Shown here piece by piece: positions 1 to 60,217 of a stretch of 60,217 nucleotides of DNA. Numbering within the stretch: the stretch's first letter is position 1; each line of letters starts with the position of its first letter. The notes beneath the pieces were generated by a model. The model was not told the origin of the DNA and made no database searches. It saw only the letters and a program-made list of their open reading frames with translations. The stretch is from Candidatus Limnocylindria bacterium (lineage in GTDB: Bacteria; Chloroflexota; Limnocylindria; QHBO01): the NCBI GenBank assembly GCA_036265975.1, contig DATAOD010000225.1:1-60217 (forward strand). Direction: 5' to 3'. The translations under genes were made by a program, and so were the position numbers.

Positions 1-227
1 CCGGTATGGCGCGCGACGATGTCGATCTGCTGCTGGCGCTGCAGCTCGGCGCCGAGCCGGGCTCGCTTCGCGACCGGCAGGTAGCGCGGCACGTACGAGC
101 GCAGCTTCTCGACCGCCTCCGCCTCCGATTTGCCATTGCGCTCCAGGCCCGGCCAGTCAGCGGCGATCGCCACCCAGTGCTTTCCCTTCGGCGCCTCCTC
201 GATCAGGATCCGCAAACTGTCAGCCAT
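1..227 (-). CDS. hypothetical protein, N-terminal part only (gene runs off the window start); HicB/UPF0150-like pattern
   Basis: Open-ended, so absent from the ORF track. Reverse-strand ATG at 227..225 gives MADSLRILIEEAPKGKHWVAIAADWPGLERNGKSEAEAVEKLRSYVPRYLPVAKRARLGAELQRQQQIDIVARH.. with consistent G/C at codon position 3. The 'PGLERNGKSEAEAVEKL' segment resembles the HicB-type 'PGc.t.G.t.eEA' signature. Confidence 0.4.
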   Translation of the reverse strand, partial: MADSLRILIEEAPKGKHWVAIAADWPGLERNGKSEAEAVEKLRSYVPRYLPVAKRARLGAELQRQQQIDIVARHT

Positions 228-381
228 CAGCGCAAACGCTACAGGACGCGGGCTAGCGCGGTGTCGCATCCGGCGTCCGCCGGACAGCGGCCCCGCGGCC
301 GTGTGCTAGGGTTGCGACGCCCATCGAACCCGACTGCGGATCCACCGGTGCCACGGTCCGCGACGCAGCACGAGAGGAACC

Positions 382-1437
382 TTGGGACTCTTCGACGGCC
401 TGCTCGGCATTCTCAGCCACGACGTCGGCATCGATCTCGGGACCGCCAACACGCTGGTCACCGTGCGCCATCGGGGCATCGTCATCAGCGAGCCCTCGGT
501 GGTGGCCATGGACACCCGCACCAAGCGCGTCCTGGCCATCGGCGCCGAGGCGAAGCGCATGGTCGGCCGCACCCCGGCCAACATCGTGGCCATCCGTCCC
601 CTGCGCGACGGGGTGATCAGCGACTTCGACGTCACCGAACAGATGATCCGGTACTTCATCGCCAAGGTGCATGAGCGCTTCGCCCAGATCCGGCGGCCGC
701 GGGTGCTGGTCGGCATCCCCTCCGGCGTGACCGAGGTCGAGAAGCGGGCCGTTCGGGACGCGACCGTGAACGCCGGCGCGCGCTGGGCTCGGCTGATCGA
801 AGAGCCGATGGCCGCTGCCATCGGCGCCGGCCTGCCCGTCTCCGAGCCGTCGGGCAGCCTGATCGTCGACATCGGCGGCGGCACCACGGAGGTGGCGGTC
901 ATCAGCCTGGGCGGCATCGTCGTCAGCCGCAGCGTGCGCATCGGCGGCGACGAGATGGACGTCGACATCGTCAGCTTCGCGCGACGCGAGTACAACCTGC
1001 TGATGGGCGAGCGCACGGCCGAGGAGATCAAGATCGCCGTCGGGTCGGCCTATCCCACCGAGGACAGCCGCACCACCACATTCCGCGGCCGCGACCTGCT
1101 GACCGGCCTGCCTCGCAGCGTCGAAGTGGGCAGCGACCAGATTCGCGAGGCGCTGGAGCCCTCGGTCGCGCAGATCATTGACGCGATCAAGGAGACGATC
1201 GAGGAGACGCCGCCGGAGCTGGTGGCGGACATCATGGACCAGGGCATCGTGCTGGCCGGCGGCGGGGCGCTGCTGTCCGGGCTGGACAAGCGCGTGGCCG
1301 AGGCGACACAGATGCCCGTCCACATCGCCGATGACCCGCTGACCTGCGTGGTGCGCGGCACTGGACGCGTCCTCGAGGACCTGGACTCCCTGGAGCGCGT
1401 CCTGGTCAGCGAGCAGTTCACCCGCGCGCCGCGCTGA
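382..1437 (+). CDS. mreB: rod shape-determining protein MreB (actin-like ATPase)
   Basis: 351 aa. HDVGIDLGTANTLV, DIGGGTTEVAVISLGGIV and LAGGGALL motifs. mreC follows immediately. Confidence 0.95.
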   Translation: MGLFDGLLGILSHDVGIDLGTANTLVTVRHRGIVISEPSVVAMDTRTKRVLAIGAEAKRMVGRTPANIVAIRPLRDGVISDFDVTEQMIRYFIAKVHERFAQIRRPRVLVGIPSGVTEVEKRAVRDATVNAGARWARLIEEPMAAAIGAGLPVSEPSGSLIVDIGGGTTEVAVISLGGIVVSRSVRIGGDEMDVDIVSFARREYNLLMGERTAEEIKIAVGSAYPTEDSRTTTFRGRDLLTGLPRSVEVGSDQIREALEPSVAQIIDAIKETIEETPPELVADIMDQGIVLAGGGALLSGLDKRVAEATQMPVHIADDPLTCVVRGTGRVLEDLDSLERVLVSEQFTRAPR

Positions 1438-1464
1438 CGAGCGCGGCGCCATCGGCTCGCACCG

Positions 1465-2319
1465 ATGATCGGCGGACCCCACCGGCGCAGCCGGAACGGG
1501 CTGTGGTTCGCAGCCTTCACCATCATCTCGCTGCTGCTCCTGCTCGCCTCGCAGACCCAGGCGGCGCTGACCCTGCAACGCGTCACGGCCCGCGCGCTGG
1601 ACCCGGTGCGCGAGACGATCGGCGGCATCGGGGCGGGCATTGCCGGCGTGTTCGGCACCATCGGCGAGATCGACAGGCTGCGGACCGAGAACGACGACCT
1701 GCAGCACCGGCTGGCCTCCTCCGAGCAGCGCATCGCCGAGCTCCAGGAAGCGGCGGCCGAGAACGCGCAGCTCCGCGAGCTGCTGGGGCTGACCAAGTCC
1801 CTGGACATGGACACGCTGCCGGTGCGCGTCATCAGCCGCGACCCGTCGAACTTCACCTGGGACATCGGCATCGACGCCGGCACCGCCGACGGGCTGGCGG
1901 CCGGCATGCCGGTGGTCGGCTCGGCACAGGGCGCGGGGGCGCTGGCCGGCACGGTGGTGGAGGTCGGCCCCGACACGTCCACCGTGCGGCTGATCGTCGA
2001 CACGCGCTCGAGCGTGGTCTGCCTCGACCAGAACTCGCGCGCGCTGGGCCTGGTCCAGGGCCAGCTCGGCGGCCAGCTGGTGATGGTCCAGGTGGACATC
2101 ACCGACCAGCTGAAGGAAGGCGACATGGTGGTCACCGCCGGCCTGGAGCTGTCGGGTGGCGCGGCGCGCAGCCCCTATCCCAAGGGCCTGCTGGTCGGCA
2201 CGCTGCAGGCGGTCCAGCCGGACAGCAACGCGTTGACCCAGACCGGATTCGTGCGACCCGCCATGGACTTCGACGGCATCGATCATCTGCTGGTGGTGCG
2301 TTCCTACAAGCAGGACTAG
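1465..2319 (+). CDS. mreC: rod shape-determining protein MreC
   Basis: 284 aa. N-terminal TM helix, a coiled coil (RLRTENDDLQHRLASSEQRIAELQ..NAQLRELLGL), then a beta-rich domain (GMPVVG, GDMVVTAG). Sits directly downstream of mreB. Confidence 0.85.
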   Translation: MIGGPHRRSRNGLWFAAFTIISLLLLLASQTQAALTLQRVTARALDPVRETIGGIGAGIAGVFGTIGEIDRLRTENDDLQHRLASSEQRIAELQEAAAENAQLRELLGLTKSLDMDTLPVRVISRDPSNFTWDIGIDAGTADGLAAGMPVVGSAQGAGALAGTVVEVGPDTSTVRLIVDTRSSVVCLDQNSRALGLVQGQLGGQLVMVQVDITDQLKEGDMVVTAGLELSGGAARSPYPKGLLVGTLQAVQPDSNALTQTGFVRPAMDFDGIDHLLVVRSYKQD

Positions 2320-2446
2320 CCGGAGGGTCGGCAGCTGCCGGCGTCGAAGGTCCCGTGCTCAGCGCTGATCTGCATGGCCCCAACGTCACGCTCGGCGCGC
2401 GACCATCGGGGCATGGAGCACGCGCCGCAGGTCCGCCACGCTCGGA

Positions 2447-4228
2447 ATGCACATCCGTCTTCATTCGCCTGCCAGGGGACCTCCAGCATTGCCAGACCGA
2501 CTCCGCGCCGTTGCAGCTGCGTTCCTGACCGCCGTGATGGGCTTCACGCTGCTCGGCGTGGCCCCTGCCAGCGCCGCAACGCCGCTGAAGGTCGTGATCA
2601 TCGTTGGGCCGACCGGCGACCTGACCAGGAGCTATCGGGCCACCGGCAATGACATCGCCGACGCCGCCACCGCCGCAGGAGCCGATGTCGTCAAGGTGTA
2701 CTCGCCGCGTGCCACCTGGACACGGGTGCACGATGCGGTCGAGGGCGCCAACATCGTGGTCTACCTGGGCCACGGCAACGGCTATCCCAGCCCGTACAGC
2801 ACCACCGAGTGGACGGACCGGGTCAACGGCTGGGGCCTGAACCGCACCACCCAGGGCGGGGACTCCGACAACTGGTCGACCAGCATGGTCTACTGCGGCC
2901 AGAAGGCCCTGCTGGGCACCCTGACCAGCGCCGATGGAGCCGCGCAGTGGAAGTACTGCGGCGGCGCGAAGGGCACCCAGGGCATCCACCCGGCCGCCGA
3001 CTGGGTGATGATCTACAACAAGGCCTGCTACGCGCCCGGCGCCGGCGAGGGCTGGGACGTGAAGGCCACCGAATCGGTGGCCATGCAGCGCGTCCGCAAC
3101 TTCAGCTATCCCGCGCTGAAGGGCGGAGGGGGGGCCTACTTCGCGACCGACATGTATCACGGCGGCGAGCAGCTCGTGCAGCTGGTGCTGGCGCACCGTG
3201 ACTGGACGTTCGGCAGGATTGCGGAGAACGCCAATGGCTACGACCTGGCCGCCCAGCGCCGCTTCGAGCATCCGGACCTCTCCGACCGCCAGATCTGGAT
3301 CCAGCGCACCGCGAACACCATGGGCACCGACTACTGGCTGGCCTACGCCGGGAACCCGAACCTCACGCCGTCAGGCGCCATGGGCGTCTACACGCCGCCG
3401 CCCGCACCCAACGTCACCGGCGTGTCTCCGGCACCCGGTGCGCAGGGCGTGGCAGCCTCCAGCCGTCTGACGGCCACCTTCGACCTGCCGATGACTGGCT
3501 TCAGCGACAGCTCGTTCGCCGTGCGCGACCTGTACGGCCTGACGGTGCCAGGCACCGTCTCGTGGAGCCCTTCGACGCTGACGGCCACGTTCACGCCCAC
3601 TTCGCCGTTCGAGGCAGGCATCACCTACCGAGCGTCGCTGACACAGTCGCTCAGAAGCAGCCTTGGCGTGCGGCTGGCGCGCTACTCGTGGACCTTCGGC
3701 GTGGAGGGTCCCGCCGCCTCATCCACCACGCTCTACGCTGATCCCCAGGCGCTGATACTGGAGGCCGGTACCAATACCCGCTACCTCTTTACCCGCATTG
3801 GCTCCCTGCGCGGCGAGAAGACAGCCACGCTGACCGCACCGGCGACGGTGTCGACCACCATCCGGCGCACCCTGCCGAACCAGTCCGGCACCTGGTTCTA
3901 CGTGTCGGACGGCACCTGGAACAGCTACTGGCTGCGCGAGTCCAGCGCCGTCCACCTGGCAGATGCCGGCGTGGGTGCGACCGCGGGCGACCAGGACTTC
4001 TCGCCGGATGCGCGCGTCCGCATCACCCGTGGCACGCACACCGGCTACACCTTCGATGCCGATGGCGACATGACCGCCTACAAGACCGTGACCATCTCCA
4101 CCGGTCGCGTGAACGATGCAAGTGCCCTGCGCAGCCTGCCGGGCCAGACCGGCCTGTGGTTCCACATGACCAGCGGCGCCTGGAAGGGTCGCTGGCTACG
4201 TGCCTCGGACGTCGTGCACCTCGACTGA
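2447..4228 (+). CDS. secreted multidomain protein: clan-CD (caspase/gingipain-like) peptidase-like domain + Ig-like (Big_5/SbsA-type) domain + 2 C-terminal repeat modules
   Basis: Signal peptide AAFLTAVMGFTLLGVAPASA/ATP. 'NIVVYLGHGNG' and 'VMIYNKACYAPG' form a strand-His-Gly / strand-Ala-Cys dyad pattern. Ig-like segment VTGVSPAPGAQGV..LTATFD..YSWTFG. Two ~80-aa modules at aa 427-593. Confidence 0.8.
   Translation: MHIRLHSPARGPPALPDRLRAVAAAFLTAVMGFTLLGVAPASAATPLKVVIIVGPTGDLTRSYRATGNDIADAATAAGADVVKVYSPRATWTRVHDAVEGANIVVYLGHGNGYPSPYSTTEWTDRVNGWGLNRTTQGGDSDNWSTSMVYCGQKALLGTLTSADGAAQWKYCGGAKGTQGIHPAADWVMIYNKACYAPGAGEGWDVKATESVAMQRVRNFSYPALKGGGGAYFATDMYHGGEQLVQLVLAHRDWTFGRIAENANGYDLAAQRRFEHPDLSDRQIWIQRTANTMGTDYWLAYAGNPNLTPSGAMGVYTPPPAPNVTGVSPAPGAQGVAASSRLTATFDLPMTGFSDSSFAVRDLYGLTVPGTVSWSPSTLTATFTPTSPFEAGITYRASLTQSLRSSLGVRLARYSWTFGVEGPAASSTTLYADPQALILEAGTNTRYLFTRIGSLRGEKTATLTAPATVSTTIRRTLPNQSGTWFYVSDGTWNSYWLRESSAVHLADAGVGATAGDQDFSPDARVRITRGTHTGYTFDADGDMTAYKTVTISTGRVNDASALRSLPGQTGLWFHMTSGAWKGRWLRASDVVHLD
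3725..4225 (+). repeat. 2 tandem copies of an unclassified ~80-aa protein module (protein-level repeat)
   Basis: ILEAGTNTRYLFTRIGSL..LPNQSGTWFYVSDGTWNSYWLRESSAVHL aligns with RITRGTHTGYTFDADGDM..LPGQTGLWFHMTSGAWKGRWLRASDVVHL. Confidence 0.75.
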
Positions 4229-4359
4229 CCGCGCGTGGGGGACTGTCCGGCTGGCCCTTCCGTACCATGGTTAGGAGCGGCAGGGGTGCCTAGGGTGTGG
4301 ACCGTTACGGTCGTCTCCGGCCGTGCGACCGCGTCCCATCCCGCAAGGTGACCGAGCCC

Positions 4360-7300
4360 ATGCGCCGCATCGCAGCCCTCCTCATGGCCCTGCTGCTGTC
4401 GGCCGCCTGGCTGCTGCCCTCCGCGGTAGTGCGCGCGGCGGACCCTGTTCCGGATCCTCTTCCAGCAGGCGCGGTGCTGTCCAGCGACGGCAAGGTGCTG
4501 CCGCCGATGCCGGCAGGGCTGGAAGAGTCATCGGTCCATGCCGAGATGCTGGCCGAGCACGCAAACGACCGGATCAGCTTCGCGCCCGGCGGTGCGCCGT
4601 CGGTACTCCTGAAGCGCAACGGGACGCCCACCATGTCCGGCGCGTCCATCGCGCCCAATGGCGCGGAGCTGCAGACAAGCCAGCTATCGGCGGCCGGGCT
4701 GCCCAACGGGCTGCGCAAGGAGGTCTTCGGCTTCCTGCCCTATTGGATGCTGACCGACTCGGCGCTGAGCTCGATGAACTACCAGCTCGTGTCGACCATC
4801 GCCTACTTCAGCGTGAACGCCCAGAAGGACGGCGACCTCGCCAAGGGCACAAGCAGCAATCCGACCACGGGCTGGGCCGGCTGGAAGAGCGCCAACATGA
4901 CCACGGTGTTCAACCGCGCCCACGACCAGGGCGCGCGGGTGGTGCTGACGGTCACGATGATGGCCTGGGACAGCGCCTCGGCCGATCGGCAGGCCGCCTT
5001 GCTGAAGAGCTCGACCGCGCGCAGCCACCTGGTCAACCAGATCGTGTCCGCCGTCCGCAACCGCGACGCGGACGGGGTGAACCTGGATTTCGAGCCGCTG
5101 GCCACCGGCCTGCGGGACGAGTACGTCAGCTTCGTCAAGCAGCTGAAGCGCGGCCTGGTCAACGCGGGGGTGGGGGACTACCTGACCGTCAGCGTCATGG
5201 CCAGCGCCGCCACCTGGGCGAGCGGCTACGACGTCGCCGGCCTGACCCAGTCCGGTGCCGCCGACGCCCTGTTCGTGATGGGCTACGACTACAACTGGTC
5301 CGGCTCGTCGCGCGCCGGTGGCGTGGCGCCGATCCAGAGCCCGTACACGATCGACGTGGCGGGCACCATGGCCGACTTCCTGACGCAGACATCGGGCTCG
5401 AAGCTGATCTGGGGCGTGCCGTACTACGGGCGCATCTGGCCCACCGAGACGCGGAACCTGAACTCCCGCACGCTGGGCGGTGGATCCAAGGCCTACACCT
5501 ACACGGGACACCTGTCAGAAGCCAGCCGCTACGGACGCCGATGGGATGATGTTGGCAAGGTGCCGTGGTACCGCCACTGGGACTCGGCCGCCGGCCACTG
5601 GGTGCAGGGCTACTACGACGACACCGAGTCGCTGGGCATCAAGTACGACCTGGTGAACTCGCGCGGCCTGAAGGGCACTGGCATGTGGACGCTGCTCATG
5701 GACCAGGGGCGCGACGAGCTGTGGCGACTGCTGGCGCGCAAGTTCGTGAACGATACGGCGCCGCCGGAGGGCGGCATCGGCCTCCTTCCGAGCTCGGTGG
5801 ACGGCGAGGCGTTCCGCGTCACCTGGCGTGCGCAGGACTACGCGTCCGGCGTGCGCAGCTACACGGTCGAATGGCGGCGTCCCGGCGGCGAGTGGCGGGC
5901 GTGGAAGACAAACACCAAGGCCACGTCGGCATGGTTCACCGGGACCGACGGCCGGACGTACCAGTTCCGGGTTCGCGCCGTTGACATGAAGGGCAACGTG
6001 CAGCCGTGGACCAACCCGCCGGCCACGCCGGACACGCTGAAGGCGGGCGCTTTCGGCAAGGTGACGGCGAGCACCCTGAATATCCGCTCCGGGCCGGGGA
6101 CCAGCTACGGGATCGTGGACACGGCGAATGCCGGCGATCCGGTCTACGTGCTGGAAGGTCCCGTCGCTGCCGGCGGCTACGACTGGTATCGGGTCCAGTA
6201 CGGCTTCACCGAGTGGCCCAGCGCCGACTATCCGCTCATCGCCTGGATGGCTGGCACATCGTCCGGCACGCCCATGTTGGCTCCCGCCCAGGCACCCGCC
6301 GTGACGCGGCTGCGCCCATTCGTCAGCCAGGGGTCGCGGACGGCGACCTTCAGCCCGAATGCCGATGCGGTGCAGGATGCGGCCACCATCGGCTTCGACC
6401 TGGACGAGGCAGTGACTGCCGCGCACATGGACGTCCTTGATTCGGGCGGAAGGGTGGTACGGAGCGTGTCCCTTGGCGCGCGCGGGGCGGGGGCGAACCA
6501 GGCCACCTGGAACGGGAGGGTCACGTCCGGGGATCCCGCGCCGGACGGCCGCTACCTTGCGCGCATCACGGTGACCGACGCGGATGGCGTCGAGCACTCT
6601 GCGCCCAGCCCGAAGTTCAGCGCGGCCGCGCTGGATCGGTGGGGCATCACCGTCGATACCTCCGCCCCCGCGATCACCACCACGCCCGCCGTTTCGTCGC
6701 CCATGGTCCGCGCCACCGCCAGGGTGAAGGTCACGTTCTCCGAGCGGATGACCGGCCTGGACCAGGACGCGGTGCTCCTGAGCGCCGGAGGCAGCGGCCT
6801 GGTGACGGCCATATCGATCGGCGGCGACGAACGCAGCCTCACCGTGACCACTGACGAGCCCATGCCCACCGACAGCGTCATCGACGTCACCCTGGATGGC
6901 GCGGTGCGTGACGCGGCAGGCAATCCGCCCGCAGCGACTGCCTGGTCGTTCAGCACCGCCCCGGGCTTCGTCTATGAGCCCTCGCGGCCCGGCATCGTCG
7001 CGAAGGGAATGCGCCGTGCCTTCGACATCGGCGTCGACGGCGACCTCGTTCGGCGCGTGTCCGCCACGCTGGGCAGCGATCGCGACATGAGGATCGTCCA
7101 GCGCGCCCTGATGCCGAACCTCCCGGGCCGCTGGCTGTACGCCACCACCGGGCCCCTGGCCGGGCACTGGCTACGTGAATCCGCATCGCAGCACGTGGCC
7201 GGCTTCGTCTCGCGCACGACCTATGGCAGCCCGCAGACGATTCGGCTGGCCGCCGGCACGCACGTCGGCTACTGGTTCGCCAGCGATGGGTCCGTGCGCC

Positions 7301-7692
7301 GCCATCACAGCAGCAGCTTTGGGTCGCCGGCGAGCGCGAGCTCCTCGGCCAGGGCGGTGATCAACGGTGCGACGTACTGGCGCCTGTCGAGCGGCCCGCT
7401 GGACGGCTACTGGGTCGAGCAGTCCCGGGATGCCTACCGGCGGGGCTTCGTGTCGGAGCTGATGTTCGCGGTTCCGCCACGGGTTGACATTGCCGCAGGT
7501 ACCTACACCGGTTATGGCTACGACTCTCGCGGGCGCGTCACCGGCTCGCTTACCGCATCAGTCGGAAGTACTGCCCACATCCGGGTGTCGGCCTGGGCGA
7601 TCGTCAATGGCGCACCCCGTTACCTGGTCAGCAGCGGCACCTGGGCCGGCCTGTGGCTGGCCGACACCAGCGCCACCGACCTGCACGTCTGA
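4360..7692 (+). CDS. secreted GH18 (YaaH/YdhD-like peptidoglycan/chitin hydrolase-type) multidomain protein: GH18 + FN3 + SH3b + FlgD-Ig-like + Big_5 + 3 C-terminal repeat modules
   Basis: Start placed at the ATG (4360) before signal peptide MRRIAALLMALLLSAAWLLPSAVVRA/ADP; the ORF track starts at 4297. GH18: VFGFLPYWM and DADGVNLDFEP (catalytic Glu kept). FN3: FRVTWRAQD..YTVEWRRPGGEWRAW..YQFRVRAVD. SH3b: GKVTASTLNIRSGPGTSYGIVD..GYDWYRVQY. FlgD-Ig-like: FSPNADAVQDAATIGFDL..ATWNGR..DGRYLARITVTD. Confidence 0.85.
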   Translation: MRRIAALLMALLLSAAWLLPSAVVRAADPVPDPLPAGAVLSSDGKVLPPMPAGLEESSVHAEMLAEHANDRISFAPGGAPSVLLKRNGTPTMSGASIAPNGAELQTSQLSAAGLPNGLRKEVFGFLPYWMLTDSALSSMNYQLVSTIAYFSVNAQKDGDLAKGTSSNPTTGWAGWKSANMTTVFNRAHDQGARVVLTVTMMAWDSASADRQAALLKSSTARSHLVNQIVSAVRNRDADGVNLDFEPLATGLRDEYVSFVKQLKRGLVNAGVGDYLTVSVMASAATWASGYDVAGLTQSGAADALFVMGYDYNWSGSSRAGGVAPIQSPYTIDVAGTMADFLTQTSGSKLIWGVPYYGRIWPTETRNLNSRTLGGGSKAYTYTGHLSEASRYGRRWDDVGKVPWYRHWDSAAGHWVQGYYDDTESLGIKYDLVNSRGLKGTGMWTLLMDQGRDELWRLLARKFVNDTAPPEGGIGLLPSSVDGEAFRVTWRAQDYASGVRSYTVEWRRPGGEWRAWKTNTKATSAWFTGTDGRTYQFRVRAVDMKGNVQPWTNPPATPDTLKAGAFGKVTASTLNIRSGPGTSYGIVDTANAGDPVYVLEGPVAAGGYDWYRVQYGFTEWPSADYPLIAWMAGTSSGTPMLAPAQAPAVTRLRPFVSQGSRTATFSPNADAVQDAATIGFDLDEAVTAAHMDVLDSGGRVVRSVSLGARGAGANQATWNGRVTSGDPAPDGRYLARITVTDADGVEHSAPSPKFSAAALDRWGITVDTSAPAITTTPAVSSPMVRATARVKVTFSERMTGLDQDAVLLSAGGSGLVTAISIGGDERSLTVTTDEPMPTDSVIDVTLDGAVRDAAGNPPAATAWSFSTAPGFVYEPSRPGIVAKGMRRAFDIGVDGDLVRRVSATLGSDRDMRIVQRALMPNLPGRWLYATTGPLAGHWLRESASQHVAGFVSRTTYGSPQTIRLAAGTHVGYWFASDGSVRRHHSSSFGSPASASSSARAVINGATYWRLSSGPLDGYWVEQSRDAYRRGFVSELMFAVPPRVDIAAGTYTGYGYDSRGRVTGSLTASVGSTAHIRVSAWAIVNGAPRYLVSSGTWAGLWLADTSATDLHV
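6964..7689 (+). repeat. 3 tandem copies of the same ~80-aa module
   Basis: ..LPGRWLYATTGPLAGHWLRESASQHV / IRLAAGTHVGYWFASDGSV..AVINGATYWRLSSGPLDGYWVEQSRDAY / DIAAGTYTGYGYDSRGRV..AIVNGAPRYLVSSGTWAGLWLADTSATDL. Confidence 0.75.
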
Positions 7693-7805
7693 CGCTCGTA
7701 CCCCATCGGTACCAGACCGATTAGGTCATGTCCTCGGATCGGGTCGATCCATACGGTGCATCCAGGACAACAGCCACCGCCATCGACCTTGTTGAGGGGA
7801 TCTGA

Positions 7806-8810
7806 TTGATGCACCAGCCCACGCCGCGTGGACGTCTCCTCGCCACCATCATTGCCCTGGCCGTGCTGGCCAGCCTGGCCTTCACGCTGCCGGCCACCAC
7901 GCTCGCCTTCGGCGGCGACGGCCTAAGGGCCGCCGTGAACGAGTATCGAACGCACGCCGGTCTGGCGCCGGTGGTCGGCACCGAGCTGCTGGACGACATC
8001 GCCAGCCATCGGGCCAGCCAGATGGTGGCCGCGGATCGGCTGGAACACGACATCGACTACGTCACGCATCGGCTCAACCGCGCGGGCGTGTGCTGGAAGG
8101 GCGTGGGCGAGATCATCGCCTGGGAGCGCGGCTACCCGGAGCACGACTACGACCGCACCGTGCTGGCGTGGTGGAACTCACCCGACCACCACGAGATCAT
8201 GATGGGCGCCGACTACAACGCGGCCGGGGGAGCCTGGCGCAACGGTGACGGCGGCAGCCGCTACTCGGTCATGGTGTTCGCGGTCCTGTGCAGCGCCGCC
8301 ACCAGCGAGGTGAGCATCTCCTACCTCCGCCCGGAGCGACCCTACGATCCCGATCGGGCCCTGGTGGTCTGGAGTGGCAGGCATACCGGCTTCCGCTTCA
8401 GCGCCGACGGCAGCGTGGTGGCTCGCAGGACGGTCCGCTACGACCACCTTGCCTGGCGCAGCTCCGCCGGCAGGGCGTACGTCGGCGGCAAGGCCTTCCT
8501 GAAGGTCAGCAGTGGCGCGCTGAGCGGCTACTGGCTGCCTGAGCAGGCGAGCTCGCACGTGCGCGGCATGACCTACTTCCGCGCGTACTCGCCCACCCGT
8601 TCGATCGCCATGGACGCGGGCAGCTACCGCGGCTACCGCTTCACCTGGTACGGGCACGTCACCAAGTCCGTGAAGCGCAGCTATGACCACGACACGCACG
8701 CGCGCATCGACGCGCGCGCGATCATCAACGGGCGCGTCTACCTGCGCTTCGCGGGCGGCTGGCTGGACGGCTATTGGGTTCGCGGGTCGCCGTCCATCAG
8801 CTACCAGTGA
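7806..8810 (+). CDS. secreted CAP/SCP (YkwD-like) domain protein with 2 C-terminal repeat modules
   Basis: Signal/TM segment LLATIIALAVLASLAFTLPATTLA. CAP-type core: VNEYRTHAGLAPV..ASHRASQMV..LEHD..WWNSPDHHEIMMGADYNAAGGAW. The last 165 aa are two repeat modules. Confidence 0.75.
   Translation: MMHQPTPRGRLLATIIALAVLASLAFTLPATTLAFGGDGLRAAVNEYRTHAGLAPVVGTELLDDIASHRASQMVAADRLEHDIDYVTHRLNRAGVCWKGVGEIIAWERGYPEHDYDRTVLAWWNSPDHHEIMMGADYNAAGGAWRNGDGGSRYSVMVFAVLCSAATSEVSISYLRPERPYDPDRALVVWSGRHTGFRFSADGSVVARRTVRYDHLAWRSSAGRAYVGGKAFLKVSSGALSGYWLPEQASSHVRGMTYFRAYSPTRSIAMDAGSYRGYRFTWYGHVTKSVKRSYDHDTHARIDARAIINGRVYLRFAGGWLDGYWVRGSPSISYQ
8313..8807 (+). repeat. 2 tandem copies of the same ~80-aa module
   Basis: VVWSGRHTGFRFSADGSV..AYVGGKAFLKVSSGALSGYWLPEQASSHV / IAMDAGSYRGYRFTWYGHV..AIINGRVYLRFAGGWLDGYWVRGSPSISY. 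Confidence 0.75.
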
Positions 8811-8876
8811 GCCGCTGACGAGCCGATCGGCCGGCACGGCCGAACGCAGAGGCTTCCCGGCGTAGAATCGGCGGCA

Positions 8877-9608
8877 ATGTCAATCGCCACCGCTCGCCGT
8901 CCGGATGGACGCGCACCCGCCCAGCTGCGCCCGGTGAAGATCGTCGCCGACTACCTGAAGTTCGCGGAGGGCTCCGTGCTCATCCGCGTGGGCGACACCC
9001 GCGTGATCTGCGCAGTCACCATCGAGGATCGCGTCCCGGGCTGGATGCGCGGCAAGGGCACGGGCTGGGTCACCGCCGAATACAGCATGCTGCCGCGCGC
9101 CGGCACCGAGCGCAGCCAGCGCGAGGCGCACACCGGGCGTATCGGCGGCCGAACGCACGAGATCCAGCGGCTCATCGGCCGATCGCTGCGCGGCGTGGTG
9201 GACATGACCAAGCTCGGCGAGCGGACGGTCACCGTGGACTGCGACGTGATCCAGGCGGATGGCGGGACCCGCACCGCCAGCATCACCGGCGCGTACGTCG
9301 CGCTGGCACGCGCCCTGAAGAACTACGGCATGGGGCACCTGCTTACCGGCCAGGTGGCCGCGGTCAGCGTCGGCATGAGCGGCGGCGCCCCGCTGCTGGA
9401 CCTCAACTACGCCGAGGACTCCAGCGCCGACGTGGACATGAACGTGGTGATGACCGATGACGATCGCTTCATCGAGCTACAGGGCACGGCCGAGCACCGC
9501 GCCTTCGACCGCGCGCAGATGAACCAGATGATCGACCTGGCGGCCGCCGGCATCCGCCAGCTGTTCGAGGTGCAGCGGGCGGCCATCGACGCCCCGACCG
9601 CGGAGTGA
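8877..9608 (+). CDS. rph: ribonuclease PH
   Basis: 243 aa. [63 protein letters not shown]. Confidence 0.95.
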
Positions 9609-10210
9609 CCGACCTGCTGCTGGCGACTGCCAACCGCGGCAAGCAGCGAGAGTTCGCCCGCCTGCTGGCAGACATCCCGGGGCGGCTCGTCTTCCCGCAG
9701 GACATCGGCCTCGACATGGATGTTCCGGAGCCGCATGACGCATACGCGGCCAACGCCGCCGCCAAGGCCGATGCCTACTGCCGCGCATCGGGCCTGCTGA
9801 CCCTCGCCGATGACTCCGGCATCGAGGTCGAGGCCCTGGAGTGGGGCCCCGGCGTCCGGACCGCGCGCTTCGGCGGGCCTGACGTGGAAGACCGGGTCGC
9901 GCTGCTGCTGGACGCCGTCGGCGATTCGGAGCGGCGCGCGGCGCGGATGGTGTGCGTGCTGGCGGTGGCCACGCCTTCCCCTCGCGATGGCGCGCCGCCG
10001 CGGATCGAGATCTTCTCCGGCGCAATGGACGGCGAGCTGGCGCGCGAGCGACGCGGCGCCGGTGGATTCGGCTACGACCCCGTCTTCCTGCTGCCGTCCG
10101 GCACCACCACCGCCGAGTTGCCGGACGGCGACAAGGACGCCATCTCGCACCGCGGACGAGCGGTGGCGGCCGCCATGCCCCGTCTGCGCGAGCTGCTGGC
10201 CGGCACGTGA
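9605..10210 (+). CDS. rdgB: dITP/XTP pyrophosphatase (RdgB/HAM1 family)
   Basis: [48 protein letters not shown] overlap with the rph stop. Confidence 0.9.
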
Positions 10211-11742
10211 AGCTGCGGGCCCTGCTGCGCGGCTCGCTGCTCTACACGCTGGGCAACTTCCTGCCGCGCATCGGCGCCTTCCTGCTGCTGCCCGCCTACA
10301 CCGCGGCCATGGCGCCGTCCGAGTTCGGCGTCTACAGCCTGATGGTGTCGCTCATCGGCCTGCTGGCGATCGTGTACCGGCTGGGCCTGGACGGCGCCTT
10401 GCTCCGATTCCATTTTGACGTGGCGCCGCCGCGACGGCCGGCGCTCTACTTCAGCTCGACCGCCACCACGGTGGGCGCCGCGGTCGTCCTGTCGCTGGTG
10501 ATCGCGGCTGTCAGCGCGCCGTTCTTCTCGCGAATCTTTCCCGGCGTAGCGTTCTGGCCGTACGGCGTGCTGGCACTGACGATCACCGCGACCACCGCGC
10601 TGCAGTACGTGCCCGCCTCGCTCTTCCGCGCGCTGGAGCGGCCTGAGCTGTTCCTGGCCTTCGGCCTGGGCGTGTTCGGCCTGGGCAGCGCCGCCACGCT
10701 GCTCTTCCTGTTCGTCTTCCAGCGCGGGGCCGGCGGCGCGCTGGCCGGGCAGCTGGTCGGTGGCCTGGTGGTTGTTGCGGTGACCGCCTTCATCCTGCTG
10801 CGCATGCCGCGCCGCCGGTTCGACGTGGAGCTCATGCGGCGTTCGCTGCGCTTTGGCCTGCCGCTGCTGCCCCACGGCCTGGCGGGCTGGTCATTGAACT
10901 TCTCCGACCGCTGGCTGATGGGCCTGACCATCGGCCTGTCAACGATCGCCACGCAGGCGGCGGTTGGCATCTACTCGTTCGGCTACGTCATCGGACAGGC
11001 GGGCGCCCTGGTGGCGGTCTCCTTCAACGCGGCGTGGGTGCCGTTCTGGTACGCGCGCGGAGACGGCCCACGCGGCCCGCAGCTGCTGCGCGAGGCGACG
11101 ACTCTGGTCATGGCCGTCCTGGCGGTGCTTACCGTTGGCGTGGCCGCCTTTGCCCCGGAGCTGACCCGGCTGCTGGCCACCCGCCGCTGGGGCAATGACG
11201 CACTGGGCGCCATCGACGTGACCGTGATCGTGGCGTTCGCCTCGCTGGTGTACGGCCTTTATTTCATGGTCGTCTCGACCGTCTTCCTGCGCCGCACGAC
11301 GGCCGCGCTGCCGCTCATCACGCTTGCTGCCGGCGCGGTGAACGTGGCCTCCAACCTGCTGCTCATCCCCCGGCTGGGGATCATGGGGGCGGCCTGGTCG
11401 ACGCTTGCGGGCTACCTGGTGCTGGCCGGGCTGACCTGGTGGTACGGCGCGCGCACCTATCCGATCTCGCTGGACGTGCCGCGGCTCGGGCTGCTGGCGG
11501 TAGGGGCCGCCGCCGCGGTGGCCATCTCGCGCCTGTTGCGCCCGGAGGCGGTGGGCGTCTGGGTTGCCGGCCCGGCGCACGTCGGCGTGGCCATTGGCTT
11601 CGGCCTTCTGCTCATCCCGCTGCTGCTGGGTCCGCTGCGGAGTTTCCGGCAGCTGCTGGCCGACGAGCGGATTGAGGAGCGCGAGGCGCGGGACGCCCGG
11701 CAGGCCGCGGCTACAATGGGCCGCTCCGAGGAGCAGCCATGA
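10207..11742 (+). CDS. polysaccharide flippase (Wzx, MOP/PST superfamily)
   Basis: Start taken at the GTG (10207) that overlaps the rdgB stop; the ORF-track start at 9952 lies in an alternative frame of rdg[33 protein letters not shown].. followed by about 12-14 hydrophobic helices. Confidence 0.8.
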   Translation: MKLRALLRGSLLYTLGNFLPRIGAFLLLPAYTAAMAPSEFGVYSLMVSLIGLLAIVYRLGLDGALLRFHFDVAPPRRPALYFSSTATTVGAAVVLSLVIAAVSAPFFSRIFPGVAFWPYGVLALTITATTALQYVPASLFRALERPELFLAFGLGVFGLGSAATLLFLFVFQRGAGGALAGQLVGGLVVVAVTAFILLRMPRRRFDVELMRRSLRFGLPLLPHGLAGWSLNFSDRWLMGLTIGLSTIATQAAVGIYSFGYVIGQAGALVAVSFNAAWVPFWYARGDGPRGPQLLREATTLVMAVLAVLTVGVAAFAPELTRLLATRRWGNDALGAIDVTVIVAFASLVYGLYFMVVSTVFLRRTTAALPLITLAAGAVNVASNLLLIPRLGIMGAAWSTLAGYLVLAGLTWWYGARTYPISLDVPRLGLLAVGAAAAVAISRLLRPEAVGVWVAGPAHVGVAIGFGLLLIPLLLGPLRSFRQLLADERIEEREARDARQAAATMGRSEEQP

Positions 11743-12335
11743 GCGACGGTCCCGCGCGCATCCACCCGACCGCCGAGGTGGCTGCCGGTGCCGAGATCGG
11801 TCCCGGCACGCGCATCTGGAACCAGGCCCAGGTCCGCGAGGGCGCCCGTATCGGCGCCGATTGCATCATCGGCAAGAACGCCTACGTCGATGCCGGCGTG
11901 GTCGTGGGCGACCGCGTCAAGGTCCAGAACAACGCGAGCCTCTATCACGGCGTGACGGTGGAGGACGGGGTCTTCATCGGGCCGCATGCCTGCCTCACCA
12001 ACGATCGGCTGCCGCGCGCGGTCAACCCCGATGGCAGCCTGAAGTCCGATGCCGACTGGCAGGTGGCCCCGATCCTGGTGCGCGTCGGCGCGTCCATCGG
12101 GGCGGGCAGCACGGTGCTGGGTGGCCTGACCATCGGCCGATGGGCGATGGTGGGCGCGGGATCGGTGGTCACCCACGACGTGGCCGATCACGAGCTGGTC
12201 GCCGGCAACCCGGCTCGTCGGCGCGGCAGTGCATGCGTCTGCGGGCAGCCCCTGGCCGACGCAGCTGATGGCTCCCCCTTCAGCGGTGCCTGCCCGTCCT
12301 GCGGCCGGCGATTCCCGCCGGAGGCGGGCCTGTGA
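11739..12335 (+). CDS. wbpD: left-handed beta-helix N-acetyltransferase, WbpD/WlbB-type (UDP-GlcNAc3NA N-acetyltransferase), with C-terminal 4-Cys tail
   Basis: Hexapeptide repeats IHPTAEVAAGAEIGPGTRIWNQAQVREGARIGADCIIGKNAYVDAGVVVGDRVKVQNN. The context contains WbpA/B/E/I homologs. The tail is CVCGQPL..GACPSCGR. Confidence 0.75.
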   Translation: MSDGPARIHPTAEVAAGAEIGPGTRIWNQAQVREGARIGADCIIGKNAYVDAGVVVGDRVKVQNNASLYHGVTVEDGVFIGPHACLTNDRLPRAVNPDGSLKSDADWQVAPILVRVGASIGAGSTVLGGLTIGRWAMVGAGSVVTHDVADHELVAGNPARRRGSACVCGQPLADAADGSPFSGACPSCGRRFPPEAGL

Positions 12336-13429
12336 GGATCGTGACCATCGTCGGTGCCCGTCCCCAGTTCATCAAGGCGGCGCCGGTCAGCCGCCAGCTG
12401 CGGCGGAGGCACCAGGAGGTCCTGGTGCACACCGGCCAGCACTACGACGACGCCATGAGCGCCGCCTTCTTCCGCGAGCTGGAGCTACCTGACCCTGACC
12501 TCAACCTGGACATCGGCAGCGGGTCGCACGGCGAGCAGACCGGGGAGATGCTGCGGGCGCTGGAACCGGTCCTGATGGAGCACGAGCCCGATGGCGTGCT
12601 GGTCTACGGCGACACGAATTCGACCCTGGCCGGCGCCCTGGCTGCGGCGAAGATCGCCTTTCCCGGAGGCCGCCGGCCGTGGCTGGCGCACGTGGAGGCC
12701 GGCCTGCGCTCGTTCAACCGCGCCATGCCGGAGGAGCGCAACCGGGTGGTGGCCGACCACCTGGCCGATCTGCTCCTGGCCCCGACGCCGGCCGCCGCGA
12801 CGCAGCTGGGCCGCGAGGGGCTTGGCAAGCGGACGGTCCTGGTAGGCGACGTGATGGCCGATGCCGTGGACTGGGCCGCGGACCGGGCCGATATGCACCT
12901 GCCTGCATTGGCCGCGGAACGGCCAGGCTACGTGCTGCTAACGCTCCATCGCGCAGAGAACGTGGACGATCCGCAACGCCTGGCCGCGTGGCTGGCAACG
13001 CTGCCCGGCGACCGGCCCGTGCTGTGGCCGGTCCACCCGCGGACGGCGGCGGTGCTGCGCGACGGCGGGGTGCAGCCGCCCGCGGGCGTCACAGCCATCG
13101 ATCCGGTGGGCTACCTGGCCATGCTGGCGCTGGAGCGGGCGGCGGCACTGATCGCCACCGATTCGGGAGGGGTCCAGAAAGAGGCATACCTGGCCGGCAC
13201 GCCGTGCGTCACGCTGCGCGGCGAGACCGAATGGGTGGAGACGGTGGAGGCGGGCTGGAACCGGGTGGCCGGCGACGACCCGGAGGCGGTGCGGAGCGCC
13301 CTTGCCGACGCAGCCTTCATGGACCGCTCGCGGCCGCGGGCGCAGCTGTACGGCGACGGCCACGCGGCTGAACGCGTCGTCGCGGCCCTCGAGGCGCTCG
13401 GGGAGCGGCTTGGCGGAGGCAGCGCATGA
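12332..13429 (+). CDS. wbpI: UDP-N-acetylglucosamine(uronate) 2-epimerase, non-hydrolysing (WecB/WbpI-type)
   Basis: MRIVTIVGARPQFIKAAPVSRQL..VHTGQHYD..DLNLDIGSGSHGEQTG..VYGDTNSTLAG. Confidence 0.85.
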   Translation: MRIVTIVGARPQFIKAAPVSRQLRRRHQEVLVHTGQHYDDAMSAAFFRELELPDPDLNLDIGSGSHGEQTGEMLRALEPVLMEHEPDGVLVYGDTNSTLAGALAAAKIAFPGGRRPWLAHVEAGLRSFNRAMPEERNRVVADHLADLLLAPTPAAATQLGREGLGKRTVLVGDVMADAVDWAADRADMHLPALAAERPGYVLLTLHRAENVDDPQRLAAWLATLPGDRPVLWPVHPRTAAVLRDGGVQPPAGVTAIDPVGYLAMLALERAAALIATDSGGVQKEAYLAGTPCVTLRGETEWVETVEAGWNRVAGDDPEAVRSALADAAFMDRSRPRAQLYGDGHAAERVVAALEALGERLGGGSA

Positions 13430-14529
13430 TCCCGATCGCGCGACCGCAGCTCGGGGAGGAGGAGCGCGACGCGGTCTGGGAGGTGATGCGCTCCGGCCTG
13501 CTGGCGCAGGGCGCGCGGGTCCGCGAGCTGGAGGAGCGCTTCGCGGCCATGGTGGGAGTCGACCACGCGGTGGCGGTCAGCAGCGGCACGGCGGCGCTGC
13601 ACCTGGCGTTGCTGGGCCACGGCATCGGCCCCGGCGACGAGGTCGTCACGGTGCCCTTCACGTTCATTGCCAGCGCCAACAGCATCCTGTACACCGGGGC
13701 GCGGCCGGCGTTCGTGGACGTGAACGAGGATGACTTCTGCATGGCCGTGGACCAGGTGGAGGCGGCCATCACGCCACGCACCATGGCGATCATGCCGGTC
13801 AGCCTGTTCGGGCAGCCAGCCGACCTGCCGGCGATCGCCGACATCGCGGATCGCCACGGCCTGGTCCTGGTGGAGGATGCGGCGCAGAGCCACGCCGCCA
13901 CCATCGGCAACCGAGTGAGCGGCAGCTGGGGCGCCGGCTGCTTCAGCTTCTACCCGACCAAGAACATGACCACCGGTGAGGGCGGCATGCTGACTACCGA
14001 TGACGCCGCCCTGGCCGACCGGGTGCGCCTCCTGCGCGAGCACGGCATGCGCGAGCGCTACCACCACGAGTCGCTGGGCTACAACTTCCGCATGACCGAT
14101 ATCAACGCCGCCATCGGCCTGGCGCAGCTCCACAAGCTGCCCGCCCTCACCGCCCGACGGCGCGAGATCGCGGCGCGCTATGACGCGGAGCTGCGCGGCG
14201 TGACCATCCCGAGGGTGCGCGAAGGCGTGACCCACGTCTACCACCAATACACGCTGCGCGTGCCGCAGCGCGATCAGTTCGCGGCACGCCTTGCCGAGCG
14301 GGGGGTGGGCAGCGGCATCTATTACCCGATCCCGGTCCATCGCCAGGCCGCGTTCGCGCCGCTGGGCTACGGGACGCAGTCCTACCCGGTCAGCGAGCTG
14401 CTGGCCGACGAGGTGCTGTCGATCCCCGTCCACGCATCCCTGACCAATGACGAGGTCGCCACCGTGATCGGCGCGGTCAACGCGGTTGCGGTCGAGCTGG
14501 GCGAGCTTGGCCAGCAGGTGCCGGCGTGA
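13426..14529 (+). CDS. wbpE: DegT/DnrJ/EryC1/StrS-family PLP aminotransferase (WbpE-type)
   Basis: IPIARPQLGEEE..VSSGTAALHLAL..FTFIASAN..SFYPTKNMTTGEGGML (PLP Lys). Confidence 0.8.
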   Translation: MIPIARPQLGEEERDAVWEVMRSGLLAQGARVRELEERFAAMVGVDHAVAVSSGTAALHLALLGHGIGPGDEVVTVPFTFIASANSILYTGARPAFVDVNEDDFCMAVDQVEAAITPRTMAIMPVSLFGQPADLPAIADIADRHGLVLVEDAAQSHAATIGNRVSGSWGAGCFSFYPTKNMTTGEGGMLTTDDAALADRVRLLREHGMRERYHHESLGYNFRMTDINAAIGLAQLHKLPALTARRREIAARYDAELRGVTIPRVREGVTHVYHQYTLRVPQRDQFAARLAERGVGSGIYYPIPVHRQAAFAPLGYGTQSYPVSELLADEVLSIPVHASLTNDEVATVIGAVNAVAVELGELGQQVPA

Positions 14530-15536
14530 CCTCGGGCGAATCCGGGCGCCTGCTGCGCGCCGGGGTCATCGGCCTGGGGAGCATGGGCCAGCACCACGCA
14601 CGCGTGTGGGCCTCGCTGTCCGGCGTTGAGCTGGTGGCCGTGGCCGACCCGCGCCAGGACGTCCTGCAGCGGGCGCTCTCCGCCACCGCCGCGCAGGGTC
14701 ACACGAACGCCATGGACATGCTGCGCGACGAGCGCCTGGACGTGGTCAGCGTGGCCGCGCCGACGTCGCTGCACTGCCAGCTGACCGTGGCCGCGCTGCG
14801 GGCCGGCGCGCACGTGCTGGTGGAGAAGCCCATCGCCGCCGACCGCGAAGAGGCGCACGTCATGATGGACGCCGCCGCCGAGTCAGAACGGCTGCTGACG
14901 GTGGGCCATGTCGAGCGCTTCAACCCGGCCATCGTCGAGCTGCGGCGGCGCCTGGCGGCCGGCGAGCTGGGCCGCGTCTTCGAGATCCGCGCCGAGCGGC
15001 TCGGCCCGTTTCCGGATCGGATCCGCGACGTGGGCGTGGTCGTCGACCTGGCGCCGCACGACCTGGACGTGATGCGCTTCCTGCTCGGCTCGAATCCCGT
15101 GCGCGTCTACGCCGAGACCGAGCAGCGCATCCACACCGACCACGAGGACCTCTTCGCGGGCGTCATGAAGTTCGAGGACGGGACGGTGGGCCTGCTGGAC
15201 ATCAACTGGCTGACGCCCACCAAGCAGCGACGCCTGACCGTCACCGGCGAGCGCGGCATGTTCGTCGCCGACTACCTGACCCAGGAGCTCACCTTCTACG
15301 CCAACTCGTCTGACGGATCGGTGTCCGCCGGGCCGGCCGAGGCCTGCCCGATCGAGCACCGGGAGCCCCTGCTGGTCGAGCTGGAGGCATTCGCCGATGC
15401 GATCCGCGCCGGCGGCCCCCCACCGGTCGACCCGCGCGAGGCGCTGGTCGCGCTGCTGTTGGCACGGGCCATGGTCGAGGCCGCCAACAGCGGGATGGCG
15501 CTGAGCGGTGAATCGCTGGCCGCGGTGCTCACATGA
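14526..15536 (+). CDS. wbpB: Gfo/Idh/MocA-family oxidoreductase (WbpB-type UDP-GlcNAcA 3-dehydrogenase)
   Basis: LRAGVIGLGSMGQHHARV..VLVEKPIA. Positioned between WbpE-like and WbpA-like genes. Confidence 0.75.
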   Translation: MTSGESGRLLRAGVIGLGSMGQHHARVWASLSGVELVAVADPRQDVLQRALSATAAQGHTNAMDMLRDERLDVVSVAAPTSLHCQLTVAALRAGAHVLVEKPIAADREEAHVMMDAAAESERLLTVGHVERFNPAIVELRRRLAAGELGRVFEIRAERLGPFPDRIRDVGVVVDLAPHDLDVMRFLLGSNPVRVYAETEQRIHTDHEDLFAGVMKFEDGTVGLLDINWLTPTKQRRLTVTGERGMFVADYLTQELTFYANSSDGSVSAGPAEACPIEHREPLLVELEAFADAIRAGGPPPVDPREALVALLLARAMVEAANSGMALSGESLAAVLT

Positions 15537-16807
15537 AGGTCGCCGTGGTCGGGCTGGGCCAGATTGGCCTGCCGCTGGCCGTGCAGTACGCCTCGCGCGG
15601 GCACACCGTCACCGGCTGCGACGTGGACCCTGACGTGGTCGCGGCCGTGAACGGCGGGCGGCCGCCGCATCCCGGCGAGGCGGAGGTGGACGAGCGTCTG
15701 CCGCAGCTGGTCGCGGATGGGCTGCTGACCGCCACCACCGATGATCGCGACGGGGTGGCGGGGGCCGATGTGGTGGTGGTCATCGTGCCAGTGGCCGTTG
15801 ATGCGGAGCGCCAGGTCGATTTCGGAGCGATCGATGCGGCCACACGCGAGGTCGGGAGCGGCATCGGCTCCGGCACGCTGGTCATCTTCGAGACGACGCT
15901 GCCGGTGGGCACGACGCGCGACCGCCTGGCGCCGCTCCTCGCGCGGGCAAGCGGCCTGACCCCGGAGCGCGATCTGTTCGTGGCGTTCTCGCCGGAGCGC
16001 GTGCTGGTCGGCCGGGTGCTGGCCGACCTGCGCCGCTACCCGAAGGTCGTGGCCGGCATCGGCCCCGAATCGACGGCGCGTGCCCGGGCCTTCTACGAGG
16101 CTGCCCTGGACCCCGGCACCGAGATCCGGGTCGTGTCGAGCACGGAGGCGGCCGAGATGACGAAGCTGGCGGAGACGACCTACCGCGACGTGAACATCGC
16201 GCTCGCCAACGAGTACGCCCGCTACGCAGCGGAGCGCGGGATCGACGTGATCGAGGTCATCGACGCGGCGAACTCGCAGCCGTACAGCCACGTGCACCGC
16301 CCGGGCGTCGGCGTGGGCGGGCACTGCATCCCGGTCTACCCCTACTTCCTCTTCGCCGATTCACCCGACATGCAGCTGCCGCGCGTGGCGCGACAGGTGA
16401 ACGACGGCATGGCGCAGTGGGCGGTGGCGGCCGCCGAAAGGAGTCTTGGCAGCCTGCGGGATCAGCCCGTGCTGGTGCTGGGTGTTGCCTACCGTGGCGA
16501 CGTGCGCGAGGACGCCTTCAGCTCCGCCTACGCCCTGCGCGACGCCCTGCACGTCGCCGGCGCACGGGTCCACGGCCACGACCCGCACTACACCGACGAG
16601 GAGCTGGCGGCGCGCCGCTTCGTCCCCTGGCAGCTCGACGCGGGGACGCAGATCAAGGCCGCGTTCCTGCAGGCGGACCACGCCGCGTATCGCGACCTGG
16701 ACCTGGGCGGGATTCCGGGCCTGGAGCTGGTGATTGATGGGCGAAACGCGCTGGACCCGGCCGCCGTGCGCGCTGCCGGCGTGCAGTACGTGGGCATCGG
16801 CCGATGA
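15533..16807 (+). CDS. wbpA: UDP-N-acetyl-D-glucosamine 6-dehydrogenase (nucleotide-sugar dehydrogenase, WbpA/WecC-type)
   Basis: MKVAVVGLGQIGLPLA..FSPERV..GVGGHCIPVYPYF..VLGVAYRGDVRE. Confidence 0.85.
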   Translation: MKVAVVGLGQIGLPLAVQYASRGHTVTGCDVDPDVVAAVNGGRPPHPGEAEVDERLPQLVADGLLTATTDDRDGVAGADVVVVIVPVAVDAERQVDFGAIDAATREVGSGIGSGTLVIFETTLPVGTTRDRLAPLLARASGLTPERDLFVAFSPERVLVGRVLADLRRYPKVVAGIGPESTARARAFYEAALDPGTEIRVVSSTEAAEMTKLAETTYRDVNIALANEYARYAAERGIDVIEVIDAANSQPYSHVHRPGVGVGGHCIPVYPYFLFADSPDMQLPRVARQVNDGMAQWAVAAAERSLGSLRDQPVLVLGVAYRGDVREDAFSSAYALRDALHVAGARVHGHDPHYTDEELAARRFVPWQLDAGTQIKAAFLQADHAAYRDLDLGGIPGLELVIDGRNALDPAAVRAAGVQYVGIGR

Positions 16808-17598
16808 GCGGTGCGGGGGATCCGCGCGACGAGGCTGAAGTGACTGCCCGCGTGGGCCTGGCCGCCGGACGTGGGGTCTGGGTGGTCCTGCCCACCTACA
16901 ACGAGCGCGAGAACCTGGAGGCCATCAGCCAGGCCATCCTGGTCGCCCTGCCGGAGGCCGAGCTGCTGGTGGTCGACGATAACTCGCCGGATGGCACAGG
17001 GGTCCTGGCCGATACCCTGGCCGCCCAGGAGCCCCGCCTGCAGGTGCTGCACCGGCAGGCCAAGGAGGGGCTGGGAGCGGCCTATCGACACGCATTTCGC
17101 TGGGCGCTGGGCCAGCCCGGCGTGCGGGCGCTGGTCCAGATGGACGCTGACTTCAGCCACGATCCGAATGACCTGCCGCGCCTGCTCGCCCCGCTCATGC
17201 GGGACGCGGACCTGTCGCTGGGCACCCGCTACATCCGCGGTGGCGGCACGGTCGGCTGGCCGCTGCACCGCCGGCTGATCAGCCGCGCCGGCACGCTGTT
17301 CGCGCGCACCGTGCTCCTGCTGCCGTACCGCGACCTGACGGGCGGCTTCAAGGCATGGCGCCGCGAGCTGCTGGAGGAGATCCGCCTTCGCGACGCGAGC
17401 GCATCGGGCTATGGATTCCAGGTCGAGATGACGTGGTGGGCCCATCGGCGCCGGGCGAAGATCGTGCAGGTTCCCATCATCTTCCGGGAGCGCGTTGCCG
17501 GCCGCTCGAAGATGACGGGTGGGATCGTGCGGGAGGCGCTGCTGCTGGTGATCCGCCTGCGGCTCGGCGCGATCGGCGAGGCGTTCCACCGCCCGTAG
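16804..17598 (+). CDS. polyprenyl/dolichyl-phosphate mannose synthase (GT2, Ppm1/DPM1-like)
   Basis: VVLPTYNERENLE..LLVVDDNSPDGTG..QMDADFSHDP..GTRYIRGGG..SGYGFQVEM. Confidence 0.8.
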   Translation: MSGAGDPRDEAEVTARVGLAAGRGVWVVLPTYNERENLEAISQAILVALPEAELLVVDDNSPDGTGVLADTLAAQEPRLQVLHRQAKEGLGAAYRHAFRWALGQPGVRALVQMDADFSHDPNDLPRLLAPLMRDADLSLGTRYIRGGGTVGWPLHRRLISRAGTLFARTVLLLPYRDLTGGFKAWRRELLEEIRLRDASASGYGFQVEMTWWAHRRRAKIVQVPIIFRERVAGRSKMTGGIVREALLLVIRLRLGAIGEAFHRP

Positions 17599-17698
17599 CG
17601 GAGCCCGCGTCGTGGCGTACGGCAGACCCATCGGCTAGGATGCAGCCTCGCCCAGTGCATTGACGTTGTTGTCTCCGCGTGTCCGAGGCGCTCCGAGC

Positions 17699-19432
17699 AT
17701 GGCATTCCGAAACCGACCGGTCCTTGATCGCAAGCACCGCCCGCGCTGGCAGGACGAGCTCCGCACCCAGCAGCTGCTGGTCGTGGGATTCGCGCTGGCG
17801 ATCGCAGTTGCGGTGGGCATCTTCGCCGCCAATGCGTGGAATGACTTCTACCAGGGCAACCTGAAGCAGTCCGCGGTGGTGGGCAGCGTCTCCGTCCAGC
17901 GCGAGACGATCAACAAGCGGATCAGCATCATGGCCGCCGAGCTGCAGGCCAAGGCCGCCGATCTGTCGAACATTGCTGACGGCGTGAAGGGCAACGCCAT
18001 CCAGCAGCAGCTCCAGGCGCTGCAGCAGGCCTTTCAGCAGGTGAGCGACAGCGGCGCGGACTCTGTCGTGACCGGCGTGACCCTGGCGCAGCGCGCGAGC
18101 GAACTGGGCCTCAGCGCCCCGCCGGCTGCGGTGGACGCCGAGTACGCGAAGCGCACCACCATCCCGGAGCGTCGCGAGCTCTCCCTCATCGTCGCTGCTC
18201 CGACCAAGGACAAGGGTGCCTCGGAGCTCACCGACAAGAACTGGGCCGATGCCAAGAAGCGCATCGACGACCTCAAGGCCCAGCTGGACGCAGGCGGTGA
18301 CTTCGCCGCGCTGGCGCGCGACAAGTCGGACGACCCCAGCAAGTCCAAGGACGGCGTCCTGGGCTGGATCGAGGATGGAGATGCCCAGTACGGCGCCTAC
18401 TACGCCGATGCGGCGAAGGCCGACGTGGGCGCCGTCATCGGGCCCAAGCGCAACGACACCGGCTGGTACCTGCTCAAGGTCCAGGACATCCGGCCCGCCC
18501 ATGCCAACACGACGCTCGCGCAGATCCTGACCAGCAGCGGCGTCACCGATGACGACTACCGCGCCTACGTCCGGGAGCAGGTCCTCCAGGACCAGTTCCG
18601 CGACTACTTCAACAAGAACGTGGTGACCCTGTTCGAGCCGCAGCGCAAGGTCTCGCAGATCAAGGTCGACCTCGACACCAGCGTGGCCGGTCCCAAGGTG
18701 CACATCCGGCACCTGCTGGTTGCTCCGCTGCCAGGCAAGCAGGACCAGAGCAAGGCCACGCCCGCGCAGTGGAAGGCCGCACTGGCGAAGGCGCAGGAGC
18801 TGCGAAGGGAGGCGATCAAGCCGAACGCGAACTGGGACGTGCTGGCACAGCAGTCCGACGACCCGGGGACCAAGGACCGCGGTGGATCGCTGGGCTGGGC
18901 GGACCTCGGCACGCTGGACAAGCAGTTCGTGCCCGAGTTCGCCAACGCGGTGATCCGCCTGGACACCGGAGAGATCAGCAAGCCCGTGAAGTCATCCTTC
19001 GGCTACCACATCATCCAGGTCACCGACCGGCGGACCTCGGCCCAGACCTTTGCCGAGCAGGAGGCAGCCAAGCTGCAGAAGCATCCGGATACGTTCGCCG
19101 ATGAGGCACGCCGCATCAGCGACGACAAGCCGACCGCCGCCGACGGCGGATCGCTGGGCTGGGTGCTGCACTACCAGCTGGACAACGACCTGGACCGCGC
19201 CATCTTCAACCTGCAGAAGCCCGGCGACGTATCCGATGCCGTGGCGACCCGCTCCGGCATCTTCATCTTCAAGCTGGAGGGGACAACCGATCACCGGTAT
19301 GCGACCAAGAAACAGCGAGACACCGTGAAGTCGACCGGCTTCGTGCGGTGGGTGCAGGCGCTCAAGGACGAGGCCGGGATCTGGCTGGACGCGGAGTTCC
19401 TGCCGTCCAACCCGAACACGACCCCCGCCTGA
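17699..19432 (+). CDS. membrane-anchored peptidyl-prolyl isomerase with three parvulin-like domains (SurA/PrsA-like)
   Basis: Start at the ATG (17699); the ORF track's TTG start is at 17660. TM helix LLVVGFALAIAVAVGIFAANAW. Canonical parvulin: VHIRHLLV..GGSLGWADLG..FGYHIIQV. It is flanked by two degenerate copies: LSLIVAA..DGVLGWIEDG..GWYLLKV and GGSLGWVLHY..GIFIFKLE. Confidence 0.8.
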   Translation: MAFRNRPVLDRKHRPRWQDELRTQQLLVVGFALAIAVAVGIFAANAWNDFYQGNLKQSAVVGSVSVQRETINKRISIMAAELQAKAADLSNIADGVKGNAIQQQLQALQQAFQQVSDSGADSVVTGVTLAQRASELGLSAPPAAVDAEYAKRTTIPERRELSLIVAAPTKDKGASELTDKNWADAKKRIDDLKAQLDAGGDFAALARDKSDDPSKSKDGVLGWIEDGDAQYGAYYADAAKADVGAVIGPKRNDTGWYLLKVQDIRPAHANTTLAQILTSSGVTDDDYRAYVREQVLQDQFRDYFNKNVVTLFEPQRKVSQIKVDLDTSVAGPKVHIRHLLVAPLPGKQDQSKATPAQWKAALAKAQELRREAIKPNANWDVLAQQSDDPGTKDRGGSLGWADLGTLDKQFVPEFANAVIRLDTGEISKPVKSSFGYHIIQVTDRRTSAQTFAEQEAAKLQKHPDTFADEARRISDDKPTAADGGSLGWVLHYQLDNDLDRAIFNLQKPGDVSDAVATRSGIFIFKLEGTTDHRYATKKQRDTVKSTGFVRWVQALKDEAGIWLDAEFLPSNPNTTPA

Positions 19433-19437
19433 GGCCC

Positions 19438-20565
19438 ATGGCCGTCCGCCCTGTCGACGACCTGCTCGCGGCGGGCGGCCTCGATCCCGAACGCGGCGTG
19501 CAGCTGGTGGCCGCTGACCACCTGGCGGCGGTCGCGTTCGACCCTTCGCTGCCGCTGCTCATCCTTCGCGCCTCAGCGCCGCCTGCGGACGACGATCCCG
19601 GGTCGCTGCCGGGCCGCCACGCGCGGCACGGTCCACGGGATGTGCTGCTTGCGCTGTACCCGCACTCGCACCCGGTAAAGCCGCTGCCTTCAGGAGCTGC
19701 GCGGGTTTTGGAATCTCTGACCGACGCCGACCTGTCCGGCGGCGATTGGCTCTTGGCACCGCTGCCCCCGCTCGACAACCTGGCCAGCCCGCACGGCATG
19801 GCCGCCATCTCCGCCCGGCTGCGCGCCGAGGATGGCTGTCCCTGGGACCGCCGCCAGACCCACGAGTCGCTGCGGCCGTTCGTGCTGGAGGAGGCCTACG
19901 AGACGGTGGACGCCATCGAGCGCGGCAGTCCAGCTGACCTGGCGGAGGAGCTGGGCGACCTCTTCCTGCAGATCATCCTGCACGCCCAGCTGGCCGCCGA
20001 ATCGGGCGATTTCGACCTGACGGACGTCTACCGCACCCTGGGCGCCAAGATCGTGCGCCGCCATCCGCACGTGTTCGGCGACGTAGAGGTGGCCGATGCG
20101 GCCGAGGTGCTTCGCAATTGGGAGACCATCAAGGCGGGCGAGCGCGCCGAGTCCGGCGCCGCACCGTCGCCCTTTGCCGGCATCGCTCGCGCCCTGCCCG
20201 CCATGCCGGCCAGCCGCGAGATCCAGGAGCGCGCCAGCTCGCTGGGCTGGGATTGGCCGGCGATCGAGGGCGTGTGGGAGAAGGTCTCCGAGGAGCTCAA
20301 GGAGCTGCACGAGGCGGCCGCTGCTGGCGACGAGGCACGGGACGCGCGCCTGCACGAGCTGGGTGACGTCCTGTTCGCCACGGTCAACCTGGCGCGCTGG
20401 CTGAAGCTCGACCCGGAGGAGGCGCTGCGCACGGCGAACCGGCGCTGGATCGAGCGCTACGAGCGCGTCGAGCGCCTGGCCACCGAACGCGGGCAGGTAC
20501 TTGCCGAGCTGTCGCCTGAGGACAAGGACGCGCTCTGGAACGAGGTGAAGGCGGCGCCCGCGTGA
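19438..20565 (+). CDS. mazG: MazG-family nucleoside triphosphate pyrophosphohydrolase with YabN-like N-terminal region
   Basis: Start at the ATG (19438), just after the PPIase stop. GCPWDRRQTHESLRPFVLEEAYETVDAI..ELGDLFLQIILHAQLA, plus a second MazG repeat EELKELHEA..ELGDVLFATVNLARWL. Confidence 0.85.
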   Translation: MAVRPVDDLLAAGGLDPERGVQLVAADHLAAVAFDPSLPLLILRASAPPADDDPGSLPGRHARHGPRDVLLALYPHSHPVKPLPSGAARVLESLTDADLSGGDWLLAPLPPLDNLASPHGMAAISARLRAEDGCPWDRRQTHESLRPFVLEEAYETVDAIERGSPADLAEELGDLFLQIILHAQLAAESGDFDLTDVYRTLGAKIVRRHPHVFGDVEVADAAEVLRNWETIKAGERAESGAAPSPFAGIARALPAMPASREIQERASSLGWDWPAIEGVWEKVSEELKELHEAAAAGDEARDARLHELGDVLFATVNLARWLKLDPEEALRTANRRWIERYERVERLATERGQVLAELSPEDKDALWNEVKAAPA

Positions 20566-21743
20566 GCCGCATCGCCATCGTGGTCCACGCGGTCTATCCC
20601 GGCGATCCCCGAATTCGCCGCCAGACCGACGTGCTGCTCATCGCGGGCCACGAGGTGGACGTCTTCTGCCTGCGCGGTCCCGGCGAGGCCGCCGAGGAGA
20701 CAGAAGGCCCGATGCGCATCGTCAGGCTGCCGGTCAACCGGGTCTTCGGGAGCTTCGCCGGCCACCTGGCCGAGTACCTGGCCTTCGCCGGCGTGGCGAC
20801 CGTGCGGCTGGCTGCCGAGCACCGGCGGCGACGCTATCGGCTCATCCAGGTCGCGACGGTGCCGGACTTCCTGGCCTTCGCCGCCGCGCCCATCCATCTG
20901 GCCGGCGTCCCGCTCCTGCTGGATCTGCACGAGGACATGCCCGAGTTCTTCCGGGACCGGTTCGCCTCGCCGTGGCTGCGACCCCTGCTCCCCGCCGTGA
21001 CCGCCTCGACACGCGCTGCCGCCGCGTTCGTTACCGAGCTGATCACCGTCCACGAGCCGCTCCGCGAGCTGTCCATCGCCCGCGGCGTGCCGCCCGACAA
21101 GATCAGCGTGGTGATGAACTCCGCCGATACCCGCCTCTTCGACGCCGCCCGTCATCCTCGCCGGCCGTTCATGGAAGATGGCGAGCTGCGGCTCATCCAT
21201 CACTCGAACCTGCAGCGCATCTACGGGCTGGACCTGGCTGTCGAGGCAGTGGCCCGACTTGACCCGATGGCGCTGCCGCACCGGCTGGACGTCTACGGCG
21301 ACGGTCCCTTCCGGCCCGATGTCGAAGCCGCCATCGACCGCACCGGCACTGCTAATCGCGTGCACCTCCACGGTCGCGTGCCCATGGACGAGCTGCCCGG
21401 CCTGCTGGCGAGCAGCGACATCGGCCTGGTGCCCTCGCGGCCGGAGCCCTACCTGCAGTACTCGCTGAGCACCAAGCTGCTCGAGTACGCCGCCATGGGC
21501 GTGCCGATCATCGCCACCGACCTCGCCACCTTCCGCGCGCACTTCACGGACGCTGCCGTGCGCTATCTTCCCGGCGGAGACCCGGCCGCCCTGGCCGATG
21601 CCATCCGCGTGGTGGCGGCTGATCCGGACGCTGCTGCCCGCCTTGGCGCGGAGGCGCAGCGCCAGGCCGCCGCGTACGACTGGGTGCAGCAAGGTCGGCA
21701 CTACCTCGAGGTGGTCGAGCGGCTGATCGCCGGCACACGGTAG
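20562..21743 (+). CDS. glycosyltransferase, GT-B fold (GT4 family)
   Basis: RIAIVVHAVYPGDPRIRRQ..YGDGPFRP..STKLLEYAAMGVPIIATD (E-x7-E-type C-terminal half). Confidence 0.8.
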   Translation: MSRIAIVVHAVYPGDPRIRRQTDVLLIAGHEVDVFCLRGPGEAAEETEGPMRIVRLPVNRVFGSFAGHLAEYLAFAGVATVRLAAEHRRRRYRLIQVATVPDFLAFAAAPIHLAGVPLLLDLHEDMPEFFRDRFASPWLRPLLPAVTASTRAAAAFVTELITVHEPLRELSIARGVPPDKISVVMNSADTRLFDAARHPRRPFMEDGELRLIHHSNLQRIYGLDLAVEAVARLDPMALPHRLDVYGDGPFRPDVEAAIDRTGTANRVHLHGRVPMDELPGLLASSDIGLVPSRPEPYLQYSLSTKLLEYAAMGVPIIATDLATFRAHFTDAAVRYLPGGDPAALADAIRVVAADPDAAARLGAEAQRQAAAYDWVQQGRHYLEVVERLIAGTR

Positions 21744-21761
21744 GATCTGGGCACGAAACGG

Positions 21762-21838
21762 CGGGGCGTAGCGCAGCCTGGTAGCGCACCTGCTTTGGGA
21801 GCAGGAGGTCGCCCGTTCGAATCGGGCCGCCCCGACCA
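21762..21838 (+). tRNA. tRNA-Pro (anticodon TGG)
   Basis: Cloverleaf read by hand. Acceptor cggggcg/cgccccg. D arm gcgc-agcctggta-gcgc. Anticodon arm cctgc-ttTGGga-gcagg. Variable loop aggtc. T arm gcccg-ttcgaat-cgggc. Discriminator A, then an encoded CCA. Confidence 0.9.
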
Positions 21839-21923
21839 CCGTTCTTCCGCGTGCCGCATCCTGTGAGGAACCGATGACCTCGAGCTGGCCGAGGCCCGCC
21901 CCGCTCACCCGGCGCGACTGCCG

Positions 21924-22886
21924 ATGACCTCCGCAACCGCATTCATCGTCGCCTTCGTGGCGGCCATCCTGATGACGCCCGTGGTGCGCGGCGTGGCACA
22001 CAACGCCGGTCTGCTGGACCTGCCCAGCCCGCGCAAGGTGCACCAGGTCCCGGTGCCGCGGCTCGGCGGCTTCGCCATCGCCACGGCGTTCTACCTGGGC
22101 ATGACGCTCGCCCTGGTGGTGGCTCGCGCGGTCATCGGCCGCCGGTTGAGCGTGGAGACCGGGCACCTGCCCGCGATCCTGGCCGGCGTGGCCCTGATCG
22201 CCGGGGTCGGGATGATGGACGACCTGCAGAGCATGCGAGCCCGGGTGAAGCTGGCGGCGCAGGTCGTGATCGCCCTGGTCGCCTACGGGCTGGGCCTCTC
22301 CATCGACCGGCTGGACGGCCCGTGGGGCAGCATCGCCCTGGGAGCCTGGTCGTTGCCGCTGACCGTGCTGTGGATCGTGGGCGTGATCAACGCGCTGAAC
22401 CTGATCGACGGCCTGGACGGGCTGGCGGCCGGGGTGGGGCTGATCGGGATTGCGGCCTTCTTCGCCATCGGCCTCATCCACGGCAACGCCGATCCGATCC
22501 TGCCGGTGCTGGCCGCGGCTGCCGGCGGCATCCTGGGCTTCCTGCGCTTCAACCTGCCCCCATCCTCGATCATCATGGGCGACTCGGGCTCCATGCTGCT
22601 CGGCTTCGTGCTGGCCGCCGTGGCCATCAGCCTCACCCAGGCGGGCGTGCACGGCATGCCGCCCTGGGTGCCGCTCTTCGTCCTGGCGCTTCCACTGGCC
22701 GATACGGGCCGCGTCATCGTCCTGCGCCTGGTATCGGGCCATCCGATCTTCCTGCCCGATCGACGCCACGTGCACCATCGCTTGCTGGCGATGGGCATGT
22801 CGGAGCGCGGCGTGGTGCTGGTGCTGTGGATCGTGTCGGCGCTGCTGGCCGCGGTGGGCGTGGCGCTGGCGGCGAGCAGCCGCTGA
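21924..22886 (+). CDS. wecA: polyprenyl-phosphate GlcNAc-1-phosphate transferase (MraY/WecA/TagO family)
   Basis: LDLPSPRKVHQVPVPRLGGFAI..MMDDL..NALNLIDGLDGLAAG..MGDSGSMLLGF. Multi-TM protein. Confidence 0.85.
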   Translation: MTSATAFIVAFVAAILMTPVVRGVAHNAGLLDLPSPRKVHQVPVPRLGGFAIATAFYLGMTLALVVARAVIGRRLSVETGHLPAILAGVALIAGVGMMDDLQSMRARVKLAAQVVIALVAYGLGLSIDRLDGPWGSIALGAWSLPLTVLWIVGVINALNLIDGLDGLAAGVGLIGIAAFFAIGLIHGNADPILPVLAAAAGGILGFLRFNLPPSSIIMGDSGSMLLGFVLAAVAISLTQAGVHGMPPWVPLFVLALPLADTGRVIVLRLVSGHPIFLPDRRHVHHRLLAMGMSERGVVLVLWIVSALLAAVGVALAASSR

Positions 22887-22902
22887 CGCATCGGCTCGAG
22901 GC

Positions 22903-24402
22903 TCAGGAAGGCGGTCCGTCCGCGTTGCTGGCGAGGTACCAGCCCTGCAGCTGGTCGGTGCCGAACAGCCGGCGCATCTGCCTGCGGATGTCCTTGCGGC
23001 GCGGGGTGAGCACGTAGTTCACGGTCGGGTCGGCCGGCGGATCGACGAAACGGGGCAGTCCCAGCACCACCCGCTTGATGTCGGGACCGGCGATCAGCGG
23101 CACCAGCGACGCGAGGTCGCCCGCCCTGTCCCGCGCGAAGTCGGTGTGCACGGTTGCGCCGATCGCGCGCAGCGCCTTCGGCAGCTTGAACACCACGTCC
23201 ATGTCGGCGAACCTGCGCCGGAGCTCCAGCAGGACCTGCTGCTGGCGATCGGCGCGCATGAAGTCATCCAGCTGCTGGACCGTTCCATCGGGCAGGGTCA
23301 GCGTCCCCTTGCGTGCGCGCGCGTAGGCGAGGGCATAGCGGCCCTGGTAGTAGTGGCAGCCCGCCTGCAGGATCACGCCGCGCTTGCGGCTGAGCCAGGT
23401 GTCGCCCGGGCCCTGGTAGGTGGGGTCATTGAGCGTGCCGTCCAGGCAAAGTTGCAGCGGTCCGACGGCATCGATCAGGTTGGTGAAGCCCTCGAGGTCG
23501 ACGGTGGCGTAGTACTGGATCTCGATGCCCAGGTAGAGGCCGATTGTCCGTTCCAGCGTGCGCAGGCCGCACGAGGTCGCCTCCTCGACCGGAAGGTCGG
23601 GGCACCACACGGCGGGGTTCGCGCTGGCATCGGTGGAGAGCTGGTTGATCTTGCGCGGATACAGCCCGTCGGCGTAGACGCTGCGGTCGGGGAGCGGCGT
23701 CATGGCGGTGTCGCGCGGGACGGAGATCATGACCGCGGTGTGGCTCACCGGGTCGACGCTCACGGCCAGGATCGTGTCCGTCAGCGCCTCGTTGCGGCCC
23801 GGTCCCGAGTCGATGCCCAGCAAGAGGAAGTTGATGCGATCCGTGCCGTCCCACGAGTAGGTGGGCCGGTTCAGCGGGCCGCCATTGCCGGTGCCGTTGC
23901 CGTTCGGATCGTTGTGCTGGCCGCCGAACACGTCCCCGAGAGTCGAGTTCAGCTCCTCGATGATGAGGCCCGCCCAGGCGTGCATGCCGACCGTCGCCAC
24001 CAGCAGCACCGCGACCAGGGCCAGCGTTCCGGCCCGACGCGCGCCCGGCACTGTACGAGACTCCGCGACGGCGCCGGCCGGCGTGGCCATCGGCGGACGG
24101 CCGGAGGCGATGGTGGGCTGCGAGGTGAGCCCTGCCTGGGCGATGGCGAACAGGCGCCAGACCAGCAGCGCGACGTCCAGCGCGATGAGCGCCGTCAGGA
24201 ACGAAGCGCTCAGGAGCGCGTTGAGCGCCTGCCGCCCGTCCACGAAGGCGAGGCCAACGCCCAGGATGATGAGCACCAGCACCGGAACGGCGAGCACCAG
24301 GGCGAGTCTTCGATTGCCGGCGTAGGCCTGGCCCAGGCCCGGGAACAGGAACGACAGGAAGGCCGCCAGCGCAGGGTGACGCGAGCTCTGGTCTTCGTTC
24401 AT
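22903..24402 (-). CDS. LCP (LytR-CpsA-Psr) family glycopolymer-peptidoglycan ligase
   Basis: N-terminal TM segments, then INFLLLGIDSGPGRNEALTDTILAVSVDPVSHTAVMISVPRDT..INQL and a downstream LCP core. Confidence 0.85.
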   Translation of the reverse strand: MNEDQSSRHPALAAFLSFLFPGLGQAYAGNRRLALVLAVPVLVLIILGVGLAFVDGRQALNALLSASFLTALIALDVALLVWRLFAIAQAGLTSQPTIASGRPPMATPAGAVAESRTVPGARRAGTLALVAVLLVATVGMHAWAGLIIEELNSTLGDVFGGQHNDPNGNGTGNGGPLNRPTYSWDGTDRINFLLLGIDSGPGRNEALTDTILAVSVDPVSHTAVMISVPRDTAMTPLPDRSVYADGLYPRKINQLSTDASANPAVWCPDLPVEEATSCGLRTLERTIGLYLGIEIQYYATVDLEGFTNLIDAVGPLQLCLDGTLNDPTYQGPGDTWLSRKRGVILQAGCHYYQGRYALAYARARKGTLTLPDGTVQQLDDFMRADRQQQVLLELRRRFADMDVVFKLPKALRAIGATVHTDFARDRAGDLASLVPLIAGPDIKRVVLGLPRFVDPPADPTVNYVLTPRRKDIRRQMRRLFGTDQLQGWYLASNADGPPS

Positions 24403-24679
24403 TGATACACACGCACAGGGGCCGCTCGGCTGGGACGCGCCGCGCAGCAGTCTCGATCAAACGGGCGGGCACGGCAGTCTACCACTCGATGCTCGCTCGG
24501 CCAGTGAGCGTACCCGGGTCATGTTTGTGGTGACGGCGCGCGCCGGCCGTGGGTACTACGGATGGGTCCGGTGCGGTGGTACCTTTGCGACCCCCTGATG
24601 GGACCCTTAGACTAAACCGCAGGTCGTCGAAGACCAGCTGCCAGCACCCAGGTGCCCATCCACCCTTCTGCAGGACGAC

Positions 24680-26272
24680 GTGCCGCCAGAGCTCATCTTC
24701 CTTCTCGTCAGTGCCGCGGTAGCCGTCCTGTTGGGGGCCGGTGCAGTGCTGGCGACCGTGCGCGGACAGCGACGCGCAGCGGCCGCCGAGAACGAGCTCC
24801 GCCTACCGGAGCCCGCCCCCCAGCCGGACAAGTACGACCCGGGCTCCGAGGACATCGAACGACGCAGCGCCTCGGGCTACGCCACCGCCGTGCGCGTGCT
24901 GTGGTGGGTCTCGATCGCCGGCGTGCTCATTGGCGTCGGGCTGTCGAACACGTACGACTCGACGCAGGCCGGGATCTATGCCGTCGGCGCGGTCGCGGTG
25001 GTTGCCGCGGTCCTGCTGCACGACCTGCTGCCGGTCCGATTCCGCAGCCGGCCGGTCGTCGCGCTGGAGGTCCTGCTGGCCATCGGCCTCATCACCGCCC
25101 TCGCCGCGTTGACCGACTACGGCAACTCGCCCTTCCTGTTCGGCTACGACCTGGTGGCCGTGGCCGTCGCGCTGGCCCTTAACGGACCAATGGCGATGGT
25201 CGTGGCCATGGTGGCCACGCTCGCCTTCCTGGGCGTGCTGCTGATCGATCCGGCGCTGTCGTCGTATGGACCCCCGGCGTTCCTGCGCTTCGGCCTCCAG
25301 ATCGGCTCGATCTGGTTGCTGGCCTATGTGGCCGGCGTGTTCGCGTCTGGGGAGCGGCGGATGCGGGCCAGCGTGCTGCAGATGTCGCGCACCGACACGC
25401 TGACCGGCCTCTACAACCGCAGCCAGCTGTTCCCGACCCTGGAGGAGGAGGTCCAGCGCACGCGCCGCAGCGCGCGCGGCTTCTGCCTGCTGATGATCGA
25501 CCTGGACGGCCTGAAGGGCGTCAACGACACCTACGGCCACCATCGCGGCGACGAGGTGCTGCGGGAGCTCGGCAACGTCTTCCGCCACTCCATCCGGCTG
25601 GTCGACACCGCCTATCGCTACGCCGGCGACGAGTTCCTGGTGCTCCTGCCGGAGACCGACTTTGCCGGCGCCTTCGTGGTGGCGGAGAAGATTCGCCTGG
25701 GCGCCGAGGAGATCGGCCTGGCCGCCGGCGGGGGTGAGATGCTCACCAGCGTCAGCATCGGCCTCGTGTCCTGCCCCGAGGACGGCAACAGCGCCGAGGA
25801 GCTGATGATCGCGGCCGATCGGGCCATGTACCAGGCCAAGTCGCTGGGGAAGAACCAGGTGAGCGGCAACCCGCGCCCGCGGCGCCTGGCCTACACCCCC
25901 GACCATGGCCCCGACACGCCGGTGGCCCGCCAGCCAAGCCCCGCGCTGGTGGCGGATGAACTGCCCGCTCCGCCCCCAGCAGAACGGGCGGTGTTCAGCG
26001 TCGAGCCCGAGCCCCTTCCGCAGGCGCCCATCCCGATGGGGCCCATCGTGGAGGAGCCAGTGCCCGCGCCACAGCCCGGGGTGGCGGTCGCTGCCGCATC
26101 GGCAGCCGCAGCATCGGCAGCCGCTGACGCACCCGAGGAGGATGAGGCCGATCCGAGCGAGGTCCGCCGCCAGATCGCTGCTGCGCGGCGCAACATGGAC
26201 CCGGATCACCAGATCCGGCGGGCCATGGATGCGTTCCTCTCGCCGACTCGACCGAACGACCCGCCGAACTAG
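24680..26272 (+). CDS. membrane diguanylate cyclase (GGDEF domain; A-site reads AGDEF, RxxD I-site present) with Pro/Ala-rich tail
   Basis: About 6 TM helices, then DTLTGLYNRSQL..LLMIDLDGLKGVNDTYGHHRGDEVL..IRLVDTAYRYAGDEFLVLL. AGDEF lies at 25622..25636 and RLVD at 25595..25606. Confidence 0.85.
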   Translation: MPPELIFLLVSAAVAVLLGAGAVLATVRGQRRAAAAENELRLPEPAPQPDKYDPGSEDIERRSASGYATAVRVLWWVSIAGVLIGVGLSNTYDSTQAGIYAVGAVAVVAAVLLHDLLPVRFRSRPVVALEVLLAIGLITALAALTDYGNSPFLFGYDLVAVAVALALNGPMAMVVAMVATLAFLGVLLIDPALSSYGPPAFLRFGLQIGSIWLLAYVAGVFASGERRMRASVLQMSRTDTLTGLYNRSQLFPTLEEEVQRTRRSARGFCLLMIDLDGLKGVNDTYGHHRGDEVLRELGNVFRHSIRLVDTAYRYAGDEFLVLLPETDFAGAFVVAEKIRLGAEEIGLAAGGGEMLTSVSIGLVSCPEDGNSAEELMIAADRAMYQAKSLGKNQVSGNPRPRRLAYTPDHGPDTPVARQPSPALVADELPAPPPAERAVFSVEPEPLPQAPIPMGPIVEEPVPAPQPGVAVAAASAAAASAAADAPEEDEADPSEVRRQIAAARRNMDPDHQIRRAMDAFLSPTRPNDPPN

Positions 26273-26275
26273 CGC

Positions 26276-27418
26276 TCAGCGCTGGTGCACGGTGGTGTAG
26301 ATCGGCAGGATCTCGCGCCAGACCACGCCCGGTGGCAGGACAACGGGGCTGCCGCCGTGCACGTAGGTCCATCGCGTGACGCTTTTCGGCGTGGGCCGCG
26401 ACCAGTGGACGGCGATCGCCCGTCCGGCCACGTACAGCGTCGCGTCTCCCTTGCCCACCAGGTGGTGGTAGCGCCGCGGGTACCCGCCCGGGTCGTGCGG
26501 GCCGTAGACGACGTCCTCGTGGACGTACTGGACGATGACGCTCTTCGCCGACAGGACCCGATGCGTCCCGGCGTCGATGTGCTCATGCCCGTCCTCGTTT
26601 CGCCGCCACGCACCCAGCTGGCGGTCCCACTCCCAGCCGAAATTCCAGTAGCTGTTGGTCCAGAACTGGACGCTGTGGACCTGGCGCCCGGTCGGCCGCC
26701 TGGCATGCGCGTCGAAGCGGAATGGCGGGCGCAGCTTGCCGACGTGCCTGGCCAGCTTGTCAAGCCGGGCGTTGTGCCCGAAGTCGTCGCGGACCAGCTG
26801 CAGGTCGGTGTAGAGGTTGTGCGGCGCCGGCCGATCGTGGCTGCGCACGTAGTACGGCCACTGTCCGGTGATGCCGTTCACGTAGGGCATGTGCGCCTTG
26901 CGATAGCGCCGGATGCCCTCACCGCCGGCGCCGAACATGTAGGGCAGCACGTGCATGTCCTGCCACAGGTCGATGCTGTAGTAGCGGCCTGAGCGCTCCG
27001 GGCCGACCAGCGCGCCCTCCGTCTTGCGGCACAGGAAGATGCCCGTGTAGCGCGTGACGTCGCCCTCGACGGTGGCCTCGATCACCATGTCGGCCAGTCC
27101 CAGGTTCGTCACCGGTCGGGCCAGCGGATGGTTCTCGATCTGCACCGCCAGCGCCGGGTGCTTGAGCATGGCCGGGTGGGCCAGCGGGAGTCCGTCCAGC
27201 GGGCACACCTTCGCATCGGCCTTCGCCTTGGGGCTCGCGCTGGGAGTGGGCTCGGGCGTTGGGGAAGCCGTCGCCTGTGGAGTGGGGGTGGCAGTGGGGA
27301 CGGCAACCGGCGAGGGCTTTGGCGACCCACCGAACGCGAGCCAGCCGCCTCCCGCGATCACGATCAGGAGGACGGCTGCGGCACCGATCCGGCCGTTCCT
27401 CGACCGCAGCAGGTCCAT
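26276..27418 (-). CDS. DUF3048 (YerB-like) membrane-anchored protein
   Basis: TM anchor plus a Pro/Thr-rich linker, then CPLDGLPL..ALAVQIENHPLARP..GLADMVIEATVEGDVTRYTGIF, which is typical of DUF3048. Confidence 0.7.
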   Translation of the reverse strand: MDLLRSRNGRIGAAAVLLIVIAGGGWLAFGGSPKPSPVAVPTATPTPQATASPTPEPTPSASPKAKADAKVCPLDGLPLAHPAMLKHPALAVQIENHPLARPVTNLGLADMVIEATVEGDVTRYTGIFLCRKTEGALVGPERSGRYYSIDLWQDMHVLPYMFGAGGEGIRRYRKAHMPYVNGITGQWPYYVRSHDRPAPHNLYTDLQLVRDDFGHNARLDKLARHVGKLRPPFRFDAHARRPTGRQVHSVQFWTNSYWNFGWEWDRQLGAWRRNEDGHEHIDAGTHRVLSAKSVIVQYVHEDVVYGPHDPGGYPRRYHHLVGKGDATLYVAGRAIAVHWSRPTPKSVTRWTYVHGGSPVVLPPGVVWREILPIYTTVHQR

Positions 27419-27478
27419 GCCTTCATGCTAGCCCAGCCGGCCGGGCCACCGTGGGACGCCTGCTAGACTCGCGCGGTC

Positions 27479-28651
27479 ATGCCCGGCTTCTCCACCCGCG
27501 CGATTCGGGCCGCCAGCCGTGTGCCGCAGGCTCCGCAGGCGCCTATCAACGTCCCGATCTACCAGACCAGCACGTTCGAGGTGTCGAGCGCGGAAGAGCT
27601 CGCCCAGCTGCTCGAGTTCGCGCGTCCGGGGCACTCGTACAGCCGCTATTCGAACCCGACCCACGCAGCGCTCGAGTCCGCGCTGGCTGAGCTGGAGGGC
27701 GCGGAGGCGTGCCACGTCACCGCATCGGGCATGGCTGCCATCCACGCGGTGATGCTGTCAACGTTGCGGGCCGGGGACCGGGTGGTGATTCCGTCCGCCG
27801 TGTACGGCGGAGTAGTCGGGCTCGCCCAGGCGGTCCTCGAGCGATCCGGCATCGAGACCGTCGCGGTCGACACCACCCGGCCCGATGCGGTCCGCGACGC
27901 CATGTCGGACCGCACCAGGCTTGTCTGGGCCGAGACGATCAGCAATCCCACCACGGCCATGGCGGACATCGCGGCCCTCGCCCAGGTGGCGCATGCCGCC
28001 GGCGCAACGCTGGCCGTGGACAACACCTTCGCGTCCCCGTACCTGGCCAATCCGCTGTCGCTCGGCGCGGACGTGATCGTGCACTCGACCACCAAGTACA
28101 TCGCCGGGCACTCGGACATCACCGGTGGCGCGATCCTGGGCAGCGCTGATCGGGTGGCTGCAGCCCGCCATGTCGTGATCAACGCCGGTGGCAACGCGGC
28201 GCCGCTCGAGGCGTTCCTTGCCCTGCGCGGCATCAAGACGCTGGCGCTGCGCATGGACCGCCACTCCTCCAACGCCCTGGCCGTGGCCTGCGCGCTCGAG
28301 CAGGTGGCGGGCGTGGCCGCCGTGCTCTACCCCGGCCTGGAGTCGCACCCGCAGCATGCCCTGGCGCAGCGCGTCCTGCGGGATGGCAAGGCCGGCGGCA
28401 TGCTCAGCGTGGACCTGGCAGGTGGTCGCGAGGCCGGCGAGCGTTTCCTGAATCGCCTGCACGTGGCGGTGCATGCCACCAGCCTGGGCAGCGTCGAGAC
28501 CCTGTGCAGCCACCCGGCGTCGTCGTCGCACCGGCAGCTGGACGACGAGGGGCTGGCGCGCGCGGGCCTGACGCCGGGCATGGTCCGCATCTCCATCGGC
28601 CTGGAGGACCCCGATGACCTGGTGGCCGACCTGGCTGCTGCCGCGGCCTGA
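27479..28651 (+). CDS. Cys/Met-metabolism PLP enzyme (cystathionine gamma-synthase / O-acylhomoserine sulfhydrylase / methionine gamma-lyase family)
   Basis: PIYQTSTF..YSRYSNPT..VHSTTKYIAGHSDITGGAI (PLP Lys)..RISIGLEDPDDL. Confidence 0.85.
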   Translation: MPGFSTRAIRAASRVPQAPQAPINVPIYQTSTFEVSSAEELAQLLEFARPGHSYSRYSNPTHAALESALAELEGAEACHVTASGMAAIHAVMLSTLRAGDRVVIPSAVYGGVVGLAQAVLERSGIETVAVDTTRPDAVRDAMSDRTRLVWAETISNPTTAMADIAALAQVAHAAGATLAVDNTFASPYLANPLSLGADVIVHSTTKYIAGHSDITGGAILGSADRVAAARHVVINAGGNAAPLEAFLALRGIKTLALRMDRHSSNALAVACALEQVAGVAAVLYPGLESHPQHALAQRVLRDGKAGGMLSVDLAGGREAGERFLNRLHVAVHATSLGSVETLCSHPASSSHRQLDDEGLARAGLTPGMVRISIGLEDPDDLVADLAAAAA

Positions 28652-28663
28652 GCCCGGGGCCGC

Positions 28664-29692
28664 ATGACCAGCGTCGTCGACATCTGGCGCGCGGTCGATC
28701 CGGAAGCGCGACTCGCCTCCGGTGCCGCTGCCCAGCTTTCACACCCCGTGCGCACGATCCTTCGCAGCCGGGCGGTGGCTCCTCACCTGCCGGAGCCAGC
28801 CGACGGCGCGCTGCTGGTCCTGGATGGCGGCGCGGTCGGCTTCGGCGACGTGGGTGAGCTGGTGGCTGTCCTCGAGGACGCGCGGCTCGCGCCCGTGGCA
28901 GTGATGCTGACCGGCTCTGCGCGCGCGCTGGACCGCAGCGATCATTGGCTGCCGGTGATCGTCAGCGACCGCCCGGTGCAGCGCCTGGCCACCGAGGCCG
29001 CCGACTACCTGGCCGATGAGCGCGGATTCCTGGATCGCGTGGCCACCGAGCTGCGCCTGGCATGCGCCGAGGCCGCCCTGGGCGATCCGCAGTTGGCCAC
29101 GCCGGCCGGGCTGATCGCGGCGCGCATTGACCGAGGAGTCGCGATCGAGGTCGACGGGCAGCTGGCCACGCTCCACCCGCGAGCCGCGGGGCGTGCACTG
29201 GCGGCGCGCTTCGCGGCCCTGCACGCGGCCCTGCTTTCCGGCTCCGGCGCGGCGCGGCGCGAGCCCATGCACCGCACGCGCGACGGCCTGTGGCTGGTCG
29301 AGGGCCGCATCCGGCCCGGCGCATCGGCCTGGCTGTTCGACGATCGGCCGCTGGCCGCCGTGGACGAGGTGGCGATCGGCGCGTTGACCGTCACCGCGCG
29401 CGCGCTGCTGCGCCGGCCCGCGCCCGCTCCCACAGTTCGTCAGGCAGCGGCGCGGCCGCTGACCGCCCCGGGTGGGGATGCGCTCGACGCCACGCTCCTT
29501 GCCGTCGCGCGCGCCAATGGTCGCATCGCACCTGCTGCCCGGGCGCTGGGGGTGCATCGCAATACCGTCCTCTACCGGTTGCGCAGGGCCCTGGCGGAGC
29601 GTGGCGTGGATCCCCGCCGGCCGCAGGACGCGCTGCGCATCCTGGCCGAGGCCCAGCCGAAAGCTACCGGGGAGCATCGGCCTCCCAACTGA
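28664..29692 (+). CDS. PucR-family transcriptional regulator (C-terminal HTH)
   Basis: C-terminal LLAVARANGRIAPAARALGVHRNTVLYRLRRALAERGVD is the PucR_C HTH signature. Located directly upstream of glnA. Confidence 0.7.
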   Translation: MTSVVDIWRAVDPEARLASGAAAQLSHPVRTILRSRAVAPHLPEPADGALLVLDGGAVGFGDVGELVAVLEDARLAPVAVMLTGSARALDRSDHWLPVIVSDRPVQRLATEAADYLADERGFLDRVATELRLACAEAALGDPQLATPAGLIAARIDRGVAIEVDGQLATLHPRAAGRALAARFAALHAALLSGSGAARREPMHRTRDGLWLVEGRIRPGASAWLFDDRPLAAVDEVAIGALTVTARALLRRPAPAPTVRQAAARPLTAPGGDALDATLLAVARANGRIAPAARALGVHRNTVLYRLRRALAERGVDPRRPQDALRILAEAQPKATGEHRPPN

Positions 29693-29728
29693 CAGGCAGT
29701 CCGCACCCCTGGCGGCAATGGGGGATCC

Positions 29729-29745
29729 TTGTGCACAGTGCACAA
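29729..29745. promoter_or_regulatory. perfect 17-bp palindrome TTGTGCAC-A-GTGCACAA in the glnA leader (candidate operator)
   Basis: Read directly: ttgtgcac a gtgcacaa, 111 nt upstream of the glnA ATG and 37 nt after the PucR-like stop. Confidence 0.35.
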
Positions 29746-29855
29746 CTATTGCCGTGCCCCAGCCCCGACTCAGCACCCCACACGGCGCCACGGACCGGCT
29801 AGCCTCGACGCATCCCATTCAGGGACTCCCGCCTGCACGAGGAGCCGATCGACCC

Positions 29856-31220
29856 ATGCCGTCCAAGGAGCTCAACGCCGCCCTGAAGCTGGCCGAGGAG
29901 CGCAACCTGCGCTTCGTCAGCCTGCAGTTCACCGACATCGTTGGCGCGGTGAAATCCGTCCAGGTGCCCATGCACCAGCTCGAGGAGGCGGTCGAGCACG
30001 GCAAGTGGTTCGACGGCTCGAGCATCGAGGGCTTTGCGCGCATCGCCGAATCGGACATGTTCCTGGTGCCCGACCTGGCGACGTTCTCGCCCATCCCCTG
30101 GGAGCTGGGCTTAGAGGTGGACGGCAGCCCGCGCGCCACCGGCGCGGCCCGGGTGATCTGCGACGTCTTCACGCCGAACGGCGACCCGTTCCCCGGCGAC
30201 CCGCGCTGGGTCCTGCGCCGGCAGATCGACCGGGCCAGCAAGCTGGGCTATGTGCTGAACACCGGGCCGGAGCTCGAATTCTTCCTGCTGCGCCGCAGTG
30301 AGACCGACGTCGAGACGCTGCCTCACGACGCGGCCGGCTATTTCGACCTGTCCGAGGACCTCGGCACCGAGGTCCGCAAGGAGATGATGAACGACCTCGA
30401 GGCCTTCGGGATCAAGGTCGAGACCGCGCACCACGAGGTCGCCACCGGACAGCACGAGATCGACTTCGAATACGCCGATGCGCTGCGCACCGCCGACAAC
30501 GCGGTGACCTTCAAGACCACGCTCAAGGCCGTCGCCGCGCGGCAGGGCCTCTATGCGACGTTCATGCCCAAGCCGTTCTTCGGCATGAACGGCAACGGCA
30601 TGCACACCCACCAGAGCCTGTGGGACGTCAAGAAAGGGAAGAATTCCTTCGCCGACGCGAAGGACGAGTACGGCCTGTCCGATACCGCCCGCAGCTACAT
30701 CGCCGGCATCCTGGAGCACGCGCGCGGCATGATCGCCGTGCTGGCCCCGCTGGTCAACAGCTACAAGCGGCTGGTGCCGGGCTACGAGGCGCCGGTGTAC
30801 ATCGGCTGGGCGCGCATCAACCGCTCCGCCCTTGTCCGCATCCCGCAGATCAGCAAGGGGCAGCTGAACTCGACCCGGATCGAGCTGCGCTGCCCGGATC
30901 CGTCATCCAACCCGTACCTGGCCTTCGCCTGCATGCTGGCATCGGGCCTGGACGGCATCGAGCGCAAGCTCACGCCGCCGGCGCCGGTGGAGGAGAACCT
31001 CTACCACTTCGACGCTGCCAAGCTGGCCAGCCGCAAGATCCGGCAGCTGCCGGGCACGCTGCGCGAGGCGCTGGACGAGCTGCAGGCCGACTCCGTCATC
31101 GCCGAGGCGCTGGGCGAGCACGTCTTCGAGCGCTTCGTCGAGGCCAAGGCGGAGGAGTGGGACGAGTACCGTATGCAGGTCACGGCCTGGGAGGTCGAGC
31201 GCTACCTGGAGGCCTTCTGA
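29856..31220 (+). CDS. glnA: glutamine synthetase, type I
   Basis: Start at the ATG (29856); the ORF-track start at 29472 is an upstream read-through. MPSKELNAALKLAEERNLRFVSLQFTDIVG..WFDGSSIEGF..GPELEFFL..NGNGMHTHQSLW..NSYKRLVPGYEAP..RIELRCPD. Confidence 0.95.
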   Translation: MPSKELNAALKLAEERNLRFVSLQFTDIVGAVKSVQVPMHQLEEAVEHGKWFDGSSIEGFARIAESDMFLVPDLATFSPIPWELGLEVDGSPRATGAARVICDVFTPNGDPFPGDPRWVLRRQIDRASKLGYVLNTGPELEFFLLRRSETDVETLPHDAAGYFDLSEDLGTEVRKEMMNDLEAFGIKVETAHHEVATGQHEIDFEYADALRTADNAVTFKTTLKAVAARQGLYATFMPKPFFGMNGNGMHTHQSLWDVKKGKNSFADAKDEYGLSDTARSYIAGILEHARGMIAVLAPLVNSYKRLVPGYEAPVYIGWARINRSALVRIPQISKGQLNSTRIELRCPDPSSNPYLAFACMLASGLDGIERKLTPPAPVEENLYHFDAAKLASRKIRQLPGTLREALDELQADSVIAEALGEHVFERFVEAKAEEWDEYRMQVTAWEVERYLEAF

Positions 31221-31452
31221 CGCGCGGCGAGCAGCCGGCCACGCCATCGGCCCGGAAGTTGCAGGGGTCAAAGCGGGAAACGACGGCTCGGGCGCTTGTG
31301 TCGTAGCATGCAAGCGCTCGGGCGCTCATGCTGGACCTGCCGCGATATACTGCGCCCGGCCGCGAGGGCACCGGGGCCGGAGCCTTCGCTGACCATGACT
31401 CGCGCGACTTCGCGATGCCGAGCGAACCGGTAGCAGTCAGGAGGAGGCCGAC

Positions 31453-32118
31453 TTGGAGCAGATCACGCAGCCGAGGCCCTCCGTTCGCGTTGCCTCACCA
31501 AGCGCCCTGCTCTACCGCATCACCAAGCGAGCCTTCGACATCGTCGCATCAGCCGCTGGCCTGGTGATCCTGTCCCCACTGCTCCTGGTCGTGGCGGCCG
31601 CCATCGTGATCGACGACGGCCTGCCCGTCCTGTACCGATGCCAGCGCATCGGCCGCTTCGGGCGGACCATCACGGTCCTCAAGTTCCGCACCATGCGCGA
31701 CGGCAGCCACCACCACCTGCAGGAGCTGCTCAGCGTGGACGAGGAGAAGCGCCTCGAGTACCACCGCAAGCGGAAGCTGCGCGACGACCCGCGGCGCACC
31801 AGGGTTGGGATCTTCCTGCGCCGCACCTCGCTGGACGAGCTGGCACAGCTGATCAACGTGCTCGTCGGCGACATGAGCATCGTCGGACCGCGACCCTACC
31901 TGCCGAACGAGCTGTTGCACCGGGCCGAGGGGCGGCAGATCCTGCGCGTGCGGCCCGGCATCACCGGGCTGTGGCAGGTCAACGGCCGCTCCGATCGCAC
32001 GTTCGAGGAGCGGATCGCCTTCGACCTCGAGTACGTGCGCAAGCGCGGGATCCGCCAGGACGTCTCCATCCTGGCGCGGACCATTGGCGCGGTCCTGAGC
32101 GGACGCGGCGCCTACTGA
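31453..32118 (+). CDS. monotopic phosphoglycosyl transferase ('bacterial sugar transferase', PglC/WbaP-C/EpsL type)
   Basis: TTG start preceded by aggaggagg. KRAFDIVASAAGLVILSPLLLVVAAAIVIDDG..PVLYRCQRIG..FRTM..DELAQLINVLVGDMSIVGPRP. Confidence 0.85.
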   Translation: MEQITQPRPSVRVASPSALLYRITKRAFDIVASAAGLVILSPLLLVVAAAIVIDDGLPVLYRCQRIGRFGRTITVLKFRTMRDGSHHHLQELLSVDEEKRLEYHRKRKLRDDPRRTRVGIFLRRTSLDELAQLINVLVGDMSIVGPRPYLPNELLHRAEGRQILRVRPGITGLWQVNGRSDRTFEERIAFDLEYVRKRGIRQDVSILARTIGAVLSGRGAY

Positions 32119-33578
32119 CCTCCGGCTCCGGCGCCTTCGCCTGAGCCGATGAGGCTCGTGGCCAGGCCAAGCAGGAACCAGCCGGCGAAGCTGACGGTGT
32201 TGCCTTCCAGCACCATCTCGGTGATGCCGTCCACCGTCAGCACGATGACCCCCGCGACGCAAGCCGCCACCAGGAGCCGTCGATCGATATCGGGCGTCGT
32301 GCGCGCACGACGCAGCCCATCGGCCCCTCCGGCGACCAGCGCGCCAAGGAAGGCGAGCGTGCCCAGGACGCCCGCCTCGACCAGCAGGTGCAGCCAGAAG
32401 TTGTCGACCGTGCGGCCGACCGGAGGCGTCCCCTGCGGGTAGGCGGTGTACAGCGGAGAGCCGTAGGTCCGGGCCACCGCGCCGCCATACCGGCCGGGGC
32501 CGGCCCCGAGCAGCAGGTGGTCGCCGATGATCGGCGCCGCATTGGCAACGAAGGAGACCCGCAGGTCGCCTTCGCCCAGGGCCTCGAGGCGACCGAAGGT
32601 CGCGGCGATGACGTCGAAGCGCTCCGCACCCCGGTCCGCGTACAGCAGGTGGCGCGGCAGGACCAGCGCGATGCCGAACGCCACGATTCCCACCACCGCC
32701 AGCGCCAGGATCACCCGCCGCTCGACCAGGATGCCGGTGATCACTGCGGCCACGACCAGCGCCAGCCAGGCTCCCCGCGAGAACGTGTACAGCAGCGCGA
32801 GCGCCAGCAGCAGGCATAGCGCGGCCGGTGCCAGGCGGGCGCTGCCCCGGGCGACCGCCAGCCGATGGGCGGGGAACGGCAGCGCCATGGCCAGCACCAC
32901 GCCGAGCAGGTTCGGGCTGACGAAGAACGAGGCGATGCGTGCTCCCTCGGAGAACCTGCCGCTGAAGCTCTCGAGCCCCAGGAAGTTCGGATGAAGCAGC
33001 ACCTGGCCCATGCCCAGCACTGCCGCCACCGCTGCCACCGCCACGAACGCAATTGAGGCGTATCTGCCGGCGCCCGTCGGGAACGGGACGAGCCGCGGCA
33101 GGAGGAAGAGGAGGGTCGCGTCCAGGGTGAACAGCAGGCCGGCGCCGGCGATGGCAGGCGGCACGCCGTTCACGGCAGCCGAGAGGGCGCCCAGCACGGC
33201 GAAGGCAAGCAGGGCAGCCGTCACGGGATGCCACAGCGCGCCGCGCAGCCGATGCTCCACCAGCCCGCGGAGGAGCACACAGACGCCCACCACCGCCAAC
33301 AGCGCCTCGCTGGCGAAGGCCGTGGCCTGCTGCAGCCCCGGCGGGAGCAGGAGGCTCACCACGAAGCGATCGAGCAGCGGCGCCAGGACCACCGCCACCA
33401 GCATCGCGCGGGGGTGCCGCCAGGCGAGGTAAGCGGCGGCGCCGAGCGCGGCCGCGGCGCCGGCGTAGAACGCGGCTTCTGATATCCGAGCACCGGCCAC
33501 GGCAACTATCAGAGCCCCCGCCGCGAGGGCCACGGCAACGAGCGTTCCCCTGTCGAAGCCTCGCGCGCTGGAGATCAC
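32112..33578 (-). CDS. O-antigen polymerase/ligase-like membrane protein (Wzy family)
   Basis: Polytopic membrane protein with a Wzy_C-like LLYTFSRGAWLALVVAAV. The start is uncertain: the ORF track gives 33674, which overlaps the divergent gene, so I use the in-frame GTG at 33578. Confidence 0.65.
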   Translation of the reverse strand: MISSARGFDRGTLVAVALAAGALIVAVAGARISEAAFYAGAAAALGAAAYLAWRHPRAMLVAVVLAPLLDRFVVSLLLPPGLQQATAFASEALLAVVGVCVLLRGLVEHRLRGALWHPVTAALLAFAVLGALSAAVNGVPPAIAGAGLLFTLDATLLFLLPRLVPFPTGAGRYASIAFVAVAAVAAVLGMGQVLLHPNFLGLESFSGRFSEGARIASFFVSPNLLGVVLAMALPFPAHRLAVARGSARLAPAALCLLLALALLYTFSRGAWLALVVAAVITGILVERRVILALAVVGIVAFGIALVLPRHLLYADRGAERFDVIAATFGRLEALGEGDLRVSFVANAAPIIGDHLLLGAGPGRYGGAVARTYGSPLYTAYPQGTPPVGRTVDNFWLHLLVEAGVLGTLAFLGALVAGGADGLRRARTTPDIDRRLLVAACVAGVIVLTVDGITEMVLEGNTVSFAGWFLLGLATSLIGSGEGAGAGGQ

Positions 33579-33609
33579 CGCCGGAGTATGGCGAACGGCC
33601 AACCCTAGA

Positions 33610-34299
33610 ATGCGCGGTGTGCCGACCCTGGCCGTGATTCCCGCCCGCGCCGGCTCGCGTGGCCTGCCGGGCAAGCACCTGCGCCGGATCGGCGGCGAGC
33701 CGATGGTCCTTCACACCCTGCGGGCGGCGCTTGACGCGAAACGGGTCGATCTGGTTGTGGTGAGCACGAACGATCCAGACGTCGCGCGTGTCGCGCGTGG
33801 GGCCGGCGTGCAGGTGGTCGATCGGCCGGAGGCTCTCGCAAGCGATGACGCCTCGACCGTGTCGGCAGTACGCCACGCCCTGCGCCGCGCGGAAGTGGAT
33901 ACCGGTCGCGGCACCTACGAGTTGATCGTCACCCTGCAGCCGACCTCTCCGCTGCGCAGCGCCGCGCAGATCGACCGTGCGATCGCCGTCCTGGACGATC
34001 CGGGCGTGGACAGCGCGGTGAGCGTGGTCGAGCTCGGCTTGCCTGCCAGCGTCGTCGGCTGGCTTGCCGATGGCCGCCTGCATCGAGGTTCGGCAGCGCC
34101 CTCCGGCCGCCGCCAGGACTCACCGGTCGCCGCCAGGATCACGGGCGGCGTCTATGTCACGCGGCGTGCCCTGCTCGACCGTGGCCGCCTCCTGGGCCGC
34201 GCGCCGGCGGCAGTCGTGGTCGACGCCGCGAGTGCGGTCGACGTGGACGACCCCGATGACCTGGCCGAGGCGCGGCGGCAGTGGCGCCGCAGGCGGTGA
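33610..34299 (+). CDS. neuA: CMP-nonulosonic acid synthetase (acylneuraminate cytidylyltransferase family, NeuA/LegF/PseF)
   Basis: LAVIPARAGSRGLPGKHLRRIGGEPMV..LQPTSPLR. Confidence 0.8.
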   Translation: MRGVPTLAVIPARAGSRGLPGKHLRRIGGEPMVLHTLRAALDAKRVDLVVVSTNDPDVARVARGAGVQVVDRPEALASDDASTVSAVRHALRRAEVDTGRGTYELIVTLQPTSPLRSAAQIDRAIAVLDDPGVDSAVSVVELGLPASVVGWLADGRLHRGSAAPSGRRQDSPVAARITGGVYVTRRALLDRGRLLGRAPAAVVVDAASAVDVDDPDDLAEARRQWRRRR

Positions 34300-35735
34300 C
34301 GGCAGTCGACCCGGTCGACGCACGCCGCCTGGCGCTCCTGCTGGTCGAGTCCGTGGCCCGCGCCGAGCCGGCGTTGCTGGAGCTCAACGCGGTCGAGCTC
34401 GGCGGGTCGCTGGAGCAGCAGCTCTTCTTCGCTCTCCGGGACGGTTCGGATGGCGGGCCGCCCGGCCTTTCCCACGTCCTGGCGCTTGGCCGGGCGGCCG
34501 CGGCCGGCGCGCTGGGGGTCGCGGGACCGCTGCGCCGCGCGCCCGTCGAGGCCGGCGGCGCCCTGGCGCTGGTGCGCGAGCCGACCCATGACGCCGTGCT
34601 GCGAGGGCTTGCGGATGAGCTCACCACACTTGGTGTTGGCCTCGCAACGGTTCGGACCGGGCGAGCGGCCCGTGCGCCCGCTCCCAGCGGGCCGCCCTCG
34701 GCATCGCTCGCGGGCTTCGTGACCCCGGCCGCTGTTGCGCGGCTCTGGCGCATGCAGGCGATGCTCCTGGCCCGCAGCGCCAATGCCACCGCCGGTTGGC
34801 CAGCCATCGCGGGCGATGCCGCGGCCGAAGGCATGCGGTCCGTGCTGGTCCGCGAGCTGCCGCGCATCGCGCTCGGGGCGGCTGCGCTGTCCGGCGCAGT
34901 GCGCGCCTGGCGGCCGCGAGTGCTGGTGGCGTTCGACGAGATCGGGACCTGGGCCAGGCTGCTGCCCGCCGTCGCGCGGGCCTCGGGCATCCCGAGCCTG
35001 GACCTGCCGCATGCCGAGGCAGCGGATACCGCGGCACTACGGGGAGCCGCGTACGACCGCATGGCGGTCTACGGCCCGCGCGCGGCGCAGGTCCTGCGCG
35101 AAGCCAGCATCGGCGAGGAGCGGATCTGCCAGATCGGCGCACCGCGCTTCGACCCGCTGGTGCGTGTGATGGCCGACCAGCCGCCGCGTGCCGAGCGGCG
35201 GCGAATCGTGCTCGCGGCGCAGTACGAGACGGGACGCATGACGCGCGCGCTGCTGGATGCCACCCGGCGTGCCGCCTTCGACGTGGCCCTGGCAGTGGGA
35301 CCCTCCGAGCTGGTGGTGGTGCCGCACCCCGCCGGCGCAGGAGAGCCGCTCCCCGAGGCTGCGGCGGGCGTGGCCGTGCGGTTGGGTGAGGCGGGCCTGC
35401 ACGCGGAGCTGCCCGGAGCGTGGCTGATGGTCACCGGCTGGTCGAACAGCGTGTTCGAGGCGGCGATTGCGGGCGTACCGGCGCTGACCGTGTCACCGCC
35501 CGGTGTTGCGCCGATCGACTTCGCCGCGGACGGCCTGGCGATTGCCGCGTCTGATCCGGCCAGCGCGGCAGCGGCCGCACTGCGGCTGCTGGACCCGGAC
35601 GCGCACCGAGCGGCGGCGGAAGGCGCCAGGGCAGCGCTGGTGTCCCGGCTCGGACCGATCGATGGTGGCGCGACCCGGCGGGCGGCGCGCCTGGTGCAGG
35701 AGCTCATCGTGGGTCACCCGCAGTCGGCAACCTAG
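34296..35735 (+). CDS. hypothetical protein, GT-B-like C-terminal half (candidate nonulosonic-acid transferase or pathway enzyme)
   Basis: Coding-like G/C at codon position 3 throughout. The GTG at 34296 overlaps the neuA stop; the ORF-track start is 34281. RVLVAFDEIGTWARLLP..GIPSLDLPHAE..ICQIGAPRFDPL..LMVTGWSNSVFEAAIAGVPALTV resembles the nucleotide-sugar-binding half of MurG/PseG/TagF-type folds. No confident family assignment. Confidence 0.5.
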   Translation: MTAVDPVDARRLALLLVESVARAEPALLELNAVELGGSLEQQLFFALRDGSDGGPPGLSHVLALGRAAAAGALGVAGPLRRAPVEAGGALALVREPTHDAVLRGLADELTTLGVGLATVRTGRAARAPAPSGPPSASLAGFVTPAAVARLWRMQAMLLARSANATAGWPAIAGDAAAEGMRSVLVRELPRIALGAAALSGAVRAWRPRVLVAFDEIGTWARLLPAVARASGIPSLDLPHAEAADTAALRGAAYDRMAVYGPRAAQVLREASIGEERICQIGAPRFDPLVRVMADQPPRAERRRIVLAAQYETGRMTRALLDATRRAAFDVALAVGPSELVVVPHPAGAGEPLPEAAAGVAVRLGEAGLHAELPGAWLMVTGWSNSVFEAAIAGVPALTVSPPGVAPIDFAADGLAIAASDPASAAAAALRLLDPDAHRAAAEGARAALVSRLGPIDGGATRRAARLVQELIVGHPQSAT

Positions 35736-35736
35736 A

Positions 35737-36894
35737 ATGGCTGGCGCTATGACGGACGTCGCCACGCCCGCGATCCGGCCGGTCCCTCTCGCGCGGCCCG
35801 ACATCGGGCCGCTCGAGGAGGAGCTGGTGCTCCAGGTGCTGCGCAGCGGCACATTGGCGCTGGGCCCCTTCGCAGAGGAGCTGGAACGGGAGGTGGCAGC
35901 CATCGCCGGTCGCCGCCACGGCGTGGCGGTGTCGAACGGCACGGTGGCGCTGCACACGGCCATGGCCGCGTTCGGCATCGGCCCCGGCGACGAGGTCATC
36001 ACCACGCCATTCAGCTTCGTGGCCAGCGCGAACTGCATTCTCTACCAGGGTGGACAGCCGGTGTTCGTGGACATCGAGGAAGAGACGCTGGGCCTCGATC
36101 CAGCCGCGGTCGAGGCGGCGGTGACGCCCGCCACGAGGGCCATCCTGCCGGTCGACGTCTTCGGCCATCCCTGCCGCCTGCAGGAGCTCGACGAGGTGGC
36201 GCGGCGCCATCGGCTCAGCCTGGTCGAGGACGCCTGCGAGGCCCTTGGGTCGTCCATCGACGGTCGCCCGGCCGGCTCGTTCGGCCAGCTGGCGGCGTTC
36301 GCGTTCTACCCGAACAAGCAGATCACGACGGGCGAGGGCGGCATGCTTGTGACCGATGACGACGAGCTGGCGGACGTGCTGCGCAGCCTGCGCAACCAGG
36401 GGCGGGACACGAATGGCACCTGGCTGCGGCACGTGCGCCTGGGCTACAACTACCGCCTGGACGAGATGAGCGCGGCGCTGGGCGTGGCACAGCTACGACG
36501 GCGCCAAGAGCTGGCGGCGGGTCGCGCGCGAATCGCGGCGGCGTACCGGGAGCGGCTGGGCGGAGCGGCCTGGCTGACCTTGCCGGCGGTGGCCGAGGGC
36601 GCGCAGGTCGACTGGTTCGTCTACGTCGTTCGGCTGCGGGAGGGCATCGATCGCGATCGGCTCATCGGCGAGCTGGCCGAGGCCGGCATTCCCAGCCGGC
36701 CCTATTTCAGCCCGATCCACCTGCAGCCGATGTACCGCGAGCGGTTCGGCTTCTCGCCTGGGACGTTTCCCGTCACCGAGCAGGTGGCCGCCTCCACGCT
36801 GGCGCTCCCGTTCGCGTCCACGCTCGCCGATGCGGATGTTGCGCGCGTGTGCGATGCGCTGGCGAGCGCCGTGCAGGCACAGGGAGCGGAATGA
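35737..36894 (+). CDS. DegT/DnrJ/EryC1/StrS-family aminotransferase (LegC/PseC/PglE-type)
   Basis: Start at the ATG (35737), right after the upstream stop. LARPDIGPLEEE..VSNGTVALHTAM..FSFVASAN..AFYPNKQITTGEGGML. Confidence 0.85.
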   Translation: MAGAMTDVATPAIRPVPLARPDIGPLEEELVLQVLRSGTLALGPFAEELEREVAAIAGRRHGVAVSNGTVALHTAMAAFGIGPGDEVITTPFSFVASANCILYQGGQPVFVDIEEETLGLDPAAVEAAVTPATRAILPVDVFGHPCRLQELDEVARRHRLSLVEDACEALGSSIDGRPAGSFGQLAAFAFYPNKQITTGEGGMLVTDDDELADVLRSLRNQGRDTNGTWLRHVRLGYNYRLDEMSAALGVAQLRRRQELAAGRARIAAAYRERLGGAAWLTLPAVAEGAQVDWFVYVVRLREGIDRDRLIGELAEAGIPSRPYFSPIHLQPMYRERFGFSPGTFPVTEQVAASTLALPFASTLADADVARVCDALASAVQAQGAE

Positions 36895-37925
36895 GCGATC
36901 CCGCCGCGCTGTTCCGCGACCGCACCGTGCTGGTCACCGGCGGGACGGGAAGCATCGGCTCCGAGATCGTGCGCAGCCTGCTGCCGCACAGCCCGCACGC
37001 GGTTCGCGTCGTGTCGCGCGACGACACGAAGCAGTTCGAGCTGCAGCAGCGGCACGTGGACGCTCCGGCCCTGCGCCTGCTGATCGGCGATGTTCGCAGC
37101 CGCGAGCGGATGATCCGCGCCATGGCGGGGGTGGACGTCGTGTTCCACGCCGCGGCCATGAAGCACGTGCCGGCCTGCGAATTCAACCCGTTCGAGGCGT
37201 CTGAGACGAACGTGCGTGGCGCGCAGAACGTGGTCGAGGCGGCGCTGGACGCGGGCGTGGACCGCGTGCTTGGGATCAGCACCGACAAGGCGGTGGATCC
37301 CACGAACGTCATGGGCGCCACCAAGCTGCTGGCCGAGCGCCTGCTGTCGGCCGCCGAGAACTACAAGGGCGCCGCGAAAACGCGCTTCGCGTCGGTACGC
37401 TTTGGCAACGTGATCGGCTCCCGTGGTTCGCTGGTCCCCCTGGTGCACGCCCAGGTGGCGGCCGGAGGGCCGGTGACCATCACCGATCCGGAGATGACGC
37501 GCTACCTGATGCCGGTGGAGGATGCCGTACGCCTCTGCTTCGACGCCATGGAGCGCATGCGAGGCGGCGAAGTGTTCATCCTGAAGATGCCGCGCGTACG
37601 CATCGGCGACCTGGTGGAGGTGCTGATCGAGGCCTATGCCCCGCTGTTCGGGCGCCAGCCCGCCGAGATCGAGCTGCGCACCATCGGGCCGCGGCCCGGC
37701 GAGAAGCATGACGAGGTGCTGCTGACCGATGACGAGGCTCGCCTGGCGCGCTCGGTGGACGGCATGCTGGTCGTGCCGCCGGCCGCCGTGGCGGTGGGGG
37801 ACGGCGAGCCGCAGCGACCGGTGAGCGGGGGACGCGGCGACGAGCCGCTGCTGGATCGGGCCCAGATCCGCGAGCTGCTTGACCAGGCGGGCTGGCTCAG
37901 TCCCGGCGCGCGAAGGCCGGCCTGA
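36891..37925 (+). CDS. NDP-GlcNAc 4,6-dehydratase (CapD/PseB/LegB/PglF-type short-chain dehydrogenase)
   Basis: ATGA overlap with the upstream stop. VLVTGGTGSIGSEIV..SRDDTKQFEL..VFHAAAMKHVPACEFNPFEA..TDKAVDPTNVMGATK. Confidence 0.85.
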   Translation: MSDPAALFRDRTVLVTGGTGSIGSEIVRSLLPHSPHAVRVVSRDDTKQFELQQRHVDAPALRLLIGDVRSRERMIRAMAGVDVVFHAAAMKHVPACEFNPFEASETNVRGAQNVVEAALDAGVDRVLGISTDKAVDPTNVMGATKLLAERLLSAAENYKGAAKTRFASVRFGNVIGSRGSLVPLVHAQVAAGGPVTITDPEMTRYLMPVEDAVRLCFDAMERMRGGEVFILKMPRVRIGDLVEVLIEAYAPLFGRQPAEIELRTIGPRPGEKHDEVLLTDDEARLARSVDGMLVVPPAAVAVGDGEPQRPVSGGRGDEPLLDRAQIRELLDQAGWLSPGARRPA

Positions 37926-37952
37926 GCGCGTCAGGCAGTGCGCGGCCGATGG

Positions 37953-38651
37953 TCAGCCTTCTGCCCAGCGGCGCTCGGTGGCATGCACCACGCGGGCAGG
38001 GACGCCGACGGCCACGCTGTCGTCAGGAACGTCCTCGATGACGACCGCTCCCGCGCCGATCACGGCGCCGGCACCGATGCGCACGCCCTGGATGACGCAG
38101 GCGCCGATGCCGATATTGGCCCCGGCTGCGACCGTCACGTTGCCCGAGAGGTGAACGCCGGGCGCCAGCGTCACGAAGTCATCCAGCACGCAGTCATGGG
38201 CGATCGTGCTGCCGACGTTCACGTGCACGTGTGCCCCAAGCCGGATGGTGTTGGTCAGCACGCAGCCCGCGGTGATCACGCAGCCCGGTCCGAGCTTGAT
38301 GCGGTGGGTCAGGCTGGCTGCCGGATGGATCACCGTGTGGAAGGCCGCACCCAGCTCCGAGGCGCGCCTGACCACGCTGCGTCGCTGGTCGCCATCGCCG
38401 ATGGCCGCGATCGCCAGGCTCCTGTCGCGTCCCGCCAGCCAGTCGATCGTGCCCAGCACCTCGACGCCGTTGACCATGCTCCCTGCCGGCGGCGCATCGG
38501 CCAGGAAGCCGGTGATCTCGAACGGCCCCCAGCCAGCCTCATTGCACGCCTCGTACACGTCCAGCACCTCGCGGGCGTGGCCGCCCGCGCCCAGGATGAC
38601 GATCCGGGCGGGCTGCCGCAGGTCGTCCCCAAGGCCGTCCATCCGCGGCAA
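37953..38651 (-). CDS. NeuD/PglD-type hexapeptide N-acetyltransferase
   Basis: [35 protein letters not shown] followed by LbH repeats. This is the only minus-strand gene inside the plus-strand nonulosonic-acid operon. Confidence 0.8.
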
Positions 38652-38677
38652 GGATATCGGTCGGCGATGGGCCGGGC

Positions 38678-39823
38678 ATGACGCGCAGGCTCCTCTTCGT
38701 CACCGGCACGCGCGCCGACTTTGGCCTGTGGGTCCCGGTGCTGCAGGCCGCCCGTGCCCATCCGAACCTGGAGCCGATGCTGCTCGCGACCGCGATGCAC
38801 CTCGATCCACGCTTCGGCTCGACCATCGACGAGGTGCGCGCGGCTGGATTTCCCATCGCCGGCGAGCTGCCATGCACTCCCACGGGCGATTCGCCGGCCG
38901 AGATGGCCGCGGCCGTCGGTCGCGCGATCGAGGGCATGGCACCGCTGCTGGAGCGTGAGCGGCCGGAATGGCTCCTCGTGCTGGGCGATCGAGGTGAGCA
39001 GCTTGCGGCGACGATCGCGGGCATGCACCTGGACCTGGCCATCGCGCACGTGGCCGGCGGCGATCGGACATTCGGAGCGGTCGACGACGCGGCGCGCGAC
39101 ATGATCAGCCGCGCGGCTGCGCTGCATTTCGTTGCGTCGGAGGTGGCAGCTGAGCGGCTGCGTGTCATCGGCGAGGACGAACGACGCATCCGGCTGGTCG
39201 GTTCACCGGGGCTGGACGACCTGCGCGAGCTGGTGGCAGGTGGCGATCCGGCGTCGGTGCGCGGTCGCATCGGGCTGCCCGCCTCCGGCGACTATCTCGT
39301 GGTGGCCATGCACCCGGAGACGCGTGGCCGCAGGAATGCCGCAGCGGACATGAGCGCCGTGCTGGATGCCGCCGCTGGCATCGGCCTGCCGATCGTCGCC
39401 ATCTATCCCAACGCCGACGCGGGCGGACGAGCCATGATCGAGCAGATCGAAGGACATCCCGGCCTATTGGCCGTTCCGTCCCTGCCGCGCGGCGAGTTCG
39501 CGGTGCTGCTGGCGGGAGCTAGTGCCCTGATCGGCAACTCGTCGGCCGGCCTGATCGAGGCGCCGATGCTGCGCGTGCCGGCCGTGAACGTCGGACGCCG
39601 CCAGGAGGGGCGGCTGCGCGGGGACAATGTCATTGACGTGACGGCTGACCGGGAATCCATCCTCGCTGCGCTGCGCCGGGCGCTCGACCCGGAGTTCCGC
39701 GCGGCACTCAGCGGAACGTCTCCGTACGGCGACGGTCATGCGGCCGAGCGGATCGTGCGCGCGCTGGCAGAGGAGCCGATGACCGATGAGCTGGTCTTCA
39801 AGCGACCGCGGGCGCAAGCCTGA
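38678..39823 (+). CDS. neuC: UDP-N-acetylglucosamine 2-epimerase, hydrolysing (NeuC/LegG-type)
   Basis: [59 protein letters not shown]. Confidence 0.85.
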
Positions 39824-40887
39824 TGGCCGAGCAGGTCCGCGTCGGGGAGCGGCAGATCGGCGGCGACGCGCCACCGCTGATCGTCGCAGAGGCGGGCGTC
39901 AACCATGACGGCTCGGTCGCTCGCGCCCTTGACCTGGTTCGGGCAGCCGCCGAGGTGGGCGCCGACGCGGTGAAGTTCCAGACGTTCCACGCGGACGCGC
40001 TGGCGCGCCCCGATGCCGCACAGGCCGCGTACCAGCGCGAGCGCGCGCCGTCGGCCACGCAGCGAGAGATGCTCCGCCATCTGGAGCTCCCGGACGACGC
40101 CTGGGGACGATTGTCGGAAGAGGCCGCCGCGTGCGGCATCCTGTTCCTGTCCACGCCCTTCGACGTGCGTTCCGCCGAGCTGCTGGCAAAGCTGGGCATG
40201 CCTGCGTTCAAGGTCGGCTCCGGCGACCTCACCAACCTCGTGCTGCTGCGGGCTCTGGCCGCGTTCGGCCGACCGCTGCTGGTCTCCACCGGCATGGCGA
40301 CGCTCCACGAGATCGACGTCAGCCTGGCCGACGTGCGCGCGCACGGCGACCCGCCGATCGTGCTCCTCCACTGCACCAGCGCCTATCCGGCGCCCATGGC
40401 TGATGCCAATCTCCGTGCCATGGCCACCCTGCGCGATCGCTACGCAGTGCCGGTCGGGTACAGCGACCACACGACTGGCCTTGGCGCGGCCGTCGCGGCG
40501 GCGGGACTTGGGGCGGCGGTGATCGAGAAGCACATCACCATGGACCGCTCGTTGCCCGGCCCGGACCATGCGGCCAGCCTCGAGCCAGGCGAGTTCGCGG
40601 CGATGGCGGGCGCCGCCCACGACGCGGCAATGGCGCTGGGCTCAGACGAGAAGCGCCCGGCGGCATCGGAGCTGGACGCGCGGAAGGTCGCGCGGAGGTC
40701 ACTGGCCGTGGTCAGCGCGCTGCCCGCTGGTCACGTCCTGCGCGAGGAGGACCTCACCGCGCTGCGACCGGCGGACGGCATCTCTCCGCAGCGCCTGGAC
40801 GAGGTCGTGGGACGCCCGCTGGCCCGGGACGTGAAAGCGGCCGCGACCCTGCTGCCGGAGGACCTGGACCCGCCGCTGGGCGGCTAG
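39823..40887 (+). CDS. neuB: nonulosonic acid synthase (NeuB/LegI/PseI family) with SAF domain
   Basis: PPLIVAEAGVNHDGSV..GADAVKFQTF..FKVGSGDLTN..LHCTSAYPAP..VGYSDHT..IEKHITMD, with a C-terminal SAF domain. Confidence 0.9.
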   Translation: MAEQVRVGERQIGGDAPPLIVAEAGVNHDGSVARALDLVRAAAEVGADAVKFQTFHADALARPDAAQAAYQRERAPSATQREMLRHLELPDDAWGRLSEEAAACGILFLSTPFDVRSAELLAKLGMPAFKVGSGDLTNLVLLRALAAFGRPLLVSTGMATLHEIDVSLADVRAHGDPPIVLLHCTSAYPAPMADANLRAMATLRDRYAVPVGYSDHTTGLGAAVAAAGLGAAVIEKHITMDRSLPGPDHAASLEPGEFAAMAGAAHDAAMALGSDEKRPAASELDARKVARRSLAVVSALPAGHVLREEDLTALRPADGISPQRLDEVVGRPLARDVKAAATLLPEDLDPPLGG

Positions 40888-41429
40888 CGCCAGGTCCCTG
40901 GGTTCGCTGCCTCGCCCTCGCTGTCAACTCCCCGGCGGCCGGCGTCCATGGCCGAGTCGATGATCCGCCAGGCGTCCTCGACGCCCAGCCAGCCGGCGAC
41001 ATCGGTCTGCCGACCCTCGAGCTCCTTGTAGATGTCGAAGAAGTTCTCGATCTCGCGCAGCCGATGCGGCGAAAGATCCTGCATCGTGCCCGTCTCGTCC
41101 CAGCGCGGGTCGTCGTGCGCCACGGCCAGGACCTTGTAGTCGTGGCCCTTGTCGTCGGTCATGTCCAGGACGCCGATGGGGCGGGCGCGGACGATGCAGC
41201 CGGGGAACGTGGGCTCGCTGATCACCACCAGGACATCCAGCGGGTCGCCGTCATCGGCCAAGCTGCCTTCGATGAAGCCGTAATCGCACGGGTAGTGCAC
41301 GCTCGAGTACAGGATGCGGTCGAGCACGAACCGATTGCGGGCGTGGTCGTACTCGTACTTGTTGCGGCTGCCGGACGGGATCTCGACCACCACCTCGATC
41401 GTGCCGCGGTCGGCGGGCGTCTCAGCCAC
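40884..41429 (-). CDS. ppa: inorganic pyrophosphatase (family I)
   Basis: [47 protein letters not shown]. Confidence 0.95.
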
Positions 41430-42822
41430 CGTCCTGCGGCTTGTAGTTCGTTGGCAGGATCAGCGGGTCTCGCGGCGGCTGGTTGAAGTCGAAGGCGTTC
41501 ATCAGGTCGCCCATGCTGGGCTCCTCCTCTCGGACGAAGGGCCGCGGATCGGGCCGGCTCATGGTCTTGGGATCAAGGCGCTCGCCGTCCAGGAAGATGT
41601 CCTCGATGAACTTGCCGTACGCATCGAAGCTCAGCTGCTGGTGGTCGATGTACCCCTTCTTGGCGTAGGGGCTGATGACCATGGCCGGCACGCGGATGCC
41701 GTAGCCCATCTCGTCGATGACCGGCGGCACGACGTGGTCGTAGAAGCCGCCCCAATCGTCCCAGGCCAGGAAGATGGCGGTGGAATCCCAGTCGGGCCCC
41801 TGCATGGCGGCGTTGATGACCGCCGTCACCCAATCCTCGCCGGCGCTGACCAGGTGTGGGGCATGCTCGCTGACCTCGGCGCTGGGGATCACCCACGACA
41901 CCGCCGGGAGTGTGCCGTCAGCCGCTTGGGTGAAGTAGTTGCTCACCGACTGCACGTTCTTCACCTGGTGGTTCTGCTGCACGGTCGTGAAGAACGGCAG
42001 CGGGTTGTACCAGCCCGGCGTCTTGGGGCCCTGCGGCAGGTTCTCGCAATCCTCGTTGCCGGCGTCCTCGCAGTCCGCCTGCATGCCCTTGTGGACGTAG
42101 TAGCCCCAGCTGATCTTCTTCTCGTGCAGCAGGTAGGTCAGGTCGGTCCATGCGTAGCTTGGCTTCGGGAACGGCTTCGTCCGTCCGAAGACGTGGAGGT
42201 CCGGCGTGGGATCCGGCCAGCTGATCTCGGTCCGGCAGCTCATCGGGTCGTTCTTGACCTTGCACTTGGCGGACCACAGGCTCACGAGCTGGAGGTGGAC
42301 CGGCAGCGTCCAGGACGCGACCGGCGAGAACATGTTGTCCTGCAGGACGAAGTTCTTGGCGTAGGCCCAGTAGTTGGGAATGTCCGCCTCCGTCTTGTAG
42401 CTCATCACGTTCGGGACGCGAACGTTGACCTCCGACGGCCGCAGCTTGCGCTGCACGTCGCGCAGCTGCTCCGCCACGAAGCCGTCCATCTTGCCGCCGT
42501 CGATGTCGGCCACGTGCGAGCGGTGGGCATGCGGCCCGCCATAGTTGCGGTCCGAGGGATCGTGGAATGGCTTCACGCACTTGCCGTTGCGCGGATCCGG
42601 CGAGCAGACCGTCGGCACGCCGTTCTTCATGGGAATGCCGTTGGCGCCTGGGAAGACGCCGAAGTAATGGTCGAAGGAGCGGTTCTCCTGCATGACGATG
42701 ATCACGTGCTCGATCCGCCCCGGGCCGGATCGCAGCAGGGGCCCCGGGTTGAGGAAGCAGCCGGACAGGGCCAGGCAGATCGCCAGCCCGATCACCGTGG
42801 TCCGCCCGTGCAGGGGCATCAT
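41422..42822 (-). CDS. phosphoesterase-family lipoprotein (phospholipase C / AcpA acid phosphatase family)
   Basis: Lipobox LALSGC in the signal peptide. [19 protein letters not shown] signature. 8-nt overlap with the ppa start. Confidence 0.8.
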
Positions 42823-42886
42823 GCCAAGCCGCCCCCTCCGTCTGCCGCTCGCGTCAATTTGGACTCGTCCCGCAGTCTAGCCGAGG

Positions 42887-43660
42887 CTAGTCGCCGGTTT
42901 TGTCTCGGAGCATCCACCAGAAGAAGCGCGGGTCGTCCCACAGGTAGCGGCGCGCCAGCCGTCGCGGGTCATGCATGAGCCGATACGCCCACTCGACCCC
43001 GACGCGCGTCATCCAGGCCGGCGCCTGCGGCTGCATGCCGGCCAGCACGTCAATCCCCGCCCCGATGCCGACCATGACGGTCCGCGGCAGGTCGGCGGCG
43101 TGATGCGCCATCCAGCGGTCCTGCTTTGGCGAGCCCAGCCCCACGAACAGGAGCTGCGGCGCAGCTTCGGCCAGCTGCCGAACCGCCACCGCGTCATCCG
43201 TGCCGCCGATCTCGAAGCCCATCGGCGGTGAGGTCGCCAGGCGCACGTCGCCGCCCGCGATGCGCAGGCGTGACGCGGCGCGCTCGCCCGCGCCAGGCTG
43301 CCCGCCCATCAACGCCATCGCTGGCCTGGCTGCGTGGCCCGCCATCGCCTCCGGCAACAGCCGCCCGGTGACGGTGCCGCGCAACCGGCGGCCGGCCAGC
43401 CGCACGCCGTACACCACTCCCATCCCGTCGGGCACGCGCAGCCGGGCGCCCTCCAGGATCCGGCGGAACTCCGGATCGCGATGCGCCCGCACGAGGTAGT
43501 CGACATTGGTGGTGACCACGTAGCCGCCCGTGCCGTCGCTGGCCATGGCGGCGATCGCCTCGACCGCGCCCGGGAAGCCGATGTCATCCACCAAGATCGA
43601 ATCGATGCGGACCTGGCGCCCGCGAGCGAGGCCTTTGGTGGCAGCGATATTGCTATCCAA
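42887..43660 (-). CDS. WecG/TagA/CpsF-family glycosyltransferase (GT26; ManNAc/ManNAcA-type transferase)
   Basis: VVTTNVDYLVRAH..LRVPDGMGVV..FVGLGSPKQDRWM..GIGAGIDVLAG..WAYRL. Confidence 0.85.
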   Translation of the reverse strand: MDSNIAATKGLARGRQVRIDSILVDDIGFPGAVEAIAAMASDGTGGYVVTTNVDYLVRAHRDPEFRRILEGARLRVPDGMGVVYGVRLAGRRLRGTVTGRLLPEAMAGHAARPAMALMGGQPGAGERAASRLRIAGGDVRLATSPPMGFEIGGTDDAVAVRQLAEAAPQLLFVGLGSPKQDRWMAHHAADLPRTVMVGIGAGIDVLAGMQPQAPAWMTRVGVEWAYRLMHDPRRLARRYLWDDPRFFWWMLRDKTGD

Positions 43661-43705
43661 GGGCGGCTAGCGTAACGCCCGAAATACCGACCTGCCCCTG
43701 CCGCG

Positions 43706-44662
43706 ATGACTGCAACCCGCCTGCCCGACAAGCAGACCTCACCCCGGGGGGTGACAGGAGGCCAACGCGCCGCTGTGCTCCCCACCTTCCTGATCGGTGG
43801 TGCGCCGAAGGCCGGCACCACCGCCCTGTGGGCGCTGCTCGAAGCGCACCCGCAGGTCTTCATGTCCCGCGTCAAGGAGCCGCGCTTCCTGACGCGCCGG
43901 CTGAACGAGCCGGCGCCCGGCGTGCGGATGATCGGCCCCGACCGCTCCGTGAACTTCCACCGCGGCCTGGCCTGGTACGAGTCGCTGTTCAGCGGGAGCG
44001 ATGGCGCGCTGGCCAGGGGCGAGGCGAGCCCCCAGTACCTCGGCGCCCAGGATGGTCCGGAGCTCATGGAACGCTTCCTGCCGGGCGTGAAGATCGTGTT
44101 CGCGCTGCGCCAGCCGGTGGATCGCGCCTATTCGCATTACTGGCAGCACTGGAAGAAGGGCTGGCGCATGCCACGCTTTGGGCATCTGCTGGACGACCAT
44201 CCGGAGCTGCGGTATCTGGACTACATGAGCCGATATGCCCAGCACGTCGAGCGATATCGCCAGACCTTCGGCCCGGACCGCGTCCACCTGGTCCTGTTCG
44301 ACGACCTCCGCGCAGAGCCGGAGCGCGTATATCGCCAACTGTGCCGCTTCATTGGCGTGGACGATCGGTTCAGCCCGCCCTCCTTCGGGGAGAGCTACAA
44401 CCAGTTCGCCTCGCCCCGGCTGCGGATCCTGCATCGGGCCCTGATGTTCACCCACTTCCGCCGCTTCGGACGCGTCGTCCCCGCGCCGCTGCGCCCAGCG
44501 TTGCGCAGGCTTCGCTCGTGGGCGGAGCGCATGAACCGCGGCAGCAGCAGCTACATCCCGCTCGATCGGGCGCTGCGGGCCCGGCTCACCCACGCTTTCG
44601 AGGAGGACATCGCCTATGTGGAGCGGCTGACACGGCCGCTGCCGGAGTGGCGCGAATCCTGA
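43706..44662 (+). CDS. sulfotransferase (PAPS-dependent family), paralog 1 (divergent)
   Basis: 5'-PSB loop FLIGGAPKAGTTAL. 3'-PB segment FALRQPVDRAYSHYWQ. Confidence 0.8.
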   Translation: MTATRLPDKQTSPRGVTGGQRAAVLPTFLIGGAPKAGTTALWALLEAHPQVFMSRVKEPRFLTRRLNEPAPGVRMIGPDRSVNFHRGLAWYESLFSGSDGALARGEASPQYLGAQDGPELMERFLPGVKIVFALRQPVDRAYSHYWQHWKKGWRMPRFGHLLDDHPELRYLDYMSRYAQHVERYRQTFGPDRVHLVLFDDLRAEPERVYRQLCRFIGVDDRFSPPSFGESYNQFASPRLRILHRALMFTHFRRFGRVVPAPLRPALRRLRSWAERMNRGSSSYIPLDRALRARLTHAFEEDIAYVERLTRPLPEWRES

Positions 44663-45562
44663 TCAGGCGGGCTCGCTCCAGGTGCTCAGATCCCGGCCGA
44701 TGAGCCGCCCCAGCCTCTGGACCTCTGGCGCCAGCTCGGCCGTCAGACGACGGCGAAGGTCGGGGTCCATCGGCGCCCTGGCCTCCGGACGGCTGTTGGC
44801 GGTGACCAGCGCATCGCGAAGGCGATGCACCAGCGGCAGACGGCGCAGCGCCGGCACGACGGCGCGCAAGGGCCCGGGCGGCTGGAAGATGAGCCGCTGC
44901 AGCAGTCCAGAGCGCGGACGCCGGTTCGCGTTCTGCACCGCCAGGTTCACCGCCACGTCCTGGTCGACGCCCAGAAAGGCGAAGGTGTCGCGAACGACCG
45001 CGGCCGGGTCATCGCGCAGGTCCTCGTGGACGATGACGTGCACCCGTTCCGGGCCGAAGATGTTCAGGTAGCGCTGCAGCTGGTCGGCGAAGCCCACGGA
45101 GTGGCGATAGAAGAGCGCCTCGCGACGCAGCGCCGCCCGCGGAATGCGACGACCCGCGCGTCGATCTGGCTCGGCGGCCAGCGCATCGGCGAAATCGGCC
45201 AGGTCCTCGCGCTGGTTGAACAGCAGCTGGCTGTGCTGCGCATACATCACGTCGACCGGATTGCGGAGCATGACGATGGCCTGCGCGCCCGGCGAAAAGG
45301 CCTGGATCTCCGCTGCGGCGCTGGTGGAGTACAGGTACCAGGGGGAGGCCTCGCCGACCCGCTGGTCGGCCCGTGCATCGGCGAACAGGGCCAGGTATTC
45401 GGCCTCGGTCATGCGCCGATACCTGGCATCCAGGTCCGCTCCGAAGTACATCGGCTCCTTGTGGAAGGGCATGAAGACCGCTGGATGCTGCCGCAGGTAC
45501 TCATATAGCGAGGTGGTGCCAGCCTTGAACGCGCCGACGATGAAGAAGTCCGGCCGCTTCAT
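44663..45562 (-). CDS. sulfotransferase, paralog 2
   Basis: True start is the ATG at 45562 (MKRPDFFIVGAFKAGTTSLYEYLRQHPAVFMPFHKEPMYFG..VMLRNPVDVMYAQHSQ). The 590-aa ORF in the track is an upstream out-of-context extension. Confidence 0.85.
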   Translation of the reverse strand: MKRPDFFIVGAFKAGTTSLYEYLRQHPAVFMPFHKEPMYFGADLDARYRRMTEAEYLALFADARADQRVGEASPWYLYSTSAAAEIQAFSPGAQAIVMLRNPVDVMYAQHSQLLFNQREDLADFADALAAEPDRRAGRRIPRAALRREALFYRHSVGFADQLQRYLNIFGPERVHVIVHEDLRDDPAAVVRDTFAFLGVDQDVAVNLAVQNANRRPRSGLLQRLIFQPPGPLRAVVPALRRLPLVHRLRDALVTANSRPEARAPMDPDLRRRLTAELAPEVQRLGRLIGRDLSTWSEPA

Positions 45563-46488
45563 GCCGCGTGCGAGGTGGTCGGCTGCAGCCAGGCGGCCAG
45601 GTCCCTGCCGATGAGCTCGCCAAGCTCGCCGATCTCCGGCGCGAACTCGGCAAGGAGCCGCTCCCGCAGAGTGGGGTCCATCGGCTGTCGGCGCTGGGGG
45701 GTGCTGTTGATCCGCAGGAGGCGCTCGCGCACGGCATGCGCCAGCGGAAAGCGGCGAATGACCGGCACCAGCTTGAGCAGCGGCCCCGGCGGCTGGTAGA
45801 CCATCCGCTGCAGCGTCGGAAAGCGGACGCGCTTGTTCGGGTTGCTGATGGCGAACGGCGGGCGGAAGCCGGGGTCGACGCCAAGGAACTCCAGCACGGT
45901 GCGGTAGACCCCAGGCGTGTCGTCGCGGAAGTCGTCGTAGAGGATGACCAGCACCCGCTCCTGGCCGAACGCCTCGAAGTAGCGCCGCAGCTGCTCGGCG
46001 AAGTGGACGCTCTCGCGGTAGAAGAGGTTCTCCACTCGCAGCGGGCCTGGCGGGAGGCGTTCGCCGCGCCGTCGCGCTGGCTCCGCCTCGAGCGCCGCCC
46101 CGAAGTCCGCGATGTCCTCCTCCACGTTGAACAGCAGCTGGCTGTGCTGCGCGTACATGACGTCCACCGGATTGCGCAGCATCACGATGATCCGCGCCTC
46201 GGGTGCTGCGGCCTTGATCTCGGCGGCGGCCGAGCGCGAGTAGAGGTACCAGGCCGATGCCTCCCCGATGCGCTGGCCGGGGCGTGCGGGCGCGAACAGC
46301 GCCTCGTACTGGCTCAGAGGCATGCGGCCGTAGCGCCGCGTCAGGTCCTCGCCGAAATAGAGCGGCTCCTTGTGGAACGGCATGAACACCTGCGGATGGG
46401 GCCGCAGGTAGTCGTACATGGCCGTGGTGCCGCACTTGAACGCGCCGACGATGTAGAAATCGGGGAGGGGCATGAATGGTCCTGACAC
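45559..46488 (-). CDS. sulfotransferase, paralog 3
   Basis: LPDFYIVGAFKCGTTAMYDYLRPHPQVFMPFHKEPLYFG..VMLRNPVDVMYAQHSQ. 4-nt overlap with paralog 2. Confidence 0.85.
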   Translation of the reverse strand: MSGPFMPLPDFYIVGAFKCGTTAMYDYLRPHPQVFMPFHKEPLYFGEDLTRRYGRMPLSQYEALFAPARPGQRIGEASAWYLYSRSAAAEIKAAAPEARIIVMLRNPVDVMYAQHSQLLFNVEEDIADFGAALEAEPARRRGERLPPGPLRVENLFYRESVHFAEQLRRYFEAFGQERVLVILYDDFRDDTPGVYRTVLEFLGVDPGFRPPFAISNPNKRVRFPTLQRMVYQPPGPLLKLVPVIRRFPLAHAVRERLLRINSTPQRRQPMDPTLRERLLAEFAPEIGELGELIGRDLAAWLQPTTSHAA

Positions 46489-46592
46489 AGCGACGTCAGC
46501 GTTTGACGCCCGCCCTGCTAGCCTAGCGCGAGCGCGACTCGCCGGCTCCCGCCCCCGGCCCCGGCCGAGCTCGAATCGGAGGAGACTGCCTC

Positions 46593-48200
46593 TTGCCTGA
46601 GCCCTGGCTCCCTGCCGACCATGGCACGGAGCAGGAGGGCCTGCGGCGCAAGGTCGCCCACGGCCTGACCTGGACGTTCATCCACACCTGGGGCGGGCAG
46701 GGCCTGAGCCTGCTGGTCTTCCTGGTGCTGGCGCGCCTCCTGACGCCTTCCCAGTTCGGGCTCGTCGCGCTGGCCGCCGTGTTCGTGGCGCTGGCCCAGC
46801 TGGTCATCGACCAGGGATTCGGCGACGCCATCATCCAGCGCCCCACCGTGACGCGCGGCCATATCGACACGGCCTTCTGGGTGGCGGTGGCCACCGGCAC
46901 GCTGCTGGCCATCATCGGGGTGCTGGCCGCCGGGCCGCTGTCGGTCCTGCTGGACGAGCCGCGCCTGACACCCATCCTGCAGGTCCTCTCGCTGCTGTTC
47001 ATCGTCTCGTCGCTGGGCAGCACCCAGCAGGCGCTGCTCCGGCGCGAGCTCGCGTTCCGCAGCCTCGCCACCCGCGGCCTGCTGGCGCTGGCCGGCGGCG
47101 GGGCGGTCGGCATCGTGATGGCGTTTCTCAACTTCGGCGCCTGGGCGCTGGTCGGCCAGCAGATCGCGGCGGCGCTGATCGGCGTGGTCACACTGTGGAC
47201 CATCAGCCCATGGCGGCCGGGCCTCGAGGTCTCCCGCCAGAACTTCGTGGAGCTGTTCAACTTCGGCATCAAGGTCGTCGGCTCCGACGTGCTGACGTTT
47301 CTGAGCCGCAACACGGACAACCTGCTCATCGGCGTATTCCTGGGATCGCGGCTGCTTGGCATCTACGCGGTGGCCTATCGGATCCTGGACACCAGCCAGA
47401 AGGTGCTGGTAAGCGTGTCGCGCCGGCTGGCCTTCCCAGCACTATCCAAGTTGCAGGGCGACCCGGAGCGGATGAAGCGGGCCTACCTCAAGCTGACGCG
47501 CATCGCAGGGTCAGCGATCCTGCCGGGCTACGTCGGCCTCGCCCTGGTCGCGCCGGAGATGACTGTCTTCCTGTTCGGATTCAAATGGCAGGACGCGGGA
47601 CCGGTGGCATCCATCCTGTTCCTGATCGGCCCGGTGCTGTCCATGCAGGCCTTCTCCACGTCGCTGCTCACCGCCGCGGGCTATCCGGACGTGGTGTTTC
47701 GCTTCCGGCTGATCACGACCGTGACGAACGTGGTGGGCTTCATCATCGCCGTGCAGTTCGGCAAGGACATCCTGTGGGTGGCGGTCGCCTACTCGGTGCG
47801 CGGCTACCTGCTGCTCCCCCTCAACCTTTCGTGGCAGAACCGCTACGGCGGCATCAACACGCGCGAGTATCTGGCCCAGCTGAAAGGCACCATCCTGGCC
47901 ACCCTGGCCATGACGGCGGCGGTGCTGGGCATCAAGTTCGGGCTGGGCAGCAGGGTGGGGAACTCCATGCTGCTTCTCCTGGAGGTCGTCACCGCCGCAA
48001 TCGTGTTCGTGGCGGTCATGTGGATCGCCAACCGCACGCTGCTGTACGAGATGCTGCGGGTGGGACGCCAGAGCATCCCGGGCATCAATCGGCTGGGGCG
48101 GCTGTTCACCAGCCGCCGCCGCGCGGCCGCGGCCTCCCGCGAGCCGGCCGCCGAGGCAAAGGCCGATGCGCTGTCGCCATCGACTCGGGGCGAGGAGTGA
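46593..48200 (+). CDS. polysaccharide flippase (Wzx, MOP/PST superfamily), second copy in the window
   Basis: TTG start after ggagga. LRRKVAHGLTWTFIHTWGGQGLSLLVFLVLARLLTPSQFG.. followed by about 12-14 TM helices. Confidence 0.8.
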   Translation: MPEPWLPADHGTEQEGLRRKVAHGLTWTFIHTWGGQGLSLLVFLVLARLLTPSQFGLVALAAVFVALAQLVIDQGFGDAIIQRPTVTRGHIDTAFWVAVATGTLLAIIGVLAAGPLSVLLDEPRLTPILQVLSLLFIVSSLGSTQQALLRRELAFRSLATRGLLALAGGGAVGIVMAFLNFGAWALVGQQIAAALIGVVTLWTISPWRPGLEVSRQNFVELFNFGIKVVGSDVLTFLSRNTDNLLIGVFLGSRLLGIYAVAYRILDTSQKVLVSVSRRLAFPALSKLQGDPERMKRAYLKLTRIAGSAILPGYVGLALVAPEMTVFLFGFKWQDAGPVASILFLIGPVLSMQAFSTSLLTAAGYPDVVFRFRLITTVTNVVGFIIAVQFGKDILWVAVAYSVRGYLLLPLNLSWQNRYGGINTREYLAQLKGTILATLAMTAAVLGIKFGLGSRVGNSMLLLLEVVTAAIVFVAVMWIANRTLLYEMLRVGRQSIPGINRLGRLFTSRRRAAAASREPAAEAKADALSPSTRGEE

Positions 48201-48216
48201 GCGAGGAGTGAGCGAG
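48190..48216. repeat. 11-bp tandem repeat gcgaggagtga x2.4 at the Wzx/TagF junction
   Basis: Read directly: gcgaggagtga gcgaggagtga gcgag. The first unit carries the Wzx stop. The second creates GGAG+GTG (48208) in the frame of the next gene. Confidence 0.7.
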
Positions 48217-48282
48217 CCGGAGCGGCCCCGCGAAGAGCCGGCGGGGACCCCGACCGAGCAGCCGGAGAAGCTGGGCAGGGCC

Positions 48283-49545
48283 ATGTGGGGCCTCAGCGGC
48301 GCACGTCCGGGCCTGCGCATGGCCGCCAAGCTCGCGCGCCGCAACGCGATGTCGGCCGTGTTCCAGGCCAGCCGCCTGTCACGTCGTGACAAGCGCATCT
48401 GGCTCTTCGGCAACCACAAGGGCTTTCGCGACAACCCCCGCTACCTGGCAGAGCACCTGGTGGCGGAGCACCCGGAGATCCAGGTCTGGTGGCAGGCCCG
48501 CAGCCGGAGGGAGGCGGAAGCCGCGCGCGCGGCCGGCCTCCGGGTGGTGATGCGCAGCTCGAGAGCCGGCGCCCGATTGCACCTGAAGGCCGGCGTCGCG
48601 TTCCTGTGTTCCGGCTTCATGGATCTGCGCGTCCCGCGCCTTGGCGGCGCGTACATCGTGCACCTCTACCACGGCACCGCCCTGAAGCGGATCTCCTTGG
48701 ACGTGGAGTTCGAGCGCTTCGTGACCGGCTCCTCGTTCCTGCGCTGGTACGCCCGGCGGCAGCACGCCGGGCTGCAGGCACGCCATCGCCGCGTATCCAT
48801 GGTCGTCGCGGCCGGGAGGCTTGCCCAGCGTCGCTTCGAGACCGCCTTTGGCCTGCCCGCCGAACGCATCCCGGTGCTCGGCACGCCACGCTTCGACGTG
48901 ATCCGCGGCGGTCCTGCCTACGACCGGGTTGCCGGCGGCGATCTCCGCAAGCGCCTCGGCATCGGGGCCGATGACCACCTGGTCGTCTGGCTGCCCACCT
49001 GGCGCGAGGCCGGCGACGCCGGCTGGCTGCCGGCGGTCGACGCGGGGGCGGTGCAGACGGCTTTCGGCGGCAGCAGGGTCAAGATGCTCGTCAAGCCGCA
49101 CCCCTACGCTGATTTCGACGTGTATCGCGACCGACTGCCCGATCATCCCGCCCTGCGCCTGCTTCCCGAGGACGACACGGACGTCAACTGCCTGCTGCGC
49201 ATCGCCGACACGCTGGTCACCGATTACTCCAGCGCGATCTTCGACTATGCGCTGCTCCATCGGCCCATCCACTTCTTCGCACCCGATGCGGCCGAGTACA
49301 CGCAGGGCCGTGGCTTCTACGAGCCGTACGACGACCTGACCGATGGGCGCCACCACCTGGCCTGGGACAGCCTGCTGCCCGCGCTGCGCGATGCTGCGGA
49401 GGGGAGCGATGGGGCCGGCCAGGCCATGGCCGAGCGCGTTGCGCGCCTGGCCGGCAACTGCGAGGAGCCTGGCAACTGCGAGCGCATCTTCCGCGCGGTG
49501 GCTGCCGCGGCCGGGGTGCCGGGCGTGGAGGCCGCGCCCGCGTGA
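48283..49545 (+). CDS. CDP-alditol:polymer alditol-phosphotransferase (TagB/TagF family), paralog 1
   Basis: LFGNHKGFRDNPRYLAEH..HLYHGTALKR..GTPRFD..VTDYSSAIFDYALLHRPIHFFAPD..GFYEPYDDL. The start is uncertain (48166, 48208 and 48283 are all in frame). Confidence 0.8.
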   Translation: MWGLSGARPGLRMAAKLARRNAMSAVFQASRLSRRDKRIWLFGNHKGFRDNPRYLAEHLVAEHPEIQVWWQARSRREAEAARAAGLRVVMRSSRAGARLHLKAGVAFLCSGFMDLRVPRLGGAYIVHLYHGTALKRISLDVEFERFVTGSSFLRWYARRQHAGLQARHRRVSMVVAAGRLAQRRFETAFGLPAERIPVLGTPRFDVIRGGPAYDRVAGGDLRKRLGIGADDHLVVWLPTWREAGDAGWLPAVDAGAVQTAFGGSRVKMLVKPHPYADFDVYRDRLPDHPALRLLPEDDTDVNCLLRIADTLVTDYSSAIFDYALLHRPIHFFAPDAAEYTQGRGFYEPYDDLTDGRHHLAWDSLLPALRDAAEGSDGAGQAMAERVARLAGNCEEPGNCERIFRAVAAAAGVPGVEAAPA

Positions 49546-50846
49546 CGGAGGACATGCCCCGGGCCATCACCGCCCCCATCAAGGAGCTGCAGGGCGAGGG
49601 TGGCGGCGCGCGGCGCATGGTGATCAGCTTCGTCCGGCGCACGGGCGGGGCAGGGATCTACTACCTCAGCCGCCTGTCTCGGCGCGATCGACGGGTGTGG
49701 GTGTTCGGCAACCACAAGGGGTTCCGGGACAACCCGCGCTACCTGGCCGAGCACATCGTCCATGCCCACCCGGAGCTGCAGCCATGGTGGATAGCCCGCA
49801 CGCCGGGCGAGGCGAAGATGGCGAGGGAAGCGGGCCTGCGGGTCACGATGTTCGCCAGCCGCGAGGCTGCGCGCATCCAGCGCCACGCCGGCGTCGCCTT
49901 CCTGTCGAATGCCTTCATCGACCTGCGCGCGCCGTACCTGGGCGGGGCGCTCATCGTGCACCTCTACCACGGCACGGCGCTGAAGCGTGTGCTGCTGGAC
50001 ATGGACGTGACGCGCGTGATGCGCGAGTCGCTCGCGACGCGGGCGTTCAAGCGCTTCCACCGCTGGTCCATCGCGCGGCGGCTGCGCCAGGTGGACCTGA
50101 TCATGGCCGCAGGTGAGCTCGCCCGGGAGCGCTTCGTGACCGCCTTCGGCATCCCGGCCGAGCGCATCCCGCCGGTGGGCACGCCGCGCTTCGACGTGAT
50201 CCAGGGCGGCGCCGCCTACGACCGGGTGGTACACGGCGACCTGCGTGCCCAGCTGGGCGTCAAGCCGAACGAGCACCTGGTGCTGTGGCTGCCCACCTGG
50301 CGCGAGCATGGGGACGCCGCCTGGCTGCCGCCGTTGGACGCCGCCACCGTGGACGAGGCGTTCGGCGGCACGAACGTGGTGATGCTGGTCAAGACCCATC
50401 CGTATGCCGACCACGAGGTGTACGGGGAGCGGCTGCCGCAGCATCCCAAGGTCCGGCTGCTGCCGGAGGCGGACGTGGACGTGAACACGTTGCTGCGCAT
50501 CGCCGACACGCTGGTGACCGACTACTCGAGCGCTTTCTTCGACTACGCCCTGCTGGAGCGGCCCATCCACTTCTTCGCGCCGGATACCGGCGAGTACCGC
50601 GGCGGCCGTGGCCTGTACGAGCCGTTCGAGAACCTCACCGGCGACCAGCACCACACCGAGTGGCGTTCGCTGCTGCTGGCGCTGGCCGACGCCTCGCGCG
50701 GCGAGGACGAGCAGGGCATGGCCATGATGCGGCGGGTGGTCGCCATGGCGCGCAACAACACCGAGCCCGGCAGCTGCGAGCGGATCGTGCAGACGGTGGC
50801 GCGCGCCGCCGGCGTCACGCTGGCCCCAGCGGTCGAGGAGACCTAG
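49542..50846 (+). CDS. CDP-alditol:polymer alditol-phosphotransferase (TagB/TagF family), paralog 2
   Basis: GTGA overlap with paralog 1. VFGNHKGFRDNPRYLAEH..VTDYSSAFFDYALLERPIHFFAPD..GLYEPFENL. Roughly two-thirds identical to paralog 1 by eye. Confidence 0.85.
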   Translation: MTEDMPRAITAPIKELQGEGGGARRMVISFVRRTGGAGIYYLSRLSRRDRRVWVFGNHKGFRDNPRYLAEHIVHAHPELQPWWIARTPGEAKMAREAGLRVTMFASREAARIQRHAGVAFLSNAFIDLRAPYLGGALIVHLYHGTALKRVLLDMDVTRVMRESLATRAFKRFHRWSIARRLRQVDLIMAAGELARERFVTAFGIPAERIPPVGTPRFDVIQGGAAYDRVVHGDLRAQLGVKPNEHLVLWLPTWREHGDAAWLPPLDAATVDEAFGGTNVVMLVKTHPYADHEVYGERLPQHPKVRLLPEADVDVNTLLRIADTLVTDYSSAFFDYALLERPIHFFAPDTGEYRGGRGLYEPFENLTGDQHHTEWRSLLLALADASRGEDEQGMAMMRRVVAMARNNTEPGSCERIVQTVARAAGVTLAPAVEET

Positions 50847-51586
50847 CCGGCGCCTTCCTTGAGAAACGACGGCAGCAGCCGCCGCGCATTGTCCAGGTCC
50901 TCGGCGAAGTCGATCTCCGTCCAGGCTCGGCCACGGGTCGGCACGGCCATGGCCTCGGCTCCGCCATCGGCAAGCAGGCGGTTGATGGCGGCCTCGAAGT
51001 AGGAGCCAATGGCGCCATCGGCCACCTCGTCCTCCATCGCCCGCACCAGTCCCGGCACGATCTGCCTGCGAAAGAGCCCGATGCCGATGAACTCGCCCGC
51101 GGTCCGCTCTTCGGGCAGCTCCTTCGACAGGTGCAGCACGCGGTCGCCCGCGACCTCCGCCTTCATCTGCTCCGGCTCGCCGGCACGCATGTCGACCGGC
51201 AGCGCGATGTCGGCATCGGCGGCCAGGATGTCGTCCAGGATGGTCGGGTCGAAGACCGTGTCGGCGTGGGCGTACACGAAGTCGTCGTCCAGCCGGTCTC
51301 GGGCGAACCAGGCCGAGCCGAGCACGTTGGTCACGCTCCAGAAGGGGTTGAACACGAACTCCAGCCGGATGCGCCCGGCGGCGCGCCGCTCGGCAGCCGC
51401 CTGCAGCAGGTCCCGTCGGTAGCCCACCACCAGCACGACACGGCTGACGCCGCGAGCGATGAGCACGTCGAGCTGCAGCTCCAGCGGGGTGATGCCGCCC
51501 AGGTCGATCAGGGACTTCGGCAGCTCGTCGGTCAGGCCGCCCAGCCGCGAGCCGCGGCCGGCCGCCATGATCAGTGCATCGGTCAC
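50843..51586 (-). CDS. nucleotidyltransferase (LicC-like small phospho-alcohol/sugar-phosphate NTP transferase)
   Basis: ALIMAAGRGSRLGGLTDELPKSLIDLGG..VVGYRRD..FNPFWSVTNVLGSAWFA..W.EIDFAEDL. Confidence 0.75.
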   Translation of the reverse strand: MTDALIMAAGRGSRLGGLTDELPKSLIDLGGITPLELQLDVLIARGVSRVVLVVGYRRDLLQAAAERRAAGRIRLEFVFNPFWSVTNVLGSAWFARDRLDDDFVYAHADTVFDPTILDDILAADADIALPVDMRAGEPEQMKAEVAGDRVLHLSKELPEERTAGEFIGIGLFRRQIVPGLVRAMEDEVADGAIGSYFEAAINRLLADGGAEAMAVPTRGRAWTEIDFAEDLDNARRLLPSFLKEGAG

Positions 51587-52731
51587 CAGCTCGCCTCGTA
51601 GAGCGCCAGCAGGGCGTCGGGGTCCGTTGGCCCCGGGTCGTTCTCGAGCGTGCCCTCCACCATGCTCGCCAGTCGCGGCAGGTCCTCGCGGCCGATGCCC
51701 AGGTCCCGCAGGCGCGGCTGCAGGTCGATGCGCTCCATGAACTCCAGCGCCGCCTTCGCTACCGCGGCCGCGGCCTCGGTCTCGTCGCGTGCCGCGCTGC
51801 CGACCCTCTCGGCAAACGCCGCCAGCCGCTCGGGGGCGTGGACCATTACCCGCGCCAGCCAGGCCGGCGTGATGGCGGCCACGCCCGTTGCGTGCTCGCT
51901 GCGCGCCACGGAGCCCAGCGGGTACTGCATGCGGTGGGGCAGGCAGGTGGTCGAGTTCGCCAGGTTGATGCCCATCAGCAGCGCTGCGTAGCTGGCCGAG
52001 CCGCGTGCGGACACGTCGTCCGGCGCAGCCAGGGCGCGCGGCACGGCGTCGAGCAGGCGCGGGAACGCCTCCAGCGCCAGCATGCGGGTTGCCGGGCTGG
52101 CGGCCCGCGAGACGGTCGTCTCAACGGCATGCGCCAAGGCGTCGAACCCGGCGCGCGCGGTGACCCTTGGCGGGCAGCCGACGACGAGCTCGGGATCCAC
52201 GATCGCCGCACGTGCCGCGACCCCTCGACCCCGGATGCCGTGCTTCCGGCCCGTGTCCGGATCCATGACGATGGCGCCGCGGCTGACCTCCGCCCCTGAG
52301 CCGGCGGTGGTGGGCAGCGCGACCACCGGCAGGCCGACGGGAGTGTCGAAGCGCGGCCCGGTGGCCAGCTGCTCCGCATCAATCACCGAGCGAGCGCTGA
52401 TGGCTGCCGCCTTGGCCAGGTCCAGCACGCTGCCGCCACCGATCGCGACCACGACCTCGGTCCCGTGCTCGCGCAGGGTGTCCGCGGCGCTCATGACCGC
52501 GCCGATCTCCGGCTCGCCGTCCACCTGCCAGCGCGCCACCACCTCCACGTCCGCCTCGCGCAGCGACGACTCCAGCTCGGCGGCGTGCGGGCCGGAGGTG
52601 AAGGAGCGCTTCCCAGTGAGCAGCGCAGCGCGCGTTCCGAAGCCGGCCGCCACCGTGCCGACCTGCGCTCGGCGCCCGGCGCCGAAGGTGATGGTCGTGT
52701 CGAGCCCGAACGCGAACGGCTCCACGCTCAT
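51583..52731 (-). CDS. iron-containing (group III) alcohol dehydrogenase family protein
   Basis: 382 aa. VVVAIGGGSVLDLAKAAA..LPTTAGSGAEVS. His-rich metal-site region FDALAHAVE. Confidence 0.8.
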   Translation of the reverse strand: MSVEPFAFGLDTTITFGAGRRAQVGTVAAGFGTRAALLTGKRSFTSGPHAAELESSLREADVEVVARWQVDGEPEIGAVMSAADTLREHGTEVVVAIGGGSVLDLAKAAAISARSVIDAEQLATGPRFDTPVGLPVVALPTTAGSGAEVSRGAIVMDPDTGRKHGIRGRGVAARAAIVDPELVVGCPPRVTARAGFDALAHAVETTVSRAASPATRMLALEAFPRLLDAVPRALAAPDDVSARGSASYAALLMGINLANSTTCLPHRMQYPLGSVARSEHATGVAAITPAWLARVMVHAPERLAAFAERVGSAARDETEAAAAVAKAALEFMERIDLQPRLRDLGIGREDLPRLASMVEGTLENDPGPTDPDALLALYEASW

Positions 52732-52741
52732 CGGCCGCGCC

Positions 52742-54280
52742 TCACAGGTTCTCGGTGTAGGCGGGCTTGGTGCGCAGCACTTCCCGATGCAGGCCGATCA
52801 GCCGCTCGCGCTCGTCGAACAGCTCGCGGAGGCTGGCGTACAGGCCGCGATACACGCCGAAGAAGTCGCGGTACATGGCGGTGCGATGCTCGTTGGGCTC
52901 GTACTCGTCGTCGAAGTCGACGCACGCGGCACTTGCCTCGGACAGGGAGGCGTAGCGGCCACTGGATACCAGCGCCACCAGGGCGGCGCCCAGGGCCGTG
53001 GTCTCGATCTCCCGGGTCGTTCGCACCGGCACGCCCAGCATGTCCGCCTTGATCTGGTTGATGGGCACCAGCCGCGCCAGGCCGCCGGACGCCGACACGC
53101 GATCGATCCGCACCCCCGCTTCACGCAGCCGTTCCGCGATGTCCAGAACGCTGAAGGCGGCGCCCTCGAACACGGCACGGATGAGGTCCGGTCGCTGGTG
53201 GTTGCGCCCCAGCCCGAAGAAGACGGCGCGTGCGTTGGCGTCCCAGACCGGCGCCCGCTCGCCGAGCAGGTAGGGCAGGAACGTGATGCCGGCCGCGCCC
53301 GGCGGCGCATCGGCCGCCTCGCTGGTCATGGCGGCATACGGGTCTGCCTCACCGGCGTACAGCAGCTGCTTGGCCCATTCGATGATGCCGCCACCCAGGT
53401 TGTTCGAGCCGCCGGCCAGGAAGTGGCCGGGCGCCGCGTGGGGCGCAACGAACAGGCCGCCGCCCTCGTCGCCCAGGTCTCGATCGGTGACGACGCGGAA
53501 GCTGGTGACGGTGCCGGAGACATCGCACGCGTCGCCGACATCGGCCACCCCGGCGCCGTACACCGCGCAGATGGCGTCGTAGGTGGAGACCACTGCGCGC
53601 GCGTCATCGGGCAGTCCGTAGCGGCTGATGAGCTCGCCGCGCAGGGGTATCGTCCGACCGCCGGGAGCCACGACCGGTGGCAGGGTCTCCAGCTCGATGC
53701 CCAGCGACTGCAGCAGGCAGTCGGGATAGGCGCCGGTGCCCGGGTCGTACAGGTATTTGCTGGCGTTGTGATGGTCGGTGACCATCTCGCCGGTGAGGCG
53801 GTGCAGCAGGAAGTCGTTCGGCGTGGCGAACCAATCGGCTGCCGCGAAGCGCTCCGGCTCGTTCTCCTTGACCCAGACGATCTTGGGCAGCACCAGGTCG
53901 GAGGTGACCCGCCCCCGGCTGTTGCCGAGCTCGGCGAACTCCGGCGAGGCCTCGATCCGGGCCGCCTGCTGCGCCGCGCGGACGTCGCTGATCATGATCG
54001 CGTTCCCCAGCGCGGTCCCGTCGCGTGTCATCGGCACCAGGCAGCCGGCGGACGCGGTCACGCTGAATAGCTGGACGTTGCGGGCGAGCTGCGGATCGGC
54101 CAGCACGTTGTCCAGCGCCTGCAGCCCGGCGTTCCACCAGTCGTCGGGGCGCTGCTCCACGCGACCCTCGCCCATCTCCGTGGCGATCGGATGATGCGAG
54201 ATGGCCAGGCGGCGCCCGTCCTCGTCGAACACGACCGCGCGCATGCTCTTGAGACCCAGGTTGACGACGCAGACGCTCAT
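52742..54280 (-). CDS. FGGY-family carbohydrate kinase (xylulokinase-like)
   Basis: VVNLGLKSMRAVVFDEDG..DDWW..PKIVWVKENEPE..YLLGERAPVWD..SGGLAR. Confidence 0.8.
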   Translation of the reverse strand: MSVCVVNLGLKSMRAVVFDEDGRRLAISHHPIATEMGEGRVEQRPDDWWNAGLQALDNVLADPQLARNVQLFSVTASAGCLVPMTRDGTALGNAIMISDVRAAQQAARIEASPEFAELGNSRGRVTSDLVLPKIVWVKENEPERFAAADWFATPNDFLLHRLTGEMVTDHHNASKYLYDPGTGAYPDCLLQSLGIELETLPPVVAPGGRTIPLRGELISRYGLPDDARAVVSTYDAICAVYGAGVADVGDACDVSGTVTSFRVVTDRDLGDEGGGLFVAPHAAPGHFLAGGSNNLGGGIIEWAKQLLYAGEADPYAAMTSEAADAPPGAAGITFLPYLLGERAPVWDANARAVFFGLGRNHQRPDLIRAVFEGAAFSVLDIAERLREAGVRIDRVSASGGLARLVPINQIKADMLGVPVRTTREIETTALGAALVALVSSGRYASLSEASAACVDFDDEYEPNEHRTAMYRDFFGVYRGLYASLRELFDERERLIGLHREVLRTKPAYTENL

Positions 54281-54304
54281 GCCGCGCGCCGCACCCGCAA
54301 GCGG

Positions 54305-55201
54305 CTATTCGGGCTCATCCAGCCGATCCTCCGGAGCCTCTCGACGGCCGCTGGCACGGCCCGCGGACCCGCACAGATCCATGTACTCCTCGGCCATGCG
54401 ACGCACCTCGTCGCGCCCCGAGCCGAGGTAGCGGCGCAGATCGCTGCGTCCAGCCTCGGTCTCCCATGCTAGGCGAATGCCGTCGGCCAGGGCTCGGCTG
54501 ACGCGCGACGATATGTTGACCTTGCCGATGCCGGCCGCCACCAGCTCGGGCAGCTGGCTGCGGCGCACGCCGGATCCCCCGTGCAGCGCGAGCGGACGGT
54601 GGACCGCATCTGCCATTCGGCGGACGACGTCCAGGTCAAGCTCGACGCTGTCCTCCGGCATGCGATGCAGGCTGCCGATGGCCGCCGCCATGATGTCGAC
54701 GCCGGTTGCATCGGCGAACGCAACAGCCTCCTCGGGCAGCGTCAGCAGCGCGCGTGCCTCGTCCAGCGTCATCGCCTCGCTGCCACTGATCACCCCCAGC
54801 TCGCCCTCGACCGCGATCCCATGGCCGGCGGCTCGCTCCACGATGCCGCGGGTGATCTCGACGTTCTCCGCTAGCGGCAGCAGGGAGCCGTCGAACATCA
54901 CGGAGCCAAAGCCGTCGGCCAGCGCGCGATGCACCACCTCCGGGTCGCGACAGTGGTCAAGGTGGACCACCACCGGCACGGCGGCGCGATCGGCCTCGGC
55001 GAAGGCAAGGTCACGGATGGACTCGTAGCCCGCGTACGCGATGGCCCCGGGGCTGACCTGCAGCATCACCGGCGAGGAGCAGGCATCGGCCGCGCGCAGG
55101 ATCGCCTGTGCCGTCTCCAGGTTGGCGACGTTGATCGCGGGCAGGGCATAGCCGGACTCGAAGGCATGGCGGACCGCGTCGACGCCGGCTACGCGTGGCA
55201 T
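54305..55201 (-). CDS. class II ketose-bisphosphate aldolase family protein (FBA_II fold)
   Basis: Start placed at the internal ATG (55201), giving MPRVAGVDAVRHAFESGYALPAINV. VVVHLDHC, EGELG, IGSLH and LHGGSG are the metal/phosphate motifs. Confidence 0.8.
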   Translation of the reverse strand: MPRVAGVDAVRHAFESGYALPAINVANLETAQAILRAADACSSPVMLQVSPGAIAYAGYESIRDLAFAEADRAAVPVVVHLDHCRDPEVVHRALADGFGSVMFDGSLLPLAENVEITRGIVERAAGHGIAVEGELGVISGSEAMTLDEARALLTLPEEAVAFADATGVDIMAAAIGSLHRMPEDSVELDLDVVRRMADAVHRPLALHGGSGVRRSQLPELVAAGIGKVNISSRVSRALADGIRLAWETEAGRSDLRRYLGSGRDEVRRMAEEYMDLCGSAGRASGRREAPEDRLDEPE

Positions 55202-55301
55202 CGGGCAGGCAGGCGGGAGTGCATTGGGGGCCATTGTGCCCGCCCGCGAGCCCATCGGCTACGATGCTCGGCGCTCCCCATGCCAACCGCTCCATTGATC
55301 G

Positions 55302-56213
55302 ATGCCCGGCGCTGAGGCAGGACGCCCCGACTTCTTCATCGTCGGAGCGCCGAAGAGCGGCACCACCGCGCTCTACCAATATCTCCGCCAGCACCCGCAG
55401 GTCTTCATGTCGGACCCGAAGGAACCGAACTACTTCGGGGCCGATCTCGAGCGCCGGCGCACGCCGCGCATCGGCCTCCAGGAGTACCTGCGCTACTTCG
55501 CCGGAGCCGGTGACGCACTGCGCGTGGGTGAAGCGTCGGTGCGCTACCTGCACTCCCGCAGCGCGGCGCGCGAGATCGCCCAGTTCGCGCCGGATGGGCA
55601 GGCGATCATCATGCTGCGCGACCCGGTTGAGATGATGTATTCGATGCATGGTGAGCTGGTGTTCATCGGCGCGGAGGACATCATCGACTTCGCCGATGCG
55701 CTCGACGCGGAGGACGAGCGCAGGCAGGGAAGGCGCATCCCGGCGGGCGCCAACAAGCCGGCGGCGCTCCTCTATCGCGACTCGGCGCACTTCGCCGAGC
55801 AGGTGGAGCGCTACTTCGACGCACTGGGGCGTGACCGGGTGCTGGTGATCATCTACGACGACTTCCGTGACGACACGCTGGGGAGCTACCGGCGCGCGCT
55901 GGAGTTCCTGGGCGTCGACCCCTCGTTCGTGCCGCGGATGGCGGTCGTCAACCCCAGCAAGCAGCCGCGCAGCCGGCTGCTGACACGGCTGATCGCCAGC
56001 CCACCGGGCTGGGTGCGCGGCGTGGCAGGCGCCGTGCTGCCGGCGCGCCAGCGCAAGCGCCTCTTCCGGCGTGCGCTGGCCCTCAACTCGCGCACGGCGC
56101 CGCGCTCGCCCATGGACCCCGAGCTGCGCGCGCGCCTGAAGGCCGAGTTCGCGCCCGAGGTACGGCGGCTGGGCGAGCTGATCGGCAGGGATCTCTCGGC
56201 GTGGAGCGTGTGA
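55302..56213 (+). CDS. sulfotransferase, paralog 4
   Basis: RPDFFIVGAPKSGTTALYQYLRQHPQVFMSDPKEPNYFG..IMLRDPVEMMYSMHGE. Confidence 0.85.
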   Translation: MPGAEAGRPDFFIVGAPKSGTTALYQYLRQHPQVFMSDPKEPNYFGADLERRRTPRIGLQEYLRYFAGAGDALRVGEASVRYLHSRSAAREIAQFAPDGQAIIMLRDPVEMMYSMHGELVFIGAEDIIDFADALDAEDERRQGRRIPAGANKPAALLYRDSAHFAEQVERYFDALGRDRVLVIIYDDFRDDTLGSYRRALEFLGVDPSFVPRMAVVNPSKQPRSRLLTRLIASPPGWVRGVAGAVLPARQRKRLFRRALALNSRTAPRSPMDPELRARLKAEFAPEVRRLGELIGRDLSAWSV

Positions 56214-57472
56214 GCCTGGCCGGCCCGGGGCCGGCGGACCCGGCCGCAGCCGAGGATCGGCCGGATGCGGTACGCCTGCTCATCGTGATGCCAAATGATC
56301 CGGAGCGGATGCGCATCGGCGGCATTGCCTCCTTCGTGCGCGGGTTCGTGAAGTTCGCCCCGCCCGATTTCGACCTTGCCTTCCTTGGCGTGACCGCCCA
56401 GGGGCCCCTCTGGCAGTGGCGCTGGACCGAGTTCGAGGGCAGGGCGCTGCGCTTCATGCCCATCGCCCACGGGCAGCCCGGCGTCCGGAGCCGCGTTCCG
56501 GTCGCCCTGCGCTTCGCCGGCTCGATGCTGCTGCACCGCGGGGCGCTGCGCCTTCCCGGCTGGATCGCCTCGTTTCACCGACCGGGCACGGAGATCGCCA
56601 TGCGCGACTTCGCCATGCCGATGTGGCGCGTCGTCCATCTGGGGGTGGAGGACCTGCGCACACAGGGCAGCGAGAGCCGCTGGCGCCGGCTCTCGGGACT
56701 GCTGGAGTCGCTGGAGCGCCGGGCGTTCGGGCGCATGGACCGCATCTACGTCGTGAACGAGCGCGTCGCGGAGGAGTACCGACGGCGCTTCGGGGAGGTC
56801 GCACAGCGGATCCATTTCCTGCCCAACTGGGCCGATCCGACCATCTTCCATGCGATTGACCCGGTCGAGCGAGGGGCGCTGCGCGGCTCCGTGGCGGCCG
56901 ATATCGGCCAGCAGGTGGACGGCCCGCTGCTGCTCTACGCCGGACGCCTGGAGGGTCAGAAGGACCCGCTGCTGCTTGCGGAGGCATTTGCGGCGTTCGC
57001 GGCGCGGCGCAGCGATGCCCGCCTGCTGGTTGCCGGCGAGGGATCGCTGCAGGAGGCCGTCCGGGCACGCCTGCGGGCAAAGGGCGTGGACGGCCGCGTG
57101 CACTTCCTTGGCACCGTTCCGCGGCTGCGCCTGGCCCAGCTGATGCAGGCGGCCGATGCGCTGCTCATCACGTCCGCCTTCGAGACGGGGCCCACCGTCG
57201 GGCTCGAGGCGCTGGCCTGCGGCCTGCCGGTGATCACCACGCCGGTGGGCCAGGTCGCTCGCGTGGTGGCCGATGGGGGCGCCGGCATCACCACCACCGA
57301 CCGCAGGCCCACCTCCCTGGCCGATGGCATGGCATGGGTCGCCGACCAGCCCCATAACGACCTGCGCGCGGCAGCAGTCGCCGCCGCCGAGCCGTACCTG
57401 GCCGATCGCGTACTCGAGGGGCTGTACGCCTATAACCGCTCGCTGGCGCAGCGGCGGGGGACCGCGGCATGA
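56201..57472 (+). CDS. glycosyltransferase, GT-B fold (GT4 family)
   Basis: LYAGRLEGQKDPLLL..LLVAGEGSL..ITSAFETGPTVGLEALACGLPVITTPVG. The start (GTG 56201 or 56210) overlaps the stop of sulfotransferase 4. Confidence 0.8.
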   Translation: MERVSLAGPGPADPAAAEDRPDAVRLLIVMPNDPERMRIGGIASFVRGFVKFAPPDFDLAFLGVTAQGPLWQWRWTEFEGRALRFMPIAHGQPGVRSRVPVALRFAGSMLLHRGALRLPGWIASFHRPGTEIAMRDFAMPMWRVVHLGVEDLRTQGSESRWRRLSGLLESLERRAFGRMDRIYVVNERVAEEYRRRFGEVAQRIHFLPNWADPTIFHAIDPVERGALRGSVAADIGQQVDGPLLLYAGRLEGQKDPLLLAEAFAAFAARRSDARLLVAGEGSLQEAVRARLRAKGVDGRVHFLGTVPRLRLAQLMQAADALLITSAFETGPTVGLEALACGLPVITTPVGQVARVVADGGAGITTTDRRPTSLADGMAWVADQPHNDLRAAAVAAAEPYLADRVLEGLYAYNRSLAQRRGTAA

Positions 57473-58386
57473 GCGAAGTCCGGCCCAACTTCTTCATCGT
57501 CGGCGCGCCACGCTGCGGGACCACCGCCATGTACGAGTACCTGCGCCAGCACCCCGACGTGTTCATGCCTTACCGCAAGGAGCCGGTGTTCTTCGGCAGC
57601 GACCTGACGAAGCGCCGGCCGCCGATGACCGAGGCCGAGTACCTGGAGCTGTTCCGTCCCGGCGCCAGCCGCTCGCGCCGCGGCGAGGCGACGGTCTGGT
57701 ACCTCTACTCGCAGACGGCTCCGGGCGAGATCCGGGCCTTCAGCCAGGATCCCCGGATCATCATCATGCTGCGCAACCCGGTGGACATGATGTACTCGCT
57801 CCACAGCCAGCTGTTCTTCTCCGCCAACGAGGACCTGGCGGACTTTGGGGCGGCGATCGCGGCCGAGGAGGATCGCCGCCAGGGCCGCCGCATGCCGCCG
57901 CGCGCGCGACGACCGGAGGGCCTGCAGTACCGCGCCTGCGGCCGCTACGCTGCCCACGTGCGGCGCTACCTGGAGGCATTCGGACCCGACGCCGTGCGGG
58001 TCATCATCTATGACGACTTCAGCTCCGATGCTGCCGCCAGCTATCGACAGACGCTCGCCTTCCTGGGCGTCGACCCGAGCTTTCAGCCGGATTTCTCGGT
58101 CGTGAACAGGAGCAAGGCGCCGCGCAGCCGCTGGCTGCAGCAGCTGACCTACGCGCCGTGGTTCATGCGCACCACCGCGCGTCTGCCGAAGCCCGTCAAC
58201 CATCTCATCCGTCGCTCCCTGAAGCGGCTGAACTTCAGGGAGCAGCCACGCACGATGCTCGATCCGCAGCTTCGCGCGCGGCTGACCCAGGAGATGGCGC
58301 CTGACGTCGCTGAGCTGGGCGAGCTCCTGGGGCGCGACCTGAGCAGCTGGAGCCATCCGCCCACGCCATCCGCGAGCGCCGCATGA
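57469..58386 (+). CDS. sulfotransferase, paralog 5 (PSB-loop Lys replaced by Arg)
   Basis: RPNFFIVGAPRCGTTAMYEYLRQHPDVFMPYRKEPVFFG..IMLRNPVDMMYSLHSQ. ATGA overlap with the GT4 stop. Confidence 0.85.
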   Translation: MSEVRPNFFIVGAPRCGTTAMYEYLRQHPDVFMPYRKEPVFFGSDLTKRRPPMTEAEYLELFRPGASRSRRGEATVWYLYSQTAPGEIRAFSQDPRIIIMLRNPVDMMYSLHSQLFFSANEDLADFGAAIAAEEDRRQGRRMPPRARRPEGLQYRACGRYAAHVRRYLEAFGPDAVRVIIYDDFSSDAAASYRQTLAFLGVDPSFQPDFSVVNRSKAPRSRWLQQLTYAPWFMRTTARLPKPVNHLIRRSLKRLNFREQPRTMLDPQLRARLTQEMAPDVAELGELLGRDLSSWSHPPTPSASAA

Positions 58387-59975
58387 CCCTGCTCCGCGAA
58401 CCAAGCCAGCGCGGCTTCATCCTTCGATTCGCGATCCTGGCGGCCCTGCTCCTCTCGCTGCCCCCCATTGCCAACGCCCTGGCCGGCGATAACGAGCGCC
58501 TGCGCCTGGCGCCGGCGGTGGTGGCCGCGGCGATCATGGTCATCGGCTTCGTCTGGTGGCGGGTGGAGTCCCTGCTCGCCTTTGCGCTGTTCGTCCTCTT
58601 CTACGACACGCTGGCGCTGTACATGGGCGGCCCGGTGCGTCGCGTCGACGAGATGGCCGTGCCGGGCCTGGCCCTCGTCGCGGTGTGGAGCGCGCTGCCG
58701 CGCATCAGGGAGTGGTGGTCGTGGCCGCGCGAGCTGGCGATCGCATTCGTGGTGGCCATGGGCATCGCCTCCAGCCTGCTGAACCACGTGCCGCTGCTGA
58801 CCTGGGGCATTCAGCTCGTGCTGGTGATCAAGGCCATCGTCATCTTCTATGTCGCGCTGTGGACGTCCGCGCGGTCATTCCAGATCGCGGCGGGCATGAA
58901 GATCGTGCTGGGTATCGGGCTGCTCATCATGGCGCTCGGCATCGTCGAGCTGTTCAACCCAGTCTGGTTCCAGCAGACACTGCACCTGCAGCAGTTCCTG
59001 AACGCCCGCGGCCCGCTGTTCGCGGTGAAGTCGCTGTTCTTCCACCCTGTGCTGTTCAGCTGGTTCACGGCCTTCATTGCCGTCTTCGCCTGGATCTGGT
59101 ACCTGGACAGCGGCCGGCGCCTGGCGTGGGCCATCGCGGCCGTCTTCAGCCTTGGGCCATTCCTTGGCGAGCGGCGCCGCGCCATCCTGGCCCTGCTGAC
59201 CGCCCTGCTGGTGGGCTTCGCCAGCAACGTGCTTCGCCTTGGCGAGTCATGGCGGCATATCGTCCGGCGCTGGGCGCCGGTCGGCGCGACCATGGTCGTG
59301 ATCCTGGTCCTGTTCATCCCGAGCCTCCTGAACATGTGGCAGGCCACGATCAACAACTACATCATCCCCGGCGGCCTGCCGACGCCCGGTCCGAGCGGCA
59401 CGCCGATCGAGGAGCCGACCGGCGAGGGAGAGGCGCCGCCCCAGGTGCGCATCGCGCTGTACGACGGAGCGGCCAGGGTGGCGGCCGACTACTTCCCGTT
59501 CGGCGGCGGACTGGGCAAGTGGGGGAGCTGGATGAGCCGCGTCAACTACAGCGACCTCTACTGCAAGTACCAGGTGTGCCACATCCACGGCCTGCGAGAA
59601 AAGAACCCCGTCAACGTGACGGACACCTTCTGGCCCGAGATCATCGGCGAGCTCGGCTTCCTTGGGCTCGCCGCGTACCTGGTGTTCCTGGGCAGCCTGG
59701 GACGCGGCCTGTGGCGTGCCGCGGGACGCTACCGGCACGGATTGCTGCGCGTCTTCGCGCTGGGCTCGCTGCTGATCCTGGCCCAGGCCCTGATCGAATC
59801 GCTGGCGAGCCCGATGTTCCACTCGCCGCCGCGCGCGTACCTGCTGTACCTGGCGATCGGTGTCGCGGTCGCGATCGGCTCACGAGCGCCTGACGATTGG
59901 GTCGAGCCTGCCGCGAATGAGGCCGATGCGCCGTCCGCGCCGCCGCCGTCGCCGGCGGCCGAGGCCGGGATCTAG
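58383..59975 (+). CDS. O-antigen polymerase/ligase-like polytopic membrane protein (Wzy family), second copy
   Basis: More than 10 TM helices, with a large loop (PGGLPTPGPSGTPIEEPTGEGE..FPFGGGLGKWGS). ATGA overlap with sulfotransferase 5. Confidence 0.6.
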   Translation: MTLLREPSQRGFILRFAILAALLLSLPPIANALAGDNERLRLAPAVVAAAIMVIGFVWWRVESLLAFALFVLFYDTLALYMGGPVRRVDEMAVPGLALVAVWSALPRIREWWSWPRELAIAFVVAMGIASSLLNHVPLLTWGIQLVLVIKAIVIFYVALWTSARSFQIAAGMKIVLGIGLLIMALGIVELFNPVWFQQTLHLQQFLNARGPLFAVKSLFFHPVLFSWFTAFIAVFAWIWYLDSGRRLAWAIAAVFSLGPFLGERRRAILALLTALLVGFASNVLRLGESWRHIVRRWAPVGATMVVILVLFIPSLLNMWQATINNYIIPGGLPTPGPSGTPIEEPTGEGEAPPQVRIALYDGAARVAADYFPFGGGLGKWGSWMSRVNYSDLYCKYQVCHIHGLREKNPVNVTDTFWPEIIGELGFLGLAAYLVFLGSLGRGLWRAAGRYRHGLLRVFALGSLLILAQALIESLASPMFHSPPRAYLLYLAIGVAVAIGSRAPDDWVEPAANEADAPSAPPPSPAAEAGI

Positions 59976-60217
59976 GCCTCGAGGGCTCGCTCGGCCTCCT
60001 GCAGAACTCGCGGCAGGGCATCGGCCAGTGGCGCGTCGACGGTGCAGCCGGCCCGGCTGCGGTGGCCGCCTCCCCTGAACGGCGACGCGATGCCGGTGGC
60101 ATCCACGCCATCGGTCCGCACGCTGACCCGGGTGCTGGATGGGCCGATCTCGCGCAGCAGCAGGGTCACCCTCGCATCCTTGGCGCGCGCCAGGAACTCG
60201 GCCAGCCCGTCCGCGTC
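59972..60217 (-). CDS. DHH/DHHA1 phosphoesterase, C-terminal part only (NrnA-like oligoribonuclease / pAp phosphatase type)
   Basis: The reading frame stays open to the window edge: DADGLAEFLARAKDARVTLLLREIGPSSTRVSVRTDGVDATGIASPFRGGGHRSRAGCTV.. The GGGH..AG motif is the DHHA1 signature. The 65-aa ORF in the track is only the tail. Confidence 0.6.
   Translation of the reverse strand, partial: DADGLAEFLARAKDARVTLLLREIGPSSTRVSVRTDGVDATGIASPFRGGGHRSRAGCTVDAPLADALPRVLQEAERALEA

Follow-up and report, generated by a model that had tools for sequence, protein, structure and literature searches.

A Limnocylindria gene island combining five sulfotransferases with teichoic-acid-type phosphotransferases is predicted to build an anionic surface glycopolymer

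The window analysed here is the whole 60-kb stretch of DNA, from an uncultured soil bacterium (a Candidatus Limnocylindria MAG, Chloroflexota) that is neither an actinobacterium nor a classical Gram-positive. It contains an 18.5-kb sugar-polymer assembly island that encodes five intact sulfotransferases of the carbohydrate type (ST1–ST5) along with two teichoic-acid-type phosphotransferases. The conserved left flank of this variable island is an inorganic pyrophosphatase gene, ppa (40884–41429, −; Pfam Pyrophosphatase, E 1.4e-55), orthologues of which (73–89% identity) also border the sulfotransferase islands of relatives; on the right, the island is bounded by an nrnA-like gene for a candidate pAp phosphatase.

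All five sulfotransferase ORFs are present at the positions given by the first-pass annotation and have a codon bias of coding type, with a GC3 of 0.87–0.91 in ST1, ST3, ST4 and ST5 and of 0.80–0.92 in ST2 (the 3′ part of a long ORF, from residue ~300). Each exceeds the Pfam gathering thresholds, with matches to Sulfotransfer_3 (E 1.5e-19 to 6e-14) and Sulfotransfer_1: the divergent paralogue ST1 (43706–44662, +; Sulfotransfer_3 E 1.5e-19), ST2, the downstream member of an ST3–ST2 pair (44663–45562, −; E 1.2e-15), ST3 (45559–46488, −; E 6e-14), ST4, which leads an ST4–GT4–ST5–Wzy operon (55302–56213, +; E 1.8e-14), and ST5 (57469–58386, +; E 3e-14, and Sulfotransfer_1 E 6e-14). In public gene calls ST3 begins at the second Met, position 46473 (304 aa; GenBank HEX3220469.1), and the protein is 100% identical to a database entry (P0001) named 'sulfotransferase [Candidatus Limnocylindria bacterium]'. 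Five significant sulfotransferase matches within 17 kb cannot be a product of chance.

The 5′-PSB strings read earlier are exact (ST1 GAPKAGTT, ST2 GAFKAGTT, ST3 GAFKCGTT, ST4 GAPKSGTT and ST5 GAPRCGTT). The accompanying 3′-PB string, MLR[ND]PV[DE].MY..H, holds for ST2–ST5; ST1 departs from it, having ALRQPVDRAYSHY. The PAPS-binding and catalytic motifs K/R-x-G-T-T, K-E-P and L-R-x-P are kept in all five (KEP with LRQPVDRAYS in ST1, KEP with LRNPVDVMYA in ST2), and in HMMER alignments the Lys of the loop, the Glu of KEP and the Arg of LR fall on the equivalent positions of 3-OST-3. In ST2 and ST3, Phe replaces Pro in the PSB loop and Ala replaces Ser in the 3′-PB segment; ST5 has Arg instead of the loop Lys, its GAPRCGTT being common to the ST5 orthogroup (13 of the aligned sequences). 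The nearest PDB match of ST3 is 3RNL (E 2.4e-40), followed by heparan sulfate (HS) 3-OST and NDST. An AF2 model of ST4 is confident (pLDDT 92.6, pTM 0.90) and resembles the PAP/PAPS-bound heparan-sulfate sulfotransferases; Foldseek places 3RNL first (E 1.3e-18), then NDST1, 3-OST-1, 3-OST-3 and 3-OST-5 (E ~1e-9 to 1e-10). Profile matches, motifs, fold and selection (below) identify the five as genuine homologues of PAPS-type carbohydrate sulfotransferases. Because none of ST1–ST5 has a hydrophobic or transmembrane segment, they are predicted to be cytoplasmic.

Genes in the island are tightly packed, with 4-base start/stop overlaps at ST3/ST2, TagF1/TagF2, NTP/Fe-ADH, GT4/ST5 and ST5/Wzy, while ST4 and GT4 overlap by 13 bp; the sulfotransferases are distributed over three separate transcription units. 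An assembly artefact is excluded as the source of this arrangement, since independent samples and MAGs hold identical or orthologous contigs. ST2–ST5 form a paralogue group with 51–62% mutual identity, to which ST1 is an outlier (~34%). A recent expansion does not account for them: each is its own old orthogroup, kept across several Limnocylindria species. The gene order of the whole island recurs in three other species-level MAGs (SMAG_U3925, SMAG_U1237 and SMAG_U967; 70–91% identity), so the five enzymes are old, separately conserved paralogues. All five are under purifying selection (dN/dS 0.12–0.27; 0.12–0.32 for the remaining locus genes), with values of 0.27 for ST1 (orthologues 75–79% identical), 0.14–0.21 for ST2 (79–83%), 0.23–0.24 for ST3, 0.16 for ST4 and 0.12–0.17 for ST5 (84–89%). 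Nor is the architecture unique: islands with three to five sulfotransferases are common in the class (relatives have 1 to 5 per island), and TagF and sulfotransferase genes occur together in several other MAGs.

The TagA, Wzx, GT4 and two TagF-type phosphotransferase genes named in the first-pass annotation are likewise real, as judged by Pfam, and the sulfotransferases are embedded among them in a Wzx/Wzy-type glycan locus, where they outnumber the glycosyltransferases. A WecG/TagA-family (GT26) enzyme (42887–43660, −; Glyco_tran_WecG E 1.2e-43; NCBIfam wecG_tagA_cpsF 124 bits against a cutoff of 69) has orthologues of 72–74% identity in three relatives (L006, L007 and L008) and is predicted to add a ManNAc or ManNAcA-type sugar onto Und-PP-GlcNAc. 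The Wzx-type flippase (46593–48200, +; Polysacc_synt_3 E 2.3e-84) has about 12–13 hydrophobic segments and is a conserved neighbour of ST3 in relatives. A GT4 glycosyltransferase (56201–57472, +; Glycos_transf_1 E 6.6e-30) has a 74% identical orthologue in L041. The last gene of the operon encodes a 530-aa membrane protein (58383–59975, +) with about 10–12 hydrophobic segments and a large loop at ~324–419. It has no match in Pfam or NCBIfam; a profile of its family, members of which occur in most related islands, matches the window's Pfam-confirmed Wzy_C protein (hhalign probability 97.9%, E 3.5e-13). We predict it to be the repeat-unit polymerase, a remote assignment to a Wzy/O-antigen-ligase superfamily that includes ligases too. 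Pfam matches revealed no ABC exporter gene in the 60-kb window, in favour of a Wzx/Wzy route; counting against the scheme proposed below, no PCP, OPX or ABC components were seen.

TagF1 (48166–49545, +; Glyphos_transf E 1.1e-49; start about 48283 in public gene calls, giving 420 aa) and its tandem paralogue TagF2 (49542–50846, +; E 1.9e-49) are TagF-like CDP-alcohol phosphotransferases. TagF1 aligns with residues 360–660 of S. epidermidis TagF (3L7I, E 1.7e-21), with YHGTALKR against WHGTPLKR; the HGT-x-LKR motif is kept in both proteins. TagF1 orthologues are 86–88% identical (dN/dS 0.13). Adjacent lies a four-gene operon absent from the first-pass list (50843–55255, −). It comprises a class II ketose-bisphosphate aldolase (54305–55255, −; F_bP_aldolase E 7.6e-82), which scores above the cutoff of the cbbA subfamily model (233.5 against 215.6 bits); an FGGY-family sugar/polyol kinase (52742–54280, −; FGGY_N and FGGY_C), under the XylB cutoff (257 bits against 380) and nearest in the PDB to gluconate, xylulose and glycerol kinases; an iron-type alcohol dehydrogenase (51583–52731, −; Fe-ADH E 2.5e-38, ADH_Fe_C), under every NCBIfam equivalog cutoff and nearest to methanol dehydrogenases, 1,3-propanediol oxidoreductase and lactaldehyde reductases; and a LicC-like nucleotidyltransferase (50843–51586, −; NTP_transf_3 E 1.9e-12). 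The last is probably a cytidylyl transferase: in the PDB it comes closest to LicC (1JYK, E 2.8e-8), and NCBI names its orthologues 'phosphocholine cytidylyltransferase family protein'. The cassette keeps an identical gene order in L083, L084 and L085, and recurs in this fixed order beside TagF-like or CDP-OH_P_transf genes in unrelated MAGs. This conserved, previously undescribed cassette probably yields a CDP-activated alcohol, supplying both TagF-like enzymes.

Two further genes, outside the coordinates first annotated, may serve the island from 20 kb upstream. One encodes a WecA/TagO-family polyprenyl-phosphate GlcNAc-1-P transferase (21924–22886, +; Glycos_transf_4, PF00953, E 2.7e-39) with about 11–12 hydrophobic segments, which probably primes the TagA step; its link to the locus is a guess, because the island itself has no initiating phosphoglycosyl transferase. 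The other encodes an LCP (LytR-CpsA-Psr) family protein (22903–24402, −; LytR_cpsA_psr E 3.2e-24), a candidate ligase to peptidoglycan whose tie to the locus is presumed.

None of sat, cysDN, cysC or cysQ is present in the 60-kb window, which counts against a sulfated product. PAPS dependence within the lineage is supported by 13 relatives that have an APS kinase gene in or next to their sulfotransferase loci, three of them with ATP sulfurylase as well; Pfam confirmed five of these proteins (E ~1e-58 to 1e-96). The right-flanking nrnA-like gene, a DHH/DHHA1 phosphoesterase, is present as its 3′ end, cut by the contig end (59975–60217, −; DHHA1 E 1.8e-7, 32 bits with the cutoff at 25.9). Homologues adjoin sulfotransferase genes in 10 relatives, next to sat–cysC in L057 and L038, and full-length orthologues best match NrnA (PDB 5CET/5JJU, E 5e-38; NCBIfam NrnA, E ~1e-23). 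The earlier description of the polymer as 'LCP-attached' and 'heavily sulfated' is kept here as a suggestion, given the distance of the LCP and WecA-like genes and the lack of PAPS-synthesis genes in the window.

On balance we favour, at somewhat better than even chances, a reading in which the island assembles an anionic surface glycopolymer by a Wzx/Wzy route, with alcohol-phosphate addition and up to five sulfotransferases acting. Its product would most likely be a WecA/TagA-primed repeat unit carrying polyol-phosphate and several O-sulfates. Und-PP-GlcNAc would be made by the upstream WecA/TagO-type enzyme, the presumed primer; TagA would add a ManNAc(A)-type sugar and GT4 another, and each of the two primase-sized TagF-like enzymes would transfer one alcohol-phosphate, presumably a polyol-phosphate, from the CDP-activated donor that the neighbouring cassette (aldolase, FGGY kinase, Fe-ADH, LicC-like transferase) would supply. 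Up to five soluble PAPS-dependent enzymes would then each sulfate a different hydroxyl (O- rather than N-sulfation being assumed) of the lipid-linked unit, on the cytoplasmic face, before Wzx flips it and the Wzy-superfamily protein polymerises it; attachment to peptidoglycan, perhaps by the LCP enzyme, may follow. We infer the order of steps, the acceptors and how many sulfates a unit receives; the presence of five sulfotransferase genes does not by itself imply that every unit bears five sulfates.

This scheme predicts a surface polymer bearing both sulfate and polyol-phosphate groups, a combination rare in bacteria. That no system like it had been described was an overstatement. The Cobetia marina capsule combines a sulfate and a glycerol phosphate within one repeat unit (PMC11766843), and pneumococcal Wzx/Wzy capsules include polyol phosphates (PMC1391919). 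The Wzx/Wzy-type synechan cluster includes two sulfotransferases and eight glycosyltransferases for 2 sulfates per 8 sugars, a precedent for one sulfotransferase per sulfate (PMC8205485). Block polymerisation as proposed here has its models in enterobacterial common antigen and in the teichoic acids and capsules of pneumococci.

Under classical teichoic-acid logic, WecA/TagO and TagA would instead produce one linkage unit, on which TagF1 as primase and TagF2 as processive polymerase would build a poly(alcohol-phosphate) chain. GT4 would glycosylate this chain like TagE/TarM, and sulfate would be placed on the chain or its sugars; export would fall to the Wzx-like protein, and the Wzy_C-superfamily protein would be a ligase, not a polymerase. 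TagA beside two TagF-family genes does resemble TagA/TagB/TagF, Pfam labels Wzy_C 'O-antigen ligase', implying ligases within the family, and L084 holds LCP, cassette and two TagF-like genes; L083 combines the cassette with three TagF-like genes, two sulfotransferases and a TarIJ-like CDP-ribitol synthase, and neither Wzx nor Wzy occurs within 10 kb. We nevertheless consider this reading unlikely. The window lacks a TagGH-type ABC exporter, Wzx flippases usually transport short units, and Wzx and the Wzy-like protein accompany sulfotransferases even in islands without TagF. The TagF-like proteins (420–460 aa, TagF2 being 434 aa; 62% identical to each other) are also nearer in size to enzymes that add one unit (profile lengths of 362 positions for TarB and 388 for TarF) than to the longer polymerases (TarL profile, 562; TagF chain, 729 aa).

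We give a similarly small chance to the five enzymes not all acting on one repeat unit, serving different glycans or providing alternative, sub-stoichiometric or condition-dependent sulfation that is light or variable. The window does hold at least two Wzx/Wzy systems (two Wzx, two Wzy-like proteins and two initiating transferases) and encodes di-N-acetylated uronic sugar and nonulosonic acid pathways; loss of one of synechan's two sulfotransferases had little effect (PMC8205485), and both the split into three transcription units and the varying number per island would fit. However, the second glycan system lies outside the ppa–nrnA island, all five genes are retained at the same positions across species under the constraint given above, and sulfotransferases are translationally coupled to the island's GT4 and Wzy. 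Little or no sulfation, through inactive paralogues, non-carbohydrate acceptors or a host without PAPS, is very improbable: the missing PAPS genes, the motif departures of ST2, ST3 and ST5 and a ~300-aa family (3RNL included) without any member of known substrate speak for it, but the departures are common to whole orthogroups or about half of the family, the genes are under purifying selection, tyrosylprotein sulfotransferases natively use Arg at the PSB-loop position for catalysis, glycosaminoglycan sulfotransferases are the nearest structural matches that have been characterised, relatives show physical linkage of cysC, sat and nrnA with sulfotransferase genes, and the genomic context is exclusively glycan assembly.

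Between ppa and tagA lies an accessory gene for a secreted PLC/AcpA-type phosphoesterase (41422–42822, −; Pfam Phosphoesterase E 4.8e-66) with one N-terminal hydrophobic segment. It is not conserved in relatives; in L007 its place is taken by an AT3-SGNH acyltransferase.

The glycan locus occupies an 18.5-kb island with ppa (40884-41429, -) on its left and, at the right-hand contig end, the C-terminus of an nrnA-like DHHA1 protein (59975-60217, -). With a border gene on either side it can be treated as a bracketed island, and it appears complete within the window. The window has a GC content of 70% throughout, so genes were picked by third-position GC; the locus (0.68-0.72) has the same composition as the remaining contig and by this measure gives no sign of recent horizontal transfer. 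The five ORFs that the first-pass annotation called sulfotransferases are all coding-type: ST1 (43706-44662, +), ST2 (44663-45562, -), ST3 (45559-46488, -), ST4 (55302-56213, +) and ST5 (57469-58386, +). Pfam likewise bears out its WecG/TagA enzyme (hereafter TagA), Wzx flippase (Polysacc_synt_3, E 2e-84), GT4 and two Glyphos_transf proteins, here TagF1 (48166-49545, +) and TagF2 (49542-50846, +). Absent from that account is a four-gene operon (50843-55255, -), termed the cassette below, for a class II aldolase, an FGGY kinase, an iron-type alcohol dehydrogenase (Fe-ADH) and an NTP transferase. The locus is organized as six transcription units that diverge from very small gaps between genes (46, 105 and 47 bp), with 4-base overlaps at ST3/ST2, TagF1/TagF2, NTP transferase/Fe-ADH, GT4/ST5 and ST5/Wzy. 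ST3 is identical to GenBank HEX3220469.1 ('sulfotransferase [Candidatus Limnocylindria bacterium]'), whose gene call begins five codons downstream of the GTG start taken at first pass; an exact-sequence look-up from the GTG found no match, and the shorter public version matched.

All five proteins exceed the Pfam gathering thresholds for Sulfotransfer_3 (PF13469, 53-71 bits, cutoff 27) and Sulfotransfer_1 (PF00685, 39-53 bits, cutoff 22); NCBIfam holds no model for them. The PAPS-binding motifs originally read from the sequence are exact with one exception, the 3'-PB segment of ST1, which is ALRQPVDRAYSHY. The 5'-PSB loop is xKxGTT in ST1-ST4 and PRCGTT in ST5, Arg being the native residue at the loop-Lys position in tyrosylprotein sulfotransferases. 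Phe replaces the loop Pro in ST2, ST3 and their orthogroups. The 3'-PB Arg is invariant and is accompanied by Ser in ST1, ST4 and ST5; this Ser is Ala in ST2 and ST3, likewise in about half of 149 family members. ST2-ST5 share 51-62% pairwise identity, with ST1 at approximately 34% to each. The nearest solved protein by sequence is 3RNL, an Alicyclobacillus sulfotransferase of uncharacterised function (E 2.4e-40), followed by the human heparan-sulfate enzymes 3-OST-3, 3-OST-1 and NDST1. HMMER places the loop Lys, the Glu of the invariant K-E-P and the Arg of L-R-x-P opposite the PSB-loop Lys, the A-E-P-H-F-F Glu and the 3'-PB Arg of 3-OST-3, positions that we take from 3-OST/NDST knowledge to be the PAPS-binding residues and catalytic base.

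ST4 was the sole paralog modelled (AlphaFold, pLDDT 92.6, pTM 0.90). Its best Foldseek match is again 3RNL (E 1.3e-18, TM 0.88), then PAP/PAPS-bound NDST1 and 3-OST-1, -3 and -5 (E ~1e-9 to 1e-10), with curacin-type, tyrosylprotein and cytosolic sulfotransferases later; the top 50 PDB matches listed are all sulfotransferases, many with PAP or PAPS. As modelled, ST4 has a sulfotransferase fold with a predicted PAPS pocket. The resemblance to the 3-OSTs, the NDST domain and 3RNL extends over the fold, the 5'-PSB loop, the K-E-P Glu at the 3-OST catalytic-base position and the 3'-PB Arg, whereas identity to the animal 3-OST/NDST enzymes is only 14-20% and the bacterial proteins carry an extra C-terminal helical region. 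Unlike the heparan-sulfate enzymes, ST1-ST5 are soluble, predicted cytoplasmic bacterial proteins: none has a hydrophobic segment, and they should therefore work in the cytoplasm, the site of PAPS synthesis. The wider family comprises 3,394 clusters at 50% identity (E<=1e-30), or 18,219 at E<=1e-10.

We consider it probable that the island directs block polymerisation (Wzx/Wzy) of a sulfated, alcohol-phosphate-bearing glycan, all claims about the product being predictions from gene content. A WecA-like enzyme (21924-22886) would supply Und-PP-GlcNAc, a primer proposed because TagA-family enzymes use Und-PP-GlcNAc as acceptor. TagA and the GT4 would add sugars, the two TagF-like enzymes would add alcohol-phosphates and ST1-ST5 would act on the cytoplasmic side, sulfating the unit while it is lipid-linked; Wzx would flip the sulfated unit, a Wzy-superfamily protein would polymerise the flipped units, and an LCP protein (22903-24402) may attach the polymer to the wall. 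O-sulfation seems likelier than N-sulfation, as the locus contains no de-N-acetylase. The polymerase candidate is the last ORF (58383-59975, 530 aa), which has no Pfam or NCBIfam match. Its homolog profile matches a Pfam-confirmed Wzy_C protein encoded at 32112-33674 (hhalign probability 97.9%, E 3.5e-13), and the two are alike in topology, each with numerous hydrophobic segments and a single large loop late in the chain, pointing to a Wzy-superfamily polymerase or ligase. No initiating polyprenyl-phosphate glycosyl-1-phosphate transferase lies within 41.4-60.0 kb. Two genes upstream in the window, the WecA-like gene and a PglC-like gene (31453-32118), would each be a putative initiator for the locus. 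Because Wzx, Wzy-like and initiator genes each occur twice in the window, the island can be told apart from a second system made up of Wzx1, Wzy_C, the PglC-like enzyme and nonulosonic-acid genes. Wzz/PCP, Poly_export and STAND/two-component genes are missing from the window; the absence of PCP, OPX and XssQRS-type genes is compatible with a monoderm envelope or with export by another route. LCP genes also lie near some related islands.

The TagF-like proteins could instead signify a classical TagB/TagF processive polymer, exported by a Wzx-like protein. Both match Glyphos_transf (PF04464, E ~1e-49). TagF1 aligns with the catalytic region of Staphylococcus epidermidis TagF (3L7I residues 360-660, E 1.7e-21) and also with TarL, Bcs3 and Cps3D, and its YHGTALKR lies opposite the TagF WHGTPLKR, in which the His of HGT has a catalytic role. 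TagF2, a tandem paralog with 62% identity, keeps the same motif. At 420-460 aa the pair is nearer to the single-addition TarB/TarF profiles (362/388 positions) than to the polymerases (TarL profile, 562; TagF, 729 aa), and no ABC-transporter domain, such as a TagGH exporter would need, was found in any coding-type ORF of the window; we regard a processive polymer as improbable.

Within the block-polymerisation scheme, the alcohol donor would come from the cassette. By Pfam, the window has neither a TagD-type (CTP_transf_like) nor an IspD/SDR TarIJ-type donor gene. The cassette NTP transferase is LicC-like (best PDB match 1JYK; orthologs are named 'phosphocholine cytidylyltransferase family protein' by NCBI). 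Of the NCBIfam models, the aldolase clears only that of the ketose-bisphosphate aldolase subfamily, the kinase is xylulokinase-like at a score below cutoff, and the Fe-ADH falls below every equivalog cutoff; a glycerol-1-phosphate dehydrogenase assignment for the latter is unlikely (partial match, E 3e-5). Searches of NCBIfam, PDB and the literature for the identity of the CDP-alcohol gave no equivalog, and the four-gene set was not found described in the literature. Pneumococcal CDP-2-glycerol (gtp1-3), CDP-arabinitol-type and fucose-catabolism-type schemes are analogies only. The cassette recurs in the same gene order in unrelated soil MAGs (L083:6411-10741, L084:6427-10735 and L085:6417-10726; L-numbers denote homologous loci in other MAGs), always with genes of CDP-alcohol-using type downstream: TagF-like in L083 and L084 (two in L084), and in L085, from a Methylomirabilota MAG, two CDP-OH_P_transf genes inside a Wzx/Wzy cluster. 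From this fixed order and the enzymes that follow it we infer a CDP-activated small alcohol or polyol as product, and the cassette looks like an undescribed route to such a donor. On its 392-kb JGI metagenome contig, L083 continues directly (10724-17773) with three TagF-like genes, an IspD/SDR fusion resembling the TarIJ CDP-ribitol synthase and a pair of sulfotransferases. Neither Wzx nor Wzy lies within 10 kb; the locus may serve a sulfated teichoic acid of classical type in a different organism.

When 185,579 species genomes were scanned, 539 relatives were confirmed. The ~40 top-ranking ones belong to Limnocylindria/Limnocylindrales or 'uncultured Chloroflexia' MAGs, and the distant members (42-50% identity) come from Phycisphaerae, Truepera, Binatia, Kuenenia, Myxococcota, Gammaproteobacteria, Nitrospinota, Acidimicrobiia and Cyanobacteriota. 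Proteins identical or orthologous to those of the window are all found in Candidatus Limnocylindria/Chloroflexota MAGs, Limnocylindria being a class of Chloroflexota. On these grounds a firmicute source and an actinobacterial one, to which the 70% GC and mreB/mreC had pointed, were rejected. Two sister MAGs, SMAG_U3925 (L007+L042) and SMAG_U1237 (L006+L041), keep the window's complete gene order at 70-91% amino-acid identity—TagA, ST1, ST2, ST3, Wzx, TagF1, TagF2, NTP transferase, Fe-ADH, FGGY kinase, aldolase, ST4, GT4, ST5, Wzy—and SMAG_U967 (L008+L044) keeps it in part. The left-hand neighbourhood (GGDEF, DUF3048, Cys/Met-PLP enzyme, PucR-type regulator, GlnA, ppa) is common to relatives on megabase contigs. 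In L033 and L053 the stretch bracketed by ppa and nrnA is ~10 kb long and encodes a single sulfotransferase along with a Wzx, a Wzy-like protein and a GT4, compared with 18.5 kb and five sulfotransferases here. L009, L032, L039 and L083 likewise combine TagF-type genes with sulfotransferases. The interval between ppa and TagA contains a secreted PLC/AcpA-type phosphoesterase in the window (41422-42822, -) and an AT3-SGNH O-acyltransferase in L007 (11700-13745); this accessory decoration or turnover gene differs by species. In L054 (10001-10923) tblastn recovers the ST3 ortholog as three successive pieces (residue coverage 0.70, 0.08 and 0.19), so that the gene is a frameshifted pseudogene or else was misread in sequencing.

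Clusters of at least three sulfotransferase genes within 10 kb occur in 22 of the 45 loci that span 15 kb or more, and L013 alone has five. Neighbour-joining analysis of 149 sequences puts ST1-ST5 each in a separate orthogroup with members from several MAGs. This runs counter to a recent lineage-specific expansion, a possibility raised at first pass, and means that the paralogs are of long standing and have each been kept, an argument for five predicted specificities that are not redundant. The cyanobacterial polysaccharide synechan, made with two sulfotransferases, bears two sulfates per eight sugars (PMC8205485). By this precedent, the five conserved enzymes can be read as several predicted sulfate positions on the unit. 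Sulfotransferases shared among glycans, such as that of the second system, or a light and variable sulfation, would account for the same gene number; set beside five separately kept orthogroups, either seems doubtful to us.

The window itself encodes no sat, cysDN, cysC or cysQ by motif scan (one spurious out-of-frame match), and a search with Limnocylindria CysC returned, among the NCBI matches listed, no accession adjacent to HEX3220469.1, a neighbouring accession being the link to the MAG. APS-kinase signatures occur within 10 kb of the sulfotransferases in the loci of 13 relatives, three of which (L038, L046 and L057) have ATP-sulfurylase signatures too; five such proteins were confirmed by Pfam (APS_kinase E ~1e-58; ATP-sulfurylase E 1e-81 to 1e-96). 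This linkage of cysC and sat to family members is strong circumstantial evidence for predicted PAPS use, a claim about the family and not about PAPS synthesis by the window's MAG. That the enzymes are inactive, act on non-glycan acceptors or have no PAPS is very improbable, the empty PAPS search of the window standing against this linkage, dN/dS values of 0.12-0.27 to orthologs (similar to the remaining locus) and motif variants in ST2, ST3 and ST5 that are common to whole orthogroups or to about half of the 149 family members. A dN/dS of 2.7 for ST1 against L007 was discarded as an artefact, its HSP having crossed an in-frame stop upstream of the start.

In ten relatives (L017, L018, L019, L020, L022, L025, L026, L028, L029 and L035; Limnocylindria/Limnocylindrales and 'uncultured Chloroflexia' MAGs), the APS kinase encoded within 10 kb of the sulfotransferases is a standalone protein of ~180 aa (ORFs to ~205 aa). 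Each of these loci also has TagA and a tandem pair of the ST3/ST2 type; the kinase gene of L017 and L028 adjoins an ST4-like sulfotransferase. This proximity suggests a PAPS supply dedicated to glycan sulfation. Full-length orthologs of the contig-end gene are closest to NrnA, an oligoribonuclease/pAp phosphatase (PDB 5CET/5JJU, E 5e-38), and flank sulfotransferase genes in ten relatives (for example, DHH/DHHA1 proteins at L057:10872-12005, L038:2037-3368, L054:13682-14800 and L014:14987-16102). The nrnA-like gene lies directly beside sat-cysC in L057, where the order is sulfotransferase, nrnA-like, sat, cysC, and in L038. It may be a conserved right flank, a pAp-recycling partner of the sulfotransferases, or both.

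Enterobacterial common antigen (ECA) is built by WecA, WecG, WzxE and WzyE, and classical wall teichoic acid by TagO, TagA, TagB, TagF, TagGH and LCP proteins. The window shares with these pathways a WecA/TagO-type primer enzyme, a WecG/TagA-family second transferase, ManNAc-type sugar genes, TagB/F-family enzymes and an LCP gene. ECA differs in having neither phosphodiester nor sulfate; classical wall teichoic acid is decorated with D-Ala or sugars, not sulfate, and requires a TagGH exporter and TagD or TarIJ, neither of which was found in the window.

Closer in part is the synechan xss cluster of Synechocystis sp. PCC 6803, likewise Wzx/Wzy-dependent, with PF00685/PF13469-type sulfotransferases among its glycosyltransferases, sulfation presumed on the cytoplasmic lipid-linked unit and a sulfate number that follows gene number (PMC8205485). 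Sulfotransferases and glycosyltransferases stand there at 2:8, whereas the island has 5:2 plus two phosphotransferases; synechan lacks a TagF-type phosphotransferase or CDP-alcohol pathway and, in its diderm cyanobacterial host, has PCP, OPX and XssQRS regulators, of which PCP and OPX were not seen in the island. Actinoplanes missouriensis wps-1 is a monoderm Wzx/Wzy cluster with a sulfate adenylyltransferase/APS kinase gene adjoining it, for which a sulfated polysaccharide is proposed from genetics (PMC13390465). Its two sulfotransferases, one heparan-sulfate-type, are of different families, and it has no TagF-type genes; as here, the product is predicted. Pneumococcal loci for capsules and teichoic acid with glycerol-, ribitol- or arabinitol-phosphate also pair Wzx/Wzy units with a dedicated phosphotransferase that inserts the alcohol-phosphate and with same-locus genes for the CDP-activated donor (PMC1391919), but they have no sulfotransferases and use gct, TarIJ-type or gtp1-3 donor routes in place of the aldolase/FGGY/Fe-ADH/LicC-like cassette. 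Sulfate ester and glycerol phosphate in one repeat unit are chemically proven for the Cobetia marina KMM 1449 capsule, ->4)-a-L-Rhap2S-(1->3)-b-D-Manp6PGro-(1-> (PMC11766843). The Cobetia cluster is a Gram-negative kps/ABC-transporter capsule locus with a single sulfotransferase mentioned, and includes PAPS genes; its glycerol phosphate is suggested to derive from phosphatidylglycerol via an LTA-synthase-like enzyme, not by CDP-alcohol/TagF (PMC11766843). The initial impression that no such system had been described therefore goes too far, every ingredient having precedent (PMC8205485, PMC13390465, PMC1391919, PMC11766843). In the literature we found no description of these ingredients combined in one island, of a 5:2 sulfotransferase:glycosyltransferase ratio or of class-wide prevalence of multi-sulfotransferase islands in Limnocylindria. 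A search on sulfotransferases in Limnocylindria or Chloroflexi gave nothing relevant; one mat study reported PF13469 to be missing from its two Chloroflexi MAGs.

Limnocylindria are an abundant and so far uncultured class of soil and freshwater Chloroflexota. Their islands have 3-5 sulfotransferases, often with a dedicated APS kinase, which suggests heavy investment in glycan sulfation by a whole abundant lineage. Sulfated polysaccharides still count as rare among bacteria. Papers of 2021 and 2026 describe the bacterial polymers as essentially cyanobacterial (PMC8205485, PMC13390465), to which marine Cobetia and Vibrio capsules are proven exceptions. We tentatively raise the possibility that Limnocylindria are characteristically coated with a highly sulfated, phosphodiester-containing 'sulfo-teichoic' polymer with at least three sulfate esters per short repeat unit and an unusual alcohol-phosphate from an undescribed CDP-alcohol pathway. 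If true, bacterial wall polyanions would gain a chemically new class, and soil ester sulfate a possible microbial origin. Sulfate esters with teichoic-type phosphodiesters would make an unusually dense polyanion, relevant to cation binding, desiccation tolerance and phage recognition, and by our reasoning perhaps to the origin of the soil ester-sulfate pool. For a sulfotransferase family of >3,000 clusters at 50% identity without a known substrate, the locus offers a compact, conserved set of five regiospecific candidates for biochemistry and glyco-engineering, together with the putative CDP-alcohol pathway of the cassette; the synechan pathway has already been moved into another host (PMC13125312).

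Other glycan and surface genes lie elsewhere in the window. Five consecutive overlapping genes at 11739-16807(+) encode a hexapeptide acetyltransferase, UDP-GlcNAc 2-epimerase, DegT aminotransferase, GFO/MocA oxidoreductase and UDP-sugar 6-dehydrogenase, with a Wzx gene before and a GT2 gene after. Their domains match the WbpA/B/E/D/I set, a predicted route to UDP-2,3-diacetamido-2,3-dideoxy-mannuronic acid, which could be the donor for the TagA-family enzyme. Between glnA and ppa (31453-40887), where L004 and L005 have nothing, a second glycan module encodes the PglC-like initiating transferase, the Wzy_C protein, a 484-aa protein without a significant Pfam match (one sub-threshold Glyco_trans_1_4, E 0.012) and a nonulosonic-acid set of legionaminic/pseudaminic type (DegT, PseB/PglF-like dehydratase, PglD-like acetyltransferase, NeuC and NeuB). 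Three genes downstream of mreB/mreC (2447-8810, +) encode large products that are probably secreted—a Big_5 protein, a 1131-aa GH18 protein with FN3, SH3, FlgD-Ig and Big_5, and a CAP-domain protein—which may be cell-surface or wall-remodelling proteins, unrelated to the sulfotransferase locus. The long glnA ORF (29472-31220, +) opens with ~145 residues devoid of any domain and overlaps the gene for the PucR-type HTH_30 regulator (28652-29689); glnA translation probably begins well downstream of the ORF start.

Follow-up and report, generated by a model that had tools for sequence, protein, structure and literature searches.

The CDP-2-glycerol pathway of Streptococcus pneumoniae comprises a reductase (Gtp1), a phosphotransferase (Gtp3), and a cytidylyltransferase (Gtp2), which are encoded in a capsule locus beside a glycerophosphotransferase. 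One earlier paper mentions this pathway (PMC1391919). In the route proposed for ribitol in mammals, ribose is converted to ribitol by aldehyde reduction, followed by an FGGY kinase and the cytidylyltransferase ISPD (PMC13576159, PMC4873967). Here, we analyzed a bacterial four-gene cassette that has the same reductase/FGGY/cytidylyltransferase core logic. We found no description of this four-gene module in the literature searched; it is a conserved and apparently undescribed module that occurs across four phyla.

Results

The cassette lies in a 60,217-bp contig (here, the window, meaning the whole stretch of DNA analyzed) from a Candidatus Limnocylindria (Chloroflexota) MAG. It occupies the minus strand and encodes, in order, an aldolase, an FGGY kinase, an iron-containing alcohol dehydrogenase (Fe-ADH), and a cytidylyltransferase (NT). 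ORF coordinates and Pfam matches confirmed the close packing described in the initial annotation: the aldolase and FGGY genes are 24 nt apart, the FGGY and Fe-ADH genes are 10 nt apart, and the last two genes overlap by 4 nt (spacing of −4 nt), so that the NT starts within the Fe-ADH stop. Likewise, a CTAG at positions 50843 to 50846 indeed provides the stop of both the NT and the converging Glyphos_transf gene (49542 to 50846, plus strand). No transporter, isomerase, or regulator accompanies the cassette. The enzyme families first named also held up (Pfam F_bP_aldolase, FGGY, and Fe-ADH, with the NT being LicC-like in a PDB profile search), and the catalytic residues of all four enzymes are intact, although the Mg-binding Asp of the kinase is replaced by Asn. 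None of the four reached an NCBIfam equivalog cutoff; thus, their substrate is not readable from homology.

The NT (50843 to 51586, minus strand; Pfam NTP_transf_3, 1.9e-12) is a predicted LicC/PntC/IPCT-type CTP:phospho-alcohol cytidylyltransferase. Its profile matched only PntC (1e-22), LicC (7e-20), and IPCT over the full length in the PDB, whereas matches to sugar-1-phosphate nucleotidyltransferases were confined to the NTP loop. Specificity for a hexose-1-phosphate had been considered initially; by sequence, the NT appears to group with PntC, LicC, and IPCT and not with the hexose-1-phosphate enzymes. An invariant Met-Lys occupies the position of the choline-binding Trp of LicC, and a cationic head group is therefore unlikely. 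The nucleotide used is presumably CTP. The FGGY kinase (52742 to 54280, minus strand; Pfam FGGY_N, 4.5e-32, and FGGY_C, 4e-36) represents a distinct subfamily. It scores nearer to XylB than to GlpK (257 bits against the XylB model, under the cutoff of 380), carries N-x-G-x-K-S in place of D-x-G-T as its phosphate-1 motif, and lacks the glycerol-binding residues of GlpK; the aromatic residues that stack on the substrate in XylB and GlpK are replaced. Since the Mg-binding Asp that it has lost is universal, kinase activity itself would be an assumption.

The aldolase (54305 to 55201, minus strand; Pfam F_bP_aldolase, 7.6e-82) is a class II (FBA_II) ketose-bisphosphate-type enzyme of PF01116, not of the FucA/RhaD family. 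The ORF was called at 54305 to 55255, and orthologue alignment places the real start at the second ATG, position 55201, in agreement with the initial annotation. At 233.5 bits, the protein exceeds the cutoff of 215.6 set for TIGR00167 (cbbA), an NCBIfam subfamily model, and the Zn ligands, catalytic Asp, and DHAP site are kept across 40 cassette aldolases. The distal-phosphate Ser is also kept, as is the Arg of the FBA "DPRK" motif in Chloroflexota, while this distal Arg is missing from the Clostridial and Verrucomicrobial cassettes. The Fe-ADH (51583 to 52731, minus strand; Pfam Fe-ADH, 2.5e-38, and ADH_Fe_C, 2.1e-32) belongs to group III, whose members normally reduce aldehydes, not ketones. 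Its nearest NCBIfam models, all under cutoff, are ErcA, GbsB, SarD, PsrA, and FucO, with 147 to 183 bits against PsrA, a phosphonate-cluster model. The enzyme retains GGGS and all four metal ligands, and 59 sequences share a cassette-specific P-H-R-x-Q-Y motif plus an extra invariant Arg. The two cassette-specific Arg residues, which we place in the pocket on the assumption that it resembles that of FucO, hint that the enzyme acts on an anionic compound, either phosphorylated or CDP-linked, and not on a free aldehyde.

The same gene order was found at about 60 loci in four phyla, with amino acid identities to the window proteins from about 30% to 91%, and such recurrence over this range is far beyond chance. 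All four genes were present in identical order in 18 of 18 genome-collection loci checked and in most metagenome loci. Carriers include Chloroflexota (among them Limnocylindria), Methylomirabilota, Verrucomicrobiota (including an Akkermansia sp. MAG), and Clostridia (Lachnospiraceae, Blautia, and Ruminococcus flavefaciens MAGs). The Chloroflexota carriers came from soil and the Clostridia carriers from gut.

We applied the neighborhood check suggested by the initial annotation to the 55 loci whose sequence continues for 1.2 kb or more past the NT, and a gene for a CDP-alcohol phosphotransferase lay beside the cassette in 45. A Glyphos_transf (TagF-like) gene was the neighbor in 33 loci, and the other 12 had CDP-OH_P_transf (11 loci) or LicD (1 locus); BLAST recognized no transferase in the remaining 10. 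These three families are unrelated, and their genes sit in polysaccharide or teichoic acid loci; in Verrucomicrobiota and Methylomirabilota, it is the CDP-OH_P_transf gene that follows the NT. The initial annotation had allowed that homologous cassettes might belong mainly to catabolic loci devoid of transferases. No catabolic context appeared among the loci sampled, whether seeded with the NT or with the kinase, and kinase seeding (homologues of 41 to 49% identity) returned only polysaccharide loci, with an NT zero or one gene away.

Natural variants reveal which genes can be lost. Only FGGY and NT are present in L060, L083, and L084; FGGY, Fe-ADH, and NT occur without an aldolase in L040/41, L055, L085 to L088, L089, and L090; and an APS-kinase-like gene occupies the Fe-ADH position in L091/92. 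Thus, the aldolase is absent from some loci and the Fe-ADH from a few, while an FGGY gene was found in every locus with room for one. The invariant core is the FGGY kinase and the cytidylyltransferase only. These variants indicate that the kinase and then the cytidylyltransferase form the committed pair, to which the aldolase and Fe-ADH are accessory. Some loci carry a further putative activating enzyme beside the cassette: a separate TarI/J-like fusion in L003 and, in Clostridial loci, a separate TagD-like domain (a fusion; 109 bits to the glycerol-3-phosphate [G3P] cytidylyltransferase model) together with a UgpQ-like GDPD.

In the window, the cassette is embedded in a wall-polymer locus. 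Two TagB/F-type polyol-phosphate transferase genes lead up to it on the plus strand, paralog 1 (48166 to 49545; Glyphos_transf, 1.1e-49) and the converging paralog 2 (49542 to 50846; Glyphos_transf, 1.9e-49), and such a pair adjoins the cassette in L003 to L008 and other loci as well. The best PDB match of paralog 2 is Staphylococcus epidermidis TagF (3l7i; 1.4e-24), and the top-scoring matches of the window's TagF-like proteins are glycerol-phosphate enzymes (TagF 3l7i and the TarF model). A TuaB-like MOP/Wzx-type flippase gene precedes them (46593 to 48200, plus strand; Polysacc_synt_3, 2.3e-84; NCBIfam MOP flippase, 261 bits) and is kept in L001 and L007. Five sulfotransferase paralogs were recognized by Pfam. 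Three lie beyond the flippase gene, at 43706 to 44662 (plus strand; Sulfotransfer_3, 1.6e-19), 44663 to 45562 (minus strand, start approximate; Sulfotransfer_3/1 at residues 295 to 491 of ORF 44663-46435), and 45559 to 46488 (minus strand; Sulfotransfer_3/1), the second of which has tandem orthologues in L001 and L007. A fourth diverges from the cassette (55302 to 56213, plus strand; Sulfotransfer_3/1), and an orthologue with 86% identity occupies the corresponding place in L002 and L006; in the window, this fourth gene is followed by a GT1-family glycosyltransferase gene (56201 to 57472, plus strand; Glycos_transf_1, 6.6e-30) and the fifth paralog (57469 to 58386, plus strand; Sulfotransfer_1/3).

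Farther away are genes for a TagO/WecA-type initiating GT4 transferase (21867 to 22886, plus strand; Glycos_transf_4, 3.1e-39), a LytR-CpsA-Psr (LCP) ligase (22903 to 24456, minus strand; LytR_cpsA_psr, 3.5e-24), and a TagA/WecG-type linkage unit glycosyltransferase (42887 to 43666, minus strand; Glyco_tran_WecG, 1.2e-43). The cassettes of L004, L008, L012, and L013 likewise have LCP genes at their flanks. An inorganic pyrophosphatase gene (40884 to 41459, minus strand; Pyrophosphatase, 1.7e-55) could serve to pull nucleotidyl-transfer reactions forward; it adjoins TagA in L001, too. As first noted, the window contains no TagD-type ORF detectable by tblastn (with a Bacillus subtilis TagD sequence as the query) or by Pfam across all confident ORFs.

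Discussion

Given the gene content, the preserved catalytic residues, the shared synteny, and neighbors from three CDP-alcohol phosphotransferase families, we consider it likely that the cassette is a portable module supplying a CDP-activated small alcohol (polyol) phosphate for a wall-teichoic-acid-like polymer. At the sequence level, a biosynthetic CDP-alcohol route is well supported, because PntC, LicC, and IPCT are the only full-length matches of the NT. The noncanonical biosynthetic route to TagB/F enzymes put forward in the initial annotation is thus borne out by synteny and NT grouping, but its linear order (phosphorylation, cleavage or condensation, reduction, and activation) does not fit the FGGY-NT-only, aldolase-free, and APS-kinase variants. 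In the committed steps, the special FGGY kinase would convert a free alcohol and ATP to an alcohol phosphate, from which the NT, with CTP, would form the CDP-alcohol and PPi, following the logic of LicA/LicC and of ribitol/FGGY/ISPD. Upstream, the aldolase would cleave a ketose phosphate to DHAP and an aldehyde, and the Fe-ADH would reduce this aldehyde to the alcohol, or its phosphate; this would be FucK/FucA/FucO chemistry turned to biosynthesis, replaceable by housekeeping enzymes or external supply. The TagB/F-type neighbors would install the alcohol as phosphodiester-linked residues in a polymer that, in the window, may be started by TagO/TagA-type enzymes, flipped by the Wzx-type protein, probably sulfated, and attached by the LCP ligase.

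Which alcohol is made, like the order of reactions just given, is our inference. Our best guess is a C3-C4 polyol phosphate other than the ordinary CDP-sn-3-glycerol or CDP-ribitol unit, with sn-glycerol-1-phosphate or erythritol-4-phosphate as leading candidates and a pentitol phosphate next. The separate TarI/J-like fusion of L003 and TagD-like domain of Clostridia speak against both CDP-ribitol and ordinary CDP-glycerol as the product, although the Clostridial fusion may make something other than CDP-glycerol, which would weaken that exclusion. Several points count against the supply reading: no de novo ketose-1-phosphate from which the aldolase would yield a free aldehyde is obvious, and an aldose-phosphate product would leave the kinase without a clear place in a linear route. 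The Arg residues of the Fe-ADH, the Asn in the kinase, and the 10 loci in which BLAST recognized no transferase also weigh on this side.

A strictly linear, kinase-first route from a central ketose phosphate to a CDP-alditol would give all four enzymes a role and would start in central metabolism. The FGGY kinase would phosphorylate C1 of sedoheptulose-7-P, a pentulose-5-P, or a hexulose-6-P; the aldolase would cleave the bisphosphate to DHAP plus erythrose-4-P, glycolaldehyde-P, or GAP; and the Fe-ADH would form erythritol-4-P, 2-hydroxyethyl-P, or sn-glycerol-1-P for activation by the NT. The Fe-ADH Arg residues suit a phospho-aldehyde, the aldolase passes its ketose-bisphosphate model and retains the distal-phosphate Ser (with the "DPRK" Arg in Chloroflexota), and a housekeeping FBA could cover loss of the aldolase alone. 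We nonetheless regard this route as unlikely: L060, L083/84, and L091/92 could not run it unaided, the distal Arg is missing in two of the lineages (Clostridial and Verrucomicrobial cassettes), and we know of no FGGY kinase that acts on a sugar phosphate. Reduction might instead come last, as in Abp- and Fom-like systems (CDP-xylulose to CDP-arabinitol; CMP-phosphonoacetaldehyde to CMP-HEP by FomC), with the kinase product, either a ketose phosphate or an aldose phosphate, being cytidylylated by the NT before the Fe-ADH reduces the CDP-linked carbonyl, so that ADH-free loci would install an unreduced sugar phosphate. The XylB-like kinase, the dispensability of the ADH in some loci, the PsrA scores, and Arg residues that could bind a diphosphate are consistent with this order, and reduction follows cytidylylation in the known routes to CDP-arabinitol, CDP-mannitol, and CDP-glucitol. 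It would, however, make an invariant kinase needless, since xylulose-5-P and the like are central metabolites, leave the aldolase's role unexplained, and ask a group III Fe-ADH to act on a ketone; we judge it quite improbable.

Equally doubtful to us is the production of ordinary CDP-(sn-3)-glycerol by nonorthologous enzymes for a conventional poly(glycerol phosphate), in which the kinase would be a glycerol kinase variant, the NT would replace TagD, and the aldolase and Fe-ADH would do no more than raise the supply of triose or glycerol. The classical wall teichoic acid machinery, the failure to find TagD, and the best scores of the TagF-like proteins (TagF 3l7i and the TarF model) all suit this proposal, as does the fact that CDP-glycerol is the donor known to serve both TagF-type and CDP-OH_P_transf-type enzymes. 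On the other hand, the residues with which GlpK binds glycerol are missing from the kinase, whose score is nearer to XylB, the Clostridial TagD-like domain and UgpQ-like GDPD would make the cassette redundant, and four genes for a metabolite that GpsA already supplies are hard to rationalize. A FucK/FucA/FucO-like sugar utilization operon that adjoins cell wall genes by accident would share the kinase, metal aldolase, and Fe-ADH of fucose/rhamnose catabolism, yet the transporter, isomerase, and regulator are all missing, the aldolase is of PF01116, an NT accompanies every cassette, and genes for CDP-alcohol transferases lie next to it in four phyla, which makes this explanation extremely improbable.

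The supply module that we favor resembles several described systems. In the L-fucose and L-rhamnose trios (FucK/RhaB, FucA/RhaD, and FucO), an FGGY kinase, a metal-dependent DHAP aldolase, and a group III Fe-ADH act on a ketose with the same enzyme logic, but their aldolases are of PF00596 rather than PF01116, and the cassette context is biosynthetic, with a cytidylyltransferase and phosphotransferases. The cassette NT is a full-length homologue of LicC (phosphocholine, with LicA), PntC (2-aminoethylphosphonate), and IPCT (inositol-1-phosphate); its partner kinase is an FGGY enzyme, unlike the choline-kinase fold of LicA, and the CDP-OH_P_transf partner seen in IPCT/DIPPS recurs after the NT in Verrucomicrobiota and Methylomirabilota. 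The CDP-2-glycerol pathway, likened here by description only, also leads through a reductase, a kinase, and a cytidylyltransferase to a nonstandard CDP-glycerol isomer, but it lacks an aldolase, and the FGGY kinase would phosphorylate a primary rather than a secondary hydroxyl. CDP-ribitol synthesis (bacterial TarI/TarJ and Bcs1) provides a CDP-alditol for phosphotransferases (TarL/TagF-type and LicD/FKTN-type), as proposed here; the cassette differs in using a LicC/PntC-like rather than IspD-type NT and a group III Fe-ADH rather than an MDR, SDR, or aldo-keto reductase, and in adding a class II aldolase. Finally, the window shares TagO-, TagA-, TagB/F-, and LCP-type genes with the TagD/TagB/TagF wall teichoic acid pathway, from which it differs in that no TagD-type cytidylyltransferase was found in the window, a Wzx-type flippase replaces the TagGH ABC exporter, and five sulfotransferase paralogs are present.

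A four-gene cassette within a putative glycopolymer region

ORF listing and Pfam scans recovered, on the minus strand of this stretch of about 70% G+C, the compact unit described in the initial annotation: a class II aldolase (54305-55201, starting at the second ATG, as its orthologues do), an FGGY kinase (52742-54280), a group III iron-dependent alcohol dehydrogenase (Fe-ADH; 51583-52731), and a nucleotidyltransferase (NT; 50843-51586), separated by 24 nt, by 10 nt, and by a 4-nt overlap. The CTAG said to be common to the NT stop and that of a converging Glyphos_transf gene (49542-50846) is likewise present in the sequence, and a second Glyphos_transf gene lies at 48166-49545. A consensus scan for sigma-70-type sites found no promoter-like sites inside the unit, and the single terminator-like site, inside the NT gene, is no more than shuffled sequence yields; both are weak evidence. 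The window had been thought to lack a TagD-type gene, and tblastn with a TagD query sequence indeed returned no TagD-like ORF there and no hidden TagD in related loci.

Both Glyphos_transf products, which are TagF-like putative CDP-polyol phosphotransferases, pass the gathering score of PF04464 (169.0 and 169.8 bits versus a cutoff of 22.1); the product of 49542-50846 matches TagF (3l7i) in the PDB at 1.4e-24. They fall short of each of the TarB, TarF, and TarL equivalog cutoffs, and their sequences would place them slightly closer to glycerol-phosphate enzymes. The flippase that accompanies the two genes is of the Wzx/TuaB MOP type (46593-48200), in place of a TagGH ABC exporter; another flippase gene lies at 9883-11742 and a Wzy-type gene at 32112-33710. 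Polymer assembly may follow a Wzx/Wzy-type route instead of the classical WTA route.

Pfam scans of confident ORFs show surroundings that would make up a large cell-envelope glycopolymer region. MreB/MreC are followed by the first flippase, a UDP-GlcNAc 2-epimerase, an aminotransferase, a GFO oxidoreductase, a UDP-sugar dehydrogenase, and GT2 and GT1 glycosyltransferases, by a TagO/WecA-type GT4 (21867-22886) and an LCP ligase (22903-24456), and by Bac_transf, Wzy, DegT, PglD-like acetyltransferase, and NeuB genes. An inorganic pyrophosphatase and a phosphoesterase (40884-42876) precede a TagA/WecG-type transferase (42887-43666), after which come three sulfotransferases, the Wzx/TuaB-like flippase, the two TagF-like genes, and the cassette. 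Beyond it lie a sulfotransferase, a GT1, a second sulfotransferase, and a 530-aa protein.

Several features of this region deserve separate mention. The DegT aminotransferase, PglD-like acetyltransferase, and NeuB genes (35488-40887) indicate a nonulosonic-acid or bacillosamine-type sugar pathway, and between 33710 and 35488 (G+C about 0.75) a GC3 screen gave no confident ORF. A large multidomain protein, probably secreted (4294-7692; GH18, SH3_3, FlgD_ig, and Big_5), adjoins MreB/MreC. The phosphoesterase is PLC/AcpA-like, and the pyrophosphatase also adjoins TagA in L001 (we designate homologous loci from the genome collection and metagenomes L001 to L092). Five sulfotransferase-family paralogs flank the block of TagF-like and cassette genes (43706-46488, 55302-56213, and 57469-58386), with orthologous sets in L001, L003, L006, and L007, which suggests that the Limnocylindria polymer is teichoic-acid-like and heavily sulfated. 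No APS-kinase-like ORF was found in the window.

The nucleotidyltransferase belongs to the LicC/PntC/IPCT-type family

Profile comparison against the PDB bore out the description of the NT as LicC-like, with full-length matches to PntC (6pd1; 1e-22, positions 2 to 242), LicC (1jyk; 7e-20, positions 2 to 238), and IPCT (4jd0; 5e-14, positions 2 to 232). Sugar-1-phosphate nucleotidyltransferases align with the profile only over about positions 1 to 80, the N-terminal NTP loop. The motifs A-A-G-x-G-x-R and P-K are invariant among cassette NTs and, together with full-length homology, place the enzyme in this family. Its predicted substrates are CTP and a phosphorylated alcohol, to which the neighboring transferases, as members of CDP-alcohol-using families, lend indirect support. 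Where LicC has its choline-binding Trp, cassette NTs show an invariant Met-Lys, and this speaks against a head group with positive charge.

TagD-type enzymes (PF01467) are recognized by a CTP_transf_like fold with an HxGH motif. The cassette NT matches NTP_transf_3 and NTP_transferase, not PF01467. Nor is this a TarI/TarJ pair, which joins an IspD-type cytidylyltransferase to an MDR/SDR ribulose-5-P reductase: the IspD Pfam match is N-terminal only, at 20.9 bits versus a cutoff of 27, and the reductase of the cassette is an Fe-ADH. Some NT homologues carry the JGI name "L-glutamine-phosphate cytidylyltransferase." In Campylobacter jejuni, the MeOPN pathway (Cj1415 to Cj1418) consists of a PPDK-like Gln kinase, a Cj1416-type NT, a C26 amidase, and an APS-kinase-like 3'-kinase; Pfam scans of confident ORFs found none of the partner genes in the window.

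The kinase, aldolase, and dehydrogenase are divergent family members

Judged by sequence, all four enzymes look catalytically competent. No cassette protein from three clades reached any NCBIfam equivalog cutoff, so that curated models were ruled out as a means of assignment and no substrate could be assigned from homology.

The kinase has both FGGY domains (FGGY_N, 4.5e-32; FGGY_C, 4e-36), and its catalytic Asp (D238), phosphate-2 G-T (G259-T260), and adenosine G-G (G402-G403) are invariant in 49 cassette kinases (numbering is that of the window protein plus 3). The phosphate-1 motif D-x-G-T, which holds the Mg-binding Asp, is replaced in all clades by N-x-G-x-K-S, as seen in alignment with the D-x-G-T of 3gbt, XylB (2itm), and GlpK (2dpn). 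Acetate kinases carry Asn at the equivalent ASKHA position. The replacement of the Mg-binding Asp by Asn reads N-L-G-L-K-S in the window (52742-54280) and recurs in all cassette kinases (L002 to L092), which also end in a conserved E-N-L tail. Among the groupings raised for this kinase in the initial annotation, XylB comes nearest, along with the Lactobacillus FGGY structure 3gbt, but the scores stay under the XylB cutoff (TIGR01312, 380 bits; 257 for the window, 196 for Verrucomicrobia, and 278 for Clostridia). The score for GlpK is well below (143 bits for the window protein; cutoff, 590). Alignment with 2dpn showed that the glycerol-binding positions (R83, E84, W103, and Y135 of Escherichia coli GlpK) are not conserved, and the substrate-stacking aromatics of XylB and GlpK are aliphatic in cassette kinases. 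Erythritol kinase EryA falls in the RhaB lineage (PMC3245297), to which the cassette kinase shows no likeness (RhaB model score, 27 bits); the same study of FGGY specificity offers no residue-level key applicable to this kinase.

The aldolase passes the subfamily model TIGR00167 (233.5 bits versus a cutoff of 215.6) and no more specific model. It has the Zn-ligand histidines, catalytic Asp, and DHAP-phosphate loop of PF01116, and 40 cassette aldolases all share L-D-H, H182, H210, E135/E137, and K-x-N. At the distal (C6) phosphate site, where residue roles are known for class II aldolases (PMC10665668), the Ser of Q-x-S is invariant; Chloroflexota retain the distal Arg of the C-terminal "DPRK" as DLRR, Clostridia show DP(L/I)K, and Verrucomicrobiota lack this Arg. 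The best PDB match is the sulfofructose-1-phosphate aldolase SqiA (8q57; 6e-54), whose sulfonate pocket uses the Gln51/Lys52 backbone and has Ala where FBA carries its distal Arg (PMC10665668). The window enzyme has P-G at 51/52 and Arg at the SqiA Ala257 position; because these pocket features are absent and FBA-type residues are kept, we rejected a sulfo-sugar reading. In Chloroflexota and Methylomirabilota the cassette aldolase is lengthened at its C terminus by a tail with a conserved final (D/A/E)-E-P-E (window 54305-54330; L003, L005, L009 to L011, and L014) that is absent from canonical class II aldolases and from other cassette clades.

The dehydrogenase comprises Fe-ADH and ADH_Fe_C domains, and all of 59 sequences share G101-S104 (GGGS), D200, H204, H269, and H283, which identifies it as a group III enzyme. 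Comparison with the clades proposed for it, FucO, glycerol dehydrogenase, and G1P dehydrogenase, matched it to none of them at a curated cutoff (136 of 523 bits, 42 of 336 bits, and, for the Clostridial copy only, 37.5 of 413 bits, respectively). Cassette enzymes have P-H-R-x-Q-Y where ordinary ones have v-H-a-m-a-H, and the strand that comes after the conserved Lys holds one further invariant Arg. This strand presumably lines the substrate pocket, as FucO engineering studies reportedly indicate; if it does, the substrate is probably anionic. Basic residues in the Fe-ADH and NT also prompted us to consider glycerol-1,3-bisphosphate or other bisphosphate donors, which we rejected because chain extension from them is chemically implausible.

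The cassette is widespread and mostly adjoins CDP-alcohol phosphotransferases

Soil metagenomes and Chloroflexota MAGs contain many homologues of the NT (57 to 98% identity), and there the aldolase, FGGY, Fe-ADH, and NT genes are followed by one or two Glyphos_transf genes and the outer flanks vary. At E ≤ 1e-30 the window NT gathers 89 protein clusters (50% identity), and at E ≤ 1e-20 the Clostridial NT gathers 899 (90% identity). A scan of species-representative genomes found 11 loci in Chloroflexota and Methylomirabilota and 7 in Verrucomicrobiota, one of them from an Akkermansia sp. MAG, together with a weak partial match in a Bacteroidaceae MAG (N-terminal 50 residues only). All four genes occur in the same order in 18/18 of these cassette loci. 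Metagenomes added 58 loci, including a large low-G+C clade whose database names are Lachnospiraceae, Blautia, and Ruminococcus flavefaciens MAGs. The loci come mostly from MAGs and metagenomes, and all evidence is computational.

Among 55 loci with enough downstream sequence, 45 have a recognizable CDP-alcohol phosphotransferase beside the cassette, as detected by BLAST with a handful of queries: 33 are TagF-like, in agreement with the expected proximity to Glyphos_transf genes, 11 are CDP-OH_P_transf, and 1 is LicD. A CDP-OH_P_transf gene directly follows the NT in every Verrucomicrobiota locus (7/7), inside an O-antigen-like locus, and two such genes follow it in the Methylomirabilota locus, before a flippase and glycosyltransferases. 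In Clostridia a Glyphos_transf gene comes after the cassette, and in one locus of that clade a LicD-family gene abuts the aldolase. A kinase-seeded search, performed to avoid bias from NT seeding, sampled four homologues at 41 to 49% identity. Each belongs to a polysaccharide locus in which an NT gene either adjoins the kinase gene or is separated from it by a single gene. The initial annotation held that mainly catabolic surroundings would speak against its pathway, and no catabolic context (transporter, isomerase, or regulator) appeared in any sampled locus.

Clostridial cassettes are usually preceded by a fusion gene that joins a TagD-like cytidylyltransferase to a GFO/IolG-like dehydrogenase (L044 2400-4461; also L040, L046, L048, L052, L079, L081, and L083 to L088) and then a UgpQ-like GDPD of 240 to 260 aa; a 780- to 860-aa protein without Pfam matches often precedes the fusion. 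Fusion and GDPD probably form a second CDP-alcohol pathway. In L086 to L088 (16365-20729), 6 to 10 kb downstream of the cassette, a PPDK_N plus PEP-utilizers protein, an APS-kinase-like gene, and a Peptidase_C26/GATase resemble the C. jejuni O-methyl-phosphoramidate pathway; this locus occurs on many gut-metagenome contigs. Most Verrucomicrobiota loci (L018 to L023 and L075; L020 5557-6420) have a conserved protein of ~287 aa directly upstream of the aldolase, with no significant Pfam match and only faint NTP_transf_3 similarity. In the Clostridial locus L057, a TPP-dependent decarboxylase-like gene, possibly a phosphonopyruvate decarboxylase (3300-4421), occupies that position and hints at a co-located phosphonate pathway. 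A PAPS link in Clostridia, considered for the CysNC adjoining the L054 cassette, was rejected: together with CysD and an ABC transporter it makes up a sulfate-assimilation operon of the usual kind, which is probably irrelevant to the cassette.

Kinase and nucleotidyltransferase form an invariant pair

Of the 45 loci that extend far enough upstream, 39 contain the aldolase. It alone is missing in L055, L071/72, L073, L085, L089, and L090, and an AAA/PDDEXK insertion takes its place in L040/41 and L086 to L088. Both the aldolase and Fe-ADH are missing in L060 (order TagF, FGGY, NT, GT1) and in two Blautia MAGs (TagD-GFO, GDPD, FGGY, NT, TagF). In L091/92, an APS-kinase-like gene between kinase and NT replaces the Fe-ADH, the gene before the kinase is sulfotransferase-like, and two genes downstream is an FBA_II of more canonical type. 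Because variant loci lose the aldolase, the Fe-ADH, or both, the FGGY kinase and NT are the invariant pair. By analogy this pair follows the familiar logic of activation, in which a kinase acts first and a nucleotidyltransferase second, and from their distribution the aldolase and Fe-ADH appear to behave as accessory suppliers. The L091 (6000-12668) and L092 (5991-12712) genes, which run sulfotransferase-like, FGGY, APS-kinase-like, NT, AsnB-like, and FBA_II, sit in a nonulosonic-acid locus; if they work as C. jejuni Cj1416/Cj1415 do, their CDP-alcohol might receive a 3'-phosphate before a transferase of the sulfotransferase fold takes it up.

A proposed route to a CDP-linked alcohol

From gene content and residue conservation, we consider it probable that the cassette produces a CDP-linked small alcohol phosphate, which adjacent transferases would install as phosphodiester units. 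Aldol cleavage would supply an aldehyde, the Fe-ADH would reduce it to an alcohol, the FGGY kinase would phosphorylate the alcohol, and the NT would convert the product to a CDP-alcohol; in the window, the two TagF-like enzymes would install the unit together with the TagO/TagA/LCP/Wzx-type machinery. In a convergent version, the Fe-ADH would reduce an aldose phosphate and so supply the alcohol phosphate de novo, and the kinase would salvage free alcohol. We hold this order of steps with less confidence than the overall function. The initial annotation had proposed a linear series of phosphorylation, cleavage or condensation, reduction, and activation. Such a kinase-first route through a bisphosphate (for example, S7P to SBP to E4P to erythritol-4-P) accounts for loss of the aldolase but cannot account for loci without the ADH; the loci with only FGGY and NT demote the strictly linear scheme to a rival held with less confidence. 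We give similarly limited credence to an Abp/Fom-like order, with reduction after cytidylylation, and to plain CDP-glycerol made by nonorthologous enzymes.

The identity of the alcohol can be narrowed tentatively. Ordinary CDP-ribitol is unlikely because L003 carries a separate TarI/J-like fusion (IspD plus adh_short) beside the cassette. Ordinary CDP-sn-3-glycerol is also unlikely, because Clostridia have the TagD-like domain and GDPD alongside the cassette and because the glycerol site of GlpK is missing from the kinase. If D-GAP were reduced, sn-glycerol-1-P would result, and a glycerol phosphate isomer, this one included, is a tentative candidate. The phosphate of erythritol or another tetritol is a more doubtful one and a pentitol phosphate slightly more so; the remaining probability falls to something else. 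That the cassette makes an undescribed CDP-activated donor, and that its phosphodiester units would form a new class in teichoic-acid-like polymers or capsules of Chloroflexota, gut Clostridia, Verrucomicrobiota, and Methylomirabilota, is a reading we regard as plausible yet short of probable. Examples would be CDP-erythritol, another C2 to C5 alcohol, or CDP-sn-glycerol-1-phosphate. The last is the mirror-image form of what TagD makes, and the enzymes behind it would correspond to GlpK, GpsA, and TagD in role while being divergent from them or unrelated. The window polymer may additionally be heavily sulfated.

Significance and relation to known systems

Synthesis of wall teichoic acids and of many capsules is entered through CDP-glycerol and CDP-ribitol pathways, which serve as drug and vaccine targets. 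The cassette would be a different, widely distributed entry point to such polymers, carried by abundant human-gut and rumen Clostridia, an Akkermansia sp. MAG, and soil Chloroflexota, whose cell envelopes are, to our knowledge, almost unstudied. The identity of the donor would disclose the surface-polymer chemistry of these groups; assign functions to a distinct FGGY subfamily whose Mg site is altered, as well as to an Fe-ADH and aldolase recruited for glycopolymer synthesis; and correct the automatic names "xylulokinase," "choline kinase," and "phosphocholine cytidylyltransferase."

The literature searched contains no known CDP-alcohol pathway that combines these enzyme families, and nothing on CDP-erythritol, CDP-threitol, CDP-propanediol, or capsule loci with cassette genes. 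There is a realistic chance that the cassette, as a putative biosynthetic unit for a CDP-alcohol donor of phosphodiester glycopolymers, makes an undescribed donor. Its logic resembles that of the pneumococcal Gtp1/3/2 route to CDP-2-glycerol, and its activation logic that of LicA/LicC. The mammalian ribitol/FGGY/ISPD route is similar in logic as well (PMC13576159, PMC4873967). Finally, the aldolase, kinase, and Fe-ADH mirror the chemistry of FucA, FucK, and FucO, although the cassette aldolase has a different fold.
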